Below are positions 1 to 64,000 of a stretch of 64,000 nt of DNA, in pieces. Below the pieces are notes generated by a model. That model made no database searches and was not told the DNA's origin. It saw only the letters and a list, made by a program, of their open reading frames with translations. Source of the DNA: Myxococcota bacterium (GTDB lineage: Bacteria; Myxococcota_A; SURF-8). Numbering within the stretch: the stretch's first letter is position 1; the number at the start of each line of letters is the position of its first letter. The stretch is from assembly GCA_963674735.2 (NCBI GenBank), contig CAXXQS010000001.1:64001-128000 (forward strand). The letters run 5' to 3'. Made by a program: the position numbers and the translations under genes.

Positions 1-517
1 CATCCTCACCGATGCGCCATATAAACTTGGTGATTTCGTCGTGTTGCGCGACGGCCAGCGCGGGATGGTAACGCACATCGGCATTCGTTCCACGCGCATT
101 CTGACACGTGAAGACGTGGAGATCACCATTCCCAATGCCATCATCGCCAACTCGCAGATCGTGAATGAATCGAGCGGACCCCACGAAAAGCGCCGACTGT
201 CCATCGTGGCGTCGGTTGCCTATGGCAGCGATGTCGACCAGGTGCGCGAGGTGTTGCTGAAGAGTATCGAGGGGCTTGAAAATGTCTGCAGCGACCCGTC
301 ACCTATCGTGCGGTTTATCGAAATGGCCGATTCCGGTCTGATTTTTCAGATTCGCGTGTGGATTGATCTGCCGGTTTACAAGGGTCGCGTGATCGATGCC
401 ATCAACACGCGCGCCTATAAAGCGCTCAATGCGGCGGGAATCGAAATTCCCTATCCCAAGCAGGATGTGTATATCCGCCAGATGGTTGAACCGCCGAAGA
501 AATCGGACGAGGAATGA
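1..517 (+). CDS. mscS: Small-conductance mechanosensitive channel (MscS family), 5'-truncated by the window edge
   Basis: Frame is open from base 2 (ILTDAPYKLGDFVVL..GMVTHIGIRSTRI..ITIPNAII..VAYGSDVDQVREVL..GIEIPYP), typical MscS C-terminal motifs. Confidence 0.92.
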   Translation, partial: ILTDAPYKLGDFVVLRDGQRGMVTHIGIRSTRILTREDVEITIPNAIIANSQIVNESSGPHEKRRLSIVASVAYGSDVDQVREVLLKSIEGLENVCSDPSPIVRFIEMADSGLIFQIRVWIDLPVYKGRVIDAINTRAYKALNAAGIEIPYPKQDVYIRQMVEPPKKSDEE

Positions 518-708
518 ACATCGGGTCGACGTGATCGGCAACGACAGGTGTTGGGTGGTGTTCCCAGGCGTGATCGGGTCGGAATCGCCAGGGTTTCAAG
601 TGCTTCCCGGCTCGTTAATCGTCATGACAATTGAATGAAAGGATTCGATTACGAGGGATCCGAGACTTCGATTTGGCAGGTCCGAAAGCAAGCGATCAGG
701 AGAAGGTC

Positions 709-2040
709 ATGGCCAACAGCCAAGATGCACCGAAACTCGACACAAACCTGCTAGAGAGTCCTAACGCGGCGATGATCGGGGTGCCGCCGGGGAGGCGCGG
801 GTCGGTTTTATCCGAGTCTTTGACGAAAACGATCCTGCAGGAAGTACATAGGGGGATCAGGCACGTGATCCTTAAACCGCATGATGCACGGGCGGTTACG
901 GTTACGGTGGATCTCGTTCGTCGCATAAAAAGAAACGGAATGGTCGAGGTCTCGATTTGGGATTCTGTGGGTATGTGTCGCGACGAAAAAATCCGCAGAG
1001 TGTTTGAATTGACAGATATAAAACATCTGTTGGTTGAATCACCCAAGCCTGGATATTTTATAACGGAGGCAAACGAAAGTATCGTGTTTCGCGCGTTGCC
1101 GACCGTGGACTATCTCAGCCTCAGTGATCGTATGGGTGTCGGGCGTGGTTTGACGAAAGAAGCGATTATACGGCCTTCGCATCGTTGCAATCAGCACTGT
1201 GTTTTCTGCTGGATTGAGCGCGTTCTACCGGATCTAACTCGGGAAGAACTGTTCGATACCATCCGACTGCTGGGAAATCTAGTGTTGCATAACCTCGTCT
1301 TTTCAGGTGGTGAACCGACTTTGTCCCCTTTTCTGCGGGAAAGTATCAGCTTGGCCAAGCAGTGTGGGATCCTCGATGTTGTACTGCAAACCAACGGGGT
1401 GTTGTTGGAACGGCGCGAACGAGTGGATGAACTGCTGGAGGCCGGGCTGAATTCGGTGGTGATTTCGTTGCATTCGCACAATTCGGTCGTTTCAGATTCT
1501 TTAACAGGACTTCCCGGTAGCCAGAAAAAAACAGTGGCAGCTTTTAGACATTTCATCGAAAGTCCCGCTTATGTGACGATCAGTCATGTTCTCTGCCGAT
1601 CAAATCTGGCGGATTTGCCGGATTTTGCTCGTTTTCTGTTGGAATCAACCCGGTCAAGCGGCAAGGTCATTTTTGTCAACTTGGCTTGGCCTCAACCCAT
1701 GGGTATACTCGCCGAACGTTTTGAAGAACTGAGCCCACGTCTTAACGATCTTCGCGCGCCATTGCTTGAATGCTTACGCTTATTGACTGGAACGAACGTG
1801 ATGGTTGGTGGATTTTGCTCTGCCTGTGGGATTCCATTGTGTGCCCTGGATGGACATCTCGATCTCCTGCCCATTATGGTGGAAGAGCGGCATGAAAGAC
1901 AGCAGAATGATTTTGCGGATTTGCCCGGTTGTCGAACCTGCGATTTGCATGAAACCTGTTTCGGCTTGCGACACGAGTATGTTAAACATTTCGGCGATGG
2001 TGAGATTCGTCCCATCACAAGAACGCGCAAATCTGAATAG
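709..2040 (+). CDS. Radical SAM protein with N-terminal extension and C-terminal Cys cluster (HxsC-like architecture)
   Basis: CxxxCxxC (CNQHCVFC), SGGEPT, LQTNG, C-terminal CGIPLC and CRTCDLHETCFG..Y..FG..EIRP; ATG 709 follows AGGAGAAGG. Confidence 0.85.
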   Translation: MANSQDAPKLDTNLLESPNAAMIGVPPGRRGSVLSESLTKTILQEVHRGIRHVILKPHDARAVTVTVDLVRRIKRNGMVEVSIWDSVGMCRDEKIRRVFELTDIKHLLVESPKPGYFITEANESIVFRALPTVDYLSLSDRMGVGRGLTKEAIIRPSHRCNQHCVFCWIERVLPDLTREELFDTIRLLGNLVLHNLVFSGGEPTLSPFLRESISLAKQCGILDVVLQTNGVLLERRERVDELLEAGLNSVVISLHSHNSVVSDSLTGLPGSQKKTVAAFRHFIESPAYVTISHVLCRSNLADLPDFARFLLESTRSSGKVIFVNLAWPQPMGILAERFEELSPRLNDLRAPLLECLRLLTGTNVMVGGFCSACGIPLCALDGHLDLLPIMVEERHERQQNDFADLPGCRTCDLHETCFGLRHEYVKHFGDGEIRPITRTRKSE

Positions 2041-2132
2041 GAAAATCATAGTTTGCCATGCGGATATCTGAGCCGGGACTTGCCAGCGTAATGATTCGAT
2101 TCAGTGCTCTTACAAAGAAGGAGAAGTCGCGA

Positions 2133-3317
2133 ATGCGATGCTTTCTATTCCTGAGTGTGATTTCTCTGTTGATGATGCTGGCCTGCTCCGAAACCGATGA
2201 TTCCGTGCAGCCAGACGGTGATGCGGACGTTCAACCGGATGGCGATATGGACGAGGAGTCCGAAGGGTCGGACGACGACTTCGTCGAAGCCGAGTTCGAG
2301 GCGGAAGGCTGTCCGGCGATTGCGGCGCCTAGCGGTCGTATCACGTTCTGGTACGAAGATAGCGATCTGAATCCCATTCTCGACGCCTTCGACGAGCTGG
2401 CTGCCTATCCGGTCGATCTGACCTTGGGACTGCATCAAGGCGAGGTAGACCCCGACAGCCTGGAGGCGGCGGTTCGGCAGATGCATGAAGCCGGGTTGAC
2501 CGTCAACATCTGGCCCCTGATCGAATACGGCGAAGGTTATTTCGCGAGTGTGAAAACCATCGACCTGTTCGAAGAGTGGTACCGTGAGCTGCTCGAGCTG
2601 ACGCAGGCCCGCTGCCTGCCGGTGTCGGCTTTCGTTTTCGATCTGGAGCCGCCCATTGATACCATGTTGGAGATGCAGCGCCTGTTCGGTGAGAGCAACG
2701 GCGATACCACGGCGGTGGTGGAATTTCTGGAGGCGCAGTACGAGCCCGCCGAGTATGCCGAGGGGCGTGCGCGTATGAAAACGATGATTGCGGAGACGCA
2801 GCAGGCCGGTTACCGCGTTACCGCCAGCACCTTGTTTTTCCTCATCGAAGACCCCTTGGACGCGGACGACGATATCCAGAAAGGCTTCAGCGTGCCCATC
2901 GACGACATGGGCTGGGACGAGCTGTCGTTTCAGGTGTACCGGTCGAGTTTCAACGATGTGCTCGGATCGTTTCTGGACCCCGACACCCTGTTGTCCCCCT
3001 TTGTGGTGTACGACTATGCCCTGAGTGCGATCGAGTATTACGGCGATCTGGCGTCCTTCGACATCGGCATTGTGGGCGATGAACGCTATAGTCCCGCCGA
3101 ATTTCAGCAGGATGTGGCGGCGGCCTGGGCGGCCGGTCTGTCTTCCGCGCGGCTCAATGTCTACAGTCTGCAAGGCGTGCTGCGAGACGAAACCCGTCCG
3201 TCGCAAGACTGGCTGGATCTTTCGGAGGTTTCGTCCTCCGTCCCCGAATCGGACATGACGGTCACGATTCTGCGTTCGGTGATTCGTTCGATGGACGAAC
3301 AGGCCGCGTTGCCTTAA
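2133..3317 (+). CDS. Lipoprotein with DGD linker and a putative TIM-barrel, glycoside hydrolase-like domain
   Basis: Lipobox LLMMLAC, DGDAD..DGDMD linker, FVFDLEPP and DELSFQVY segments reminiscent of GH18-like barrels; RBS AAGGAG. Confidence 0.6.
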   Translation: MRCFLFLSVISLLMMLACSETDDSVQPDGDADVQPDGDMDEESEGSDDDFVEAEFEAEGCPAIAAPSGRITFWYEDSDLNPILDAFDELAAYPVDLTLGLHQGEVDPDSLEAAVRQMHEAGLTVNIWPLIEYGEGYFASVKTIDLFEEWYRELLELTQARCLPVSAFVFDLEPPIDTMLEMQRLFGESNGDTTAVVEFLEAQYEPAEYAEGRARMKTMIAETQQAGYRVTASTLFFLIEDPLDADDDIQKGFSVPIDDMGWDELSFQVYRSSFNDVLGSFLDPDTLLSPFVVYDYALSAIEYYGDLASFDIGIVGDERYSPAEFQQDVAAAWAAGLSSARLNVYSLQGVLRDETRPSQDWLDLSEVSSSVPESDMTVTILRSVIRSMDEQAALP

Positions 3318-3360
3318 TATATTTGACGCTAATGCGAATTTAACAAGTTTCGGGTTTCTT

Positions 3361-3395
3361 CCTGTCTTGACAGGCCAATTCGTTTTTACTATGCT
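3361..3395 (+). promoter_or_regulatory. Sigma70-type promoter with a palindrome over the -35 box
   Basis: TTGACA (3367-3372) N17 TATGCT (3390-3395); inverted repeat CCTGTC-TT-GACAGG 3361-3374. Confidence 0.6.
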
Positions 3396-3585
3396 GTAAA
3401 CGCGAAATGGCTCCACCCGTTTTCAGGGCCGTGACAAGCGGGAATGATTTCGAAGCCGTGACGGTTATTACCGATAGAGTCCGTGGTGCCGCTCCCCTGA
3501 AGAAGAATGGGGATTGTCCTTGATGATACCATCCTGTTGAATGCGTTCGTCGATTTGTACACTGGTAATCAGAGCGAGGTACTTG

Positions 3586-4440
3586 ATGATGAGTGAATGG
3601 CGTTTTGCTGTTTATCGCAACAAAGCCTGTTACGAAGTCAAAACTCTTCGATATCTATGCAGCCTGATCGCGCGCGGGTTCATCGGCCCGACGGACGAGC
3701 TGTTTGTCCGCCAGGATGGACGTTGGTATGCCGCTCAGAATCTGCCATATTTAAAGGAACACCTCAATTCGGCGCAGTTGAACACGCCGCTTATACCCCA
3801 TACAACCCCGCTGCCCTTACCGAAACTGCCGCCGTCCGCCTTGCCGCCTGCGCCATCGATGGTGAAGGCGTCACCCATCGCGAAGCTCGACACCATCCTG
3901 CAGAGCGATCTGCGCGATGTCATTCATTCGTTCGATCGTGGCCGTTCCAGCGCGGTTGCCAATCAAGCACAACCGAAAGCGTCGCTTTCGGCTTCATCTT
4001 CCACAAGTCATCCCGTCTCTGCCTCCAGCGAGTCGAAAAGTCCGTCGGCGTCCTCCGGTCGCTGGAACATCTGGCGTCCCGCCCCGGAACCCGTAGTGGA
4101 AGCCTCGCCGAAACCCGAAGAGGTGATCCGTTACACCATGAGTTCGCACACCACCCGTGATGGCCGCCGCGTGGCGCGGGAAGAGGATTGCCGGGTCAAA
4201 TTTACGCCGTTTTTTCAAGAAGAGACATCCGAAACCGCAGAAAATAAAGCGGATCGTTTACAGGCCAAGCTCAAGTCCCAATGCAAGTTCGAAACCCTCT
4301 CGCGGCGTACCGTGCTACTCGCCATTCTGCTGGTTCTGCTCACCAAATTCGCCGCGTTGTATTTCACAACCGACTTCTATCGAGAATCCGAGCCCGTACT
4401 CTTGGCGCAACTGGAGAGTCATATCCTGGAACAGAGGTAG
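3586..4440 (+). CDS. Membrane-anchored protein with GYF_2/DUF4339-like N-terminal domain and Pro/Ser-rich linker
   Basis: LCSLIARGFIGPTDELFVRQDGRWYAAQNLPYL resembles GYF_2; C-terminal hydrophobic helix; GAGG before ATG 3586. Confidence 0.55.
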   Translation: MMSEWRFAVYRNKACYEVKTLRYLCSLIARGFIGPTDELFVRQDGRWYAAQNLPYLKEHLNSAQLNTPLIPHTTPLPLPKLPPSALPPAPSMVKASPIAKLDTILQSDLRDVIHSFDRGRSSAVANQAQPKASLSASSSTSHPVSASSESKSPSASSGRWNIWRPAPEPVVEASPKPEEVIRYTMSSHTTRDGRRVAREEDCRVKFTPFFQEETSETAENKADRLQAKLKSQCKFETLSRRTVLLAILLVLLTKFAALYFTTDFYRESEPVLLAQLESHILEQR

Positions 4441-4564
4441 GATCGAACGGTTTCTTTCGGTTCTTTGACGAATGCGAATTCCCCGATTTCGATTGAATGC
4501 GGAAGAGGGGCCGGGTATGCTTGGTGTTCATTAGAAATGAAACCTATAGGAATAGGAGGGCGCA

Positions 4565-5092
4565 ATGGCTCTGATCAAGACGGTCAAACCGGAAGACGCG
4601 ACGGGTGTTGTGAAAGAAGCCTACGATTTCATGCAGCAGCGGGCCGGTCTGGTGCCGATGCCGATGCAGATGATGTCGGTGAGTCCCCCGATGATGTCCA
4701 CGATGATGAGCAGCATGCAACATTTCATGCAACACCCCAATCTCGACCCGGTGTTGCTGACGCAGATCCGGCTGATGACCGCCGACCGCTGCGACTATCC
4801 CTATTGTGTGATGTTCAACACCAACATCCTCAAGCAGGCCGCCGGTTTCACCGATGAGCAGGTCGCCGCGTTCATGAGCGATCCCGCCTCGGTTGCCAGC
4901 TCCGACAAAAACAAGGCCATGCTGGGCTTTGTCCAAAAAGCGATGAAGGATCCCGATGCCGTCGAGCAGGCCGATGTGGATGCCTTGCACGAACTGGGTT
5001 GGACCGACCAGGATATCTTCGATGCGACGGCGCATGCCAGCAACATGGTGTCTGCCGGGATTTTGTACCGCACATTCAAAATCGGCGAGTAA
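4565..5092 (+). CDS. AhpD/carboxymuconolactone decarboxylase-like protein
   Basis: [17 protein letters not shown] start, [26 protein letters not shown]-terminal motif; RBS AGGAGG. Confidence 0.75.
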
Positions 5093-5235
5093 CCCGTTTT
5101 TTTACAATTTGGGTGGGGGACGACGATTCGATAGGACCGGCGAGAGCGGGTGATGATTTTGGTCGTTTCTTTTTCTCGCCGGATCGGGTAAAGTTGCACT
5201 TGAACAGACAATCATTTGCCGGGTGGGAGGATACG

Positions 5236-7597
5236 ATGCAAGGGCCCTTGAAGCCGGAGCTTCTGGAAAAAATGGATGCCTACTGGCGCGCCGCCAATTA
5301 CCTGTCGGTCGGCCAGATTTATCTGCTCGCCAATCCGCTGTTGAAAGCGCCGCTCAAGGCGGAGCACGTCAAGTCGCGGTTGCTGGGACACTGGGGTACC
5401 ACCCCCGGCTTGAATTTCATTTATGTCCATATGAACCGCATCATCAACGAGCGCGACTTGAATGCCATTTACATCACCGGGCCCGGTCACGGCGGTCCCG
5501 GTCTGGTGGCCAATACCTATCTGGAAGGGGTTTACAGCGAGGTCTACCCCGACATCTCCATGGATGAAGAGGGGATGGGCAAGCTGTTCAAACAGTTTTC
5601 CTTTCCGGGCGGCATTCCCAGCCATGTTGCGCCCGAAACACCCGGATCGATCCACGAAGGGGGAGAATTGGGGTATGCGCTGGTCCATGCCTACGGCGCG
5701 GTTTTCGACAATCCCGACCTGCTGGCCTGCTGTGTGGTGGGCGACGGCGAAGCCGAAACCGGTCCACTGGCGACCAGCTGGCATTCCAATAAGTTTCTCA
5801 ACCCCGCACGTGACGGCGCGGTTTTGCCCATCCTGCACCTCAATGGCTACAAAATCGCCGGGCCGACGGTTCTCGCCCGTCTGGACGATGAAGAACTGGC
5901 GCACCTTTTCAAGGGATACGGTTACACCCCGCATTTTGTCGAGGGCGACGACCCGCCCCTGATGCACCAGCAGATGGCCGCCGTGTTGGATGCCGCGATG
6001 GATGAGATTCGCGCTATCCAGGAACGCGCCCGCCGCGAAGGTTTCACCGGTCGTCCGGCTTGGCCCATGATCGTGTTGCGCAGTCCCAAGGGCTGGACCG
6101 GTCCCAAGGAAGTGAACGGCAAGCTGATCGAAGGAACCTTCCGCGCCCACCAGGTGCCGCTGGCGAAGGTGCGCCAAGACGAAAAGCAGATCAAGGCTTT
6201 GGAAGTATGGATGAAAAGTTACCGTCCCGACGAGCTGTTCGAGGCGGATGGATCGTTCAAACCGCAGTTGATGCAATTGGCTCCTCGGGGTGAACGTCGC
6301 ATGGGTGCCAATCCATGTGCCAACGGCGGTTTGCTGTTACGGGATCTGCGTCTGCCCGATTTCCGCGAGTATGCCGCCGATGTTGTGCAGCCGGGAACCA
6401 CAGTTGCCGAGGCGACGCGTTTGCAGGGCGATTTCATACGGGATGTTCTGCGCAAGAACGCCAAAGCGGCCAATTTTCGCGTGTTCAGTCCCGACGAGAC
6501 GGCTTCCAACCGTTGGGGCGCGGTGTTCGAGGTCGAGAACCGCATGTCGGTGGCCAAGATCCTCGATATCGACGAACACGTTACCCCCGACGGGCGGATC
6601 ATGGAGGTGCTGAGCGAGCACATGTGTCAGGGGTGGTTGGAAGGCTATCTGCTTACCGGACGGCACGGATTTCTCTCCTGCTACGAGGCCTTCATTCACA
6701 TCATCGATTCCATGTTCAACCAGCACGCCAAATGGCTGAAAAGCTGTAGGGAAATTCCCTGGCGGCGCAGCATCGCTTCCTTGAATATCCTGCTGACCTC
6801 GCATGTGTGGCGGCAGGATCACAATGGTTTCAGTCACCAGGATCCGGGCTTCATCGATCATGTCGTCAACAAGAAGGCCTCCATCATTCGCGTGTATCTG
6901 CCGCCCGACGCCAACACGCTGTTGTCGGTAACCGACCATTGCCTGCGTAGCCGCGACTACGTCAACGTCATTGTTGCCGGCAAACAGCCCGCTCCGCAGT
7001 GGTTGAATATGGATCAGGCGGTGAAACACTGTACCGCCGGACTGGGCATCTGGGAATGGGCCAGCAACGACGAAGATGGCGAACCGGATGTGGTGATGGC
7101 CTGCTGCGGCGACGTGCCGACCGAAGAAACGCTGGCGGCGGTGGACTGGCTGCGGCAGCGTGTTCCCGAGTTGCGGATCCGCGTGGTGAATATCGTCGAT
7201 CTGATGACCTTGCAGCCCCAGTCGGAACATCCGCATGGGGTATCGGATCGCGACTTCGATAGCCTGTTCACCTGCGATAAACCCATCATTTTCGCCTTTC
7301 ACGGCTATCCCTGGCTGATTCATCGGCTGACCTACCGCCGCACCAATCACAAGAATCTGCATGTGCGCGGTTACAAAGAGGAAGGTTCCACCACGACCCC
7401 CCTTCGATATGGTGGTGCTCAACGATCTCGACCGTTTCCATCTGGCCATGGATGTCATCGACCGGGTGCCCAAGCTGGCACCCCGTGCCGCCTACCTCAA
7501 GCAGGAATTGCGAGATCGTCTGATCGAGCATACGCACTATATCGAACGCTATGGCGAAGACATGCCCGAGGTGCGTGAGTGGAAGTGGTCGTTATAA
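5236..7597 (+). CDS. xfp: Phosphoketolase (XFP family); one extra C in the C6 run at 7397-7402 shifts the C-terminus into another frame
   Basis: [48 protein letters not shown]; the conserved end [25 protein letters not shown] continues in ORF 7361-7597. Confidence 0.93.
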
Positions 7598-7837
7598 TAC
7601 GAGTGTGTTCACAACCGTTTTTCATGGCTGAAGTGGATGGCCTGTAAGGGGTTCGGAAGGAGGGGAGGGTGCCTTGATCCTTTTTCCGGATTCGTTCGTT
7701 CGTGCTTGTTCTGCCACTTCCAATTTTCCTATAAATACGAAAAATTAAATAATATGTGGACCTACTTTTAGCGGTTGTATATATTGGCGAGGAAATGCGA
7801 ATTCTGACTAAAGTGTAAAACGATGGGGGGCGGAGAA

Positions 7838-10111
7838 ATGTCGGCTGTTGCGCGCAAACACCTCCTCTTTCCGATTTATTTTCTTATCGTTGGATTGATG
7901 GCCCCGAATCTGGCATGGGCCGGACCCGTGCGGTTGAAGACAACCGATGACTATATCGATCTGAGACCGTTTCTCGGAGTTTATGAAAGCACATCGGGCG
8001 ACCCTTCCGTTTCAGCTGATCCTGCGAGCGATCTTCCCGAAGTATCGCTTTTTCATCCAAGCGAGCGCGTCAGTTTCGGTTTCCGGCACGCACCGGTTTG
8101 GTTTCGCATGGAGTTTCACAACGAATCGGATATACAAGACTGGGTGCTGGCTCTAGGCAATCCCTCCATCGACTCGGCGGATTTATACCTGCGCGATGCA
8201 TCCGGTCGCTGGATCGTCCAACGCAACGGCTTGAACGTTCCGCATTCCAAGCGAGTTTTGTCGGCTCGTGAGTTTGTATTCCCGATCGAAATGGAAACAG
8301 GGGAAGAGGCTGTTTATTATCTCCGCCTTGCTTCAAACTCAAGCCTGTTTTTCGATCCCGTGCTCTGGCCGAGAGATCAGTATGCCCGGCAGGAAACGCG
8401 CAAAATCCACCTGCTGATGATCGTGATCGGTATATTTTTTGCGTTGCTTTTCTCCAACTTAGTTCTGGCTTTTCGCTCGCCCGAGCGAAATCATGTTTAT
8501 CTGGTCGGGCTGGATCTGGCATTCGGATTATTTCTCGCCTCCTCGCTGGGCATCTCCCATCTGTATCTTTGGCCGGAAAACCCCACCCTTGCCCGTCTGG
8601 CTTGGCCGGTTTTCGGCGGATTATCGCTGGCTTTCGGTTCTTTGTATGCACGCAGTGTGATGCGTTTGCCGGTGATGCACAAGATATCCGACTGTTTTTA
8701 TGCGCTGATTGCCGTTTTAGCGGTGGTGATGATTGTTTTAAATCCCTTCATCCATTTATACTCGAACATCGTTATCGCCAGTCTAAGCATGCTCATGACC
8801 CTGGTGACTCTTATATTATGCATACAGAAAATCCGAAGTTCGACTGAAATCGGCCGGTTTTTCGGGGCCGTTCTGCTGGCGGGTCTGGCATGCGGTTTTT
8901 TGTTCGATCTCATGTTGCTGGGGTTTCTTCCCTGGAGTGTCTGGTCGGCCAGTATGGGGCCTGTTGCCTTTGTCGTAATATCGATTGCACTGCTTTTCAC
9001 GGTGGGCCACCGGGTCGCGGTTATGCAACGGCGTTATGCACGCATTTTCGACAGCGTGAGCGATGCCCTGCTGTTGCTTGATATACATGCCGCGAGGATA
9101 CTTCAGGCAAACGATAAAGCGCTTGAATTACTTGGATATTCGCATTTAGCGCTCATCCGGAAAGGCTTGCCGGGTATCTTGGCCAAAGAGAAGAGCGATT
9201 GGCGGCAGCGTTTGGACGAGCTAGCGGCCATGGATGCCCTCAAAGAGGAGTCATATACCCGTTTTGTCACGCTGCTGCGCCGGGATGGCGGAACGTTTCG
9301 GGCGGAAGTGACCCTGCATCGGGCCGATCAACTTGGAAACAAGCAAATTCTGGTGATGGTGCGCGATGTCACGGAAGCACGGGAACGTGAAATGAAGCTT
9401 CGGCATCAGCAAAAGCTGGAAGCCATCGGAACGTTGGCCAGCGGGGTGGCCCATGAAATCAACAACCCGCTGACCATCGTCATGAATTACGGGGAGATCA
9501 TCGGCGATGCCGCTCCGTCCGGTTCGGAAATACGCGATCATGCCCGGATAATCGTCGATGAATGCCGTCGCATCGCCTCGATTGTTAAAAATCTACTGGC
9601 CTTTGCGCGTAAAGATGAGGTGGGGAAGAGTGCCGAAGCCGCCGACATGGTCGAGATTGTCAACTCCACGCTTTCGCTGACCAACAAGCTTCTGCAAAAA
9701 GACCGTATCCAGCTTGTCACGAATATCTCGCAGGTTCCGCTTCTGTTGCATTGTCGGCCGCAGCAGATCAAGCAGGTGTTGATGAATCTCATCTCAAACG
9801 CACGCGATGCCCTCAACGAACGCTATCCCGGCGCGAATTCCGGCAAATGTCTGTATATCCGGGTTGATAAGGTTAAGCGTGCGAACCGCTCGTGGCTCTG
9901 CATCGAAGTGGAAGATAGCGGGACGGGTATTCCACCGGATGTCTGCGCGCGCATTTTCGATCCGTTTTTCACCACGAAACCGGAAGGCCGCGGCACCGGG
10001 TTGGGGCTGGCGATCAGCCATGGAATGATCAAGGAACATGGCGGCGAGATCATCGTTGATAGCAAGGAAGGGATGTTCACCCGTTTTCGTGTTCTGCTGC
10101 CCATGGGGTAA
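7838..10111 (+). CDS. 7TM-DISM (7TMR-DISMED2 + 7TM) PAS-domain sensor histidine kinase
   Basis: Signal peptide, SFGF..PVWFR DISMED2-like domain, about 7 TM helices, PAS (LRRDGGTFRAEV), H-box GVAHEINNPL, N/G1/F/G2 boxes. Confidence 0.88.
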   Translation: MSAVARKHLLFPIYFLIVGLMAPNLAWAGPVRLKTTDDYIDLRPFLGVYESTSGDPSVSADPASDLPEVSLFHPSERVSFGFRHAPVWFRMEFHNESDIQDWVLALGNPSIDSADLYLRDASGRWIVQRNGLNVPHSKRVLSAREFVFPIEMETGEEAVYYLRLASNSSLFFDPVLWPRDQYARQETRKIHLLMIVIGIFFALLFSNLVLAFRSPERNHVYLVGLDLAFGLFLASSLGISHLYLWPENPTLARLAWPVFGGLSLAFGSLYARSVMRLPVMHKISDCFYALIAVLAVVMIVLNPFIHLYSNIVIASLSMLMTLVTLILCIQKIRSSTEIGRFFGAVLLAGLACGFLFDLMLLGFLPWSVWSASMGPVAFVVISIALLFTVGHRVAVMQRRYARIFDSVSDALLLLDIHAARILQANDKALELLGYSHLALIRKGLPGILAKEKSDWRQRLDELAAMDALKEESYTRFVTLLRRDGGTFRAEVTLHRADQLGNKQILVMVRDVTEAREREMKLRHQQKLEAIGTLASGVAHEINNPLTIVMNYGEIIGDAAPSGSEIRDHARIIVDECRRIASIVKNLLAFARKDEVGKSAEAADMVEIVNSTLSLTNKLLQKDRIQLVTNISQVPLLLHCRPQQIKQVLMNLISNARDALNERYPGANSGKCLYIRVDKVKRANRSWLCIEVEDSGTGIPPDVCARIFDPFFTTKPEGRGTGLGLAISHGMIKEHGGEIIVDSKEGMFTRFRVLLPMG

Positions 10112-10343
10112 TCACCCGGTAATCATAAATTAACCAATAAAACGTGTCAGACCCACAAAGGTTGGGAGTCAAGTGTGGAATACGGTTATAGAATTCCGTC
10201 TTCGCGGAAGGACGAACCTTGAGTGATAACTGTGATTTACTCGCCGGGTTTACCCCAATCGCCTGGCCCTTTCGTGCGACCTATTTGCTGTCCGCTTGAT
10301 TTGTGTTAAGGTATCCGCTGCTCGAATTCGAAAGGAGCTCACA

Positions 10344-11930
10344 ATGCGAAATGGTGAATGGCGATTTGTGTCGATCTCGATCCTGGCGGTCTTGCTGATT
10401 ACGCTCCTTCTCGTGGGTTGCGGAAGTGATAGCGACGATTCGGACGGAAGCGATGGCGATTCTGAAACCACCGACGGCGACACGGATGCTCCCGATACGG
10501 ATGGCGACCAGGATGGTGTCGCGGATGGCGACAGCGAAACATCCGATGGCGATCTGGAGCCTGAACAAGAAGCCGAAGCCGAGGCGCTGGGTCCGTATGA
10601 GGCCTTGGAAGGGCAGGGCTCGACGCTGCGCGAAATGCTAGGCGTTTCCACTCACATGTCCCAGCGCGAGGGAGAGAACGCGCAACGCGATTTTGAGTTC
10701 GAGCGCTATGTCGAGATCGGCGGCGCGAACATTCGCGAAGATTACCACTGGGAAACCATCGAGCCCGTGGACGACGAATGGCACTTCGAGGTCGTTGAGA
10801 AGCAGGTGGAAATGGCCAAGGAGCGCAACATGCGCATTCTGGCGATGTTGGCCTACGGGGTGGATTGGGCTACCGAGGATTCGAATGAGGATACCATCGA
10901 TCCGGCCAATTACGCTGATTTTGCCGGGAATCTGGCGGCGCATTTCTGCGATGACATCAAGGATTACGAACTCTGGAACGAGCCGAACATCTCCCGTTTC
11001 TGGTCGCCCGAACCCAACCCCGCCACGTATGGCGCGTTGTTCAAGGCCGGCGCGCTCGCCATCAAAGAAGTCTGCCCGGACGCGCGTGTTTACTACGGCG
11101 GCGTCTGTGCCTACTCACTCGATGATGTCACCGATTTGTGGTGGTTCATCTACGACCATATCGCGGCTTTCCCCGATATCTGCGACTATATGGACGTCAT
11201 TTCCATTCATCCCTACACGCTGATGCAGAAGCCCTCGCCCGAGTGGGACGGCAATTACGGCGAAGACTTGACCTTCGTGGGGCAGAGCGGCATTACGGCG
11301 GCGGCGCGCGAGGCTTTCGCGACGGCCGGTTGCGGCGATCTGCCGGTGGTCTACAGTGAACATGGCTGGCCGTCTTACGAACTGACCGAAGACGAACAGG
11401 GCTATTTCCTGGCGCGCTCGTATCTGTTGGCTGCGCGGGACAACGTGGAAAGCTATTACTGGTATACGTTCTGGGATGGCTATCCCACCACCGAGGGCCT
11501 GCGCCCGCACGAAGATTACTTCGGCCTGTTCGGATATCGTGGCGAGGACGGCACCAATCGTCGCGCCAAGGCGAGTTGGTATGCGATGAAGGGGCTGGCC
11601 GACGTTCTCGGCGACCATCGTTTCGCCCGCGATTTGAGCGAAACCTTCGAGTTGCCGACGGATGTCTACGCCTTGGCCTTCGTCAATGAGGACGGAGACT
11701 TGGCGTTGGCGGTGTGGGACGGGCGCGACAACCCCGACGAGGGAGTCGAGCCGCCGATGGAAGGCGGTCCCGACACGAGTTTCGACCTCGCGTTGCCCTT
11801 GCCCGACTGGGCCACCTCCGTTGGAATCTTCGATATCACCGGTGCGGAAGTCGAGTCGCGCGCGGTTTCGGGGAGTGTGGACCTCACGCTCACCCGCTCG
11901 GTGCTTTACATCAAACCGGTGGTGGAGTAA
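10344..11930 (+). CDS. Lipoprotein glycoside hydrolase, clan GH-A (GH39/GH5-like), with DGD linker
   Basis: Lipobox LLVGC, DGD-repeat linker, YELWNEPN acid/base, SIHPY, VVYSEHGWP nucleophile, FGL; RBS AAGGAG. Confidence 0.8.
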   Translation: MRNGEWRFVSISILAVLLITLLLVGCGSDSDDSDGSDGDSETTDGDTDAPDTDGDQDGVADGDSETSDGDLEPEQEAEAEALGPYEALEGQGSTLREMLGVSTHMSQREGENAQRDFEFERYVEIGGANIREDYHWETIEPVDDEWHFEVVEKQVEMAKERNMRILAMLAYGVDWATEDSNEDTIDPANYADFAGNLAAHFCDDIKDYELWNEPNISRFWSPEPNPATYGALFKAGALAIKEVCPDARVYYGGVCAYSLDDVTDLWWFIYDHIAAFPDICDYMDVISIHPYTLMQKPSPEWDGNYGEDLTFVGQSGITAAAREAFATAGCGDLPVVYSEHGWPSYELTEDEQGYFLARSYLLAARDNVESYYWYTFWDGYPTTEGLRPHEDYFGLFGYRGEDGTNRRAKASWYAMKGLADVLGDHRFARDLSETFELPTDVYALAFVNEDGDLALAVWDGRDNPDEGVEPPMEGGPDTSFDLALPLPDWATSVGIFDITGAEVESRAVSGSVDLTLTRSVLYIKPVVE

Positions 11931-11974
11931 GCGGCGACGTCGTTATTGGGGAAAGGATTCATCGAGAACGGATT

Positions 11975-12439
11975 TCAAAGCGTTAAGACAAAATTGACCA
12001 TCGTCGTTCTTTCTTTGAATCCGCGTTCTTGGTAAAACCTGCGCTGATAGCTGTCGCGGTTTTCGCCGTTGAGCAACGACAATCGCGAACAGCCGCGTCG
12101 GACGGCCTCGCGTCGAATTTCGTCAAGGAGTTTCGATCCGACACCCGCACCTCGTGTATTTGCGTCGATGAACAACTCGGATATGTACCCTTCCGGTGCG
12201 GGAAGGACCAGGTACGGATTCCAATGGACGGCGGCATATCCGATGAGTTTGTCGTTTCGATGGGCGACGAGGACCGTGTGACTGGTGTCGGCCAGACAAA
12301 GCGCAAGCTGCGCGGCGACGCGCTCTTGAGATAAATGCGGGTTTTCTTCGTTCATCCAGGGAAACATCCCAAGATTCTTCATGAATAGTGCCAATGCTTC
12401 TGCGTCGGGCGGCATGGCTTTTCGGATTGCGATGTCCAT
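11975..12439 (-). CDS. GNAT-family N-acetyltransferase
   Basis: YISELFIDANTRGAGVGSKLL acetyl-CoA motif, FYQERGF. Confidence 0.85.
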   Translation of the reverse strand: MDIAIRKAMPPDAEALALFMKNLGMFPWMNEENPHLSQERVAAQLALCLADTSHTVLVAHRNDKLIGYAAVHWNPYLVLPAPEGYISELFIDANTRGAGVGSKLLDEIRREAVRRGCSRLSLLNGENRDSYQRRFYQERGFKERTTMVNFVLTL

Positions 12440-12675
12440 CGGCGGACCTCCTTTTCGGTGGGTCGCATCATCGGCATCGGATGTTAGCATCGTGGTTTAT
12501 TTTTGTGAAGTTTGCAATTTCGGCATAATTGCCGACACAATGTTATCCGGCATATTGGATAATGGATTTGATCATTTTTCTGATTGCATCGAGGGATCGC
12601 ATTGCAATCCGATTTTAGAATACGGAACAGATCCGACCTCTTAAACCAAACGATAACCGCGTGAAAGGAGCCGTC

Positions 12676-13554
12676 ATGTCCCTTTGCACCGAACGGACGA
12701 ATGTTCTGAGCGAGCTGCTGATGCTCCTCAAACTCGAAACGATCGAAGAAAACATTTTCCGTGGCCGCAGCCAGGATCTCGGCTTCGGCAATATCTTCGG
12801 TGGGCAGGTTTTGGGACAGGCCTTATCGGCCATGTCGCAAACCGTCCCGCCCGAACGACCGGTGCATAGTTTACAGGCTTACTTCATGCGTCCCGGCGAT
12901 CCGACCCGGCCCATCGTCTATCAGGTCGATCCCATCCGCGACGGCGGAAGCTTCACCACCCGGCGCTGCGTCGCCATCCAGAAGGGGCGCGCCATTTTCT
13001 CGGTGTCGGGCTCGTTTCAGATCGTCGAGGACGGCTTCGAGCATCAGGCCGAGATGCCGCAGGTGGACGGTCCCGAGGGCTTGGAGTCCGAGTTGGAGTT
13101 GACCCGCCGCATCAGCGAGCAGATCCCCGAGCGTATTCGTTCGAAGCTGACCTGCGACCGGCCCATCGAAATCCGGCGCGTCGATCCGATCGATCCCTTC
13201 AACCCCGAAAAACGCGAACCCACCCGCTTTGCCTGGTTCCGCGCCATCGGTCCGCTTCCCGAAGATCCGGTGATCCATCGCTATATGTTGGCCTATGCCT
13301 CCGATTTCGGGTTGGTGGGCACCTCGCTGAGCCCGCACGGCACCACCTACTGGGATCGTCGCATGCAGGTGGCCAGTTTGGATCACGCCATGTGGTTTCA
13401 TCGCGATGTACGAATGGATGATTGGCTGCTCTACGCCATGCACAGCCCCAGCGCCTCCGGCGCGCGCGGCATGAATTTCGGACGCATCTACACGCAAGAC
13501 GGCCGCCTGGTAGCCTCGACCGCCCAGGAAGGACTCATTCGCTTTCGCGGGTGA
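12676..13554 (+). CDS. tesB: Acyl-CoA thioesterase II
   Basis: IFGGQVLGQAL, HSLQAYF, RDGGSF, LAYASDF, ASLDHAMWFH, STAQEGL. Confidence 0.95.
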   Translation: MSLCTERTNVLSELLMLLKLETIEENIFRGRSQDLGFGNIFGGQVLGQALSAMSQTVPPERPVHSLQAYFMRPGDPTRPIVYQVDPIRDGGSFTTRRCVAIQKGRAIFSVSGSFQIVEDGFEHQAEMPQVDGPEGLESELELTRRISEQIPERIRSKLTCDRPIEIRRVDPIDPFNPEKREPTRFAWFRAIGPLPEDPVIHRYMLAYASDFGLVGTSLSPHGTTYWDRRMQVASLDHAMWFHRDVRMDDWLLYAMHSPSASGARGMNFGRIYTQDGRLVASTAQEGLIRFRG

Positions 13555-13585
13555 AGGGTGACACGCTTCAGCATGGAAGCATCGA

Positions 13586-13685
13586 AACCTCACCCGCCGA
13601 CCAAAAGTCGGCGACCTCTCCCCCGGGGAGAGGCGATTTGCCCTCTCCACATTGGAGAGGGTCCGCAAAGCGGATGGGTGAGGTT
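13586..13685. repeat. REP-like multi-hairpin palindromic element between convergent genes
   Basis: AACCTCACCC..GGGTGAGGTT outer arms enclose GCCGAC/GTCGGC, CCTCTCCCC/GGGGAGAGG and CCCTCTCCA/TGGAGAGGG hairpins. Confidence 0.7.
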
Positions 13686-13754
13686 GCAACCGGAGCCCGT
13701 CGGCGACGCGCTCCAGCGCGCCTGCCAGCACTCCGGCAAACTTGTGAACAAACG

Positions 13755-15764
13755 CTACCGATTCGGCGTCAGGTCGACGGTCAGAACCACCCCCGAAACA
13801 CTCACGCCACCGTAGCCCTCTACGACAACGGTGTAATCCATATAGGCCTCAACCGACGCCGTCAGGTTCGAACAGGTGTCATACCCGCCATCATCATCAT
13901 ACGCGATTTCGCCGGATTGCGAATCGCTCAATCTGAGAATCGTGTCGCCGGGACAACCGCCCGACCCGTTCGAGGTGTACAGATTGAGACTGTAATTCTG
14001 GGTTGGCCTAAACGTCAACGTTACGGCTTTATTTTCTGGAATGTCGAAGGAATAATCGCCTGCCCCGGTAATCGTGATGGGAGGAAGCGGGCGATCTTCG
14101 ATGCAGTAGCACACATGCGACATGTGTGAATTGTGGTAGGCGGTCGAGCAACTGGTGAGGATCGTCGCTTCAACGTTCTCGATGGTCGAAAAATCGCCGG
14201 TCAGCAAGCAGCCGATTCCGGTTCCGTCTACCGGGATGGACTGGCTGTGATAGTAGACATAGCAAGAGTCGATGGGTCGCGGCGGTGCGCAGCTAAGCCC
14301 CCAGGAATCACAGATTTGATCGCAACTCCACGAGTTGGACGCCTGATTCGGCGGCCAGTTGCGGCTGACTTTGAAAATGCAGTTTCCCTCGTGGCAGTCT
14401 TCGGAAAAAAACGTGTAGCCGCTGTTGTCGAAGGTGTCCGGTGCCGGAAGATACGAATCCATCTCATCCCAACAACTGCGGTCGCATTCACCGCAGTCAT
14501 AAACGTCGCTGGCTAAATCTTCGCAGGTTCCAGCGCAGTTGGTTCCCACCCCTTCACAAGGATCGCCGCATTGACTGCTTTCACAGACGGCTTGGCCGCC
14601 GGTCGCATCGGGGCAAGCATTCTCGCAGACACCGCAGTTATCCGGGTCGCTTGAAAGATTGGTGGAGCCATCCGCGCATTGGCAGGTGGAGGATTCGCAA
14701 TGCATTCCGTTTTGGCAGGCATGGCCGCATTGACCGCAATGGTTGTCATCATCGGAGGTGTCGCGGCACAGCCCGCTGCATTCGGCTTCGCCGCTCGGGC
14801 ACCGACAGTTGCGGCTCGAACACACCTGGTCGTAGCGGCAAGTGATATCGCATCCGCCGCAATCGTTGGGGCTATCGAGATCCGTGCATGCACCGTCGCA
14901 GGCACCGTCCGAGCCGCAAGCGAGAGTGATTCCTTTGGAATCGGAAGCCGTATTGCCGCTCTGATCGTAAAACACCGCATTGAAAGTCCGGGTTATCGGG
15001 GCCAGGAAATTGATGGCGCGAATCAGATGAATATCATTCCATGAAACGGTCAGCGAGTAAGCCCCTTCGGAGGCCGAGGTGGAAAAGGCACCGTAGGTTT
15101 GGCCGTTTACCGCGTCTTTCAGGCTTCCGCCGATCAAGTCGTCGATTCCATCCGGGTCGGTCACGACGACGGTGAAAATCACGGATTGTCCCTCAGTGAT
15201 TTGCGTGACATTGGTATCGAAACTCAGCACGCGCGGCGGTTGTCCTTCGGTTCCCACGCATTGGCCATTTTGGCAGTCACCGGCTTGGCATTGACCGCAA
15301 CTGCCGCCGCAACCATCCGTGCCGCAGGCTTTGCCCGCGCAATCGGGAACGCAGGAATCGCCATCCTGATCGCCATCCGGAATGGAGGTGTCCTGATCGT
15401 CATCCTGGTCGCCGTCCGGAACCGTTGTGTCCTCGTCGCCGTCCGGTATGCTGGTTTCCTGATCGCCGTCGCTCGATTGAGGCTGGCAGTCGGGGCCGAG
15501 GACTTCGACGTAACCGGGATGACATTCGCAACGTGCTTGTTGCAAAACATCCAAATAGCAATAGCCGAAAAGGGAACAGGTGACGCCTTCGCAACTCGTT
15601 TTGACAGCCGGCAGGTCCGTCTCGGTTCCATCTCCGTCCGTGTCGGGATCGTCCTTTTTGTGGCGACTGCTGTCGGAACTGTCTTCCTGACACGCGGTCA
15701 TTCCCCCGATTAAACAGGCTGTAATGAGGAGGCAGGCGAATAAGCTAAAAAGACTGGGTTTCAT
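13755..15764 (-). CDS. Cys-rich mosaic surface lipoprotein (EGF-like, DGD linker, Ig-like, DxxNCGxC repeats, PPC-like C-terminus)
   Basis: Lipobox MTAC, DGDQ/DGDE repeats, CVPDCAGKACGTDGCGGSCG, four D..(N/H/D)CGxC repeats, C-terminal GDTILRL..AYDDDGG..CS; RBS AGGAG. Confidence 0.78.
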   Translation of the reverse strand: MKPSLFSLFACLLITACLIGGMTACQEDSSDSSRHKKDDPDTDGDGTETDLPAVKTSCEGVTCSLFGYCYLDVLQQARCECHPGYVEVLGPDCQPQSSDGDQETSIPDGDEDTTVPDGDQDDDQDTSIPDGDQDGDSCVPDCAGKACGTDGCGGSCGQCQAGDCQNGQCVGTEGQPPRVLSFDTNVTQITEGQSVIFTVVVTDPDGIDDLIGGSLKDAVNGQTYGAFSTSASEGAYSLTVSWNDIHLIRAINFLAPITRTFNAVFYDQSGNTASDSKGITLACGSDGACDGACTDLDSPNDCGGCDITCRYDQVCSSRNCRCPSGEAECSGLCRDTSDDDNHCGQCGHACQNGMHCESSTCQCADGSTNLSSDPDNCGVCENACPDATGGQAVCESSQCGDPCEGVGTNCAGTCEDLASDVYDCGECDRSCWDEMDSYLPAPDTFDNSGYTFFSEDCHEGNCIFKVSRNWPPNQASNSWSCDQICDSWGLSCAPPRPIDSCYVYYHSQSIPVDGTGIGCLLTGDFSTIENVEATILTSCSTAYHNSHMSHVCYCIEDRPLPPITITGAGDYSFDIPENKAVTLTFRPTQNYSLNLYTSNGSGGCPGDTILRLSDSQSGEIAYDDDGGYDTCSNLTASVEAYMDYTVVVEGYGGVSVSGVVLTVDLTPNR

Positions 15765-15851
15765 ACTCCTGATCCTTCTTGAGAATGTGTTCAATTGGTT
15801 GTAACCGGGCAGCCAATTGACGTCACATGACGGCATGGTGAAATCCGAGTC

Positions 15852-15902
15852 AATGTAGGGTGATTGGAGAAAAATGTCAACCGTGATCGACACCGTGATC
15901 GA
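15852..15902 (-). promoter_or_regulatory. Sigma70-type promoter of the Cys-rich lipoprotein gene with tandem direct repeats upstream of -35
   Basis: Minus-strand TTGACA (15875-15880) N17 TACATT (15852-15857); ACCGTGATCGA twice at 15880-15890 and 15892-15902. Confidence 0.5.
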
Positions 15903-16616
15903 ACAATCGTGGATGCCGGAGGGGAAAACGCGGGGGCTTGTCGAAACCCCAAACGTGAGCCGGAAGCGGGTTCTGCTTCGCCCCTCATGCTTGTCTTTAA
16001 TTTCTTCCTTTCCGGTTCGCTTTTAGCGCCGGATGCGCCCGATGCGTTGTTCTGGCCGTTTGCCTGTTTCTATCTAGCTTCGCTCGATGCGCCCGATGCG
16101 CCGTTGAAACCGCCTCACATTTTTCGGCAGGAGGAAAACCGATAGGAAAACAAGGAATGCCCTAATATGTCACACCTGTTGGACGACTTGTGGATGGTGG
16201 GTCGTGTTTCGGAGAAAAAGCACAGCCCTTGAAATTGGTAGACGGATTGTGTTTGGCCCGTCATAACGGGCGAAGATCGCTTTTCCACTTAAGGCGTCCC
16301 GCATTTTTATATGGACTAACTAAGGTGAAAATAGATACTAAATGGTGTATAGCGAACTATACTAAATATAAAATAGTAAATAGAATTATAAGGCATGCCA
16401 AAGACGAAGGTGTATCTATATGATATTACAGGAGAATGCCGAATATGCGCGATGCACCCTTGAGGCGCACCTTCCCGGCGGAGGCAAAACACCTAAAAGA
16501 GTCAGGATTATCAATGCTTTTGCGATCCGCGAGTGGGTATTCAGCTTGTTTTTTCCTCGGATGGAGGCTGAGGATCATAAAAAAGCGGTGACGCAAGCGA
16601 GGCGGCGGATTACTCG

Positions 16617-17837
16617 TTAGGTGAGCTGAGAAGCCGTCTGCCAGGCAGGCGGGTTGTCCATTTCTTCCAGAAAATCGATGGGAATGTTCGGCAGCGCGTC
16701 GGCGAAAGCGGCCAGTTCGGCCATGCGGCGGTCGGCGCGGGATGCATAAGTCTTGAGTCGTTCGCGGATGATCGAGGCGGTTATGCCGATCGTCGCCAGC
16801 GTGCGGCCCCGAAACAGGCGGCGATTGTGCCAGATATTCAAGGTCGCGATGCGACCGGCCTCGCCGTAAAGGCGCATCCAGGATTGACCGTCGCCTTTGA
16901 TCGAAAGACCGGCGGCGGTCGGATCGGCGGCCAGCAGCAGGTCGAGGAATTGCCGCGCCGGTTCGTGTCGATTGTCGCCTTGCGGCTTGAACAGAGTCAG
17001 GACACGGTCGAGATCGCGCAGGTGTGCGTCGGATCCGCCCAGCATTAAAAGGGGTCGGGAGCCGTTGGAAGCGAGCCGCTCGGCATAATCGCGGGCGTCG
17101 TGGCTGAGCACGTTTTGTTGGCGCGGATCGTCGATCAACGCGTTGTGGAAGGCCACCCAGCGTGCGAGATGGGGAGCGCTGTCGGCCGGAAATCCGCCAT
17201 TGAGAATTTCGACGGCACGGACCTGCGAAATGACGGCCTGCAATTCCGGGAAGGTCAGATCGTGGCCATCCATCGGATGCGGAAGCGCATAGGCGTAGCC
17301 CCATTTTTCGATCAACGCCAGAGTGCTGTAGAATTCGAGATCCTCCGCGCCTTCCGGGACGCAATCGGCGTACAATGTATCGAGATCGGCCTGCGTCAGC
17401 CCGTAATAAGGGGCGTCCGGGTCGTCGTCGCGCAAGTGGGGCGGGCCGTAAAGCAGGATTTCGGGGGCGCGTTTGTAGCGTGCTTCCGCCTCCGACCAGA
17501 CCGTGCAACTCAGTTCGACGCCGAGAATCACGCGCGGATAAGTTTTGGCCAGCTGGAGATTGCGAGCGTGCAGTTCATGGGAACGCAGGCCGACGTGGTC
17601 GGTCAGGCAAAGGACGTCGATATCGAGGTGGCGACCGGCTGCGATGCTCTCCAATTGAGTGAAGGGAATCAGGCATTCGCTCCAGTTGACCTGCCGGGCG
17701 CGTTCGGGGCCGCATATCCGGCGGATGCCCGCCTCAACGTACGGAAACAAAGGGCTGGCGGGTCCATCGGAGGCCGGACTATGCAAGTGCGTAATGGCAC
17801 GGAAACGGCGGTTCTGAGTTTTGGCGAGTGTGTGCAT
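16617..17837 (-). CDS. PHP-domain metal-dependent phosphoesterase-like protein
   Basis: THLHS, CLTDH, GVELS, LPHP, EILNG, GGSDAH are the full PHP motif set. Confidence 0.8.
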   Translation of the reverse strand: MHTLAKTQNRRFRAITHLHSPASDGPASPLFPYVEAGIRRICGPERARQVNWSECLIPFTQLESIAAGRHLDIDVLCLTDHVGLRSHELHARNLQLAKTYPRVILGVELSCTVWSEAEARYKRAPEILLYGPPHLRDDDPDAPYYGLTQADLDTLYADCVPEGAEDLEFYSTLALIEKWGYAYALPHPMDGHDLTFPELQAVISQVRAVEILNGGFPADSAPHLARWVAFHNALIDDPRQQNVLSHDARDYAERLASNGSRPLLMLGGSDAHLRDLDRVLTLFKPQGDNRHEPARQFLDLLLAADPTAAGLSIKGDGQSWMRLYGEAGRIATLNIWHNRRLFRGRTLATIGITASIIRERLKTYASRADRRMAELAAFADALPNIPIDFLEEMDNPPAWQTASQLT

Positions 17838-18344
17838 GATTCGGTTGCAAAACTCCATGCGATTGGAAAGCACAGATGGATGATCGAGCCAAACAAACAG
17901 GAGCTTTTGTTAGCAGAGGGCGAGGCTAAATGCAAGTAAAAAGTGAAACGGTCAAATGTAACAGGAAAGCTCGAACTGTATAATATGACAGGAGTATTCG
18001 TCCCGCCTATTCAGGCGTAGGTTTGCTGCCGGAGTGGGGGGCAGGGTTGAAAAGCGCGTGCGAAAAATCAGCCGCAGCAGACGACAACCAGCGCCAGCAC
18101 GATCGTCCATAAATAGCGCATTGGAAATCCTTTTCCATCTTGGTGTCTGACAAAAGCGTAAAAAACCATCGGTATTCAACGACTGTTCTATAAATCGGTT
18201 GTCGGCCGGATGTATTGAGTGTTTTTCTCGAAATTCTTCAGGAGGGATGCGTGGTTCGGCAAAAGGGCGTGACAGCGGAGGAGAATCTGCGCTATAATTC
18301 CTTCCATTGCAGACAATTCAATCGATCGAAAAATGGGAGGAAAC

Positions 18345-18737
18345 ATGAAACGCAAACAAGTTTTGGGCTGCATGCTTTTTATTCTGCTGTTGAGTGCCGT
18401 TATTGTTTTTGCCGGGTGCGGCGGCGATGATGATGAGAGTAGCGATGGCGATGAAGTCAATGGCGGCGAGCCGCTCGTGTGTGACGATGATTTGAGCGAT
18501 GGCGGATTCGGCGGCATGACCAAGGCGGGTTGCGACACGGTCCAGGGAGCCTGTGAGAATGCCGTAACCGTCGGTAATAATGAATGGTATCCCTGCACGG
18601 ACGATCCCGATTGCTGCTGCTACGATGAGCCTTTCGACGGTGTCGACGACGTCTATCCCTGCCAGTACGACAGCTGCACGCAGGACGGCTATTGCGACGA
18701 AAACTGCGGCGATGTGGAAGATCCGGATTGCGATTAA
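18345..18737 (+). CDS. Small Cys/Asp-rich lipoprotein, paralogue 1 (short linker)
   Basis: Lipobox VFAGC; about 85-aa domain PLVCDDDLSDGGFGG..PCTDDPDCCCYDE..DPDCD; RBS GGAGG. Confidence 0.8.
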   Translation: MKRKQVLGCMLFILLLSAVIVFAGCGGDDDESSDGDEVNGGEPLVCDDDLSDGGFGGMTKAGCDTVQGACENAVTVGNNEWYPCTDDPDCCCYDEPFDGVDDVYPCQYDSCTQDGYCDENCGDVEDPDCD

Positions 18738-18779
18738 CTTCTATTGAAAGATCAATCGATAATAAGGATAGGAAAAACC

Positions 18780-19277
18780 ATGAAACGCAAACAAGTTTTG
18801 AGCTGCTTGCTTTTCGTCCTGATGTTGAGTGCCGTTATTGTTTTTGCCGGGTGCGGTGATGATGATGATCCGAGCAGCGATGGCGACAATGCCGATGGCG
18901 ACGATCCCGACGGCGACGATCCCGACGGCGACGATCCCGATGGCGACGACCCCGACGGCGACGACCCCGACGGCGACGACCCCGACGGTGACGATCCCGA
19001 CGGTGACGACCCGCTCGTGTGTGACGATGATTTGAGCGATGGCGGCTTCGGCGGCATGGCCGCTGCGGGCTGCGACACGGTACAGGGCATCTGCGAGAAT
19101 GCCGTAACCGTCGGTAATAATGAATGGTATCCCTGCACGGACGATCCCGATTGCTGCTGTTACGATGAACCTTTCGACGGCGTCGACGACGTCTATCCCT
19201 GCCAGTATGACAGCTGCACACAGGACGGCTATTGCGACGAAAACTGCGGAGTGGTGGACGATCCGGATTGCGATTAA
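18780..19277 (+). CDS. Small Cys/Asp-rich lipoprotein, paralogue 2 (long DGDDP linker)
   Basis: Near-identical signal peptide and Cys domain to 18345-18737, plus eight DGDDP units. Confidence 0.82.
   Translation: MKRKQVLSCLLFVLMLSAVIVFAGCGDDDDPSSDGDNADGDDPDGDDPDGDDPDGDDPDGDDPDGDDPDGDDPDGDDPLVCDDDLSDGGFGGMAAAGCDTVQGICENAVTVGNNEWYPCTDDPDCCCYDEPFDGVDDVYPCQYDSCTQDGYCDENCGVVDDPDCD
18894..19013 (+). repeat. Coding tandem repeat, 8 x 15 bp (DGDDP)
   Basis: GAYGGYGACGAYCCS repeated eight times. Confidence 0.95.
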
Positions 19278-19703
19278 GCCTCTGTTGCAAGGGTAATCGA
19301 TAAAAGGCGGGGAAAAACCATGAAACGGACAGGTGGCGGTGTTTCATGGGTGGCAAAGTCTCACGGTCGAGAACCGGGGGGCTGTGTGTCTTTAAATATA
19401 GATCCGATACCATATCCTCATCATCGAAAAAGGAAAGTACAGCCACCCAAGCTTCGCTTGTGAGATTTGCTACCCTTAACGGTTCATGGATTTCATGGCC
19501 TGTCCCGGCCAGCCGTCGGGTTCTGATCACGTTCTATACTTATCGCTTCAACGAATCGAAACGTCGGGAACCCCCCGGCGTTTTTTGTGGGGTAACTCCA
19601 AGTCTTTCATTGCTTGATTTCCAATCGCTTGTTTGTTATAAGCCCAAGTCGATAATTGTTCCTGATGCGAAATACTTGTTGTTTGATTGTGAAAGGATCT
19701 GTC

Positions 19704-20249
19704 ATGAAGAAGCGCCTCTTAGTAACGTTGATGTTCGCCCTGATCGCCCTGTTTGCTGTTGCCTGTAGCGATGATGATGGAAACGATGGAGCCAATGCCG
19801 AGACTCCAAGCGATGAAGACGCCTGTGCGAACTATGACAACGTCTGTAGCGGAAATGCTGAAGCCGTCAACTGTCTGGCAAGCATCGAATACTTCGACGA
19901 CTGCCAGAAAAAATGCATGGGTTATGGTGGGGATTGCCTGGAAATCATCGACTGTTTGAATACGGACAGTGGCGATCTGTACGACCAATACTGCACAAGC
20001 GAAACACCTACTTCCGGCGATAAGCTGCCGGAAAACAGCTGCATGTCCTCCTATTGTTCCTCCGATTATGACGGGTGCAACGATAATCCCGAGTGCGTGA
20101 AACTGCATTATTGTGTTGTGGAATGTGAGAACTGTGACGACTGTGATTACACGGATTGTGAAGACAGCTGTTCAAACAATTTCCGCACGGGTACCGCCGG
20201 CTATGGCTACCTGTTACAGTGTGGAGCCGATAATGGCTGCAGTTTTTAA
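19704..20249 (+). CDS. Cys-rich lipoprotein of unknown function
   Basis: Lipobox FAVAC, many CxxxC pairs (CMSSYC, CNDNPEC, CEDSC); RBS AAGGA. Confidence 0.75.
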   Translation: MKKRLLVTLMFALIALFAVACSDDDGNDGANAETPSDEDACANYDNVCSGNAEAVNCLASIEYFDDCQKKCMGYGGDCLEIIDCLNTDSGDLYDQYCTSETPTSGDKLPENSCMSSYCSSDYDGCNDNPECVKLHYCVVECENCDDCDYTDCEDSCSNNFRTGTAGYGYLLQCGADNGCSF

Positions 20250-20409
20250 GATCACGACCTAAGACGATCTCATTTGTCCCCGGTGGATTGATCCATCGGG
20301 GATTTTTTGGTGTCTATGAGGAGCGAAGCGTCTCGAAGGACCGCGAAAAATCGGTTTTCGGCAGCCTTCTGTGCGGGCCTGACAAACGACCATCCAAAAC
20401 TAACTTAGA

Positions 20410-20989
20410 CTTCTTCGGCCGGGTGGCCGTGACAACCCTTGATCGATACAAAGAAAATGGGTGGCATGGGCTAAGCGCAGCTTGCCCATGTGCAGGATCT
20501 TCGAGCACGGGCAAGCTCCATTCCATTTCGCTTAGCCCGTGGCACCCGTTGCCCAGGCCACCCGGGGATAGAATAGATGAAGATGGGCAAAAAGTTGCCC
20601 ATCCTACGCCGGAATAGCACGACCGAAATGTAACAATAGATGCTGGAAATAATTGCTCCAACTGCCCATCAATCTGAACTTCAAAGCTACAAAGCTTCTT
20701 CGGCCGGGTGGCCGTGACAACCCCTGATCGATACAAAGAAAATGGGTGGCATGGGCTAAGCGCAGCTTGCCCATGTGCAGGATCTTCGAGCACGGGCAAG
20801 CTCCATTCCATTTCGCTTAGCCCGTGGCACCCGTTGCCCAGGCCACCCGGGGATAGAATAGATGAAGATGGGCAAAAAGTTGCCCATCCTACGCCGGAAT
20901 AGCACGACCGAAATGTAACAATAGATGCTGGAAATAATTGCTCCAACTGCCCATCAACCTGAACTTCAAAGCTACAAAACTTCTTCGGC
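20410..20989. repeat. Two tandem 285-bp direct repeats bounded by CTTCTTCGGC, each containing nested REP-like palindromes
   Basis: Units 20410-20694 and 20695-20979 are identical except for three substitutions; the boundary decamer recurs at 20980-20989 inside the kce 3' end. Confidence 0.93.
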
Positions 20990-21847
20990 GGGAATTTGTC
21001 CATCCAGATCGATGTCGCGATCGCGCCGCGACCGAATGCCCAGGATGGCGCGCGCTTCTTCCGGCGTGGCCGCTTCGCGTCCCATTTCTCGACCGATACG
21101 CACCACCCGCTCGACGAAACGGGCGTTCGAGTCGGCCTGCTCGCCTTTGTGTAGGTAGATGTTGTCTTCGAAACCCACGCGAGCGTGTCCGCCCATGGCC
21201 AACCCCATCATCATCATGGGCGTCTGGTGACGTCCCACAGCCGCCACGGTGAACGAGTCGGCGGGGGCGAGGCGGTCGGCCATGGCCACCAGGGAGCGGG
21301 CCGAGGCGTCCAACGCGCCGGGAATGCCGAACACGAAATCGAAATGGGCATGTCCGCTGAGTAAACCTTCGGCAAACAGGCGTTGGGCGCTGAGTACGTG
21401 GGAGAGATCGAAGCATTCGAGCTCGGGGCGCACATCGCGCGTGCTCATTTCCTTGGCGAAACGGCACATGAGCGGCCAGTCGTTGACGAAAATCTCGTCG
21501 CCGAAGTTGACCGTCCCGCAGTCCAGCGTGGCCATTTCCGGTTTGAGGAATACCGGCTGCAGGCGCTCGCTCCAAGTCATTCCCACGGCTCCGCCGGTGG
21601 ACGGCTGGATGATGGGAAGCGGGTCGCAGGTGTCCCGAATCGCGGCGATGGCGCGGCGGAACACTTCGATATCCTGGGTGGACGATCCGTCGTCATTGCG
21701 CACGTGCAGGTGAATGATGGCGGCACCGGCGTCGACGCAACGCTTGGCTTCCAAAGCCAGTTCGGCCGCCGTAATCGGCAAGGCCGGTTGCTGATCGCGC
21801 GTCACTTCGGCCCCGCAGATCGCGGCGGTAATGATCACTTTAGACAT
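20972..21847 (-). CDS. kce: 3-keto-5-aminohexanoate cleavage enzyme (BKACE family)
   Basis: KVIITAAICG, AGAAIIHLHVR, STGGA, PELECFD, RVGFEDN. Confidence 0.9.
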   Translation of the reverse strand: MSKVIITAAICGAEVTRDQQPALPITAAELALEAKRCVDAGAAIIHLHVRNDDGSSTQDIEVFRRAIAAIRDTCDPLPIIQPSTGGAVGMTWSERLQPVFLKPEMATLDCGTVNFGDEIFVNDWPLMCRFAKEMSTRDVRPELECFDLSHVLSAQRLFAEGLLSGHAHFDFVFGIPGALDASARSLVAMADRLAPADSFTVAAVGRHQTPMMMMGLAMGGHARVGFEDNIYLHKGEQADSNARFVERVVRIGREMGREAATPEEARAILGIRSRRDRDIDLDGQIPAEEVL

Positions 21848-21896
21848 GCGACTCCCCTGTGAATGTCGATAGACACAACCCGGCTACGGATCACAA

Positions 21897-22865
21897 TCAG
21901 CGCCGTTTGGTGGTTTTACCCTGGCGACGCTTGCGCTTGCTTTTGCCGCGCCGCTTGGGACGCTTGGATTGTTTGCTGGCATTTTTGGCGGCGTCGAGGA
22001 TTTCGCCGGTGGTGCGCCCTTTTTCATACTCGACCTCGATTCCGGCGTCCCACACCATGCGCCAATCCGGTGCGCTGCGGTCGCTGGTATGCAGGTAGGC
22101 GAGTTCATCGTCCGCCATGATCAGGATCAAGCCGGGCTGGACATCCAGCACCAAGACGCCATCGGCCAGGTAGTCGTCCTGGTGCACCTGATGCACGCCA
22201 TCCCCGCAAGCGTAACCCGCCGGGATAAGCAGGCGCCCCACATAGCGGCCGCTTTTGGGATCGTAGGTGGTGGAAAGCAGTCGAAAGCCGCCGCCGAGAC
22301 GACCGGGCTTGCGCCAGTTGCGCACTCGCGTGGTGACCACCCCGTGGTTGCCGTTCATACGCAGGCCAATATAGCTGCGGTGTCGCCAGTAGCGTCCGTA
22401 ATCGTTGAAGGCGCGCCGCTCGTGCATGAGCGGACAATAGCCCTCCGGCAGATCCGGTTCGTCGGGTTCGCTCTCCGCCGATTCGTCGTCCTCATCGGCA
22501 ACAGGGGGCGGTGAGGTGAGAATGTCCAGCTCAGGCGGATTGCGCGAGGGATAACCGATCGGGCCGCTGTCGTAATCCAGTTCTTCCGCGTCGCCCTTGA
22601 CCTCGCGAATGTTGGCGTTCGGATAGCCGGTCACGCTGCCTTCGTTGGCGATAAAGGCTTTACCCTTCGTTTCTCCGGCTTCCGTGACGTCGAACTCGAC
22701 TCCCACCCCGTCGCCTTTCCCATCTTTGGGGTTGGATTCGGCGTAGGTGTCGGATCTCCCGGCGTTGGGGTTGAAGCTATCGGCCGCATAGGCCGACGTC
22801 GTGGCCAGGCCCAGCGCGAAAAACGTGATCAGTCGCCATACAATCGGATTCATGTCGTCCTCCAT
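21897..22865 (-). CDS. Secreted hypothetical protein with a possible PilP/GspC-HR-like beta domain and basic C-terminal tail
   Basis: Signal peptide ending AYA; RLLSTTY..GRLLI..VHQDDYLADGVLVLDVQPGLILI; K/R-rich tail. Confidence 0.6.
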   Translation of the reverse strand: MEDDMNPIVWRLITFFALGLATTSAYAADSFNPNAGRSDTYAESNPKDGKGDGVGVEFDVTEAGETKGKAFIANEGSVTGYPNANIREVKGDAEELDYDSGPIGYPSRNPPELDILTSPPPVADEDDESAESEPDEPDLPEGYCPLMHERRAFNDYGRYWRHRSYIGLRMNGNHGVVTTRVRNWRKPGRLGGGFRLLSTTYDPKSGRYVGRLLIPAGYACGDGVHQVHQDDYLADGVLVLDVQPGLILIMADDELAYLHTSDRSAPDWRMVWDAGIEVEYEKGRTTGEILDAAKNASKQSKRPKRRGKSKRKRRQGKTTKRR

Positions 22866-22963
22866 CTGTCCGCCATTCTACCGTGAGGAGGGGACACTTG
22901 GCAAGAGCGGCTTTCATGGCCTGTTTCGGGAATGAGATCAGGGTCTTGTGATTTTTCGGTGAC

Positions 22964-23965
22964 TCAGCGTGCGGCGTTTCCGTCGATGACCGACTGCAGC
23001 AGCGCCGGGTCGTCGGTCATCACGCCATCCACCCCCATGTCCATCCAGGCCTGCATCTCGGCGGCGTCGTTGATGGTCCAGATCTGCACGTTCACACCGA
23101 AACGGCCGGCGATCTCCAGTAATTCGGGTGAGATATCGGGCAGTTGAAAGATCGGGCAGGGCGGTTCGTAATCGGCGGCGGTCGCGTCGCTCAAGGTGGT
23201 GAAGGTTACCATTTCCGCCGTTCCCGCACCGGTGACGATACGCGGGTTTTTCTCGCGGATTTCCTGTACCACGGAATCGAAAAACGAGACCAGAATCACG
23301 CGCTCTTCCATCTCCGTATCGGCCAGAATCGCCAGAACGGCGTCGATGATGGGGGGATCGCTCTGCTTGATTTCGGCCGAGAAGATGGCCTCGGGGAAGG
23401 CGTCGAGCACCTCGCGCAAGGTCGCGACCTGCACCCCTTGTCCGCGGTAGGGGTAGGTTGCGCCGCCGTCGGGCGTAAAGGCATATCCGGCATCGAGGGC
23501 GCGCAGTTCGTCGAAGGTCATCTGATTGATGCGTCCTTCACCGTCGGTGATGCGGTTGACCGTCGCATCGTGATGCAACACGACCACCCCGTCGGAGGTT
23601 GCGTGCAGGTCCATCTCCAGCATATCCGCCCCCACGGCCAGCGCATTCTGGTAGGCCGGGAGGCTCTCTTCCGGGGCCAGCCGCCCGCCGCCGCGATGGG
23701 CGATGTTCAGAAAATCGTGCTGCCGCAGGGGATGATCCGCGCGGAAACCCCAGCGGTCGAGGACGTCTTCGGCTTCGCCGTCGGTCGTTTCGGCCTCCGC
23801 CTCCGCTTCGTCGTCATAATCGCCATCCGTTGCCGGGCTTTCGGAATCGCCGCCACTCTCCCGTTCGATATCCACATCGCCATCCACGCTCGCGTCGTCG
23901 CCTCCGCAGGCCACGAGAAAAAGCATCACGATTATGGCGAAAGCCGCGATCAAAACCCGATTCAT
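22964..23965 (-). CDS. Glycerophosphodiester phosphodiesterase lipoprotein with DGD linker
   Basis: Lipobox LVAC, IAHRGG..APEES, LEMDLH..DG..VLHHD, EIK, WTIND, GVDGVMTDDP. Confidence 0.9.
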   Translation of the reverse strand: MNRVLIAAFAIIVMLFLVACGGDDASVDGDVDIERESGGDSESPATDGDYDDEAEAEAETTDGEAEDVLDRWGFRADHPLRQHDFLNIAHRGGGRLAPEESLPAYQNALAVGADMLEMDLHATSDGVVVLHHDATVNRITDGEGRINQMTFDELRALDAGYAFTPDGGATYPYRGQGVQVATLREVLDAFPEAIFSAEIKQSDPPIIDAVLAILADTEMEERVILVSFFDSVVQEIREKNPRIVTGAGTAEMVTFTTLSDATAADYEPPCPIFQLPDISPELLEIAGRFGVNVQIWTINDAAEMQAWMDMGVDGVMTDDPALLQSVIDGNAAR

Positions 23966-24183
23966 GACATCCCCTTTGCGATTACGGAGCCGAACACGAA
24001 ACTCGCCGCTAACTTTAACCGAACATTCAAGGCCGTGCAAGATCGCGCTGATTTTGTCGCTTTCATGACGCACGGAGCTTCCGCCGAGAGGGAAGGATCA
24101 CCGACTTCCACGCCATCCCGGCGGCCACGGGGTTTCAATTCTAAGCTTTTCACCGTTTTCCACCCACGATAATTCGGTTTACG

Positions 24184-24259
24184 GGGTGCCATGGGCCAAG
24201 CCTTTGGCTTGCCCATGCTGTTTTCACGGGCAAACCTGACGGTTGTGCCCGTGCCACCC
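24184..24259. repeat. REP-like palindrome, same family as those in the 285-bp repeats
   Basis: GGGTGCCATGGGC..GCCCATG..CACGGGC..GCCCGTGCCACCC. Confidence 0.75.
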
Positions 24260-24411
24260 ATCATCGATCGAAGATTATTCGAGACTCAATCGGAATTGAA
24301 ACACCCTACCTGGCGGCTTTTCGTCTAGCCAAATCAAGCGGCTCCATGTTAGCCTGCCGTTAGCGCCGAGTGGAACTTTCCGGGAAACACTGCCGGATAC
24401 GGGAGGATGAG

Positions 24412-25392
24412 ATGCAAAGCGGTTGGCGGTTGAGCGTGATGGTTTTCTGTTTTTCGCTGCTATTGGTTCTTACGGCGGGCTGTTCGGACGATGAGGCGAA
24501 TGCGCCGAATGGTGATGCGGACGTCCCGGACAGCGAGCGGGAAGCGGATGCCGACCTTGATGGCGATGGCGAGGAGGCGGTCGAAGACGAAGCCGCCGAG
24601 AATGTCTCCTTCCGCTTTGCCGTCATCAGCGATACGCATATCTGGCCCGACGCCGAGCACGAAAATTCGGTTTACCTCACCGCGCTTGCCGCCGAGCTCA
24701 ACGCCCTCGATCCGCCCCCCGCGTTCGCCGTCATCACCGGCGACTGCGTGCACGATCTCTACTGTCTGCCCGACTACACCTGCGAAGATCCGCTGCCGAT
24801 TTTGACGCTCTACCGCGACCTGCTCGAAACGGCCTTCGACATGCCGGTCTTTTCGGTGATCGGGAATCACGATGTGCGCTATTTCGACAGTTTTCTCGAC
24901 AAACCCACGCCGTTGAACTCCTGGGCCATCGCCTTCGAAGGTTCCCCGCTGTATCCCGGTCCTTACTACGCCTTCGACGAACAGGGCTTCCGGTTCATCG
25001 TCCTCGACGCCACCGACCTGGCCTATGACCACGCCTCCAACGATCTGGCCAGTTTCGGCGAGGAGCAACTCGCCTGGCTCGATACGCAACTATCGGACGA
25101 TCTGCCCGCCGTCTTGTTTTGGCATCATTGGCTGGAGCCGCCCGTCACCGCCACCCTCGACGACGATGCCAATCCGCTCTTTGCGGTGCTCGACGCCCAT
25201 CGCGACAGCGTGCGCGCCACGTTCACCGGCCACAAGCATCACTGGGACCATGCCGAATGGCAGGGCATCGATTTCTATCAAACCGACAACCTCAGCGGCA
25301 ACGACGCCTTGCCTTACTACTTGATGGAAACCGATCCTGCGACGGGTGAAGTACGGGTGGTCAATGCCGAAGACGTGGGCGACAGCAACTGA
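24412..25392 (+). CDS. Calcineurin-like metallophosphoesterase lipoprotein (CpdA/Icc-like) with DGD linker
   Basis: Lipobox LTAGC, SDTH, TGD, GNHD, HH, GHKH motifs; RBS GGAGG. Confidence 0.88.
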   Translation: MQSGWRLSVMVFCFSLLLVLTAGCSDDEANAPNGDADVPDSEREADADLDGDGEEAVEDEAAENVSFRFAVISDTHIWPDAEHENSVYLTALAAELNALDPPPAFAVITGDCVHDLYCLPDYTCEDPLPILTLYRDLLETAFDMPVFSVIGNHDVRYFDSFLDKPTPLNSWAIAFEGSPLYPGPYYAFDEQGFRFIVLDATDLAYDHASNDLASFGEEQLAWLDTQLSDDLPAVLFWHHWLEPPVTATLDDDANPLFAVLDAHRDSVRATFTGHKHHWDHAEWQGIDFYQTDNLSGNDALPYYLMETDPATGEVRVVNAEDVGDSN

Positions 25393-25619
25393 GTGTCGCT
25401 TTTTCCTGCGGTTAAACGGACAAGGGGTCAAGCGGTCGCGTTTTTTTGCCATCCAGCATCATTTCCTTTGTTTTAGGGGCCGAAAAAGGTTCTTTTCTTG
25501 CAAAAACGACTAGTCAGCCATTTCATTTGGTGATAAAGTCCCCCGCCGAATCGAGTGGGCGTGCTTGCCCCGTTGATGTCGATTTACACCTGTTGCCGTT
25601 GTTCACCTGGAGGTTCCCG

Positions 25620-27647
25620 ATGCTGCACCGACGTTTCCTGGCCTGTTTTCTTCTCCTGTTTCTGTTGACAGCCTGCGGCGGTTCCGACGACTCCGCCGAT
25701 AAGGACTCGCCGGTGGTGGGGTCGCTCGGCGAGCAACGCTCAGCCTCGACCACCCTGACCCCCGAAGACGGCGGCGAGTTGACCCTCAAAGCCGATAACG
25801 GCGACCGACTCAGCTTGACCGTTCCCGCCAACGCCGTGGATGAAGAAACGGAAATCACGGTTACCTGGCTGGCCGAAGCGCCCGACACACAACTGACGGA
25901 TATCTTGTTTGCGTTGCGTTTCGAACCCGATGGCCTCAGCTTCGCCATTCCCGCGCATCTGACCATCGAACACGACGATGCCTACGACGAGGCCGACGAT
26001 GTCACCCTTTTCTGGGTGGCCGAGTCCGAACGGGTTCTGGCCATGACGGTGGATCCGATTATCGCCGCCACCGATGTCTATCTCCCGCATTTCAGCGATT
26101 ACGCCGGAGCCAAAGGCGGCCCGAACATGGAATTCTCCTGCATGGAAGCCAACTGGCTGGATCCGGCGCCCACCTGTCTGGAAGACCTTCCGATGATAAA
26201 CAACCTGATGAAATGCGCCGCCCAGGCTTCACGAGATGGGGCTTCCGAAAGCGACGTGTGGGATTACATCCACACCGCCAGCAACCTGTTCTTGGGCAGC
26301 TTCAAAAAAATGCGCGCCAAAGCCATTCCCGAAGATGATTACTGCCACCGATACGGCAGCGGGGCCGGTAAATACATCGAAGACCTTTACACCTGCATCA
26401 ACGTTCCCGGCATCGGTACCCCCGGTTTTCTGGACGATGACGACTACGATGAAATCTATCGGGGAATCGAGGAGGCCGCCACCGAACTGGCGCAAGCCTG
26501 GCTCGATTCCGATCCGCCCACCGGGGACAGTTGCTACAAGCTCGGCGAAGTCCAGGAGTGGCTGGATTATGCCGCCTGTCTGGTTGCCGATCCGACCCAT
26601 CGGCTCGATGAACACGAACTGTTCAGCGACCACCTGCTCAATGGGAAAGTCATGGTTCAGGAGGAATTTCTCGGCACTTCCATCCCCAGTAACCACGACG
26701 AGTTGTGCGGTTGGTATCTCGATTGCCTCAATACCCACATGGGGCATCTCTCCCTGACACGCAGCACCGGTCCGGACGCCGAGAACGTAGCGCAAAATAT
26801 CGAGCGCCGTTTAAACGAAACCGAGGCCCAGTGCATGAGCCTGTGGGACGCTGAAATCGAGCTTCATATCACCCAGAGCTACGCCATGTCGGGCATGGAA
26901 GAATACGAGGCCGATTACACGATCACCGTCACCTACAAGGACATCTCCATCGATGCGGAGCGGGATGATATGCAGACGGCCATGCAATCGATCAACGAGC
27001 TTGGCGGTATCGTGCCCGGGATGAAAGACAATGAGGGCCGCACACTCGAAACTCCGTTCTTCACCAATCTCGACAACGGCGGACAGATCATTCAGATGTC
27101 GTTCATGCTCGATCTCGATGCCGCGCATAGCTGGGATCTGACCGACAACGGCAGCGACTACACCTGCTTGATGGACTTCGCCTGTGGGACCGTCAGCGAT
27201 TTCGAAGCGCGCAAAGCCGAGCCGAGCCCCTATCCGGGTGCGTCGCCGAGCGGCCAGTTGATGATGATGCGCACGCGCGCCAACCAGGACGTCAACTGGG
27301 CCAGAAGCACCCTTCCGGCCAACAGCGGCTATCTGATCTGGCGTTTCGAAAATCTCGTGGATCTGTGTCGGTACGATACCGAAGAGGGCGAGTGGTCTTG
27401 CGAACGTCCGACCATGGGAACCGTCGCCGAACCGCGTCCGGACGCCGCCGACGTGGTGAGCGAGCCCGAGGTGCCCGATCACCATTTTTTCAACGCCCAC
27501 CTGACGCCTCAACAAGTTAAGAATGTGCTCGACCGGAAAGGTTTTTCGTATTCGTACGACTTGACCAACCACCTTGAAATCAACGATGGGGCGGTGCTGG
27601 AAGACCAGGTGCAAGCCGTGACGGTGACGTTGACGCCGAAGAATTAG
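25620..27647 (+). CDS. Lipoprotein with ZU5-like domain ending in HFS, Cys-paired helical repeats and an unknown C-terminal domain
   Basis: Lipobox LTAC; TPEDGGEL..LTVPANAV..ITVT..FEPDGLSFAIPA.LTI..LPHFSDY; RBS GGAGG. Confidence 0.72.
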   Translation: MLHRRFLACFLLLFLLTACGGSDDSADKDSPVVGSLGEQRSASTTLTPEDGGELTLKADNGDRLSLTVPANAVDEETEITVTWLAEAPDTQLTDILFALRFEPDGLSFAIPAHLTIEHDDAYDEADDVTLFWVAESERVLAMTVDPIIAATDVYLPHFSDYAGAKGGPNMEFSCMEANWLDPAPTCLEDLPMINNLMKCAAQASRDGASESDVWDYIHTASNLFLGSFKKMRAKAIPEDDYCHRYGSGAGKYIEDLYTCINVPGIGTPGFLDDDDYDEIYRGIEEAATELAQAWLDSDPPTGDSCYKLGEVQEWLDYAACLVADPTHRLDEHELFSDHLLNGKVMVQEEFLGTSIPSNHDELCGWYLDCLNTHMGHLSLTRSTGPDAENVAQNIERRLNETEAQCMSLWDAEIELHITQSYAMSGMEEYEADYTITVTYKDISIDAERDDMQTAMQSINELGGIVPGMKDNEGRTLETPFFTNLDNGGQIIQMSFMLDLDAAHSWDLTDNGSDYTCLMDFACGTVSDFEARKAEPSPYPGASPSGQLMMMRTRANQDVNWARSTLPANSGYLIWRFENLVDLCRYDTEEGEWSCERPTMGTVAEPRPDAADVVSEPEVPDHHFFNAHLTPQQVKNVLDRKGFSYSYDLTNHLEINDGAVLEDQVQAVTVTLTPKN

Positions 27648-27785
27648 TTTCCGGTGCACTCGCGGTATTTATATACTCTATCTTCAAATCTCAAAGTGCA
27701 AAAGGTAGGGTCTGTTATCGATGGCGGAGATGGACGCGAATGAGGAACCCGTCTCGCCGATAGAGTTCGAGGAGATCGCGTAATC

Positions 27786-27822
27786 CGCCGTTTAGGAGCT
27801 CTCTATGGGCTCCTGAACGGCG
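27786..27822. terminator. Strong intergenic hairpin between convergent genes (terminator or REP-like)
   Basis: CGCCGTTTAGGAGC / GCTCCTGAACGGCG 14-bp stem; no clear U-tract. Confidence 0.4.
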
Positions 27823-27888
27823 ATGCGACGGCGATGCGATGGATCGGAGAGCTTGCCTTGAAATAACAAAGTGCGAAGAAGCGTTGCG

Positions 27889-29867
27889 CTACCTGATTCT
27901 CTTCTTTCTTTTTCTTGTTACAAGATATGAGGCGACAAGTACAAACAATAAGACTGAAGAATCTTTGGTGGTTTGACAACCGCTCTCACTGACGACTTCG
28001 CCGCTTTCATCTTCATTGTTTTCATCACCCTCTGCGTGAGTGTCATAATCTCCATCCACGGTCTCGCTTTTATCTTCTTCTGCCATTTCACGTTCGTTAT
28101 CCATATCATTATCGTCGTCAGTTTCAACGATTTCTTGTTCCTCGTCGCCATCTAGACTTGTATCATAATCACCGTCCACGGTTTCGCTATTGTCTTCTTC
28201 TGCCATTTCCAATTCGTCATCCATTTCCTCGTCAAAATCGGCATCGCCATCAGCCTCTTCCAAATCACACAACGTTCCTGTCCAGCCGTTCGTGCAAGCA
28301 CAGGTGCCATCGCCTTCTAAGCCATCATTGCAACTCCCGTTTACGCATGCCGGACACGAAGTGCAATTATCTCCATAGTAATCGTCTTCACATTTATCGC
28401 AAAGCTCATCATCCCAGCCGTTTTCACAAACACAGGTGCCATCGCCTTCGAGGTCGTCGTTGCAACTGCCGTTGACGCATGCCGGACACGGAGTGCAGCT
28501 TGAGCCGTAGTAGTTGTCGGCACAGCTATCACAGGGGTTTCCAATCCATCCTGTATTACAGTCACAATTTCCGCCGGAACCACACGTGCCGTTTTCACAA
28601 TCGCCTACCTTGCAGCAAACGCTATCCACACAATAACCGGATTCGCAGATAATGCTTGATTCACAGGGTCCACCCGATCCAAGTCTAAATTCATAAGCTC
28701 CCAGGTCGCATGTAGAACCACGGGGATACAAGCGTTGATCTGTCTTGAAATAATGGGGCAACTCGGTATCGTTCATAAAATTATATGTGTATGAGGTTCC
28801 ACAATCCCCTGCATTGATTGCCACAGAATCAGGATTTAAAGCATGTGTAAAAGTGTTTCCACCATTGTCCGCTATTTCATCGATTTTGGCATCGACATTA
28901 CAAGCAAAACCCATTGATGAAGAGTTACAAGCAGAGGTAAAGTCATAATCGGACGATGTGTTGCTTATCAATACATTGCCAGCCTCCGTAATATTGGTAG
29001 CACAAATATCCGGGTAGCTACCCGATAGGCCTACCACATTTTCGGCAATGATCGAATCATAAATCGTACAGTCAGCAATGCTCAGTCCGGCACAGGCATT
29101 GTTCGCATAATTATTTATAATGGAACTGCCATATAGATTCAAAGTGCCATAGATCTGGTTGTCATTTCGATTATAATTCTCTATTCCTCCGCCAAATCCT
29201 CCTTGGGCGATATTGCCTGAAATTGTAGTGTTAATAATATGGGCTATTCCCAGGTTGTATATTCCCTCTCCGTCAAAACTTGCTTTATTTGTTAATATTG
29301 CACCAGTTGGCCTATTATAACACTCACCTGATCAGAGATGTAAAAACCGCCGCCATGGCAGCCGTGACAAAAAGCATTCTGTATAATTATATTTTCGAAT
29401 CTGGCCGGATTAAAGTAGTAATCTGCAGAATGACCATTTTCGATTATCTCAAACATTCTGTCTTTATCTGACGGTACTCCCGTATCTTTGTTCCCTTCCA
29501 GTATCGTCATTCCGATTTTTTAGAACCAATTATTGCAAGCGGTTTCTTGATATCGAAATCACCGGTTAGATTATTATCCTCGGAAGGACCTTCCAGGGTG
29601 ATTGTGATCGTACCTGCTGGAACATAAATAGTTGCAGAAGTACAGGACGAACCGTAAGAACAGTTATCAACTGCATAACCATTGTTGACAGAAGATATCG
29701 CCTCACGCAAGCTGCAATCACCATCGAATAGATATTCATCATCCAATGTCGTTACATTTATGGAGCAGCTGGCCGCCTGTACGTTGCTTGATAATAAGAA
29801 ACCCGACATTGCAGTATAAACAAACAACAGAATTACCGTTTTTCCAGAATTTGGAAGTGAAATTCAT
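27889..29867 (-). pseudogene. CSLREA-domain / beta-helix / EGF-repeat surface protein with MYXO-CTERM-like anchor, broken by at least three frameshifts (real or sequencing error)
   Basis: Pieces give a signal peptide, DGDCSLREAI, GDFDI, GGG(F/I)Y repeats, DNGGNTFTHAL..TDQR..CDLGAYE, duplicated CPACVNGSCND EGF units, DGD linker and ESGC-hydrophobic-RKRKKR; shifts near 29841, 29518 and about 29310. Confidence 0.78.
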
Positions 29868-29987
29868 GCCATTACCCTTTCTTGAATACAGCTGGAAGAA
29901 AAGTATTACATGTTTTTATTGCTTATGTGGAATTCGAACAACAGCGGGAAATACCCATCAGCAGGATGCTCAGTTGTAACAAAATGT

Positions 29988-30016
29988 ATAGTAAAATGAT
30001 CATTTCTCCCTGTCAA
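29988..30016 (-). promoter_or_regulatory. Sigma70-type promoter for the CSLREA gene
   Basis: Minus-strand TTGACA (30011-30016) N17 TACTAT (29988-29993). Confidence 0.55.
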
Positions 30017-30178
30017 GCGGCTTTTGATAACTGGGGTAAGCCTAAACGGTTTCACTGTTTATTTTGTGTGTTTACTATCTTGAAAGTTACGCTAAATTTC
30101 TGTTATACTTACAACATCTTGGCTGGTTCTCAGCCGAAAGCGTGGAGCTATTTTTTGAGTGACAATTTGGAGGTATTG

Positions 30179-30793
30179 ATGCGCTTACGCGTCGATGTTG
30201 AGCAGTATCTGCGCGAATTCTCTCTGCTCTCGCGGGACTTCATTTTCGATGAAACCTTAGGCGTCATTCGTGGCAACTTGTCGGGTACGGAGGTCGAGTT
30301 GCGCATTCGTCCCAATCGACGTCCGGTCGCGCCCGTCATGGAACTGCAGATCCGCCAGCCTCTTCCGCAAGCTCCGGTATTTGCCGCCTCGCCGATCAGC
30401 GCACATTTAGCCAAGCGCACCGTCGGTCGCCTTGGCGATGGCATGACCGTCACCCTCGCCATTGATTGGTTCAGCCGCACCTTCAATTACGCCAACCTGC
30501 AAGTCGAAGATCCGGCCGGTCCTTATCAGTGTTTCAAACCGATCGATCGTCACAGCTATACGGATGTCGCCGACTTTCTCAATCGCTCACGCGCCCGTAC
30601 GCTGATCAGCCGCTTGATACGCCATTTTCCCGAAGTAGTGGTCTCCAAGGCCGGGGTTCGCCTCGAATTGCCATTCGAGGACGAGGAGGATCTCAAGGCG
30701 CTTGTCAGTCCCGCGCACCGTTTTCGAATCGGCGCGTCTGGCCGTTCTTTTAGCCCACGAAGTGTAGGTCAATCCCAATCGCCATCGTCCTGA
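30179..30793 (+). CDS. Hypothetical protein; 3' end uncertain (probable indels)
   Basis: GGAGG RBS before ATG 30179 (MRLRVDVEQ); coding-like until about 30710, then degenerates. Confidence 0.5.
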   Translation: MRLRVDVEQYLREFSLLSRDFIFDETLGVIRGNLSGTEVELRIRPNRRPVAPVMELQIRQPLPQAPVFAASPISAHLAKRTVGRLGDGMTVTLAIDWFSRTFNYANLQVEDPAGPYQCFKPIDRHSYTDVADFLNRSRARTLISRLIRHFPEVVVSKAGVRLELPFEDEEDLKALVSPAHRFRIGASGRSFSPRSVGQSQSPSS

Positions 30794-30883
30794 AAAGGGG
30801 GCATTGCGGGGCTTTCCGCCGCGTGATGGGTGCGTCTGTGGAACACCTTTCCCGAGGGGTAAAGGCCGGTTCTACCGCTCCAC

Positions 30884-30914
30884 AAAAAAAAACGCCGGGG
30901 ACGTCCCGGCGTTT
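30884..30914 (-). terminator. Rho-independent terminator of the PEGA-domain gene
   Basis: AAACGCCGGG-GACGT-CCCGGCGTTT hairpin with an A9 run on + (U-tract on -). Confidence 0.8.
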
Positions 30915-30934
30915 CGATAGCTTGAAGCGATAAG

Positions 30935-32640
30935 CTAGAACTTGATCAGGATGGCGTTGGGATTATCGAAGACCGGCCCGGTCGGTTCATCGTCGCCGCC
31001 ATCGCTGCCTTTAAAGCCCTAAAACCACGCCGGTGGTGACACCGCCCGCTACCACGACGCCGATGATGGTCCAGAACCACCAGGTAGCGTAGAAGGGGGG
31101 TCGCGGCGGCGGCGACGGTCTGTTCGGGCGGAATGTAGGTGCTCATCCACTCGGTTTCATCGGACAGCAGGCGCTCCACGAAGATATACGTCCCGTTGGC
31201 GACGTCTTCCGCCGCAAGATCGATGCGGGTGTTGGCGTTCTTATAGCGCTCACCCGCCACGTCGTAGTAGTAGCCGTCCAGTTCCACCATGCCCGACTGC
31301 TCGCTGACCTGCACCAGCATCAAGTAGTCCTCATTCATGCTTTCGCTGAGGTTCTGCACCGGCTCCCAGATGCGCTTGTGCTGCAACTCGCCCTTCATCG
31401 GAAGGATTTCGGGGCTGTAACTGAAGTAACGGGAAATCTGCTTCATCTGCACGTTGAGCTTTTTGGAGACGCCCTGATAAAGCGTCATCTTGGAGTAGTA
31501 GTCCTGATAGCCGGGCTGTTTGACTTTGATGTAGTGCTCGCTCGCCGACATGTTGTCGATTTTGAGCGGGCTCAAGCCACGGAAGTAACCGTCGATGAAA
31601 ATCGGCAGACCGTTCGGGCTGGAGGTGACCGTCAAGCTGGCGGTGGGGGCGTCGCGCAAGTCGTCGCGGGCCATATTGAAAGCCTCGCGCACTTCGTTGG
31701 GGAAGTTGATGTCGCCCAACGTCGCGTTGGGATTCCATTGCAGCATCCGGGTGAAAACTTTTTCGCCTTCTTCGCTGTCGCCATCGAGTACGTAAGAAGC
31801 GCCGAGATATAGCATGGCACTTTCAACGGAGGCGCGGTGCTCGGGATATTCCATCACTGGACCATAGGCCGCGATGGCGTCGATGCTGTCGTCGATGGCG
31901 ATATCGAATTCGTTGTTGTCGTACGACTGCCGCGCGCTTTTCGCCAAGGAGGCGGCTTTTTTGGCGGTGCTGTCTTCACCGACGGCGGAACGGTCGTCCA
32001 ACGCCGTGTTGACCGGGACGTGGGTGTAGTCTTCGTGGGAGCGCAGCCACGATTCGATGAGAATCCGTTCCTCCACGGTACGGCGCTCATCTTTCGAGGC
32101 GGCGGCCAACACGATCGAAACCACCGGGTTGGGACCATCGATGCGCGGACCGATGACGATGGACGAACGACGGGGAGCCGCTTTCGGGACAGTGTCTTCG
32201 AACAGCGCCTCTTCTTCTTCTTCGAAATCATCTTCGAAGTCGTCTTCTTCCTCATCCAGCGGCGCCTTTTCTTTTTCGGCGGGCTCTTCTTCCTCTTCGT
32301 CTTCGAAGTCTTCTTCCTCATCCTCGAATTCGTCGTCGTCTTCGAAGGCTTCCTCGTCCTCGAATTCGTCGTCGTCCTCGAATTTGTCGTCATCAACCGG
32401 TTCCGGTTTCGGTTCGGACTTCGGTTCGGGCGCTTTCTCCGGTTCGGCTTTCGCCGGTGGCTCGGCTGGTTCTCCGATCAGGTCGGAGTCATCCTCCATC
32501 AGGAGGTCGTCGAGCGACTGAGCCTGAGCCTTCGCAATCCCGGCATACAACGCAAGGTCAAACCCGTAAACAGCGAGGAAAACGGCCAGCACCACGCTTG
32601 TGAGCGGCTGAAACCAAGACACCCTCTGCCATTTCTTCAT
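30935..32640 (-). CDS. PEGA-domain protein with acidic linker and TPR-like helices; C-terminus restored by removing two homopolymer insertions
   Basis: LTVTSSPNGLPIFIDGYFRGLSPL..HYIKVKQPGYQDY PEGA motif; corrected tail PFYATWWFWTIIGVVVAGG..NAILIKF ends at the TAG at 30935-30937. Confidence 0.78.
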
Positions 32641-32763
32641 GGTACAAATCTCCCGCATCCTGAGTTAGGTGAGATATTTTCGTTTGCGATTCGTTAATCC
32701 TTCTGCACCTTTTGTATACCTCAAAGGTCTTTATGGTGCAATCAAAAATCCGGTCGACGAAGT

Positions 32764-33399
32764 TTATCCTTCCGATTGGTCATCATCAAAGGCCGTCGGT
32801 TCCGTATCAGAGGCGTCATCGGTGCCGGATTCCATGAACTTTTCAAGCGTGGACACCTTTTCGTCGAGCAGCGATACCTGGGCTCGCAGGACGTCCATTT
32901 CCTTGGTGAACAAACTGAGATTGGACACGGGGCCCACCACGGCCCGAATGCGGTCGTCGATGCGCCGTTGCAGGTCTTCCAGGTTGTGCTGCGAGATCCG
33001 TAGCAGTTCGCGCACCAGTCGGGTGCCGTCGTCGCGGGTGAAAACGCTTTTTGCCAGCAGTTTTTCGAACACTTCAACCGTTTTTTCGGCTTCTTCGCGA
33101 ATTTGGTTGATGTTGACGCGTTTCTGGAAGAAATCGGTAATGACCTCGCCGCCGCTCTGGATGATGCCGTACAGCGTTTGCGACGAGAGGTTTTTCTGGG
33201 TTTTTTCTTTTTCGAAGATGATCTGCGCCAGGGTGACGGAGGTGATGTCTTTTTTGGTTTTGTAGTCGATGATTTTCACGTCCGTGCCGGACTTGACCAT
33301 CTGCGCGATTTCGTTGAGGGTGATGTAGCAGCTATCATTGGTGTTGTACAACTTACGGTTTGCATAGCGCTTGATGACGATCGGTTTGCCCTTATCCAT
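32764..33399 (-). CDS. phaR: PHA synthesis regulator DNA-binding-domain protein (PhaR-like)
   Basis: IKRYANRKLYNT..SCYITL.EIAQMV..G..VKIID.KT..DITSVTLAQII. Confidence 0.8.
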   Translation of the reverse strand: MDKGKPIVIKRYANRKLYNTNDSCYITLNEIAQMVKSGTDVKIIDYKTKKDITSVTLAQIIFEKEKTQKNLSSQTLYGIIQSGGEVITDFFQKRVNINQIREEAEKTVEVFEKLLAKSVFTRDDGTRLVRELLRISQHNLEDLQRRIDDRIRAVVGPVSNLSLFTKEMDVLRAQVSLLDEKVSTLEKFMESGTDDASDTEPTAFDDDQSEG

Positions 33400-33635
33400 C
33401 CGGTAAGCCCCTGTTTTCACGTGTCGTACGTCTTGATATTACATGCCGCGTTCTTCTCGCTGTAACACAGGAAACCGCGAATTGTCAATTCTTTCCGCGT
33501 ATTTATCGGAACAAGGAACGCGGATCCGCTCGTTTGCGCCGACCGAGGCCTTCCGCCGGGCAGGTTTCGCGACCAAACTTGAAGCGGATGTGTAGCAATC
33601 ATACACGAAAAGTGTTTGCATGATCGATTTATCCG

Positions 33636-33664
33636 TTGCAATCGAAAGCGGTGTTGGATAGCAT
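33636..33664 (+). promoter_or_regulatory. Sigma70-type promoter for the TIGR02147-like gene
   Basis: TTGCAA N17 TAGCAT. Confidence 0.45.
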
Positions 33665-33696
33665 AAAGTCAATGAAGAAAGAAGGAAGAGTGAAAA

Positions 33697-34647
33697 GTGA
33701 AAAATCTTAGCCTTCAAATCAGTGTGTATCAATTCAGTGACTACCGTGCATTCCTTGAGGCGGCCTATCACGACCTGCACAGCCGGAATGCGGATGTATC
33801 CTATCGCTGGCTTCAGAAGCGCGCCGGATACTCCGTTCATTCCAATCATCTGTGGCAGGTGATCGCCGGTCGCACGACACTGAGCCCCACCGCCGCCCGT
33901 CGCTACGGACAGGCGGTCGGCCTGCCGGGTCGCGAATTGAAATTTTTTGTGGCCCTGGCGGCCATGAATCAGGCCAAGTCGGACGAGGAGCGCACCGCCT
34001 GGCTTGAGGAAATGCGGCGCCACGACGGTTTCCGCAATGCACGGGGGCGGGGGCACATCCACTACGCCTTCTATGAAGACTGGTATCTACCCGCTTTGCG
34101 AGCCTTGGTTACCCTGGAGGATTTCCGCGAGGATGCAGCCTGGATGGCGGCGCGTTTGCGGCCGCGAATTCGTCCCAGACAGGCTACGTCGGGGATCAAA
34201 CGCTTGATCGAACTCGGTTTTTTGCGCCACGATGAATCCGGACGGCTGGTGCAAAGTGAACCGATGATCGGGGTTCCCGCCGATCGGGACGACTCGGAAC
34301 CGGTGGAGCGGCTGGCCGTTCGTAATTACCACCGGGAAATGATGCGGCTTGGCGATGAGGCCATCGAAGGACATCCACAGACCGTGCGCGCCATCCTGGG
34401 CAACACTATGGCGGTCTCGCGGCGTCAGGCGGCGGCGATCAAGGCGAAGCTTGCGGAAACGATTCACGAGATCGAGGCGATGATCGAAGAAGACGAGCCG
34501 ATCGAAGTGATATATCGGCTTAATATGCAGTATTTTCCGTTGGTTGAGGTGGATGAACTCCCTGCCGGGAACGCCGCCGAGACCCGTTCGAATCGACGGA
34601 AAACAGAAAAGATCCAGGACAAAAAGTCCGGGTCGGGGAGGTCATGA
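33697..34647 (+). CDS. TIGR02147-family (DUF4423) protein, putative HTH regulator
   Basis: YQFSDYRAFL..SYRWL..AG..VIAGR..L..FY.DWY.PALR.L..A..L.P.I..L..LGFL..VRNYH..YRLNMQYFPL. Confidence 0.85.
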   Translation: MKNLSLQISVYQFSDYRAFLEAAYHDLHSRNADVSYRWLQKRAGYSVHSNHLWQVIAGRTTLSPTAARRYGQAVGLPGRELKFFVALAAMNQAKSDEERTAWLEEMRRHDGFRNARGRGHIHYAFYEDWYLPALRALVTLEDFREDAAWMAARLRPRIRPRQATSGIKRLIELGFLRHDESGRLVQSEPMIGVPADRDDSEPVERLAVRNYHREMMRLGDEAIEGHPQTVRAILGNTMAVSRRQAAAIKAKLAETIHEIEAMIEEDEPIEVIYRLNMQYFPLVEVDELPAGNAAETRSNRRKTEKIQDKKSGSGRS

Positions 34648-37244
34648 TGATGCGACGAGCGATGCTGATTTTTCTGCTGATGACCGTGTGGGTGTTTGGG
34701 GGTTTGATCGGCTGCGACGAACCGGTGGAGATCGACATAGAGCCGGATGGCGATAACAATACGGATGGATACGAGGGTCGAACCTACATGCTGGGGAACG
34801 GCTCTACCGATGGAAATCCGGCGGCGGTTTACATCGCTTTCGATGTTCACAACAGCGTGCCCCAGACCACGCCCCTGATCGACTGGGAGCTGGCTTCCAT
34901 CAGTCTCGATGAGGTTTTCCTGGCGGATGCGGCGGAGTGTAACAATGAAGACGGCCTGAGCCTGCCGACGGATGCGAAGTACATTTCGATGCTGATGCTC
35001 GATAGCAAAGGCGGGCTGGAAGGTTACAACCGGCTCGGCTTCAATGCGCCCGGCGATACGGATTACTGTTCCATGGATTTGCGCTTGGCGGGCGATTGGG
35101 GCTTGGTGGGTTTCGATGCCCTGGGCCGTCTGCCGGATGGCGGGGAGATTCTCATCAATCTTAGAACTTACGGGCTGATGCCGTTTGTTCCGGCGCAAGG
35201 CGCTTTCAATTGGGCGGCCGGATCGCAGGTGCATTACGTCGCCAGCCTGGATATCGGAGCCTTGATCGATCAGGAGATCCTGGATGAGCTTGAGCCGAAT
35301 GCGGACGGCGCGGTGGTCGTGGCTACGGTGGATGACAGCAATGGCGAAAACAATACCGCCATGGCGGAGCAGGTGATGGAACGGTTGTTTGCCAACCTGC
35401 ATCTTTTCGTGGATCCCGACGGCAACGGCAGTCTCGATGAGACCGAGCGCGCCGAAAACCCGGTGGCCGAGGCCGATGAAGAACGGGCGCGTGAATACGG
35501 CGAAGAAGGTCCGAGCGACGGCGATACGGATGGCGACGGACAAACCGACATTGGCGATTGCCTCGTCGTTACGCCTTCGGAACTCGATTTCGGATTTGTA
35601 TACCTGGGAAGCATCGCCGACCGGTCGGTCCAGATAGCGAATGGCTGCAACTACGACAGCTTGTCGGTATCGGTTATCTCTCAGCAGGATGAAAGCGATG
35701 CGGATTTCATCCTGTCCGAACTTCCCGAACTGCCGCTGGTTTTGGACCCCGGCGAGTTGGCCACAGTGACAGTCCGCTTTGAACCGCAAGATCTTGGAGG
35801 GAAAAGCGCCACGCTGGAAATCATCAGCGACCGCGGAGAGGCCGACGTCTATATCCACGGCAACGACGGCCGCCGTTGTGATCAGTTGGTGGTCGATTGC
35901 CCGAGCGGCCACACACCGCCCGACTGCGACGGCTGCGCGGGCGCCTGCCACATCGGCTACGGCGACGACGATCACCCCCTGACGACCGTTTTCCGCTTGG
36001 AAAATCTCCAGTGCGACTCGAATGACTTGATTACCATCAGTCTGATCTCGCTGGAGGGCGCGGATCACCCCGCCTTCTCGCTCGACAATCTCGACGAGCT
36101 GTTTCCTGAAGGCACGGCGACGCCTTTCTATCTCGCCCCGAACCAGGTGTTCGAGCTAGAAGTCAGCTTCCAGCCGCTGTTTTCGGGCGTGCACACCGCC
36201 CGGTTGGAATTTGAGCACGACAGCCCGAGCGTCGAGCAACCGCTGGTCATCGACCTGGTGGCCATTGGTGGCTGGCCGGAATTCACGGTCGCGCCGACCG
36301 CGCTCGATTTCGGGCCGGTGCCGGTGGGCGATTCGTGGACGATGGAACTGACGGCTGAGACCACGAGCGAACTGCCGCTGAGCTTCGACCGCGTGTGGGT
36401 CGAGAACCGTTCACCCGAGTACAGCGTGGAAGCGACCGATAATCCGCAGATCTACAATGTGACTTTCGCTCCGACGGCGGCGACGACCGTCGAGGACATG
36501 ATCGGCCTCTATTACCACATGCAGGCGGACGCGGAGGCGAACGTCCCGGTCACCGGCTTCGGCGTCCCGGCCTGCGATGAAAATCTGGTCCTCACACCGG
36601 AAACCCTCGCTTTCGGATACGTCGAGGCGGGCACCAGCGTGCAAAGGGAAACGGATGTGAGGAATTTCGGTACGGAAAGCGTGTCCATCACCAACATTAC
36701 TGTTGGCGGCGATGCGGGATTTTCGCTCAATGCTGCCAGTGCAGCGGCTTTGCCGGTCACAATCCCACCGGGTGGGCAGTTTGCCCTGGCGGTGGATTTC
36801 ATGCCGTTTGAGCTTCCGGCGATTGGTTGGCTGCGCATCCAGATGGATGACGGCTGCGAGTTGGTTGTGCACATGGATAGTACTGAGTTGACCGTCGATT
36901 ACTGCCGTGCGCCCAGCATGGAGCCCACGGATCTCGACTTCGGCTGTGTCGACGTCGGTGAAACCGGCCAACTGAGCTTCATCTGGACCAGCCGCATCGT
37001 GTCGGACATGACGATCACCGATATTTCCTTTGATCCGGCCGATTCGCCCTTCGCTTCGGCCATGCCGGATCTGCCCGCGACGTTACCGGCCCTCGGAACG
37101 CTCACCATCGGTCCGCTGACCTTTACCCCGGATTCACTCGGCGATGCGGACGCCACCCTGGTCGTGACGACCGATTCGGATAGCTGCGGGACGTCCGGTT
37201 TCTTCCGTATCCCGATCGGCGGACAAGGCTGCGAATCCCTTTGA
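34644..37244 (+). CDS. Lipoprotein with about five ASH/choice-of-anchor-D Ig-like repeats
   Basis: Lipobox LIGC, DGD linkers, repeated P..LDFG.V..G motifs; ATGA overlap with the upstream stop. Confidence 0.82.
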   Translation: MMMRRAMLIFLLMTVWVFGGLIGCDEPVEIDIEPDGDNNTDGYEGRTYMLGNGSTDGNPAAVYIAFDVHNSVPQTTPLIDWELASISLDEVFLADAAECNNEDGLSLPTDAKYISMLMLDSKGGLEGYNRLGFNAPGDTDYCSMDLRLAGDWGLVGFDALGRLPDGGEILINLRTYGLMPFVPAQGAFNWAAGSQVHYVASLDIGALIDQEILDELEPNADGAVVVATVDDSNGENNTAMAEQVMERLFANLHLFVDPDGNGSLDETERAENPVAEADEERAREYGEEGPSDGDTDGDGQTDIGDCLVVTPSELDFGFVYLGSIADRSVQIANGCNYDSLSVSVISQQDESDADFILSELPELPLVLDPGELATVTVRFEPQDLGGKSATLEIISDRGEADVYIHGNDGRRCDQLVVDCPSGHTPPDCDGCAGACHIGYGDDDHPLTTVFRLENLQCDSNDLITISLISLEGADHPAFSLDNLDELFPEGTATPFYLAPNQVFELEVSFQPLFSGVHTARLEFEHDSPSVEQPLVIDLVAIGGWPEFTVAPTALDFGPVPVGDSWTMELTAETTSELPLSFDRVWVENRSPEYSVEATDNPQIYNVTFAPTAATTVEDMIGLYYHMQADAEANVPVTGFGVPACDENLVLTPETLAFGYVEAGTSVQRETDVRNFGTESVSITNITVGGDAGFSLNAASAAALPVTIPPGGQFALAVDFMPFELPAIGWLRIQMDDGCELVVHMDSTELTVDYCRAPSMEPTDLDFGCVDVGETGQLSFIWTSRIVSDMTITDISFDPADSPFASAMPDLPATLPALGTLTIGPLTFTPDSLGDADATLVVTTDSDSCGTSGFFRIPIGGQGCESL

Positions 37245-37335
37245 TCCGCGCCTCCTTTCCTCTTTTCCCCTTGTTGCGTGCGAGGTCGGGCTTTTGCCCG
37301 ACCTCGCATGTTTTTGAGGGCAGGGAGAACGGAGC

Positions 37336-37707
37336 TCAGGCTTCGTCGGCTTGCGGCGGCACCCAGCCTTCCGGCTTGGACGGCTTTTCAGTGGGCGATC
37401 CCGAAGGGGTTTTCTGCATGTTTTTTTCGTGAACGCGCCGGAAGTAGCCCGACAGATCTTCCCCCAGCACCACGCCGGTACCGAAGGTGACGTACAGCAG
37501 GTCGCACAGGGCGTCGATCATCTCGGTTTTATCGTTGGACGATGCCGCCGCCACAAACTCGGAGGCCTCTTCTACGATGAGGCGGGCGCGGAAAAGCAAC
37601 TGGGCCGGATCGGTCTCGACGGCCACCGGATGTCCCATGCGTTCATGGAAGGCCTTCACCATCTCCTGGAATTCACAGCTTTCGAAACGGGGGGACGACT
37701 GGGGCAT
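37336..37707 (-). CDS. MazG-like / PRA-PH nucleotide pyrophosphohydrolase
   Basis: VKAFH, RARLIVEEASEF, DALCDLLYV.FG, VHEKNMQK, KPEGWVPP. Confidence 0.85.
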   Translation of the reverse strand: MPQSSPRFESCEFQEMVKAFHERMGHPVAVETDPAQLLFRARLIVEEASEFVAAASSNDKTEMIDALCDLLYVTFGTGVVLGEDLSGYFRRVHEKNMQKTPSGSPTEKPSKPEGWVPPQADEA

Positions 37708-37826
37708 GTCGAAGGACTCCTGGGGGGTTGAGCATGATTGTAAAAATGCCGACGGGCGCTCATAAATGCGCGCCCGCCGGTAGCACCGATTTCCTCCGTC
37801 CCGGTTCTCGGGTGGAAGAACTCCCT

Positions 37827-38441
37827 CTATTGTGCCGGGGTGCAGGCGAATGCACCCATGACCGCGAAGTAGTTGCCGACGGTGGCGCTGTCTTGCAGGC
37901 GGCAGTCGAATTCGCCGCTGTTCTCGTCGAGCAGCGTCAGCGTGCAGGGCGTGATCGAACGATAATTGGCGAACACGCGTTCGCCGCCCTCATACGATTC
38001 TTCCACCGACCACAACATGCCGAGCGTGTTGCCCGGCAGGGCGTAGTCGCCGGGGGCGCTGTAGTCGTCGAGCGTGATGGTGAATTCGGACCAGGTGTCG
38101 TCGGTGGCGAATTGGGTGACGCTGAAGGTGCTGCCAGCGATCGCGCAACCGGACGGCAGCACGTCGTGGATCGCATAGACGTAGTCGCCTTCCAGGTCGC
38201 CGCTGTCCACGTTGAAGCACAGGCTGTCGGCGGTGGGTACGCAGCGTCCGGCCGGGGTGTCGCCGTCGGCGGGAGCATCGCCATCGGCTGGAGCATCGCC
38301 ATCGGCGGGCGTGTCGCCATCGACTTCGCCGTCCCCATCCACATCGCCGTCTTCACTGTCGTCGTCTCCGCCGCAACCGGCCACGACGACGGTCAGGGCT
38401 AGTACCAGAATCATCAGCATCCACCAGTTGGATCGGGTCAT
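37827..38441 (-). CDS. Lipoprotein with DGD(T/A)PA repeat linker
   Basis: Lipobox VAGC, DGDVDGDGEV then four DGD(T/A)PA units. Confidence 0.78.
   Translation of the reverse strand: MTRSNWWMLMILVLALTVVVAGCGGDDDSEDGDVDGDGEVDGDTPADGDAPADGDAPADGDTPAGRCVPTADSLCFNVDSGDLEGDYVYAIHDVLPSGCAIAGSTFSVTQFATDDTWSEFTITLDDYSAPGDYALPGNTLGMLWSVEESYEGGERVFANYRSITPCTLTLLDENSGEFDCRLQDSATVGNYFAVMGAFACTPAQ
38250..38321 (-). repeat. Coding tandem repeat, 4 x 18 bp (DGD[T/A]PA)
   Basis: Direct reading of the sequence. Confidence 0.9.
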
Positions 38442-38476
38442 TGGACTTCCTCGATTATTGAATGACGAACGGCGTT

Positions 38477-38505
38477 ATTCTGCCCCGTTCGGCTTGGGTT
38501 GTCAA
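38477..38505 (-). promoter_or_regulatory. Sigma70-type promoter for the 37827-38441 lipoprotein
   Basis: Minus-strand TTGACA (38500-38505) N17 CAGAAT (38477-38482). Confidence 0.5.
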
Positions 38506-38519
38506 CCTATCCGTTGCTC

Positions 38520-40487
38520 TTAATCCTCGTCGGCGACGGGCTTTTCGGCCCCTTGCATATCGGTATCCGAACCTTCTTTCGGGGGCTCGGGCGACAAACG
38601 CCGGATGGACGCCATCGGTTCTTTCTTGCGGCGCGCGAAGGCCTCTTCGAGCTGCGGTACCCAGTCGGAAATCAATTCGAAGCGCACCTGTTTGTCTTCG
38701 ATGACGATTTCCCCGATCGACCGTTTCTTGACGCCGCCGGTCTGGCAGACCAGCGAAATCACATCGGAGGGTTCCGCGAGTCCCTGTTCGCGTCCGATGG
38801 ACAAGGCCAGCCAGCTGCGCGGTTTGCGGCGTGAGGGACGCGGATGGGGTTTATCGTTATCGGATGCCTTTTTCGGGGGACGCTCGCCACGGCTGCTCTC
38901 GCTCCGACTACCTTCGTTGCGGCTGGACGGCCGCCGTCCCGCGCGATCGCCTCGGTCGTTGCGGCTGTTACGGCTGTTACGGTCGCCGCTGCGCCCGGAG
39001 CGGGAGCGACCCCCCATGCGTTCGGCTTTGCGCTCGGCCTGCTGCTTGAGATCGGTTTTACCCAAAAGCGCCGGTCGCACGAAGATGCGTTCCTTGTGTT
39101 CGGGGTTGTCGGCGTCGTAGCCGTGAGCGAAGTCCCAACCGAACTGGCGCAGCATCGTCAACAGACCGGCGGCGGCGGTGTAGGGGTCGAGGGCTTCGAG
39201 CAGTTCATCGGTGAAGAGCGCGATATCGTCCGGGTAGCCTTCCGATTCCATGGCCTTGAGACGGCCGATGAAGGTCTTGCGCACGCTGGCGTCCACGGCG
39301 GCTTTATCGGGAACCTCGACCTGGTCGAACGTGAGGTTCATGTGGCGCTGGATGGTGCCGATGGCCAGAATCTCATGCGGGGCGACCAGCGAAATCGCTT
39401 CTCCGCGATGTCCGGCGCGGCCTGTACGGCCCACGCGGTGCAGGTAGAGATCCTTGTTTTCGGGGATGTCGTAGTTGATGACGTGTGAAACACCGAAAAT
39501 GTCGATGCCGCGCGCCGCGACGTCGGTCGCGACCAGAACATCCAGGATGCCGTCTTTGAACAGATTGAGCGTTTTGCTGCGTACCGCCTGCGACAGATCG
39601 CCGCTCAAGAAGCCGACGGCGAAGCCTTCTTCATAGAGGTGCTCCGCCGTGTTCTCGGCGTCGGATTTCATGTTGGTGAAAATCAGCACCTTGGTACGCG
39701 GGATGGAGTGCAGGATGTTGACCAGGGTGACGAACTTGTGCAGTTTCGGGGTCCGGTAAACGCTGTGATGAATGTCGCGGTTGATCGAGCGTCCGGCCAT
39801 GCCGATGATGATTTGCTCGGGGTTGTTGAGATGATTGTCGGCCAGGCTGCGCACCTGTGAGGGGATGGTGGCCGAGAACAGCATGGTCTGTTTGGTGCTC
39901 GGGGTGTGGCCAAGCAGGCGCATGACGTCGGGCAGGAAACCGCGATCGAGCATTTCGTCCGCTTCATCCAACACCACCATTCCGGCGTTTTCGAGGCTCA
40001 GGGTGCCCCGGCGCAGGTGGTCGAGAATACGGCCCGGCGTGCCCACCACGATCTGTGCACCCGCCCTGAGTCGATCGATCTGGGCGTTCATGGATGCGCC
40101 GCCGTAAATCGGGACGACGGTCTGGTTGCCGAGTGCGCCGGCTCTGCTGATCTCTTCCGCTACCTGCACGGCCAGCTCGCGTGTGGGTGACAGCACCAGG
40201 GCTTGCACGAATTTCTTGTCGGGGTCGAGCTTCTCCAGAATCGGTAGCCCGAAAGCCAGCGTTTTACCCGAGCCGGTTTTGGCCTGGACGATCAGGTCCA
40301 CCCCGGCGTGTACGCGCTGAATGCTTTTCTGCTGCACTTCCGTGGGGGCGGCGAAGCCCATGCGCGCCACGGCGTCGCGGCTGGTTTCGGTCAGCTCGAT
40401 GGCGTCCCAACTCAATTCGAGCTTCGGTTCCTCCTCGGCGGGCGCACCAAAGTGGCCTCCGTTGGGGAGTTTCGTTTCGTCTGTCAT
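38520..40487 (-). CDS. deaD: DEAD-box RNA helicase (DeaD/CsdA type with DbpA RNA-binding domain)
   Basis: Q motif, AKTGSGKT, PTRELA, DEAD, SAT, ARGID, HRVGRTGRAG, C-terminal LSIGREQG..IGEI. Confidence 0.92.
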   Translation of the reverse strand: MTDETKLPNGGHFGAPAEEEPKLELSWDAIELTETSRDAVARMGFAAPTEVQQKSIQRVHAGVDLIVQAKTGSGKTLAFGLPILEKLDPDKKFVQALVLSPTRELAVQVAEEISRAGALGNQTVVPIYGGASMNAQIDRLRAGAQIVVGTPGRILDHLRRGTLSLENAGMVVLDEADEMLDRGFLPDVMRLLGHTPSTKQTMLFSATIPSQVRSLADNHLNNPEQIIIGMAGRSINRDIHHSVYRTPKLHKFVTLVNILHSIPRTKVLIFTNMKSDAENTAEHLYEEGFAVGFLSGDLSQAVRSKTLNLFKDGILDVLVATDVAARGIDIFGVSHVINYDIPENKDLYLHRVGRTGRAGHRGEAISLVAPHEILAIGTIQRHMNLTFDQVEVPDKAAVDASVRKTFIGRLKAMESEGYPDDIALFTDELLEALDPYTAAAGLLTMLRQFGWDFAHGYDADNPEHKERIFVRPALLGKTDLKQQAERKAERMGGRSRSGRSGDRNSRNSRNDRGDRAGRRPSSRNEGSRSESSRGERPPKKASDNDKPHPRPSRRKPRSWLALSIGREQGLAEPSDVISLVCQTGGVKKRSIGEIVIEDKQVRFELISDWVPQLEEAFARRKKEPMASIRRLSPEPPKEGSDTDMQGAEKPVADED

Positions 40488-40527
40488 TCTTTTCCTCGTC
40501 GTTGTTACTCGACGGGCAAGGGCGGGT

Positions 40528-41130
40528 TCAGGGTCGAAGCCGATCTTCGACCAAGGCGAGGAAATAACGGTGAATCCGCGTGTCGTCCGTCAACTCGGGG
40601 TGAAAACTCGTGGCCATGAGGTGCGCGTGTCTCACGAACACCGCCTGGCCGTCAACCTGGGCCAAAACCTGCACGTCATCGCCATCGGGAAGCATGAGCG
40701 GGGCTCGGATAAACACCGCCCGGTACGGCTCCTCGATGCCGGTGATCGTGATGTCAGCCTCGAAGCTCTCGCGTTGGCGGCCGAAGGCGTTGCGGTGGGC
40801 GGTCATGGACAGCAGCTTTAAAAGCGGCTGCTCGATGGCTCGTCCCCGTTCCACAACGCGCTGGGCTAATAGAATTGCGCCCGCACAAGTGCCCCATATC
40901 GGCAGCCCTTCCTCCCCAAGCTGCCGAACCGGTTCCAATAAATGCCATTCCACCAGCAGTTTGCCGATCGTCGTCGACTCGCCGCCGGGGATAATCAGCC
41001 CTGAAAGGCCGTCCAGTTGCGACGGCAGACGTACTTCCCGTGTTTCGACCCCAAGCGATTCAACCGCCCGGCGGTGTTCGCGAAAGGCGCCTTGCAGGGC
41101 CAGTACGCCGATGATGGGATCGCCCGCCAT
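40528..41130 (-). CDS. pdxT: Pyridoxal 5'-phosphate synthase glutaminase subunit
   Basis: IGVLALQGAFREH, IPGGESTT, GTCAG, RNAFGRQ, FHPELT. Confidence 0.97.
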   Translation of the reverse strand: MAGDPIIGVLALQGAFREHRRAVESLGVETREVRLPSQLDGLSGLIIPGGESTTIGKLLVEWHLLEPVRQLGEEGLPIWGTCAGAILLAQRVVERGRAIEQPLLKLLSMTAHRNAFGRQRESFEADITITGIEEPYRAVFIRAPLMLPDGDDVQVLAQVDGQAVFVRHAHLMATSFHPELTDDTRIHRYFLALVEDRLRP

Positions 41131-41172
41131 GAGAGTCTCCTTACAGCCTGCGCGAAACGGGCTTGTCTTGTC

Positions 41173-42060
41173 TTACCAGCCGCGGCGAGCCAGCTGCTCT
41201 TCTTCGGGCAAGGTATCGATGTTGATCCCAACCATCGCCTCGCCGAGGTTCTTCGAAATTTCGGCCAGAATCTTCGGATCGTTGTAATGCGTGACCGCCT
41301 GCACGATGGCTTTGGCGCGCTTGGCCGGTTCACCCGATTTGAAGATACCCGAGCCGACGAACACGCCGTCGAGGCCGAGTTGCATCATCAAGGCCGCATC
41401 CGCCGGGGTCGCCACGCCACCCGCCGCGAAATTGACGACCGGTAGGGTTGCGTGTTCGTGTACCCAACGAACCAGTTCGTAAGGAGCGCCCATCACTTTG
41501 GCGGCGCTCATCAGCTCTTCTTCCGGCATGGCCGCAAGCTGCTTGATACCGCCCAGCACCGCCCGCGCATGACGCACGGCCTCGACCACGTCGCCGGTTC
41601 CGGCTTCGCCCTTGGTACGGATCATGGCGGCGCCTTCGGCGATGCGCCGCAGGGCTTCGCTGAGTTCACGGCAACCGCACACGAAAGGAACGGTAAACTT
41701 CCATTTATCGACGTGATGCGCCTCATCGGCGGGGGTGAGGACTTCCGACTCATCGACGAAATCCACTCCCAGCGCTTCGATGATCTGCGCTTCCACGAAA
41801 TGGCCGATGCGTACCTTCGCCATCACCGGAATCGAGACTGAGGCGATGATCTCTTCGATCACCGTCGGGTCGGACATGCGTGCGACTCCGCCCTGGGCGC
41901 GGATGTCCGCGGGAACCCGTTCCAGTGCCATAACGGCGACGGCCCCCGCCTCTTCAGCGATATGGGCCTGCTCGGCGTTCGTAACGTCCATAATCACGCC
42001 ACCCTTCAGCATTTCGGCGTGGCCGGTTTTGACTCGCAACGTGCCTTCGTATTTTTCCAT
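41173..42060 (-). CDS. pdxS: Pyridoxal 5'-phosphate synthase lyase subunit
   Basis: [43 protein letters not shown]. Confidence 0.97.
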
Positions 42061-42118
42061 GAGTGCCTCCACAAATCAACGCAATCGGAGGTTCGGCCTC
42101 CTGAGGTAAAACCGCGTG

Positions 42119-42148
42119 ATTATAGGGGGCATACCCGGTGATTGTCAA
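42119..42148 (-). promoter_or_regulatory. Consensus sigma70 promoter for pdxST
   Basis: Minus-strand TTGACA (42143-42148) N18 TATAAT (42119-42124). Confidence 0.65.
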
Positions 42149-42214
42149 CCACGAGTCGACGATTATTCGTGCTTTTTGTTTTCATGCTCCGGTGGGCTGT
42201 GTTACATAGAGAGA

Positions 42215-43582
42215 ATGCGGAAAGCCGATAGGAAATCAACTGCTTGGATGATCTGGATGCTGTGGCTGACTTTGGCTGCGGCCGGTTGTCGTTCGGATGC
42301 AAACGACACACAGCCCGGCGATGCCCTTATGTCGGGGATCCTGGCAAAGGCGGGTTGGTCCAAGGAAGCCGAGCGTTTGCCTGCGGAATTGCGTGTGGAT
42401 GCCTGGCTGGCGGCTCAAGCAACCAGCGGCAACTTGTCCGGGTGGCACAGGCAAACCGCTAGCGGGGAGGGTACGGTTTGGAGCCGGGATAGTGGCGGCA
42501 GTGACCGGTACCGCTTTGGGCGCTCCACACCGGATGGCTTGCTGGCTTATCTCGACGCCGATCCCATAGCCGCCGCGCGTTTCGGCGCTCTTCGTCTTTC
42601 TGCGGAACTGAATTTGCAGAGTTTGACGCGCCTGGCTGAGTTGGATCGTGCCGGTGGCGGTGCGGTGCTGTTGCGCTGGGAAGGCTGCCTGATCAATCGT
42701 GGCACAGAACCGTTGCAGGATCTTTTCCTGCGTGCCTCGCTGGTGGGACAATCCGGCAACCCCGCCTGGCCGGTCGTGGGTATCCGGGGACGCAGCAAGC
42801 ATTCGACATTCCGATCGGGAATTCCGGCGCGGATCGGGGTCGGCGAGACCTTTTGCGTCAGCCTGAATTCACGAAAATTGCCCAAGGACCAAGTCGACGC
42901 CGTTCAAGGGGATTTACGCGGGGTGCTCGATGCCGTCTGGACGGACTCTCGGGGGCGGCGACGTTTCGGCGTGGCGGCCCTGCTGCCGCTCGAATGGGAT
43001 AATGTCTGGCGTGAGGCGACTCCCAAACTGGCGGTGGTGATGGGGGGACGCATGCGCAGTCCGGATAAGGAATCGCCTTGGCTCGATTTGCCGAACCCCG
43101 AACTGCTACGCTTTCGTCACCGTGAAGGAAATCGTCTTCAGGCGGTGCGGTTCGATAAACGGCGGGTGCTGGTTCCGGTGAAAAATGTGGTGGCGATCTA
43201 CCCGGATCGCGATGAAGCATTACGCGATGATTTGCGTCAACCGCTCGATTCTCTGATCCGGGCGGTGTTGATGGGGGATAATCATCATGCCCGCTCACTG
43301 TTCATCGAGGGGGAAGGCTTTTTGTCGGGGGACGCGCTCGACCGCGATCTGGCCCGTCGCTTCCCCCCGCGCGAGGGGGGCGACTTCATGCAAGTCAAGA
43401 TCAGGCCGCTTGAACTGATCGAGCGAGACGATACGATCCAGCTGGCTTATTTTGTATGGGTGCCCGATTTCGCGGGTAAGATGTGGCAGGCTTTCGATGT
43501 GATCCAGGCTCGGCGCGGTGCCGGGGGCTGGCGTTTCATCGCCGAGGATCGGTTGCCTGAACGGGCCGTCTTTACGGAATAG
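42215..43582 (+). CDS. Hypothetical lipoprotein
   Basis: Long ORF with lipobox AAAGC; C-terminal segment ending GGWRFI resembles NTF2-like folds; start uncertain. Confidence 0.55.
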   Translation: MRKADRKSTAWMIWMLWLTLAAAGCRSDANDTQPGDALMSGILAKAGWSKEAERLPAELRVDAWLAAQATSGNLSGWHRQTASGEGTVWSRDSGGSDRYRFGRSTPDGLLAYLDADPIAAARFGALRLSAELNLQSLTRLAELDRAGGGAVLLRWEGCLINRGTEPLQDLFLRASLVGQSGNPAWPVVGIRGRSKHSTFRSGIPARIGVGETFCVSLNSRKLPKDQVDAVQGDLRGVLDAVWTDSRGRRRFGVAALLPLEWDNVWREATPKLAVVMGGRMRSPDKESPWLDLPNPELLRFRHREGNRLQAVRFDKRRVLVPVKNVVAIYPDRDEALRDDLRQPLDSLIRAVLMGDNHHARSLFIEGEGFLSGDALDRDLARRFPPREGGDFMQVKIRPLELIERDDTIQLAYFVWVPDFAGKMWQAFDVIQARRGAGGWRFIAEDRLPERAVFTE

Positions 43583-43586
43583 ATTC

Positions 43587-44092
43587 CCCCGGGCATGCCC
43601 GGGGTCCTTACTGTTACAGCTTCATGCGAAGCTGATCTGAATCCTGGCGTCCTTGATGTTCAACGTAATTCTTTACGGTTTCCTCATCGACGCCTACGCT
43701 GCTGACAAAATAGCCCGACGACCATACTAGGTTTTCCTTCCAATAAACTTTCGATAACCACTTGAAGGATTTTCGCATGTGCGACGACGATTGGCTTTTC
43801 AATTGTCCCATTACATCCGAAATGCGATAGGTCGGGGGAATCACCATCACCATATGAAGGTGATCCTGGTCAAAGCCAATCGTCTCTAGCTCCACGCCGG
43901 GCATTTTCCTCAGCAACTTCGGCAATACTTTCCGTAAATACGTACAGACGCCAGGCTTCAGGATCCGGCGGCGGTACTTGCTTACCCACACTACATGGTA
44001 GTGCAGACTGTAAACGCTATGAGCTGACTTGATACATTCCATTCCAACATCATACCACCGCCGGGCTCATTCATCCACGGGCATGCCCGTGG
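43587..44092 (-). mobile_element. IS200/IS605-family element carrying tnpA only, delimited here by its subterminal palindromes (true ends lie slightly outside)
   Basis: Palindromes CCCCGGGCATGCCCGGGG (43587-43604) and CCACGGGCATGCCCGTGG (44075-44092) flank a Y1 transposase. Confidence 0.88.
43614..44042 (-). CDS. tnpA: IS200-type Y1 (HUH) transposase
   Basis: HSVYSLHYHVVWVSKYRR, DHLH (HUH), LKSQSS, WSSGYFVSSVG, YVEHQ. Confidence 0.95.
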   Translation of the reverse strand: MECIKSAHSVYSLHYHVVWVSKYRRRILKPGVCTYLRKVLPKLLRKMPGVELETIGFDQDHLHMVMVIPPTYRISDVMGQLKSQSSSHMRKSFKWLSKVYWKENLVWSSGYFVSSVGVDEETVKNYVEHQGRQDSDQLRMKL

Positions 44093-44128
44093 TATTCTGT
44101 CTTCGACCACATAAAGCCGTAAAAACGG

Positions 44129-45244
44129 TTAGTAACGCTCCAACTCGCTTAGAAGTTCGTCGAACTCTTTCAGCTCCTTTTCGCGTTCTTGCGGAGGCAT
44201 GGCGGCGATGGTCGTGCGTGGTTGCGCATTCGTTGCGGCATCGCGCGCGGCTGGGGTTTCGGAATTCGTCCGCGCGGCCGCAGCTTGCGGTTTCGGAGAG
44301 TTGTCTTCGAATTGCAGATCGTCATCGGTTAACAGGAAGGTGTCCTCCGCTTTGGCTGTGGAGGTTTTCGGTGTCGATGTCTTTTCCGTATCGGTTGCGT
44401 GTTCGACGAGACTGGACGGTTCGGGCTCCAGCGGTTCGAGATCGAGATCGATGGCGACTTCCTTGACGAGTTCCGGTTGAATGACGGTCTGTTTGGTGAA
44501 GACGCCTTCGAACAGGACGTTGTCGCAGATGGTGTTGGTCAGGCGCGGAATTCCATGGGAATAGCGGTATACTTCGTCGAGCGCTTTCGCACTGAAAATT
44601 TCGCGGGTCGCGCCGGAAAGCTTCAGCCGGTGGCGGACGTAGGCATGCGTACTTTCGAGATTGAGCGGGCGCAGCCAGGTGCGAATCGCCACCCGCTGGC
44701 GCAGAGGCTCGTCGATACGCAGGGATTGATCCAGCTCTTCCAGCCCGAAAAACACGAAGTTGATCAGTTTGCGCCCCGGTACTTCGAGGTTGAGTAAACC
44801 GCGAAATTCTTCCATGATGTCGCGCGATTTCAGCATTTGCGACTCATCGATCAGAACGACGGCCTTCTTTCCGGCTTCATAAATGTGAATCAAGCGTCGG
44901 TAAAGCTGCGACAAAAGCGCCAGCTTTTCATTGGCCGGATTGGGGACGCCCAGTTGCAGCGCGATGCGTTTGAGCAGCCAGGATGCGGTGATGCCGGAAT
45001 GGACGATGACGAGCAGGGCGGCTTCGAATTCGCGGTCGGGCAGGCTGTCGAGCAGGCGGCGGGCGAGGGTGGTTTTACCGGCCCCGATATCACCGACACA
45101 TATCGCCAGTCCTTTCATGTTATCGATGCCGTAACGCAGTTTTCGCAGGCATCGCTCATGTTCGGGACCGGCAAAGTAAAAGCGAGCCACCGGAGCGTTG
45201 GAAAACGGTTCGACCATCAATTCATAGAAATCCTTATAAGGCAT
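44129..45244 (-). CDS. ExeA/GspA-like AAA+ ATPase
   Basis: PFSNAP, GDIGAGKTT Walker A, VVLIDESQ Walker B, LRQRV, YVRHRL, GIPRLTNTICD. Confidence 0.88.
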   Translation of the reverse strand: MPYKDFYELMVEPFSNAPVARFYFAGPEHERCLRKLRYGIDNMKGLAICVGDIGAGKTTLARRLLDSLPDREFEAALLVIVHSGITASWLLKRIALQLGVPNPANEKLALLSQLYRRLIHIYEAGKKAVVLIDESQMLKSRDIMEEFRGLLNLEVPGRKLINFVFFGLEELDQSLRIDEPLRQRVAIRTWLRPLNLESTHAYVRHRLKLSGATREIFSAKALDEVYRYSHGIPRLTNTICDNVLFEGVFTKQTVIQPELVKEVAIDLDLEPLEPEPSSLVEHATDTEKTSTPKTSTAKAEDTFLLTDDDLQFEDNSPKPQAAAARTNSETPAARDAATNAQPRTTIAAMPPQEREKELKEFDELLSELERY

Positions 45245-45277
45245 GGTGGCTTTCCGTCGCGGCGCAGTGAAACGGCG

Positions 45278-48200
45278 CTAAATGTAGGAGATGTTGGATT
45301 TGTTCTTTTCCGCCTGGTTCGTCAGGTCCGACGGGTCCGGTTCGCCGTGGGGCAGACCGTCGAGATCAAGACCGTCGAGCCACTGATCGAGCGTGTCGGG
45401 TTCGGAAAGCGCGACGCCGTCCGCTTCCAGTTCGGCGGCTAAATTCGTTGCATCACGAAAATCGGGATCGAGATCGCTGAGCGTGCTGAATTGGCGCAAA
45501 GCGGCTTCGCGATTTTGCATCTTTTTATAGAGCAGGCCGATGTCGTAACGTAAGGCTTTAACCAGATATTGGTTGATATCGGGTGAATGGAAGGCTTCTT
45601 TGAAAAAGCCGAGCGCTTTACGCTGCGAATTCTTCTCCAGATAGCACAAACCCAACAACAAGGCGGTTTCGGATGTAGCCGCATTTTCGTGGGCCACCAA
45701 GAACTCTCCGATAGCTTCGTTCAGCAGCCCCATTTCGCGATAGGCGATACCGAGATTGAGATGGGTTTCGTGATCGTCATCGGCGATGTCTTCCTGTAGG
45801 AGGACGCCGCTGCCGGTGGCGGATTCGTCGGTTTCGAGTGAGGAACGCAGTTCATCGGTCAAATTGACGGTGCTTGCATCGCGTGGTTTGGCGGAGGCGA
45901 AAGCTCCGGGAGCAAAGACGGTTTTATCCAGATCGGCGTCCACATCCCGATCATCGGATTCCTCGTCGCTCGCGGCCGCTGCTTTCTGGCAAGCGGCGAT
46001 GCGTTTGAGAAGCAAAGGATGACTGGGGTAGCGTTCGAGTAGTCGTTCGTAGATCTCCAGGCATTCGACGTAAACCGCCTGGGAGAAGAAGAACTCGGCT
46101 TCTTCGAAATCGTCCTCTTCGTCTTCATCCAGCAATCGGGTAAAGGCTTCTCGCGACTCACTCTCGTCCGGCTCGCTGAATTCGACCGTCACATCCTGGA
46201 AAGCGTCATCAACGGGTGTCGACTGAGCTTCCGAGATGGCTTCGCTCGCATCCGTTTCGAGTGAAGCGACCTCGTCATCATCCGGGACCAGTTCCAGATC
46301 GAGATCGTCGATTTCCTGAATGTCGGCGTCGAAGGGTTCCACTTCTTCGAGAATTTCAGCCGTTGCGGTCCCTTCAAGCATTTCCGCATCGGGTTCGCCG
46401 ATGTCGGCGACGGCTTCAGTGGCTGGAGCCTCTGGAAGCGAGCTGTCGAGTTCTTCGTCATCGTCATCGATTTCGATCAGATCCGCTTCTTCAATGAATT
46501 CATCCGCTTCGATCAACTCATCGGCTGGAAGAGTTAAGGTTTCCTCCGTAGCAGGTTCCGGCGTCGATTCCATCGCGATCTCGGTGGCTTGATCGACTTC
46601 TTCAGCTTTGGCCTCAGCTTCGATTTCGGCTTCACCCTCGGTTTCAACTTCAGTCTCTACCTCAGTTTCAACCTCGTCTTCAACTTCAACTTCAACTTCA
46701 ACTTCAACTTCGACCTCGTCTTCGACTTCGACTTCCATTTCGGAATCGATTTCGAGCGTTTCATCCGTTTCGACGGCGGTCTCGTCTTCGATGAATGCCT
46801 CGGCTTCCTCCATGTCATCGGATTCAGCGCTTGCGGCGGCTTCGCCATCCGCTTGATCGGCGGCTTGTGTTTCGATTGCGGCTTGTTCCGCTTCGAATTC
46901 GGCCTCTAAAATCTCGATTTTATCGATAATTTCAGTGTCTTCAGGGATTGGCGAGAATAGCTCGTCGGAATCGGAGGCAGGTTCTCCGGAAGAGGCGAGG
47001 GTCGTTTCTTCGGTTGTTTTGCCCGTTTCGGTGGCGGTTTGCCCTTCCTCATTTATCGCCAGGATTTCACCACTATCGAAGGCGGCCGGCATTTCGCTGA
47101 CAACCGTTTCCTCCGGAAGATCATCGTCATCATCGATTTCGACGGGAACGACCGGTTCCGTATCGAGTTCGACGTCGCGGCTCGGTTGTGAATCGGCATC
47201 GGAGCGTAACTCCAGGTTGTCTTCGAACAGGTCGGTGTCACTCGACTGCGTTCCCGTTCGTTCATCGTCTGTCGGTTCGGAAAGATCTTCAACAACCTCG
47301 ATTACTTCCAGCTCGATATCGCCGAGTTCCTCGCCGAGGTCGCCTTCCGCTGTGGCCTCCAGCGCGACTTCCGGTGCAGCATCGTCGATCACCGGTTCGG
47401 GATCGGCTTCGACAGCAAGGGCTTCGCGATCGCCCGCTTCGATTTCTTCTATCGCCAGCAGCTCATCCACCAAGGCTTCTTCGAATTCGTCGGCGACTTC
47501 GATGTCATCGACGGTCGGCAGATCGGGCGGCTGGGCGCTCGGCATGGCGGGCGGTTGAGACTCGTCTCTGGGGGCCGCCGGCCGCATGTGGGTTGGAAGT
47601 TCTGTTTCCTCAATAATATCGGGTTCTTCAGCTGAATCGAAGTCGAGCTCGATATCGTCGGCTTCCAAAGGCAGGACTTCGACATCCTGATCGAAGTCGA
47701 TTTCGATCTCGCGGGTGGTCAGACTGGCCGGTTGGCTATCCTGAGCGGATGCCGCGGCATCCTCATCCATTTGCAATTCGGATTCGGTTATGGGTTCGGG
47801 TAAGCCGGAATCGCCCAGCAGTTCTCGTAGCATATCGGCTGTTTCAGCGGCGGTACCTTCCTCGAATTGCGTCAAGATTCCCTGGACGTCGGAGGCAATG
47901 GAATCACTCCACTCTTTGGCCGTTTCCAGAGCTTCACGGGCTTCGTGATCTTGTCCCTGATCGAAGAGCAGAATGCAACATCTGAACAATGTGGTGCGGG
48001 CCGCCTCCATATCGTCGAGATGAGCATATACATCTTTAAGGCGCTTGAGGGCCTCAAGATGGTTGGGGTTCTGTTCGAGGATGGTTTGCAGACGCTCGCG
48101 CGCCTGATCGTGCAGGCCGTATTTCATGAAAACTTCGGCCTCGGTCATCAATTTGACGAGATTGGGTTTGGTGGCCGTCTCCATCACGGCGGGTTTTGCG

Positions 48201-49219
48201 GCCGGGGAGGGGGCAGCGCTGCTTGAAGGATCGGCGAGAATATCGATTTCCTCGATTTCCTCATTGGGATCGATTGCCGGGAAAGCCGATTGGCTTTGCG
48301 TGCCTGGAACACCCGTTTCATAAAGAAAAACCTCCAGGCCTTTCTTGGCTTCCGGGTTTTCCGGGTCTATCTCAAGCATGTTGCGATAAACCTGCTTGAG
48401 CTTGCTCTTGTTATCCTGGGTTTCGAGCAAACGCGCCATTTCGCGGTAAACGGTAAGGGTTTTGGCTAGTTGACGCATTCCGCGGAAAGTCTGGGCCAGG
48501 AGTTCCATCGTTTCGAGGTTCTCCGGGTCTTGTTTCAGTACGGTTTGCAGTCGCATCAACCCTTTTTTGGTGTCGCCGCGTTCCAGATAGAGTTGGGCGA
48601 GTTCGCGTCCACGCTCGATGCGTTCGGGGCTGTGGAAATAGATCCGGTCGAGTACGCGCAGGTATTCGTCGGGCCGCTTACTGTGGGCGAGGTCGGCCAG
48701 CGCATTTTCATACTCTTCCAGGCCTTCCTTGCGCATGTCTTCGTTGATGTATCCTTCGGCCAGACGGATACGGTTGGGCAGGTTTTCCGGTTCCAGCAAG
48801 CTGATGCGCTTGAGAATATCGAGGTTGTCGCGGCTTTTGCCTTTTTCCTCGTAATACTTCGATACCGTTTGGTATTGCTGGATGGTTTCGGACAACAAAC
48901 CGAGCTGCTGGTACATTTCGGCCAGCTTGATATGTAGCTCGATCTGGTCGGGGTCCAGTTGCAGGATCTGTTTGTAAACCGCAATCGCCTTGAGATAAAA
49001 GCCATGCCGGACGTAGAGGTTCGACACGCGCTGGTAGGCGTTTAACGCAGCCTGCTTCTGGCCCATGCGAGCGTAAAGATCGCCCACTTTTTGAAGGGTC
49101 CGTTCGTCGTTGGGATCGACCTCAAGAATTTTTTCGAATTCTTTGACGGCCTTGTCCAGCGCTCCGCGCTGGAGGTGTTTCATCGCAACGGCGGTGATTT
49201 TTTCTTTATTGATCGCCAC
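45278..49219 (-). CDS. Giant TPR protein with long acidic linker, SgmX-like
   Basis: N-terminal TPR array (KAIAVYKQIL), TEAEVFMKYGL, very acidic middle, C-terminal ETHLNLGIAYREMGL TPRs, ends KSNISYI; GTG start; position between efp and exeA. Confidence 0.8.
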   Translation of the reverse strand: MAINKEKITAVAMKHLQRGALDKAVKEFEKILEVDPNDERTLQKVGDLYARMGQKQAALNAYQRVSNLYVRHGFYLKAIAVYKQILQLDPDQIELHIKLAEMYQQLGLLSETIQQYQTVSKYYEEKGKSRDNLDILKRISLLEPENLPNRIRLAEGYINEDMRKEGLEEYENALADLAHSKRPDEYLRVLDRIYFHSPERIERGRELAQLYLERGDTKKGLMRLQTVLKQDPENLETMELLAQTFRGMRQLAKTLTVYREMARLLETQDNKSKLKQVYRNMLEIDPENPEAKKGLEVFLYETGVPGTQSQSAFPAIDPNEEIEEIDILADPSSSAAPSPAAKPAVMETATKPNLVKLMTEAEVFMKYGLHDQARERLQTILEQNPNHLEALKRLKDVYAHLDDMEAARTTLFRCCILLFDQGQDHEAREALETAKEWSDSIASDVQGILTQFEEGTAAETADMLRELLGDSGLPEPITESELQMDEDAAASAQDSQPASLTTREIEIDFDQDVEVLPLEADDIELDFDSAEEPDIIEETELPTHMRPAAPRDESQPPAMPSAQPPDLPTVDDIEVADEFEEALVDELLAIEEIEAGDREALAVEADPEPVIDDAAPEVALEATAEGDLGEELGDIELEVIEVVEDLSEPTDDERTGTQSSDTDLFEDNLELRSDADSQPSRDVELDTEPVVPVEIDDDDDLPEETVVSEMPAAFDSGEILAINEEGQTATETGKTTEETTLASSGEPASDSDELFSPIPEDTEIIDKIEILEAEFEAEQAAIETQAADQADGEAAASAESDDMEEAEAFIEDETAVETDETLEIDSEMEVEVEDEVEVEVEVEVEVEDEVETEVETEVETEGEAEIEAEAKAEEVDQATEIAMESTPEPATEETLTLPADELIEADEFIEEADLIEIDDDDEELDSSLPEAPATEAVADIGEPDAEMLEGTATAEILEEVEPFDADIQEIDDLDLELVPDDDEVASLETDASEAISEAQSTPVDDAFQDVTVEFSEPDESESREAFTRLLDEDEEDDFEEAEFFFSQAVYVECLEIYERLLERYPSHPLLLKRIAACQKAAAASDEESDDRDVDADLDKTVFAPGAFASAKPRDASTVNLTDELRSSLETDESATGSGVLLQEDIADDDHETHLNLGIAYREMGLLNEAIGEFLVAHENAATSETALLLGLCYLEKNSQRKALGFFKEAFHSPDINQYLVKALRYDIGLLYKKMQNREAALRQFSTLSDLDPDFRDATNLAAELEADGVALSEPDTLDQWLDGLDLDGLPHGEPDPSDLTNQAEKNKSNISYI

Positions 49220-49277
49220 GTTCTCTTAAGCCTCTCCACGGTTGGATCACGCAACCCAATGACAGGCGAACGACGAC

Positions 49278-49838
49278 TTACTTCACCCGCTCGATATATT
49301 CACGTGTTCGAGTGTCGACTCGTATTTTTTCGCCCTGGTTCACGAACAGCGGGACATTCACCACCAGTCCCGTTTCCATCTTGGCCGATTTGGTTGCGCC
49401 GGTGGCCGTATCGCCTTTGATGCCGGGCTCGCATTCGGTTACGGTGAAAACCAAGTGGAAGGGGAAACTGACACCCATGGGACGGCCGTTGAAAAACAGG
49501 ACGTCGACCTCGGCGTTTTCGATGATGAAATCCTTATCGGCGCCGATCACTTCGGTCGGAATCGTCACTTGCTCGTAATCCTGGGTGTTCATAAATACAT
49601 AGCCGCTTTCGTCCTGATACAGATACTGCATCTGGTGCTCTTCGATATCGGGTTTTTTCACTTTTTCGCCCGACTTGAAGGTGCGTTCGAGTACGGCTCC
49701 GGTGAGCATGTTCTTCAGCTTCGTACGTGTGAAGGCCGAGCCTTTTCCGGGATTCACCGCTTGGAAATACACGATATCGTACGGATCGCCATCGATCTCG
49801 ATTTTGAGTCCATTGCGGAAGTCACTTGTCTGATACAT
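49278..49838 (-). CDS. efp: Elongation factor P
   Basis: PGKGSAFTRTKLKN, QYLY, PGIKGDTA, VPLFV..GE.I.VDTR. Confidence 0.97.
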   Translation of the reverse strand: MYQTSDFRNGLKIEIDGDPYDIVYFQAVNPGKGSAFTRTKLKNMLTGAVLERTFKSGEKVKKPDIEEHQMQYLYQDESGYVFMNTQDYEQVTIPTEVIGADKDFIIENAEVDVLFFNGRPMGVSFPFHLVFTVTECEPGIKGDTATGATKSAKMETGLVVNVPLFVNQGEKIRVDTRTREYIERVK

Positions 49839-49873
49839 CGTTTGTTGCTCCTACACAGAAAGTCGGATGGGCT

Positions 49874-50959
49874 TTAGCCCAATACGAAACGGTTCTTATC
49901 TGCCAGGGTGATGATTTCACAGCCATCGGCCGTCACCACCACCAAATCTTCAATGCGAACGCCGCCCCATTCGGGGATATAAATGCCCGGTTCGACGGAG
50001 AAGACCATGCCTTCTTCCAAAACACCGGAGCCTCGCGGCGAAATAACGGGCTGCTCGTGCACTTCCAAACCGATTCCATGTCCGGTGCCGTGCCCGAAGT
50101 ACTCAGCATACCCTTTTTTGTCGATATAGTCACGTGCGATAGCATCCAATTTTTGACAATCCGCACCGGGTTTGACGGCATCGATGCATTGGTCGTGCGC
50201 GTCTTTGACGATTTGATAGATTTCGCGCTGCCGATCGTCGGCTTTTCCGAGTACGAAGGTGTTGGTTTCATCGGAAGCGAAATGATCGAGCATCATGCCG
50301 CGATCGACGATAATGGTTTCACCCTCTTTGAAAACACGGTCGCTGGGTTTGCCGTGGACGATGGCCGCACGCGGTCCGGAAGCCACCAGGGTGTCGAAGG
50401 ACAAGCCGCTGGCGCCGCGCTCGCGGAATTGCTGTTCGAGGAACCAGGCGGCCTGCTTTTCGGTCCAACCGGGATGAATCTCGTCGACGAAGGCGCTGAA
50501 TGCCTCATTGGCCACGCGGTTGGACGCGCGCAGTTTATCCAGTTCTTCGGTTGTTTTGACGATACGCAAACCGGCGAGATTTTCATCGACCGCCGTCAGC
50601 GTGAGCTCGGGCAGTTGCTTTTGAAGCAGCCGGTAGTCACTGTAGCTGGCTGTTCCGGCTTCGAATCCCAAGGATTTCGCTTTGAGGCTTTTAACTTTGT
50701 CGCAGAGATCCTCCAAGGGCTTTTTGATTTCCACCACCTCATCCACCGTACATTCCTGCCCGGCTTGGGTGGTGTAGCGTCCATCGACGAAAATGATTTT
50801 ACGCCCCTCGCGTCCTACCAGCAGATTGGCGGTGGAGCCGGTGAAGCGGGCCAGGTATTTGATGGTGACCAGATCCTTGACCCACAAATAGTCGATGTCG
50901 TAGTGATCGAACAGATCGGTTAAGGAAAAATGGATCGGATTATCGAGTGGCAGGGTCAT
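49874..50959 (-). CDS. Xaa-Pro peptidase (M24B family)
   Basis: DGRY, SFDTLVASG, HG.P, FGHGTGHGIGLEVHE, SVEPGIY, GGVRIED. Confidence 0.93.
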   Translation of the reverse strand: MTLPLDNPIHFSLTDLFDHYDIDYLWVKDLVTIKYLARFTGSTANLLVGREGRKIIFVDGRYTTQAGQECTVDEVVEIKKPLEDLCDKVKSLKAKSLGFEAGTASYSDYRLLQKQLPELTLTAVDENLAGLRIVKTTEELDKLRASNRVANEAFSAFVDEIHPGWTEKQAAWFLEQQFRERGASGLSFDTLVASGPRAAIVHGKPSDRVFKEGETIIVDRGMMLDHFASDETNTFVLGKADDRQREIYQIVKDAHDQCIDAVKPGADCQKLDAIARDYIDKKGYAEYFGHGTGHGIGLEVHEQPVISPRGSGVLEEGMVFSVEPGIYIPEWGGVRIEDLVVVTADGCEIITLADKNRFVLG

Positions 50960-50963
50960 AGGG

Positions 50964-51410
50964 TTACTTCTCCTCTTTCAGATAGCGAATCGCATGCATC
51001 ACGGCCCAGTGGTAGCCATCCGGGCCGAACCCGTTGATGACCCCCAAGGCGATATCGGCGATCAAGGATTCGCGCCTGAAAGGTTCGCGCGCATGGATAT
51101 TGCTCAGATGCACTTCAATGAAGGGGATTTCCACCGCCAGCAGGGCATCGCGCAGAGCCAGGCTGCGGTGATAGCCGGAGGGGTTGATGACGATGAAATC
51201 CGCTTCATTGCGGGCCTGCTGGATTTTTTCGACCAACAGGCCTTCGTGGTTTGTTTGAAAGGTTTCGACGACGAATCCGGCGTGATCGACCAGCGATTCC
51301 AGGGAGTCATCCAGCTCGTTCAGTGTCAGAGACCCGTAGATTTCGGATTCCCGTTCGCCGAGCATGTTGATGTTCGGTCCGTGCAGAATGAGAATTTTCG
51401 GCTGACTCAT
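50964..51410 (-). CDS. aroQ: Type II 3-dehydroquinate dehydratase
   Basis: ILHGPNINMLGERE..IYG, FQTNHEG, ALRDAL, EVHLSNIHAREPFR. Confidence 0.93.
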   Translation of the reverse strand: MSQPKILILHGPNINMLGERESEIYGSLTLNELDDSLESLVDHAGFVVETFQTNHEGLLVEKIQQARNEADFIVINPSGYHRSLALRDALLAVEIPFIEVHLSNIHAREPFRRESLIADIALGVINGFGPDGYHWAVMHAIRYLKEEK

Positions 51411-51415
51411 CGGAT

Positions 51416-51781
51416 TCACTCCAGTTCCTGTACCAGATCGGACTCCAGAAGGCTAAGGAGAAATCGGCCTTTTCCGATATGGGCTTCCGGGCGCATGACC
51501 AAAACGATAAAGTAGTCTTCGGTCAGCACCTGCAGGAGCACCTTGGTTTGAGTTGAGTTCAGCACCAGTTCACGGGCCTTGCCGAACTGACTGGTAAAAG
51601 AGGCTTGGCGCAGTTGGCTGACCATGACGCTGATTTCGGCCCCCATCAGTTCGAGGTCGAGATCGGAATCCGGGTGGAGGACCGAAACGACGTTGATGCC
51701 GTCGAACCCCATCAGCATGCAGGCCAGGCTGTTGTCAAGGCGGTCCATGAGTTCTTGGAAACGCTTCTCGAATATCACCAC
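51416..51781 (-). CDS. mglC: Roadblock/LC7 protein, MglC-like
   Basis: LMGFDGI, AEIS, LTEDYFIVLVM.PEAHIGKGRFLL; location downstream of pilQ. Confidence 0.72.
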   Translation of the reverse strand: MVIFEKRFQELMDRLDNSLACMLMGFDGINVVSVLHPDSDLDLELMGAEISVMVSQLRQASFTSQFGKARELVLNSTQTKVLLQVLTEDYFIVLVMRPEAHIGKGRFLLSLLESDLVQELE

Positions 51782-52185
51782 CGTCTCCTCTCTCGAACCT
51801 GTTCAAGTATTCGCGTCAAGCGGTCAATCGCCTTTGTCGCAACATGTTCTACCACGGCCGACCCCAAGTCGATGGCTTTGTCCCTCAAACTTTCAGGGCC
51901 GGCGGAACGTGCGGGAACTGACGAAAGGGCTCGCTCATTCGGCTCATCGACTGTATCTGCGAGCGAAGGCTCATCTGCTTCGGCAGGGGAGGGCAAAACG
52001 CCTGCCTTGTTGCCGGTCGAGAGCGATGCTTCCCGCTGTTGAGCTTCAGCCCGTTCGAGTAATTCTCGAATCTCACCGTCATCCGGGCGCTCGGCCTGAA
52101 GTTTATGCAAGATCTCCAATGCTCGGCCGGGATGCCCCTGCGTGAGGTAAAGCTCGGCGAGCGTGCGCGTCCCAATGGTGGTCAT
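51775..52185 (-). CDS. Short single-TPR-motif protein
   Basis: TRTLAELYLTQGHPGRALEILHKL..PDD; overlaps the start of the roadblock gene. Confidence 0.65.
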   Translation of the reverse strand: MTTIGTRTLAELYLTQGHPGRALEILHKLQAERPDDGEIRELLERAEAQQREASLSTGNKAGVLPSPAEADEPSLADTVDEPNERALSSVPARSAGPESLRDKAIDLGSAVVEHVATKAIDRLTRILEQVRERRRW

Positions 52186-52280
52186 AATGTCCGCTTTTCG
52201 TGCCGCGAGCCGTGAAAATTACTCTTCTTTTTAACGAAAATTGCCGGTTAAGTCAAGGATATGCGCGTGAGCAACCTACG

Positions 52281-52311
52281 AAAAAGGGCAGGGGCTAAAA
52301 AACCCCTGCCC
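52281..52311 (-). terminator. Rho-independent terminator after the pilMNOPQ-lipoprotein operon
   Basis: GGGCAGGGG / CCCCTGCCC stem with A5 on + (U-tract on -). Confidence 0.75.
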
Positions 52312-52336
52312 GTCAATCGATCTAGGAAAAAGAACC

Positions 52337-53539
52337 CTATTGTGATTCCTCTTGCTGTTTTGATTCCTTAATATATGCATTGTAAGGCGGACAGAACATA
52401 CCCCAGCAGCCGGGCAACCAGGCGCATTGCACCGGCCAATCCTGGTAGACAAGCTGGCATTTGTTTCCAACCGCCTCGAAACTCTCTTCATAGTCTTTCT
52501 GTTCCTTATCGAGATCAACCGGAGTGGAGTTGCACCAGTATTCGTTGAATCGGAGCAAGCAGGATCGACAGATATTCAGTCTGAAAGTAACCGAGTTGCT
52601 GGCGGTACCGGAACCATCCGAATTATCGCCTTTTGCGCGGATCTTGACGAGAATCATTTCTTCTTTGTTCGGGTTGACCGTCGTGTCAGCCGGAAAACAG
52701 GTGCCTCGAATGCACTCATATTCGAGCGCATTCTTGCTGGGATCTTCCGGATCGGGAATCGGGGTGCAATCATTGACTCCGGAGTTACAGGTCGGACGGC
52801 AAATTCCGTAGTCGCCGACTCCAACATCGCAGCGGAAAATTTGCTCTTCATCCAGGCGGTTACAGACCGCTTCAGTGCAAGCACGGGCACAACCGCTGGC
52901 CAGCGTGCAAGCATTGGAACAGATGCCTTGCTCGTTTTTGATGGTGGGGTCGCCGCTCGGCGTAATGCAGGGATAACCCAGGCAGACATCTTTGGCATTG
53001 CCATTGGTGCAGGCGATGGGATTTCCATCCGAATCATTGGGTTCCGGGCGCAGAGTTGCATATCCCCGGTTGCTTTTGTACGCGTTGTTGGCATAGTTTT
53101 CTTCGATCGCGTAGCGCACACTCTCAGGGACAATATTGACTTTAGCCGTGTATTTATCGCCGGGGCCCAAGAAATGACGAAGCGGAACCTTGATCTTTTC
53201 AATGGGATCCCAATCGACCGGTACTTCATACTCGATTTCGAAGTGTGTCAGCGTGATGTTGTTCCCTTCACTGGCGAGGAAATCACTGTTTTCAGTGGTT
53301 CCCCGACTATTCGTGACCGCGGGATGGATGATGTAGCCTTCCAGGGGGTTATAGCGGGCCACCTGAGTATCGTAGCTACCTTCTTCCTGAATAGCGGCCG
53401 GTGCACCGTCGGCAGTGGGGTAGGCCTCCTGATCGCATGCAAGCAACCCCGCCAATTCAAGCCCTTGCTGCTCCTCGATCGTACAGGCTGCCGTTGCTGC
53501 AAGCATCAAGATTAGGATTCCAAGTTTGAACAATTTCAT
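52337..53539 (-). CDS. Cys-rich lipoprotein co-transcribed with pilQ
   Basis: Lipobox AAAC, GGAGG RBS, beta-rich halves interrupted by a Cys-rich insert. Confidence 0.75.
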   Translation of the reverse strand: MKLFKLGILILMLAATAACTIEEQQGLELAGLLACDQEAYPTADGAPAAIQEEGSYDTQVARYNPLEGYIIHPAVTNSRGTTENSDFLASEGNNITLTHFEIEYEVPVDWDPIEKIKVPLRHFLGPGDKYTAKVNIVPESVRYAIEENYANNAYKSNRGYATLRPEPNDSDGNPIACTNGNAKDVCLGYPCITPSGDPTIKNEQGICSNACTLASGCARACTEAVCNRLDEEQIFRCDVGVGDYGICRPTCNSGVNDCTPIPDPEDPSKNALEYECIRGTCFPADTTVNPNKEEMILVKIRAKGDNSDGSGTASNSVTFRLNICRSCLLRFNEYWCNSTPVDLDKEQKDYEESFEAVGNKCQLVYQDWPVQCAWLPGCWGMFCPPYNAYIKESKQQEESQ

Positions 53540-53593
53540 CGGTTCCTCCAACCGTAACAGATGGGGTTTCAACCCTCGTGTTATCCGTCCGGA

Positions 53594-56371
53594 TTATTCC
53601 ATAGCCAACGAAGACTGGGACCGGTTGATAATGCGTGGGGTCACGAAGATCAGAAGTTCCGTTTTCTCTTCCGTGGTCGACCGGCCTTTGAAAAGCCATC
53701 CGAGAATCGGGATCTTGGAGAAGAGCGGAACGCCTTGTTCGTTGACAGAGCGCGATTTGGTGTAGATACCACCGATAACCGTCGTTTCACCAGTGCGAAC
53801 CAGCACTTCGGTCGTCGCTTCTTTCTGAATCACAGCAGGATCGCCGAGCGCGTTGGTCCGCGAGAAGTCGGGCTCCTGCTTGGTGATCTTGAGTTTCATG
53901 ATGATGCTGCCGTCAGCGGTGATGTGCGGTGTGACGTCTAAAGACAGGTTCGCTTCAACCATTTTCGAAACCGGGATACCGGTAGACGATACCGAGGTGA
54001 TCGGAATCTGCACACCCTGCTCGATTTTGGCCGAGGTATTATCGAGAGTTGAAATTCGCGGAGAAGAAATGATCTTGATCTTTCCGGAAGACTCCATGGC
54101 GGCCAGGCGCAGGGTGAGGTTGGCGGTGTTGTTGGCGCTGCCGAGAGTCAGACCGATACCACCGGCCGGGGCGCGCGTCGAGGGGACGTTCACAATCCAG
54201 TTGGGCGGTTGAGTCGTATTCGCGATACCGGGGCTGCTCGTGGCATCCTGAGCACCGGAAAGGCCGACGCTTGAAGGGAAGGCCAGGCCGGTGGCGTTGC
54301 CGGTAGCCTGGCTGGCCGTGTAATAGCCGCCCCACTGGATACCGGTTGCGAAGTCGTTGGAAATATTGGCTTCAACGATCTTGGCTTCGATCATGACCTG
54401 CGGAGTTTGCAGATCCAGTTTGGAAACCAGGGATTCCGCTTTGGACAGCACTTCGTCGATGTCTTTGACGATGATGACGTTGGTTCGTTCATCGAAACTC
54501 GATGTGCCGCGAGCCGAGAGCAGGTCGCGAATCTGAGTGACCATCGCGCTGGCATTGGCATAGCTGACGGGGATCAGACGGACCGAAAGCGGTTCCAGTT
54601 CACGTTGCGCTTTGAGCTGATTGATGCGAAGTTCACGCTCGCGCTGAAGAACCGACATCGGGGCGACGCGAATGATGTTGCCTTGGCGTTCTTTGCCGAG
54701 TCCTTTGGACCGTAGAATGATGTCGAGGGCCTGCTGCCAGGGAACGTTGAGCAGGCGCACCGTTACGCTACCTCTGACGTCGTCGGAAGCGATGATGTTC
54801 AGCTTGCTGACGTCGGCAATCAGGCGTAACACATCGAGAATATCGGTGTTTTTCAGTTCGAGAGAGATGCGCTGACCTTTGGCTTCTTTCGCGCTGGCCT
54901 GATAGAGCTCGGCTGCGCCGCTGGCCAGACCCGCGGTGTCGGTGGTTTCGTATTCGATAACCGTTCCGCCGTCGGGAGTCAGGCTGATGCGCCCGCTGCC
55001 GTTGTCGGCGCTCGCAACCGCGTTTTCACGATCGAAGCGCCACATCAGTGTGTTGCCTTCCATACGGACGGAGTTTTTGGCTGCGTTGCGAGTTTGCACG
55101 ACGACCTTGGTCAGGTTCGAATCTTCATCCGCGACATAAGAACTGATCAGCGTGACCGGGCTATCGAATTCGCTGGTATCCAGACTCTGTTCCAGGTTCG
55201 CGGGAAGGGTCGTGTTCGGAAGTTCGAGCACGAGCTGATCGTCGGCCCCTTCCGCGAGGCGGTAGGCGACGTCGCCGGTCAGCTTGATTTCGACCGTCGA
55301 GGAGTTAACTTGATGTTTGAAGTCCAAACCGAGAACATGATGGCTGCCAGCCTGGACCGGAGCGGCCTGTTCAATGACCGGAGCGACTTCGCTTTTGGCC
55401 TTCGCAGGCGTTTCGGCTTTGGCGATCGCGGTCGGAGCGACGGCCGTGGTGAGAAGGGCGAGAGAAAGCTTGCCATCAACCGAATCGACATCGACAGATT
55501 GCGCGGATTTGGCCATATCAAGCACCACCCGCAGTTTTTCGGCGTGACTGCCCAGGCGGATGGAGGAAACGTATTCACCATCACCGTTGATCGAGCGTTT
55601 TTTGGTGCTGTTGCGCAGTCCGTAAAAATCGACAACCAAGCGGTCCGGATCACAGAGACGGATCACTTCGACCGAGCCGTCGGAAAGCGGCTTCGTGGTG
55701 GAAGCGCTGAGGCGGATGCCGTTGTCGGCCGGGAGCAAGGAAAGGGAAGTCAAGGAACCCTTGGAGGCTTTGCCACCGTAAGGATGAATGACAACCGCTT
55801 CACCGTCGGGGCATTCGAAAGGCTCCACCGTTGCGATAGGTGCCGCTTCTTCGATAGGAGCGGTTTCCGGTTCAGTCGAGATGGCCGCTTGCTCGGCGAC
55901 GACCGCTTCCGGGGCCGCGTTGGAGAGAGCGAAGCCTTCGGGATGAGCGATTAAAAGCTTGAGGGTGGCGTCATCTTCACGCACGCTGAATTCCGCCTCG
56001 CGTTTAAAGCCGATCATGACGCGCGTCATGGACTTGTTGTCACGGGAAAATTCATTGGTGGTGATAACCGTGATCAGGCCGTCGTTTACTTCGCTGACAA
56101 CCGGAACGCCGGACGTTTTACAGTCGGCGATGTCAACGAGCAGGCGCTGCGGATCCGACATGCGGAAGACGTTGTAAACAAGCTTCCGTGACCCCGCCAA
56201 AGAGACGGTCGTTGTGCCGTCGACAGCATCGACACTTACGGACGTCAACTCATTGATAGCAGGCGTTTGCGCCTCCTGATCGGGTAGTACCGTTTGGTTG
56301 TTGGAGGCACAGGCAACCAGGAAGGCTGCAACCGCGATCAACAGTGGAAGAATTCTGTTGAGTGACATCAT
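53594..56371 (-). CDS. pilQ: Type IVa pilus secretin with AMIN domains
   Basis: Lipobox LVAC, DPQRLLVD/DPDRLVVD AMIN motifs, VPWQQALDIIL, PQVMIEAKIVEA, GVPLFSKIPILGWLF, ELLIFVTPRI. Confidence 0.96.
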   Translation of the reverse strand: MMSLNRILPLLIAVAAFLVACASNNQTVLPDQEAQTPAINELTSVSVDAVDGTTTVSLAGSRKLVYNVFRMSDPQRLLVDIADCKTSGVPVVSEVNDGLITVITTNEFSRDNKSMTRVMIGFKREAEFSVREDDATLKLLIAHPEGFALSNAAPEAVVAEQAAISTEPETAPIEEAAPIATVEPFECPDGEAVVIHPYGGKASKGSLTSLSLLPADNGIRLSASTTKPLSDGSVEVIRLCDPDRLVVDFYGLRNSTKKRSINGDGEYVSSIRLGSHAEKLRVVLDMAKSAQSVDVDSVDGKLSLALLTTAVAPTAIAKAETPAKAKSEVAPVIEQAAPVQAGSHHVLGLDFKHQVNSSTVEIKLTGDVAYRLAEGADDQLVLELPNTTLPANLEQSLDTSEFDSPVTLISSYVADEDSNLTKVVVQTRNAAKNSVRMEGNTLMWRFDRENAVASADNGSGRISLTPDGGTVIEYETTDTAGLASGAAELYQASAKEAKGQRISLELKNTDILDVLRLIADVSKLNIIASDDVRGSVTVRLLNVPWQQALDIILRSKGLGKERQGNIIRVAPMSVLQRERELRINQLKAQRELEPLSVRLIPVSYANASAMVTQIRDLLSARGTSSFDERTNVIIVKDIDEVLSKAESLVSKLDLQTPQVMIEAKIVEANISNDFATGIQWGGYYTASQATGNATGLAFPSSVGLSGAQDATSSPGIANTTQPPNWIVNVPSTRAPAGGIGLTLGSANNTANLTLRLAAMESSGKIKIISSPRISTLDNTSAKIEQGVQIPITSVSSTGIPVSKMVEANLSLDVTPHITADGSIIMKLKITKQEPDFSRTNALGDPAVIQKEATTEVLVRTGETTVIGGIYTKSRSVNEQGVPLFSKIPILGWLFKGRSTTEEKTELLIFVTPRIINRSQSSLAME

Positions 56372-56436
56372 CTATCTCTCCTTAGCTTAGACGGCTCTCC
56401 AGCTAACGTTGCGAGCTATAAAATCATCGAAAAATA

Positions 56437-57015
56437 CTAATCAAGCGAAATGGCTCCCTCCGCCTCTTCACCTACCGGTGAAAGGGTGGTTGAGGCATCA
56501 TCCGGTCGAATCGTTTTAACTGGAAGTTTCATTTCGATCTGGTTGGTAACCTTCTGACCGTTAGGCAGACGGGATTGTTCCAACACCACGACCGAATCGC
56601 GCTTGATTTTAACCACTTTTCCCCAATTCCGGCCGATCAGCGTACCGGTTTTGATGGTGTAGCTCATGCCGTTTGGCGCAACAACGATGGCCGCCGGCGA
56701 TGAAATACCCCACAAAATAGCCGTAACCGAAAGGGAGTCGATCTCGAAGTTCTGCAGAGGGCTGAGAATCGATTCTTCGGAAGCCATCTCCATTTCTCCG
56801 CTGTTTTCATCGAAAATGGAGCGGAAGGGATCCCGTTTGCCGATCGACGTGTAAACGTAATCCGATTCGGGTACGGCCTTGTCCGATGGCTTGACGGTTT
56901 CCGGAGCGGCAGTTTGTTTGGCTGACTGTTTTTTCTTTGTGCTCTTGCTGATGGTGATTTCACCACCACAACTGGCAATAAAGAACACCAAGACAAGCAG
57001 CGTGAGGAACCGCAT
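56437..57015 (-). CDS. pilP: Type IVa pilus lipoprotein
   Basis: Lipobox IASC, Y..IGKRDPF, SPLQNF, G..IGRNWGKVVKI. Confidence 0.92.
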   Translation of the reverse strand: MRFLTLLVLVFFIASCGGEITISKSTKKKQSAKQTAAPETVKPSDKAVPESDYVYTSIGKRDPFRSIFDENSGEMEMASEESILSPLQNFEIDSLSVTAILWGISSPAAIVVAPNGMSYTIKTGTLIGRNWGKVVKIKRDSVVVLEQSRLPNGQKVTNQIEMKLPVKTIRPDDASTTLSPVGEEAEGAISLD

Positions 57016-57100
57016 GATGCCTCCCTTTTGCACGCCGTAACATTTCAAGTTCGTGGTTTCAAACGTGTTCACGATGGTTGCCTCTCGTTTCACGCTATTT

Positions 57101-57706
57101 TCATTTCTTCTTTTTGGCGGGCGGATCCGGTTGCGGAATAAACCGGAACGTTGTCGCCACGCAGTTGGTCATCAGCCGCTTCTTGCTGGATTCCATTTTA
57201 TTGGCGGATGAAGGCGCAAAATTGAAATTGTCGATATTGACGATACGTGAGAGCTTACCGACCGCATCGAAAAAGTTTGTGATCTCGTTGTAGGAACCAA
57301 TCAATCTCAATCCGACCGGCACTTTGGCGTAAAAGTCCTGCGGAACCTCGGGTTTGGGTTGGAACGTCAGGATTTCGAGCCCGGATTTCTGAGCCAGCGA
57401 GGAAATCTTTTGTAGCAGGGTCGGGATTTCACTCCGATTGGGAAGAAGCTTGATTGCTTTTTGCAAATCTTGGTTGAGCTGCTCAACCTCCCGTTTGTAC
57501 TGGGAAAGATCTCCAACCATCTTCTTCTTTTCTTCCAGGCTGGATTCAAGGTCGGCAATCCGATTCGCGAGCTTTTCCTGCTTCTCGATTTTGGGGTTAT
57601 AGCCCATCATATAATAGGCCACGACCAGGAGCAGGCAAATCAGGAGCATTCCGCCAATCTTTTGAATGGCAGGGATGCGTGAAAACTTGTCGAAAAAGGC
57701 GTCCAT
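57101..57706 (-). CDS. pilO: Type IVa pilus assembly protein
   Basis: N-terminal TM, coiled coil, LLPNRSEIPTLL, FYAKVP, GSY, LSRIVNI. Confidence 0.94.
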   Translation of the reverse strand: MDAFFDKFSRIPAIQKIGGMLLICLLLVVAYYMMGYNPKIEKQEKLANRIADLESSLEEKKKMVGDLSQYKREVEQLNQDLQKAIKLLPNRSEIPTLLQKISSLAQKSGLEILTFQPKPEVPQDFYAKVPVGLRLIGSYNEITNFFDAVGKLSRIVNIDNFNFAPSSANKMESSKKRLMTNCVATTFRFIPQPDPPAKKKK

Positions 57707-57727
57707 GGTTGACTCCCCTTAATCAGG

Positions 57728-58282
57728 CTAGGAGCGCGGAACCGAATATTTAAGATGCAAACGGAAGCTCATCACCGGCATGCTGACATCCTTGGTTTTG
57801 CCCTGAGTGATGTTGACCAGTTTGATATCACTAAAGAAAGGCGATGCTTCAAGGTTTTTCATGAAGATGGCGATTTCTTTATTATCGGTGGCCATTCCGT
57901 TCATGTTCAACGTGTTGCCGGACTGGTTCAGGCTTTCCAGCCAGACTTTCTTGGGAATCACCGTGCTTAGCTCGTCGAGAATACGCACGGGACCTGTTTT
58001 ACCTTTGCGGAGCAGTTCGATGACATCAAGCTTCTTCTTCAGGCTGGTTTTCTTTTCCTGAATGGTGTTGATATCGCCGATCAGCTCTTCGAGTCGTTTC
58101 ATCTCTTTAGAGATTTCGGCTTCTTTCTGCTGGAGAATCGCGACTTTCTCCTGCTCGCCGCTGTGAATCGAATAGAGGAGCAGACCCAGAGCGACCAAGA
58201 TGATGACAAACAGCAGCAGTTGCTGTTGACCGGCGCCCCGTTTCTTTCTTTGCTTAGTCGGTAGAAGGTTGATTCGAATCAT
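57728..58282 (-). CDS. pilN: Type IVa pilus assembly protein
   Basis: MIRINLLP, TM, LDELS..IP..VWL, FMKNLEASPFF. Confidence 0.95.
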   Translation of the reverse strand: MIRINLLPTKQRKKRGAGQQQLLLFVIILVALGLLLYSIHSGEQEKVAILQQKEAEISKEMKRLEELIGDINTIQEKKTSLKKKLDVIELLRKGKTGPVRILDELSTVIPKKVWLESLNQSGNTLNMNGMATDNKEIAIFMKNLEASPFFSDIKLVNITQGKTKDVSMPVMSFRLHLKYSVPRS

Positions 58283-59337
58283 TACGCGTCAAACCTCCGC
58301 AGCCCGAGACCAACGGCCACCGAGGCCATCGGCGCGACGTTCCGAATGAAGTTCACATCAAAGATTTTCTCGTTGATGCGGATATTTCGGAACGGGTCCA
58401 TGAATTCAACCGGAATTCCGGTGCGACTTTCAAGTACCTTGTAAAGAGTCGATATTTTCGAGGTGCCGCCGCACAGGTAAATCTTGGAAATGTCGCTGTC
58501 CTGGTTGGTGGCCGAGAAGAATTCCAGCGAACGCCGGATCTCGGATGCCAGGTTTTCCGAAACCTCCTGGATCACGCGTTCGACCTCCTGGGGGATGACC
58601 GAATCGGCGTCTACGCCCGGCTCGCCGCCCAGCTTGAGATCTTCCGCTTCCTCATAGCTGAGATTCAACTGCTTTTGAATCTCTTCGGTAAACTGATTGC
58701 CGCCGATGGTGATGTCGCGGGTGAAGGTGGTGATACGATTGGCCACGATCACGATGTTGGTCACCGATGCGCCGATGTTGATCAGCGCAATGGTTTCTTC
58801 AGGCGGAAGCGAGTAGTTGATTTCAAAGGCGTTTTCAACCGCAAAGGCGTCGACATCGACCGTTACGGGAGTGAGACCGGCCTCACTGACGACCGCCACG
58901 TAGTCGTAGATCATATCCTTCTTACCCGCCACCAAAAGAACGTCCATTTGGCCCGGCTCGCTGCCGGTCGGGTTGAGGATCTGCACGTCGACGTTAACGT
59001 CGTTGATGTCAAAGGGAATGTACTGCTCGGCTTCCCATTGAAGCGAGTTTTCCAGTTCCGCCTTGGTCATCTGCGGGAGAGAGATCTTTTTAATGATGAC
59101 CGAGTGACCGGAAATGGACAGGGCACACTCCTTGGTCTTGATCATCTGGGATTGAATCAGCCTGCGAATCGCATCCACCACCGCACCCGAGTTCATCAGA
59201 GCCCGGTCGACGATGGTTTGCGGGGGAAGCGGAGCAATACCGAAGTTGACGAGTTCGTATCCCCTCTTACTCCGTTTCAGGCTGATGACCTTGACGGAGC
59301 TGGAACCGATATCCAATCCGATGAGTCCTTTGGCCAT
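58282..59337 (-). CDS. pilM: Type IVa pilus actin-like assembly protein
   Basis: IGLDIGSSSVK, EAEQYIPF, INIGASVT, IGGNQFT, LCGG, VAVGLGLR. Confidence 0.96.
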   Translation of the reverse strand: MAKGLIGLDIGSSSVKVISLKRSKRGYELVNFGIAPLPPQTIVDRALMNSGAVVDAIRRLIQSQMIKTKECALSISGHSVIIKKISLPQMTKAELENSLQWEAEQYIPFDINDVNVDVQILNPTGSEPGQMDVLLVAGKKDMIYDYVAVVSEAGLTPVTVDVDAFAVENAFEINYSLPPEETIALINIGASVTNIVIVANRITTFTRDITIGGNQFTEEIQKQLNLSYEEAEDLKLGGEPGVDADSVIPQEVERVIQEVSENLASEIRRSLEFFSATNQDSDISKIYLCGGTSKISTLYKVLESRTGIPVEFMDPFRNIRINEKIFDVNFIRNVAPMASVAVGLGLRRFDA

Positions 59338-59373
59338 TGCCTACCCTTTCTTATAGGTTCCCTCGGGCTTCCG

Positions 59374-59604
59374 TTAGATGCCGGTCGAAGCGGTTTTTGC
59401 TTGCGAAACCGGAGCATCTCCAAATACCAAATCCCGGTCGTCGAGTGCGAGCCCAAGCCCCAGGATGATCTTCCTCATCGTATCCACGCGGCACGATTTG
59501 CCGCTTTCCACACGGTCGATTGTCAAAACCGATAACCCTGATCGGCGAGCAAGCTCCGCTTTACTCATCAACATCTTCTCGCGGATGGCTTGAACATTAT
59601 TCAT
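59374..59604 (-). CDS. XRE-family HTH transcriptional regulator upstream of pilM
   Basis: IREKMLMSKAELARRSGLSVLTIDRVESG; GGAG RBS. Confidence 0.85.
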   Translation of the reverse strand: MNNVQAIREKMLMSKAELARRSGLSVLTIDRVESGKSCRVDTMRKIILGLGLALDDRDLVFGDAPVSQAKTASTGI

Positions 59605-59655
59605 AGTCCAACATCTCCATGGTTAAGCAATACGCTTTGGGATCTGTTGGGTGTA

Positions 59656-59723
59656 ATTTTAATATCATTAGGGCCAAATTGTCAAGAATTTTTTTTAGTT
59701 TAATATAAATTACATATAAATTA
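59656..59723 (-). promoter_or_regulatory. Promoter of the HTH-pilMNOPQ operon with upstream direct repeat
   Basis: Minus-strand TTGACA (59680-59685) N18 TAAAAT (59656-59661); ATATAAATTA twice at 59703-59712 and 59714-59723. Confidence 0.55.
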
Positions 59724-59886
59724 GGTCTAACTAACTATATCCATCCTCCATTAATATTTGGTACTGCAAAATATGAAAAGAGTGTCTATTGTACGCCTAC
59801 ACGGCTGCAACCACAAGTTTTTTCTTTTCTTTTTCGATTTCGTGCGCGTTGTAGGGCCGCGGGGCTTACTTTTGTGTCACTCGCAT

Positions 59887-62800
59887 TCATTCCCACACCC
59901 AACCGACAACGTCTTCAAAAATATAACCATTGCTGCTCAATTGCGACAACTCAAGGTCGCTGGTCGTATAGATATGATCGGTTAGGTCGGGATTGACCAT
60001 CTGGTAGAGCGGGGTGGATTCGGGGTCGCCGGATGTGAGCGCCAGGTAGCCGAGGATCGGACCCTGAATATAACCTAGAGCGAGATAATCGGAGATGGTT
60101 TGCGCATTGGCGCTGTAAACCGTGTCGGTCGTGGTGGTGTTCGTGAGTTCGACGAAGGCCGCCAGTCCGGGCTGGGCTTCGGTGTACAGAACAAGGGGTG
60201 CGGCGGCGGTGTCGAGGGTGAAACCGCTCGGCGGGCTGGGATCGGCACTCAAACGATGATCCAAGTCGAAGCCGGGGATGACTTCGCGCTCGAAGCGATA
60301 AACGTTTGTCCGGCAGATTTCATCGGTTTGGCCGTCGCAGTCGTTGTCCTGGCCGTCGCAGGTTTCGTCGTTGCCGCTGTAGGTGGGATGTTCGGGCTCG
60401 TTCACCGAGCAGATGTGGCCTCCTTCGGCGGTACACAGCCAGATGCCTTCGGCTGTGGCGCAAGCGCCGGTTCCGTTGCAGATTTCCGGTGGATTGACGC
60501 CGTACCCTTCGTCCACCGCGCCATCGCAGTTGTTGTCGGTTCCGTCGCAAAGCTCATGGCTTCCGTCGTAGGCGCTGCCGCCGATGTCGGTGGAGCAGCG
60601 GTCGTCGCCCATGCCGTCGCATTCGTAGACGCCGACGCCGCAAGCCCCCACGCCGTCACAGGCGGCTCCGAGGGGGAAGTCTTCGTCGGTGGAGCCGTCG
60701 CAGTCGTTGTCCAGGTCGTCGCATTGTTCGGGCGATCCTTCGTATTCGCTGCCGCCCTCCTCGGTGGAACAGCGTGTGGAAAACTCGTTGGCGCATTCAA
60801 GCATGCCGGTGCCGCAGACACCTTCACCCACACACAGGCCGCCGATGCCGAAGTTCTCGTCGGTGAAACCGTCGCAATCGTTGTCCAGACCGTCGCACAG
60901 CTCCTGGCGGGCGACGTGGGTGCTGCCGCCGGGATCGCTGGAACAGAGCCGGGCGACCAGCGACGCGCATTCCCATAAACCCGAGCCGCACTCGCCGGTT
61001 CCGGTACACGGCTCGTCGATTTGGAAATCTTCATCGATAGCACTATCGCAGTCGTTGTCGCTACCGTCGCAGAGCTCGGGACGGGATTGACTGTTGCTGC
61101 CGCCGATATCGGTGGAGCAGCGGCGAGAATTCAGCGAGGCGCATTCCCACAAGCCGATGCCGCAGTCCCCGACGCCGTCGCAGGGCTGGCCGATCTGCCA
61201 GTCTTCGTCGACGGAGCCGTCGCAGTCGTTGTCGTTGCCGTCGCAAACTTCCGGAGCGCCGTCATATTCGCTGCCGTCGGGCAGGGTGGAGCAGCGCACC
61301 GTTGTTTCCGAGGCGCATTCCCACACGCCGTCTCGACAAACGCCCTCGCCCGAACAAGTCAGCCCGAGGCCGAATGTTTCGTCCGTCAGACCATCGCAGT
61401 CGTTATCCAGATTGTCGCAAAGCTCATCCTGACTTTGATCCTGGCTGCCGCCACGGTCGGTCGAGCAGCGGGCCGCGAAGGCGTTGCGGCATTCGTACAC
61501 GCCGCTGCCGCATTCCCCGACGCCGTTACAGCTTTCACCGACCGAAAAATCTTCGTCGGTGAGTCCGTCGCAGTCTTCATCGAGGTTGTTGCAGGCTTCG
61601 GCGTTGGCCACATACTCGCTGCCGCCCGGGTTCGTGGAGCAGAGCAGTTCGCCGGGATCGGTGGAGTTGCATTCGGTCACGCCCACCGGGCATTGGCCCT
61701 CACCTTGGCAGAATTCACCGAGTATGAAGCCTTCGTCTACGGCGCAGTTGCAATTGTCGTCGAGGCCGTTGCAGATCTCGTCGTCGTTGGGATGGCCCGA
61801 GCAGGGCGTCTCGCAGTCGTTGGGATTGTCGTCGCAATTGTAAAAGCCGCTTGGACAGGCCTGTGCCTCGCCGCGCAGGGTGAAAACAAAGGGGCTGCGA
61901 TCGAGATCGTTGCTTTCGATGCGCAGGGTTTCTTCGAAGTCGTCCGCGCTACTTGGAACGAACGACACGAGGATGTCGTAGTGGTCGCCCGAACTGTCGA
62001 AGGGACGCAGAAGCGCGGGTAACGGCGTTTCCGGCAAAACGGCCAGAAAAGCGCTTGCGAATCCGGGGTCGGGGCTGATCGACGACAGCAGCAGGGGGCC
62101 TTCGCCGCTGTTTTTCACCGTTAGCACCACCGGTCCGCGGCTGCCGCCGATGAACGTGCTCTCGAATTCATAAGGGGTGGCGGGCGAGATGTCGAGCACC
62201 GGGTCGATACCCGTTCCCGTGAGCGACACTTCCACATGCCGCCATTCGGGGCGCGTATCGTTGCTGTCGAGATAGAACAATCCGTCGATTGTACCGGTGG
62301 AATCGGGTGTAAAGACGATATCCAGATCGAGGGAGCTGTTCCAGGGTAGCGGATCGGCGACGGCGGTCGGATCGACGCTGAATGACGAGGAACCCTGCGT
62401 GATACCGAGTTCTTCGAGAGTCAGAGCCGCGCGGCCGGTGTTGGTGACGGTCAGGGTGATGGTCTTGCTCGATCCGAGTTGGACGTCGCCGAAGGTCAGG
62501 GCGTCGGTTTCGCTGATTTCCAGTGTGGCGGCCGTGCCACGACCCGACAACCCGAGCTCGACGCTGCCGGCCGAGTTGTCCGATTCGATGATCAGGCGAT
62601 CGATGATCGAGCCTTCCTCTTCCGGCTCGAAGGCGAGGGTGAACTGGCGCTCCCCGCCGCCCCCCGCCAGTGTAAACGGAAACAATCCGGCTTCGTCCAC
62701 GATCCGATAAGGGCTGTCGGCCATGGCGAAATCAGCCTCAAGCACGTCCACCGGCCAGCCCCCGGCATTGCGCAGGGTGACATTCAACTCGGGCGATTCG

Positions 62801-64000
62801 CCCACCCCCACGTCGCCGAACTGCAGGACGGTCGGGCTGACGGTCAGGTTGGAGATGGCGCCTTCCCCGCGAATGGCGATATCGCGGTCGGGGAAAAACA
62901 GGTCGTTGCTGTTGACACGCAGTTGGGTGCTTTCGATGCCGAGTTGGGCGGTGGGAGCGTAGCGGATCATCAGTTCGAGGTAGTCGCCGACCGCCAACGT
63001 CTGTCCTTCGGCGGGCAGTGCGGGGGGATTCAGCAACGAGAAGGGACCGTCGGTTTCGTCCAGCATGAAGCCCGATATCGTGACCGGCGATTCGCCGCAG
63101 GCCTCCAACTGCACCGGCCGTAGGCTTTCCGTGCCCACTTTGACGGTGCCGAATTGAACGGGATCGGGATTGATGCAGAGTGTGCGCGCGGCACCGTAGC
63201 CGCTGAGTGCCACCGAAAGAGTCTGATCGGCTTCGTCCTGGCTGTCGCTCTGGATGGTCAGGGTGTCGGCGGTTTCACCCCAGCGTTGGGGCGAAAAGAT
63301 CACCGCCACAATCCGGCTTTGATTGGGAGCGATTGAAAAAGGCGGTTGAGGCGACGAAGGGGTCAAGCTGAAATCGCCGCCGGATGTTCCGACGATGTCC
63401 AGATCGTAGACGGTCAACAGGCGGTTGTCATCGCTGGAGCCGGGCCGGTTACGAATGACGATCTGCAGGGGGGCCGATTCCGCTCCCACTTCGGTGGTGT
63501 CGAATTCAAGGGCCGCCGGATCGGTTTCGATGTTGGCCACACCTTTATAATCGCTGTCGAGCAGGACTTCGGCCACACGCAGGGTGGGGTCGTTGGAATA
63601 GACCAGCAGGCTGGCCTGGTCGTCGCCACCATCGCTGGGCGAGTAGGTGATACGCACATCCTGCGACTCGCCGGGGCGGATGCGCAAGGTGTCGCCGGGG
63701 GTGAGATCGATCAGAAATTCCTCGGCGTGATCGACCACGTGCAGATCGTATACTTCCAGGATCAGATTACCTGCGTTGCCGATGGTGAGGGATCGCTCGG
63801 AGCTCTGGCCAAGGACCACCGCACCGAAACTCACCCGTTCGGGCAACTGGATCTCGGCGTGCGGGACACCGTCGCCATCCACCTCGCGGTCGATGGGGAA
63901 TTCGCAATCCGTATCTTCTTCGCGCTGCAGCCAGCAGGTGCTGAATTCGTCGCAACGTCGCAACTCGGCGCATTCCAGCAGGGGTCGTGTGATACAGGTT
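59887..64000 (-). CDS. Large surface protein: six ASH/choice-of-anchor-D domains, nine MopE-like CDGxDNDCDG repeats, DUF5648-like C-terminus; 5'-truncated by the window edge
   Basis: Frame open to the window end; repeated (L/V).FG.V..G and SND motifs; E.CD..DNDCDG..DE repeats; PLYQMVNP..DHIYTT..GYIFEDVVGWV. Confidence 0.85.
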   Translation of the reverse strand, partial: TCITRPLLECAELRRCDEFSTCWLQREEDTDCEFPIDREVDGDGVPHAEIQLPERVSFGAVVLGQSSERSLTIGNAGNLILEVYDLHVVDHAEEFLIDLTPGDTLRIRPGESQDVRITYSPSDGGDDQASLLVYSNDPTLRVAEVLLDSDYKGVANIETDPAALEFDTTEVGAESAPLQIVIRNRPGSSDDNRLLTVYDLDIVGTSGGDFSLTPSSPQPPFSIAPNQSRIVAVIFSPQRWGETADTLTIQSDSQDEADQTLSVALSGYGAARTLCINPDPVQFGTVKVGTESLRPVQLEACGESPVTISGFMLDETDGPFSLLNPPALPAEGQTLAVGDYLELMIRYAPTAQLGIESTQLRVNSNDLFFPDRDIAIRGEGAISNLTVSPTVLQFGDVGVGESPELNVTLRNAGGWPVDVLEADFAMADSPYRIVDEAGLFPFTLAGGGGERQFTLAFEPEEEGSIIDRLIIESDNSAGSVELGLSGRGTAATLEISETDALTFGDVQLGSSKTITLTVTNTGRAALTLEELGITQGSSSFSVDPTAVADPLPWNSSLDLDIVFTPDSTGTIDGLFYLDSNDTRPEWRHVEVSLTGTGIDPVLDISPATPYEFESTFIGGSRGPVVLTVKNSGEGPLLLSSISPDPGFASAFLAVLPETPLPALLRPFDSSGDHYDILVSFVPSSADDFEETLRIESNDLDRSPFVFTLRGEAQACPSGFYNCDDNPNDCETPCSGHPNDDEICNGLDDNCNCAVDEGFILGEFCQGEGQCPVGVTECNSTDPGELLCSTNPGGSEYVANAEACNNLDEDCDGLTDEDFSVGESCNGVGECGSGVYECRNAFAARCSTDRGGSQDQSQDELCDNLDNDCDGLTDETFGLGLTCSGEGVCRDGVWECASETTVRCSTLPDGSEYDGAPEVCDGNDNDCDGSVDEDWQIGQPCDGVGDCGIGLWECASLNSRRCSTDIGGSNSQSRPELCDGSDNDCDSAIDEDFQIDEPCTGTGECGSGLWECASLVARLCSSDPGGSTHVARQELCDGLDNDCDGFTDENFGIGGLCVGEGVCGTGMLECANEFSTRCSTEEGGSEYEGSPEQCDDLDNDCDGSTDEDFPLGAACDGVGACGVGVYECDGMGDDRCSTDIGGSAYDGSHELCDGTDNNCDGAVDEGYGVNPPEICNGTGACATAEGIWLCTAEGGHICSVNEPEHPTYSGNDETCDGQDNDCDGQTDEICRTNVYRFEREVIPGFDLDHRLSADPSPPSGFTLDTAAAPLVLYTEAQPGLAAFVELTNTTTTDTVYSANAQTISDYLALGYIQGPILGYLALTSGDPESTPLYQMVNPDLTDHIYTTSDLELSQLSSNGYIFEDVVGWVWE

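Follow-up and report, generated by a model that had tools for sequence, protein, structure and literature searches.

In the staphylococcal surface proteins ClfA, ClfB and SdrC/D/E, different adhesive domains share an Asp-rich low-complexity SD repeat adjoining the anchor, and staphylococcal stalks of very different sequence act alike, as extended disordered chains (according to the accessible part of PMC10367597). The Asp-Gly-Asp (DGD) tethers described here are likewise Asp-rich repeats next to an anchor and common to different payloads. However, SD stalks consist of a dipeptide unit with an LPXTG anchor and carry O-GlcNAc placed at DSD by SdgB/SdgA, whereas DGD arrays consist of DGD plus 1-4 residues with a period of 5-6, use a lipobox anchor, and have a fixed word without Ser or any hydroxyl. 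The NCBIfam MSCRAMM models gave weak matches to the alternating D-T-D / D-A-D tethers of P0131, P0149 and P0229, and no match in six long DGD-array proteins tested. In the Gram-negative lipoproteins RcsF, NlpD and Pal, too, a disordered stretch separates the lipidated Cys from the folded domain, as predicted for the DGD tether. In E. coli lipoprotein linkers, length and disorder matter rather than sequence (10.1101/2021.01.05.425367, available portion); DGD tethers, in contrast, conserve one word and are found between domains as well. The lipoprotein export signal (LES) of Bacteroidota is a negatively charged stretch directly behind the Cys (PMC13692018, in part), within the first five to ten residues (parts of PMC12853789 and PMC13692018), and serves LptZ-dependent export, whereas DGD occurs from position +8 onward, is repeated, and belongs to a Myxococcota-like host. 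Dx[DN]xDG loops (EF-hand, thrombospondin type 3, calcium blades) are Asp/Gly-rich and contain D-G-D, but in a register unlike that of the DGD arrays. In Myxococcus xanthus, a disordered region lies beside the C-terminal Cys-TM-basic tag MYXO-CTERM (PMC11980579, accessible text), and no repeated word beside such tags is mentioned in the available portions of two papers on myxosortase. One gene studied here resembles this layout, whereas most DGD carriers are N-terminal lipoproteins. Furthermore, the M. xanthus extracellular-matrix lipoprotein signal, Ala at mature position +7 (PMC3222651), is present in none of the 15 lipoproteins of the window, i.e., of the whole 64-kb stretch of DNA analysed.

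The first-pass annotation had listed at least eleven proteins with DGD linkers in the window. Coordinates and motifs were confirmed for ten of them, which are given below together with the rejected eleventh and a control operon (numbers used as names are start coordinates).

2133..3317, + strand: lipoprotein; DGD at 2214-2222 and 2238-2246 (Cys+10, +18), Glu-rich segment after
10344..11930, + strand: lipoprotein carrying a PslG/GH39-like glycosidase domain; tether with five DGD in 10452-10553, the first at Cys+11
13755..15764, - strand: Cys-rich lipoprotein; DGD at 15630-15638 (Cys+18), five in the inter-domain linker 15357-15470
18345..18737, + strand: small Cys-rich lipoprotein; single DGD at 18444-18452 (Cys+9)
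18780..19277, + strand: paralog of 18345; nine DGD units, 18879-19007
22964..23965, - strand: GDPD lipoprotein; DGD at 23876-23884 (Cys+8) and 23819-23827
24412..25392, + strand: metallophosphoesterase lipoprotein; DGD at 24559-24567 (Cys+26), Asn variant earlier in the tether
27889..29867, - strand: CSLREA / choice-of-anchor-Q gene, split into four reading-frame pieces; GC 0.43
34644..37244, + strand: lipoprotein with choice-of-anchor-D (Ig-like) domains; DGD at 34746-34754 (Cys+11), two inter-domain, 35517-35537
37827..38441, - strand: lipoprotein with all-beta payload; six DGD units at 38259-38351, the first at Cys+8
53594..59337, - strand: pilM-N-O-P-Q-like operon, lineage marker and control; PilQ and PilP lipoproteins without DGD
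59887..63999, - strand: giant Ig-like / Cys-rich protein, not counted; one DGD at 63871-63879

The giant protein was dropped, its single DGD in 1370 aa being at chance level (1.6 expected) and its N-terminus lying beyond the window. The payloads were described as unrelated, which applies to nine proteins; 18345 and 18780 lie in tandem as paralogs whose payload DNA is 92.5% identical, but they have 1 versus 9 DGD units. The nine units of 18780 are encoded by a 15-bp tandem repeat (9.1 copies, 92% matches). Of the two proposed glycosidases, 10344 was recovered as PslG/GH39-like (E 2e-15; a sixth DGD, at 11691, sits within this domain), whereas the payload of 2133 has no match in Pfam, NCBIfam or PDB. 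The 15764 protein contains an MXAN_6577-like stretch scoring under the cut-off, and the 38441 payload had no match in PDB and none in Foldseek at E up to 0.001. In the 29867 gene, four DGD at 28048-28251 in the C-terminal frame are followed by Cys and a hydrophobic and basic tail. This tail is MYXO-CTERM-like by eye, although TIGR03901 did not match at E up to 1; PEP-CTERM (E 0.02) and the NF045523 tail (E 0.064) matched weakly. Rfam gave no match.

The 15 window lipoproteins contain 36 DGD (one of them in a catalytic domain) versus 7.3 expected from composition and 11.6 +/- 3.2 in 15-residue local shuffles (p 0.001, 1000 shuffles), while the 27 cytoplasmic/inner-membrane proteins have 2 versus 2.3 expected. 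The suggested enrichment is thus confirmed. Six non-lipoprotein exported proteins (one translated across a frameshift and contributing no DGD) have 6 DGD versus 3.2, which is not significant as a class (p about 0.09). If each protein is counted once, nine of the 15 lipoproteins possess DGD within Cys+1..+40 versus a shuffle mean of 3.89 (p 0.0003; still p 0.005 when any tripeptide may win), and 8/14 do so if the paralog 18780 is left out (p 0.0004). The per-protein signal is weaker for whole lipoproteins under 15-residue local shuffles (9 with DGD versus a mean of 6.5, maximum 12). Near the Cys, the permutations DDG, EGD and EGE occur 1, 0 and 0 times versus 24 for DGD. The acidic linkers of the SgmX-like and PEGA proteins, which had been invoked as a control, are a weak one, as Gly is nearly absent from them (expected DGD 0.32 and 0.04). 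Position next to an anchor had also been proposed. Indeed, 7/9 window proteins have their first DGD at Cys+8..+11; however, near-Cys DGD is absent from 6/15 lipoproteins, and clusters also occur remote from any anchor (15764, residues 99-136; 34644, residues 292-298).

Outside the window, arrays in which DGD is followed by 1-4 variable residues occur in 48 further lipoproteins, whose payloads belong to at least 12 families; note that these lipoproteins were collected with a DGD-rich profile, which biases the sample toward intact units. With this bias, DGD accounts for 440 of the 470 Gly-centred tripeptides (DGE 7, EGE 2). Unit spacing is 5 or 6 in 316/392 cases, and the residue preceding DGD is Pro, Thr or Ala in 73% (Pro alone 35%). 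The arrays start at a median of 9 residues after the Cys, have 2 to 28 units, and consist of 40% Asp, 19% Gly, 3% Ser and less than 1% Lys, Arg and aromatic residues together. The spacers are free: 162 distinct ones are found, adjacent spacers of equal length are unlike in 154/239 cases, lengths differ in 71/310, and 49% of spacer sites are unlike between neighbours while DGD stays fixed. In the same way, comparison of the 38441 protein with four homologs at 37-42% identity revealed five DGD units as invariant columns among variable spacers.

These arrays could in principle be a neutral dialect, in which only an acidic, flexible, protease-poor linker is selected and the order of DGD is a by-product of slippage and cassette copying. 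Slippage is visible in the DNA as tandem arrays of 15 and 18 bp, DGD is dispensable in close GDPD sisters (see below), and tethers of different genes share short stretches of 71-83% DNA similarity, possibly because of shared codons. However, Asp wobble agreement between genes is 0.50 and 0.46 versus 0.50 expected (654 pairs). The Asp codons are thus randomised between genes, which implies that the word is kept at the protein level and that recent copying is not what preserves it; moreover, the spacers drift while DGD hardly does. We therefore regard a neutral origin as quite improbable, and the claim that DGD is more than generic acidity is borne out.

The distribution of the word was followed in GDPD homologs, found by the catalytic domain. 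DGD is present in 11/19 tethers of the GDPD clade versus 1/55 outside it; automatic tether calling lost 43/98 outside rows and 2/21 clade rows (no Cys call or a tether of <10 residues), and the raw listing adds one outside row with a single DGD (P0033). Within the tree, DGD-bearing and DGD-less sisters are interleaved, and the starred branches force at least six gains or losses. P0023 is only suggestive of a tether that tracks the host and not the payload; joining it to the main GDPD clade was not rejected (p-AU 0.073). Other homologs possess tethers at the equivalent position with other words (ETE/TET, PDA/DAP, DAT/DLG), which the first-pass annotation had not noticed, and in Plesiocystis pacifica, a cultured relative, the word differs from DGD as well. 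Tethers with other words were also found in 3/14 loci scanned for lipoproteins (L001, L007, L080). A genome scan with the GDPD alignment revealed no DGD-clade member among the matches listed (best identity 48%), and the 80 loci listed (1.25 Mb, mostly from other phyla) contained no triple-DGD array in any frame. Of the only four homologs that the metallophosphoesterase search returned, two lack DGD, another has a single copy in its N-terminal tether, and the last has DGD near the C-terminus only.

DGD might also be a surface-export or sorting signal, i.e., the Myxococcota counterpart of the Bacteroidota signal. The first DGD lies at +10/+11 in 7/11 GDPD-clade homologs, similar to its position in the window, and PilQ and PilP lack it. 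Nevertheless, a signal does not fit up to 28 copies with internal and C-terminal clusters, nor the repeated gains and losses among GDPD homologs. Besides, the better LES match is the acidic patch after the Cys, with Asp/Glu at 2-4 of the six positions +2..+7 in all nine DGD lipoproteins, but also at 2-3 of six in 4/6 DGD-less ones (PilQ 0, PilP 1). This patch belongs to the segment preceding DGD and not to DGD. We consider an export signal very improbable, and an obligatory one unlikely. The dedicated sorting or display system of the first-pass annotation finds no support either, given the DGD-less lipoproteins, the interleaved GDPD sisters, the inter-domain arrays and a window in which no reader gene was found.

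In the AlphaFold2 model of the 38441 protein, residues 14-64 have pLDDT <50 and no secondary structure, whereas the payload is confident; P0266, modelled without an alignment, has no secondary structure and low confidence (mean pLDDT 40.9), so that this model has no bearing on a metal-induced fold. Two tether profiles searched against PDB sequences gave nothing meaningful and no solved structure like the array. Of the roles suggested earlier, a tether fits best. A canonical calcium loop does not fit: the Dx[DN]xDG register has 34 matches versus 25.6 +/- 4.8 in shuffles, a broader calcium-loop motif (as defined in PMC3123361) 27 versus 46.2 +/- 6.4, and DxDGDG occurs in only 7/440 units. A regular beta-solenoid is contradicted by the mixed periods within arrays and by Pro at 35% of the -1 positions. 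Similarly, a Ser/Thr glycosylation sequon was rejected, as 164/369 spacers have no Ser/Thr and 11/48 arrays have Ser/Thr in 25% of their spacers or fewer; the Bacteroidota O-glycosylation sequon D(S/T)(A/I/L/V/M/T) (PMC8729774) fits only 77/440 units.

Alternatively, a lineage-specific envelope protein, either a modifying enzyme or a docking partner, might read DGD. The invariance of the word among free spacers, without exchange of Asp for Glu, its confinement to exported proteins and its strong lineage bias are compatible with such a reader. In P0127, furthermore, a second DGD cluster is found at the free C-terminal end, where a spacer would serve no purpose (the record is perhaps incomplete). 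A precedent exists in the staphylococcal enzyme SdgB, which reads DSD in SD repeats and whose minimal site has three residues (PMC8561734, in the part available). On the other hand, no candidate gene was found within the window, DGD is lost in sister GDPD orthologs, and the word fails as a Ser/Thr sequon. A reader is rather unlikely in our view. Because the word lacks a hydroxyl, Asp itself or the Asp-Gly bond would be the target of any modification. In a more far-reaching version, which we regard as a long shot, DGD would be the site of an undescribed envelope enzyme modifying Asp, and the different Asp-centred words of other Myxococcota tethers would be sites that co-evolve with lineage-specific readers, in a phylum-wide code that decorates or anchors surface proteins. 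Such an enzyme would, for example, attach a carbohydrate, lipid or amine to the side chain, or deliberately form isoAsp at Asp-Gly.

The explanation that we favour, with about even confidence, is that DGD arrays are a disordered, strongly anionic stalk with a lineage-specific, probably cation-binding, turn unit, which would act much as the staphylococcal SD repeats do. It starts from the observed enrichment and position, the predicted disorder, the fixed word with free spacers, the change of copy number between paralogs, and the lineage bias; the surface location of the carriers is assumed from their payloads. Usually, the lipobox Cys is followed by a short acidic patch, an initial DGD around Cys+8 to +11, further units of DGD with 1-4 small residues and, in many cases, a Glu-rich run, and this length-tunable stalk would keep the folded payload off the lipid anchor or off the next domain. 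Each [T/S/D]-[P/A/T]-D-G-D unit may be an element prone to form beta-turns, whose paired Asp carboxylates would bind Ca2+ or Mg2+ weakly, in a geometry other than Dx[DN]xDG, and selection would keep that property. The number of units would be set by slippage, and new payloads probably acquire a signal-plus-tether cassette from resident genes, which would make the word a lineage dialect. Such a stalk needs no dedicated reader, and if its job is general, other words at the same place in other homologs are to be expected. A purely physical role alone, however, leaves it unexplained that this lineage has fixed one exact word and others different ones, and the C-terminal cluster of P0127 speaks against a spacer.

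The data support the view that exported proteins share DGD as a motif typical of this lineage and kept at the protein level, and the stalk looks like this lineage's own version of a familiar spacer type. The word is a cheap marker, which flags likely surface lipoproteins and helps to assign orphan contigs to an uncultured clade. If a reader exists, it would represent a new protein-modification or surface-docking system. Related bacteria use lineage-specific words in otherwise interchangeable acidic tethers, of which we found no description in the literature searched, and the presence of a different word in the cultured P. pacifica makes the general question testable.

The 48 translated genes of the window were sorted by eye into 15 lipoproteins, 6 other exported proteins and 27 cytoplasmic or inner-membrane proteins. 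The features discussed here are the following:

709-2040 (+), radical SAM gene, weakly HxsC-like (below cut-off), immediately upstream of the 2133 lipoprotein gene
5236-7600 (+), phosphoketolase-like gene with a frame change near 7400 inside a C run, suggestive of assembly errors at homopolymers
18345-20249 (+), three adjoining small Cys-rich acidic lipoproteins (18345, 18780 and 19704) without a Pfam match, the third lacking DGD
20409-20989, a 285-bp unit present as two tandem copies that are 98% alike, reaching into the 3' end of gene 20972-21847 and without a match in the plasmid collection; it may reflect recent duplication or misassembly
22964-23965 (-), GDPD lipoprotein
27889-29867 (-), CSLREA/choice-of-anchor-Q gene in four reading-frame pieces, with a DGD linker and a GC content of 0.43 (flanks 0.52-0.56); it may have been transferred from a lower-GC relative, and its frame breaks may be sequencing indels
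32288-32391 (-), in the PEGA protein, a second acidic repeat of Asp/Glu/Phe without Gly (18-bp unit, about 4 copies)
33697-34647 (+), TIGR02147-family gene (above cut-off), within which the 34644 lipoprotein gene begins
37827-38441 (-), the 38441 lipoprotein; its payload of about 135 residues is predicted with confidence to fold as an all-beta domain, has conserved Cys and gave no PDB match with Foldseek (E up to 0.001)
53594-59337 (-), pilM-Q-like operon
59887-63999 (-), giant protein

The 15 lipoproteins contain 36 DGD (Asp-Gly-Asp) tripeptides, versus 7.3 expected from composition and 11.6 ± 3.2 in 15-residue local shuffles, whereas the 27 cytoplasmic or inner-membrane proteins contain 2 (2.3 expected). 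As repeats inflate such raw totals, each protein was also scored once, in the 40 residues following the lipid-anchor (lipobox) Cys. DGD was present there in 9 of the 15 lipoproteins versus 3.89 on average in shuffles (p 0.0003, or 0.005 once any tripeptide may win; 8/14 without one paralog), with the first copy at Cys+8 to +11 in seven of the nine. Residue order matters: these stretches contain DGD 24 times, DDG once, and EGD and EGE never. The first-pass annotation had placed the linker on at least eleven unrelated secreted proteins. Ten proteins with nine unrelated payloads hold, but the giant protein has no more DGD than chance predicts (1 versus 1.6 expected), and 18345 and 18780 are paralogs. 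The six exported proteins that are not lipoproteins show no significant class-wide enrichment (p about 0.09). The absence of DGD from the acidic linkers of the SgmX-like and PEGA proteins, offered as a control, carries light weight, because these linkers lack Gly. The PEGA protein, encoded in the same genome and exported but not a lipoprotein, carries a different linker type.

A profile built from eight signal-plus-tether segments of the window matched 157 representatives at E up to 0.001. Of the best 150, three window proteins and eight lacking a Cys call were dropped, leaving 139 that comprise 48 DGD arrays, 34 alternating D-[ATS]-D tethers and 57 with neither. Note that the 48 arrays were preselected for DGD and describe the motif rather than prove its enrichment, and that some may stem from outside the host clade. 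In these arrays, DGD makes up 440 of the 470 tripeptides centred on Gly, and the DGD-to-DGD spacing is 5 or 6 in 316/392 cases. The flanking positions are variable (entropy 2.7-3.3 bits), and adjoining spacers (162 types) differ at 49% of sites and in length in 71/310 pairs. In four homologues of the 38441 protein (37-42% identity), five DGD units are invariant alignment columns. A payload scan of 95 proteins, including 45 of the 48 carriers, matched 14 carriers to 12 unrelated types (metallophosphoesterase, lamin-tail, PKD/beta-helix, Ig, Lcl_C, PEBP, PETase-like, FG-GAP, penicillin amidase, M28 peptidase, alpha/beta hydrolase and AhpC/TSA). No Pfam or NCBIfam model covered the tether in scans of the window and array proteins. 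In two proteins, DGD follows the folded domain with no anchor behind it (P0127, C-terminal 16 residues; P0123, C-terminal region).

The window (GC 0.56) encodes the pilM-Q-like operon and a protein resembling SgmX (NCBIfam E 7e-94, below cut-off). Fifteen clusters lie close to PilM, at 76-91% identity, and the next ones are at most 71% identical (tree of the top 44 matches); the sole named protein among the close matches comes from a MAG called 'Myxococcales bacterium'. The host thus belongs to an uncultured Myxococcota-like clade. Two sets of DGD-bearing GDPD homologues (P0008; P0012 and P0023) may come from the same genomes as close PilM relatives (P0290, P0277).

The GDPD homologues were taken from the best 120 of 1208 matches to a query containing its own tether, which may raise DGD carriers in rank, while clade membership was set by the catalytic domain. 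In a quick catalytic-domain tree of these, the window protein groups with 21 others in one clade (SH-aLRT 100). The tether was callable in 19 of the 21, and 11 of these carry DGD, with 26 copies (shuffle mean 3.8, maximum 12). Outside the clade, DGD is present in one of the 55 callable tethers (98 rows), with 2 copies versus 5.1 expected. In a 32-row subset, a single clade of the 13 DGD carriers is rejected (p-AU 2e-51), no fewer than six DGD changes are required by the starred branches, and the label shows no more clustering than in shuffles (120/500 as low). DGD is therefore labile on the payload tree.

Copy number would be set by slippage: the 18780 gene has a 15-bp tandem array (9.1 copies) where its paralog 18345 has one unit. 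Recent DNA copying does not account for the shared word, because Asp wobble bases agree between genes no more often than at random (0.50 and 0.46 versus 0.50; 654 pairs). The simplest reading of these sequences is that selection at the protein level keeps DGD; that the word is a neutral dialect we consider quite unlikely. The DGD linker motif is real, lineage-typical and under apparent selection.

Several known motifs were compared with the tethers. The Dx[DN]xDG calcium loop does not fit the arrays (34 matches versus 25.6 ± 4.8), and neither does the broad calcium-loop definition of PMC3123361 (27 versus 46.2 ± 6.4). A Ser/Thr-bound motif is rejected, as 164/369 spacers lack both residues. 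The Bacteroidota sequon (PMC8729774) fits just 77/440 DGD units, and the M. xanthus +7 Ala rule (PMC3222651) applies to none of the 15 window lipoproteins.

An acidic patch resembling the Bacteroidota lipoprotein export signal (LES) lies ahead of the first DGD and is also present in 4/6 window lipoproteins without DGD. An export signal is a very improbable reading: the DGD start fixed near Cys+9 would allow a contributing role, but an obligatory signal is argued against by internal clusters, the C-terminal cluster of P0127, up to 28 copies per array and loss in sister proteins. A dedicated reader of DGD is doubtful, though less so than the neutral or export readings, and a dedicated display system is unproven.

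The tether of the 38441 protein is predicted to be disordered (AlphaFold2, residues 14-64 at pLDDT <50), and PDB sequence searches with two tether profiles found no counterpart among solved structures. The sequence [T/S/D]-[P/A]-D-G is a favoured type I beta-turn; in line with this preference, Pro/Thr/Ala account for 73% of residues at -1 and Thr/Asp/Ser for 54% at -2 of DGD in the 48 arrays. Short Asp/Gly loops commonly chelate Ca2+, succinimide formation is favoured at Asp-Gly, and a chain free of Lys, Arg and aromatic residues withstands common proteases. The DGD tether would form an extended polyanionic stalk, and we give even chances to a cation-binding stalk without a reader.

The literature searched, mostly without subscription papers, contained no DGD or lineage-specific tether words in Myxococcota, which does not establish their absence from print; the supplements of the myxosortase papers (10.1101/2023.06.07.544157, PMC11980579) could mention linker composition.

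Among the best 120 of 1208 matches, GDPD homologues outside the clade have tethers at the same place enriched in different words: ETE/TET/SES in the group containing Plesiocystis pacifica (P0105), and PDA/DAP or DAT/DLG/DAG in two further sets. Lipoproteins at the GDPD-matching loci L001 and L080 repeat D-T words. Group-specific words (ETE/TET, PDA/DAP, DAT/DLG, D-T-D, D-A-D) were seen across GDPD homologues P0024-P0120 and loci L001, L007 and L080. The DGD tether is an acidic stalk or tether of new form, one dialect among several, and the set of tether dialects, beyond DGD alone, may be the broader finding.
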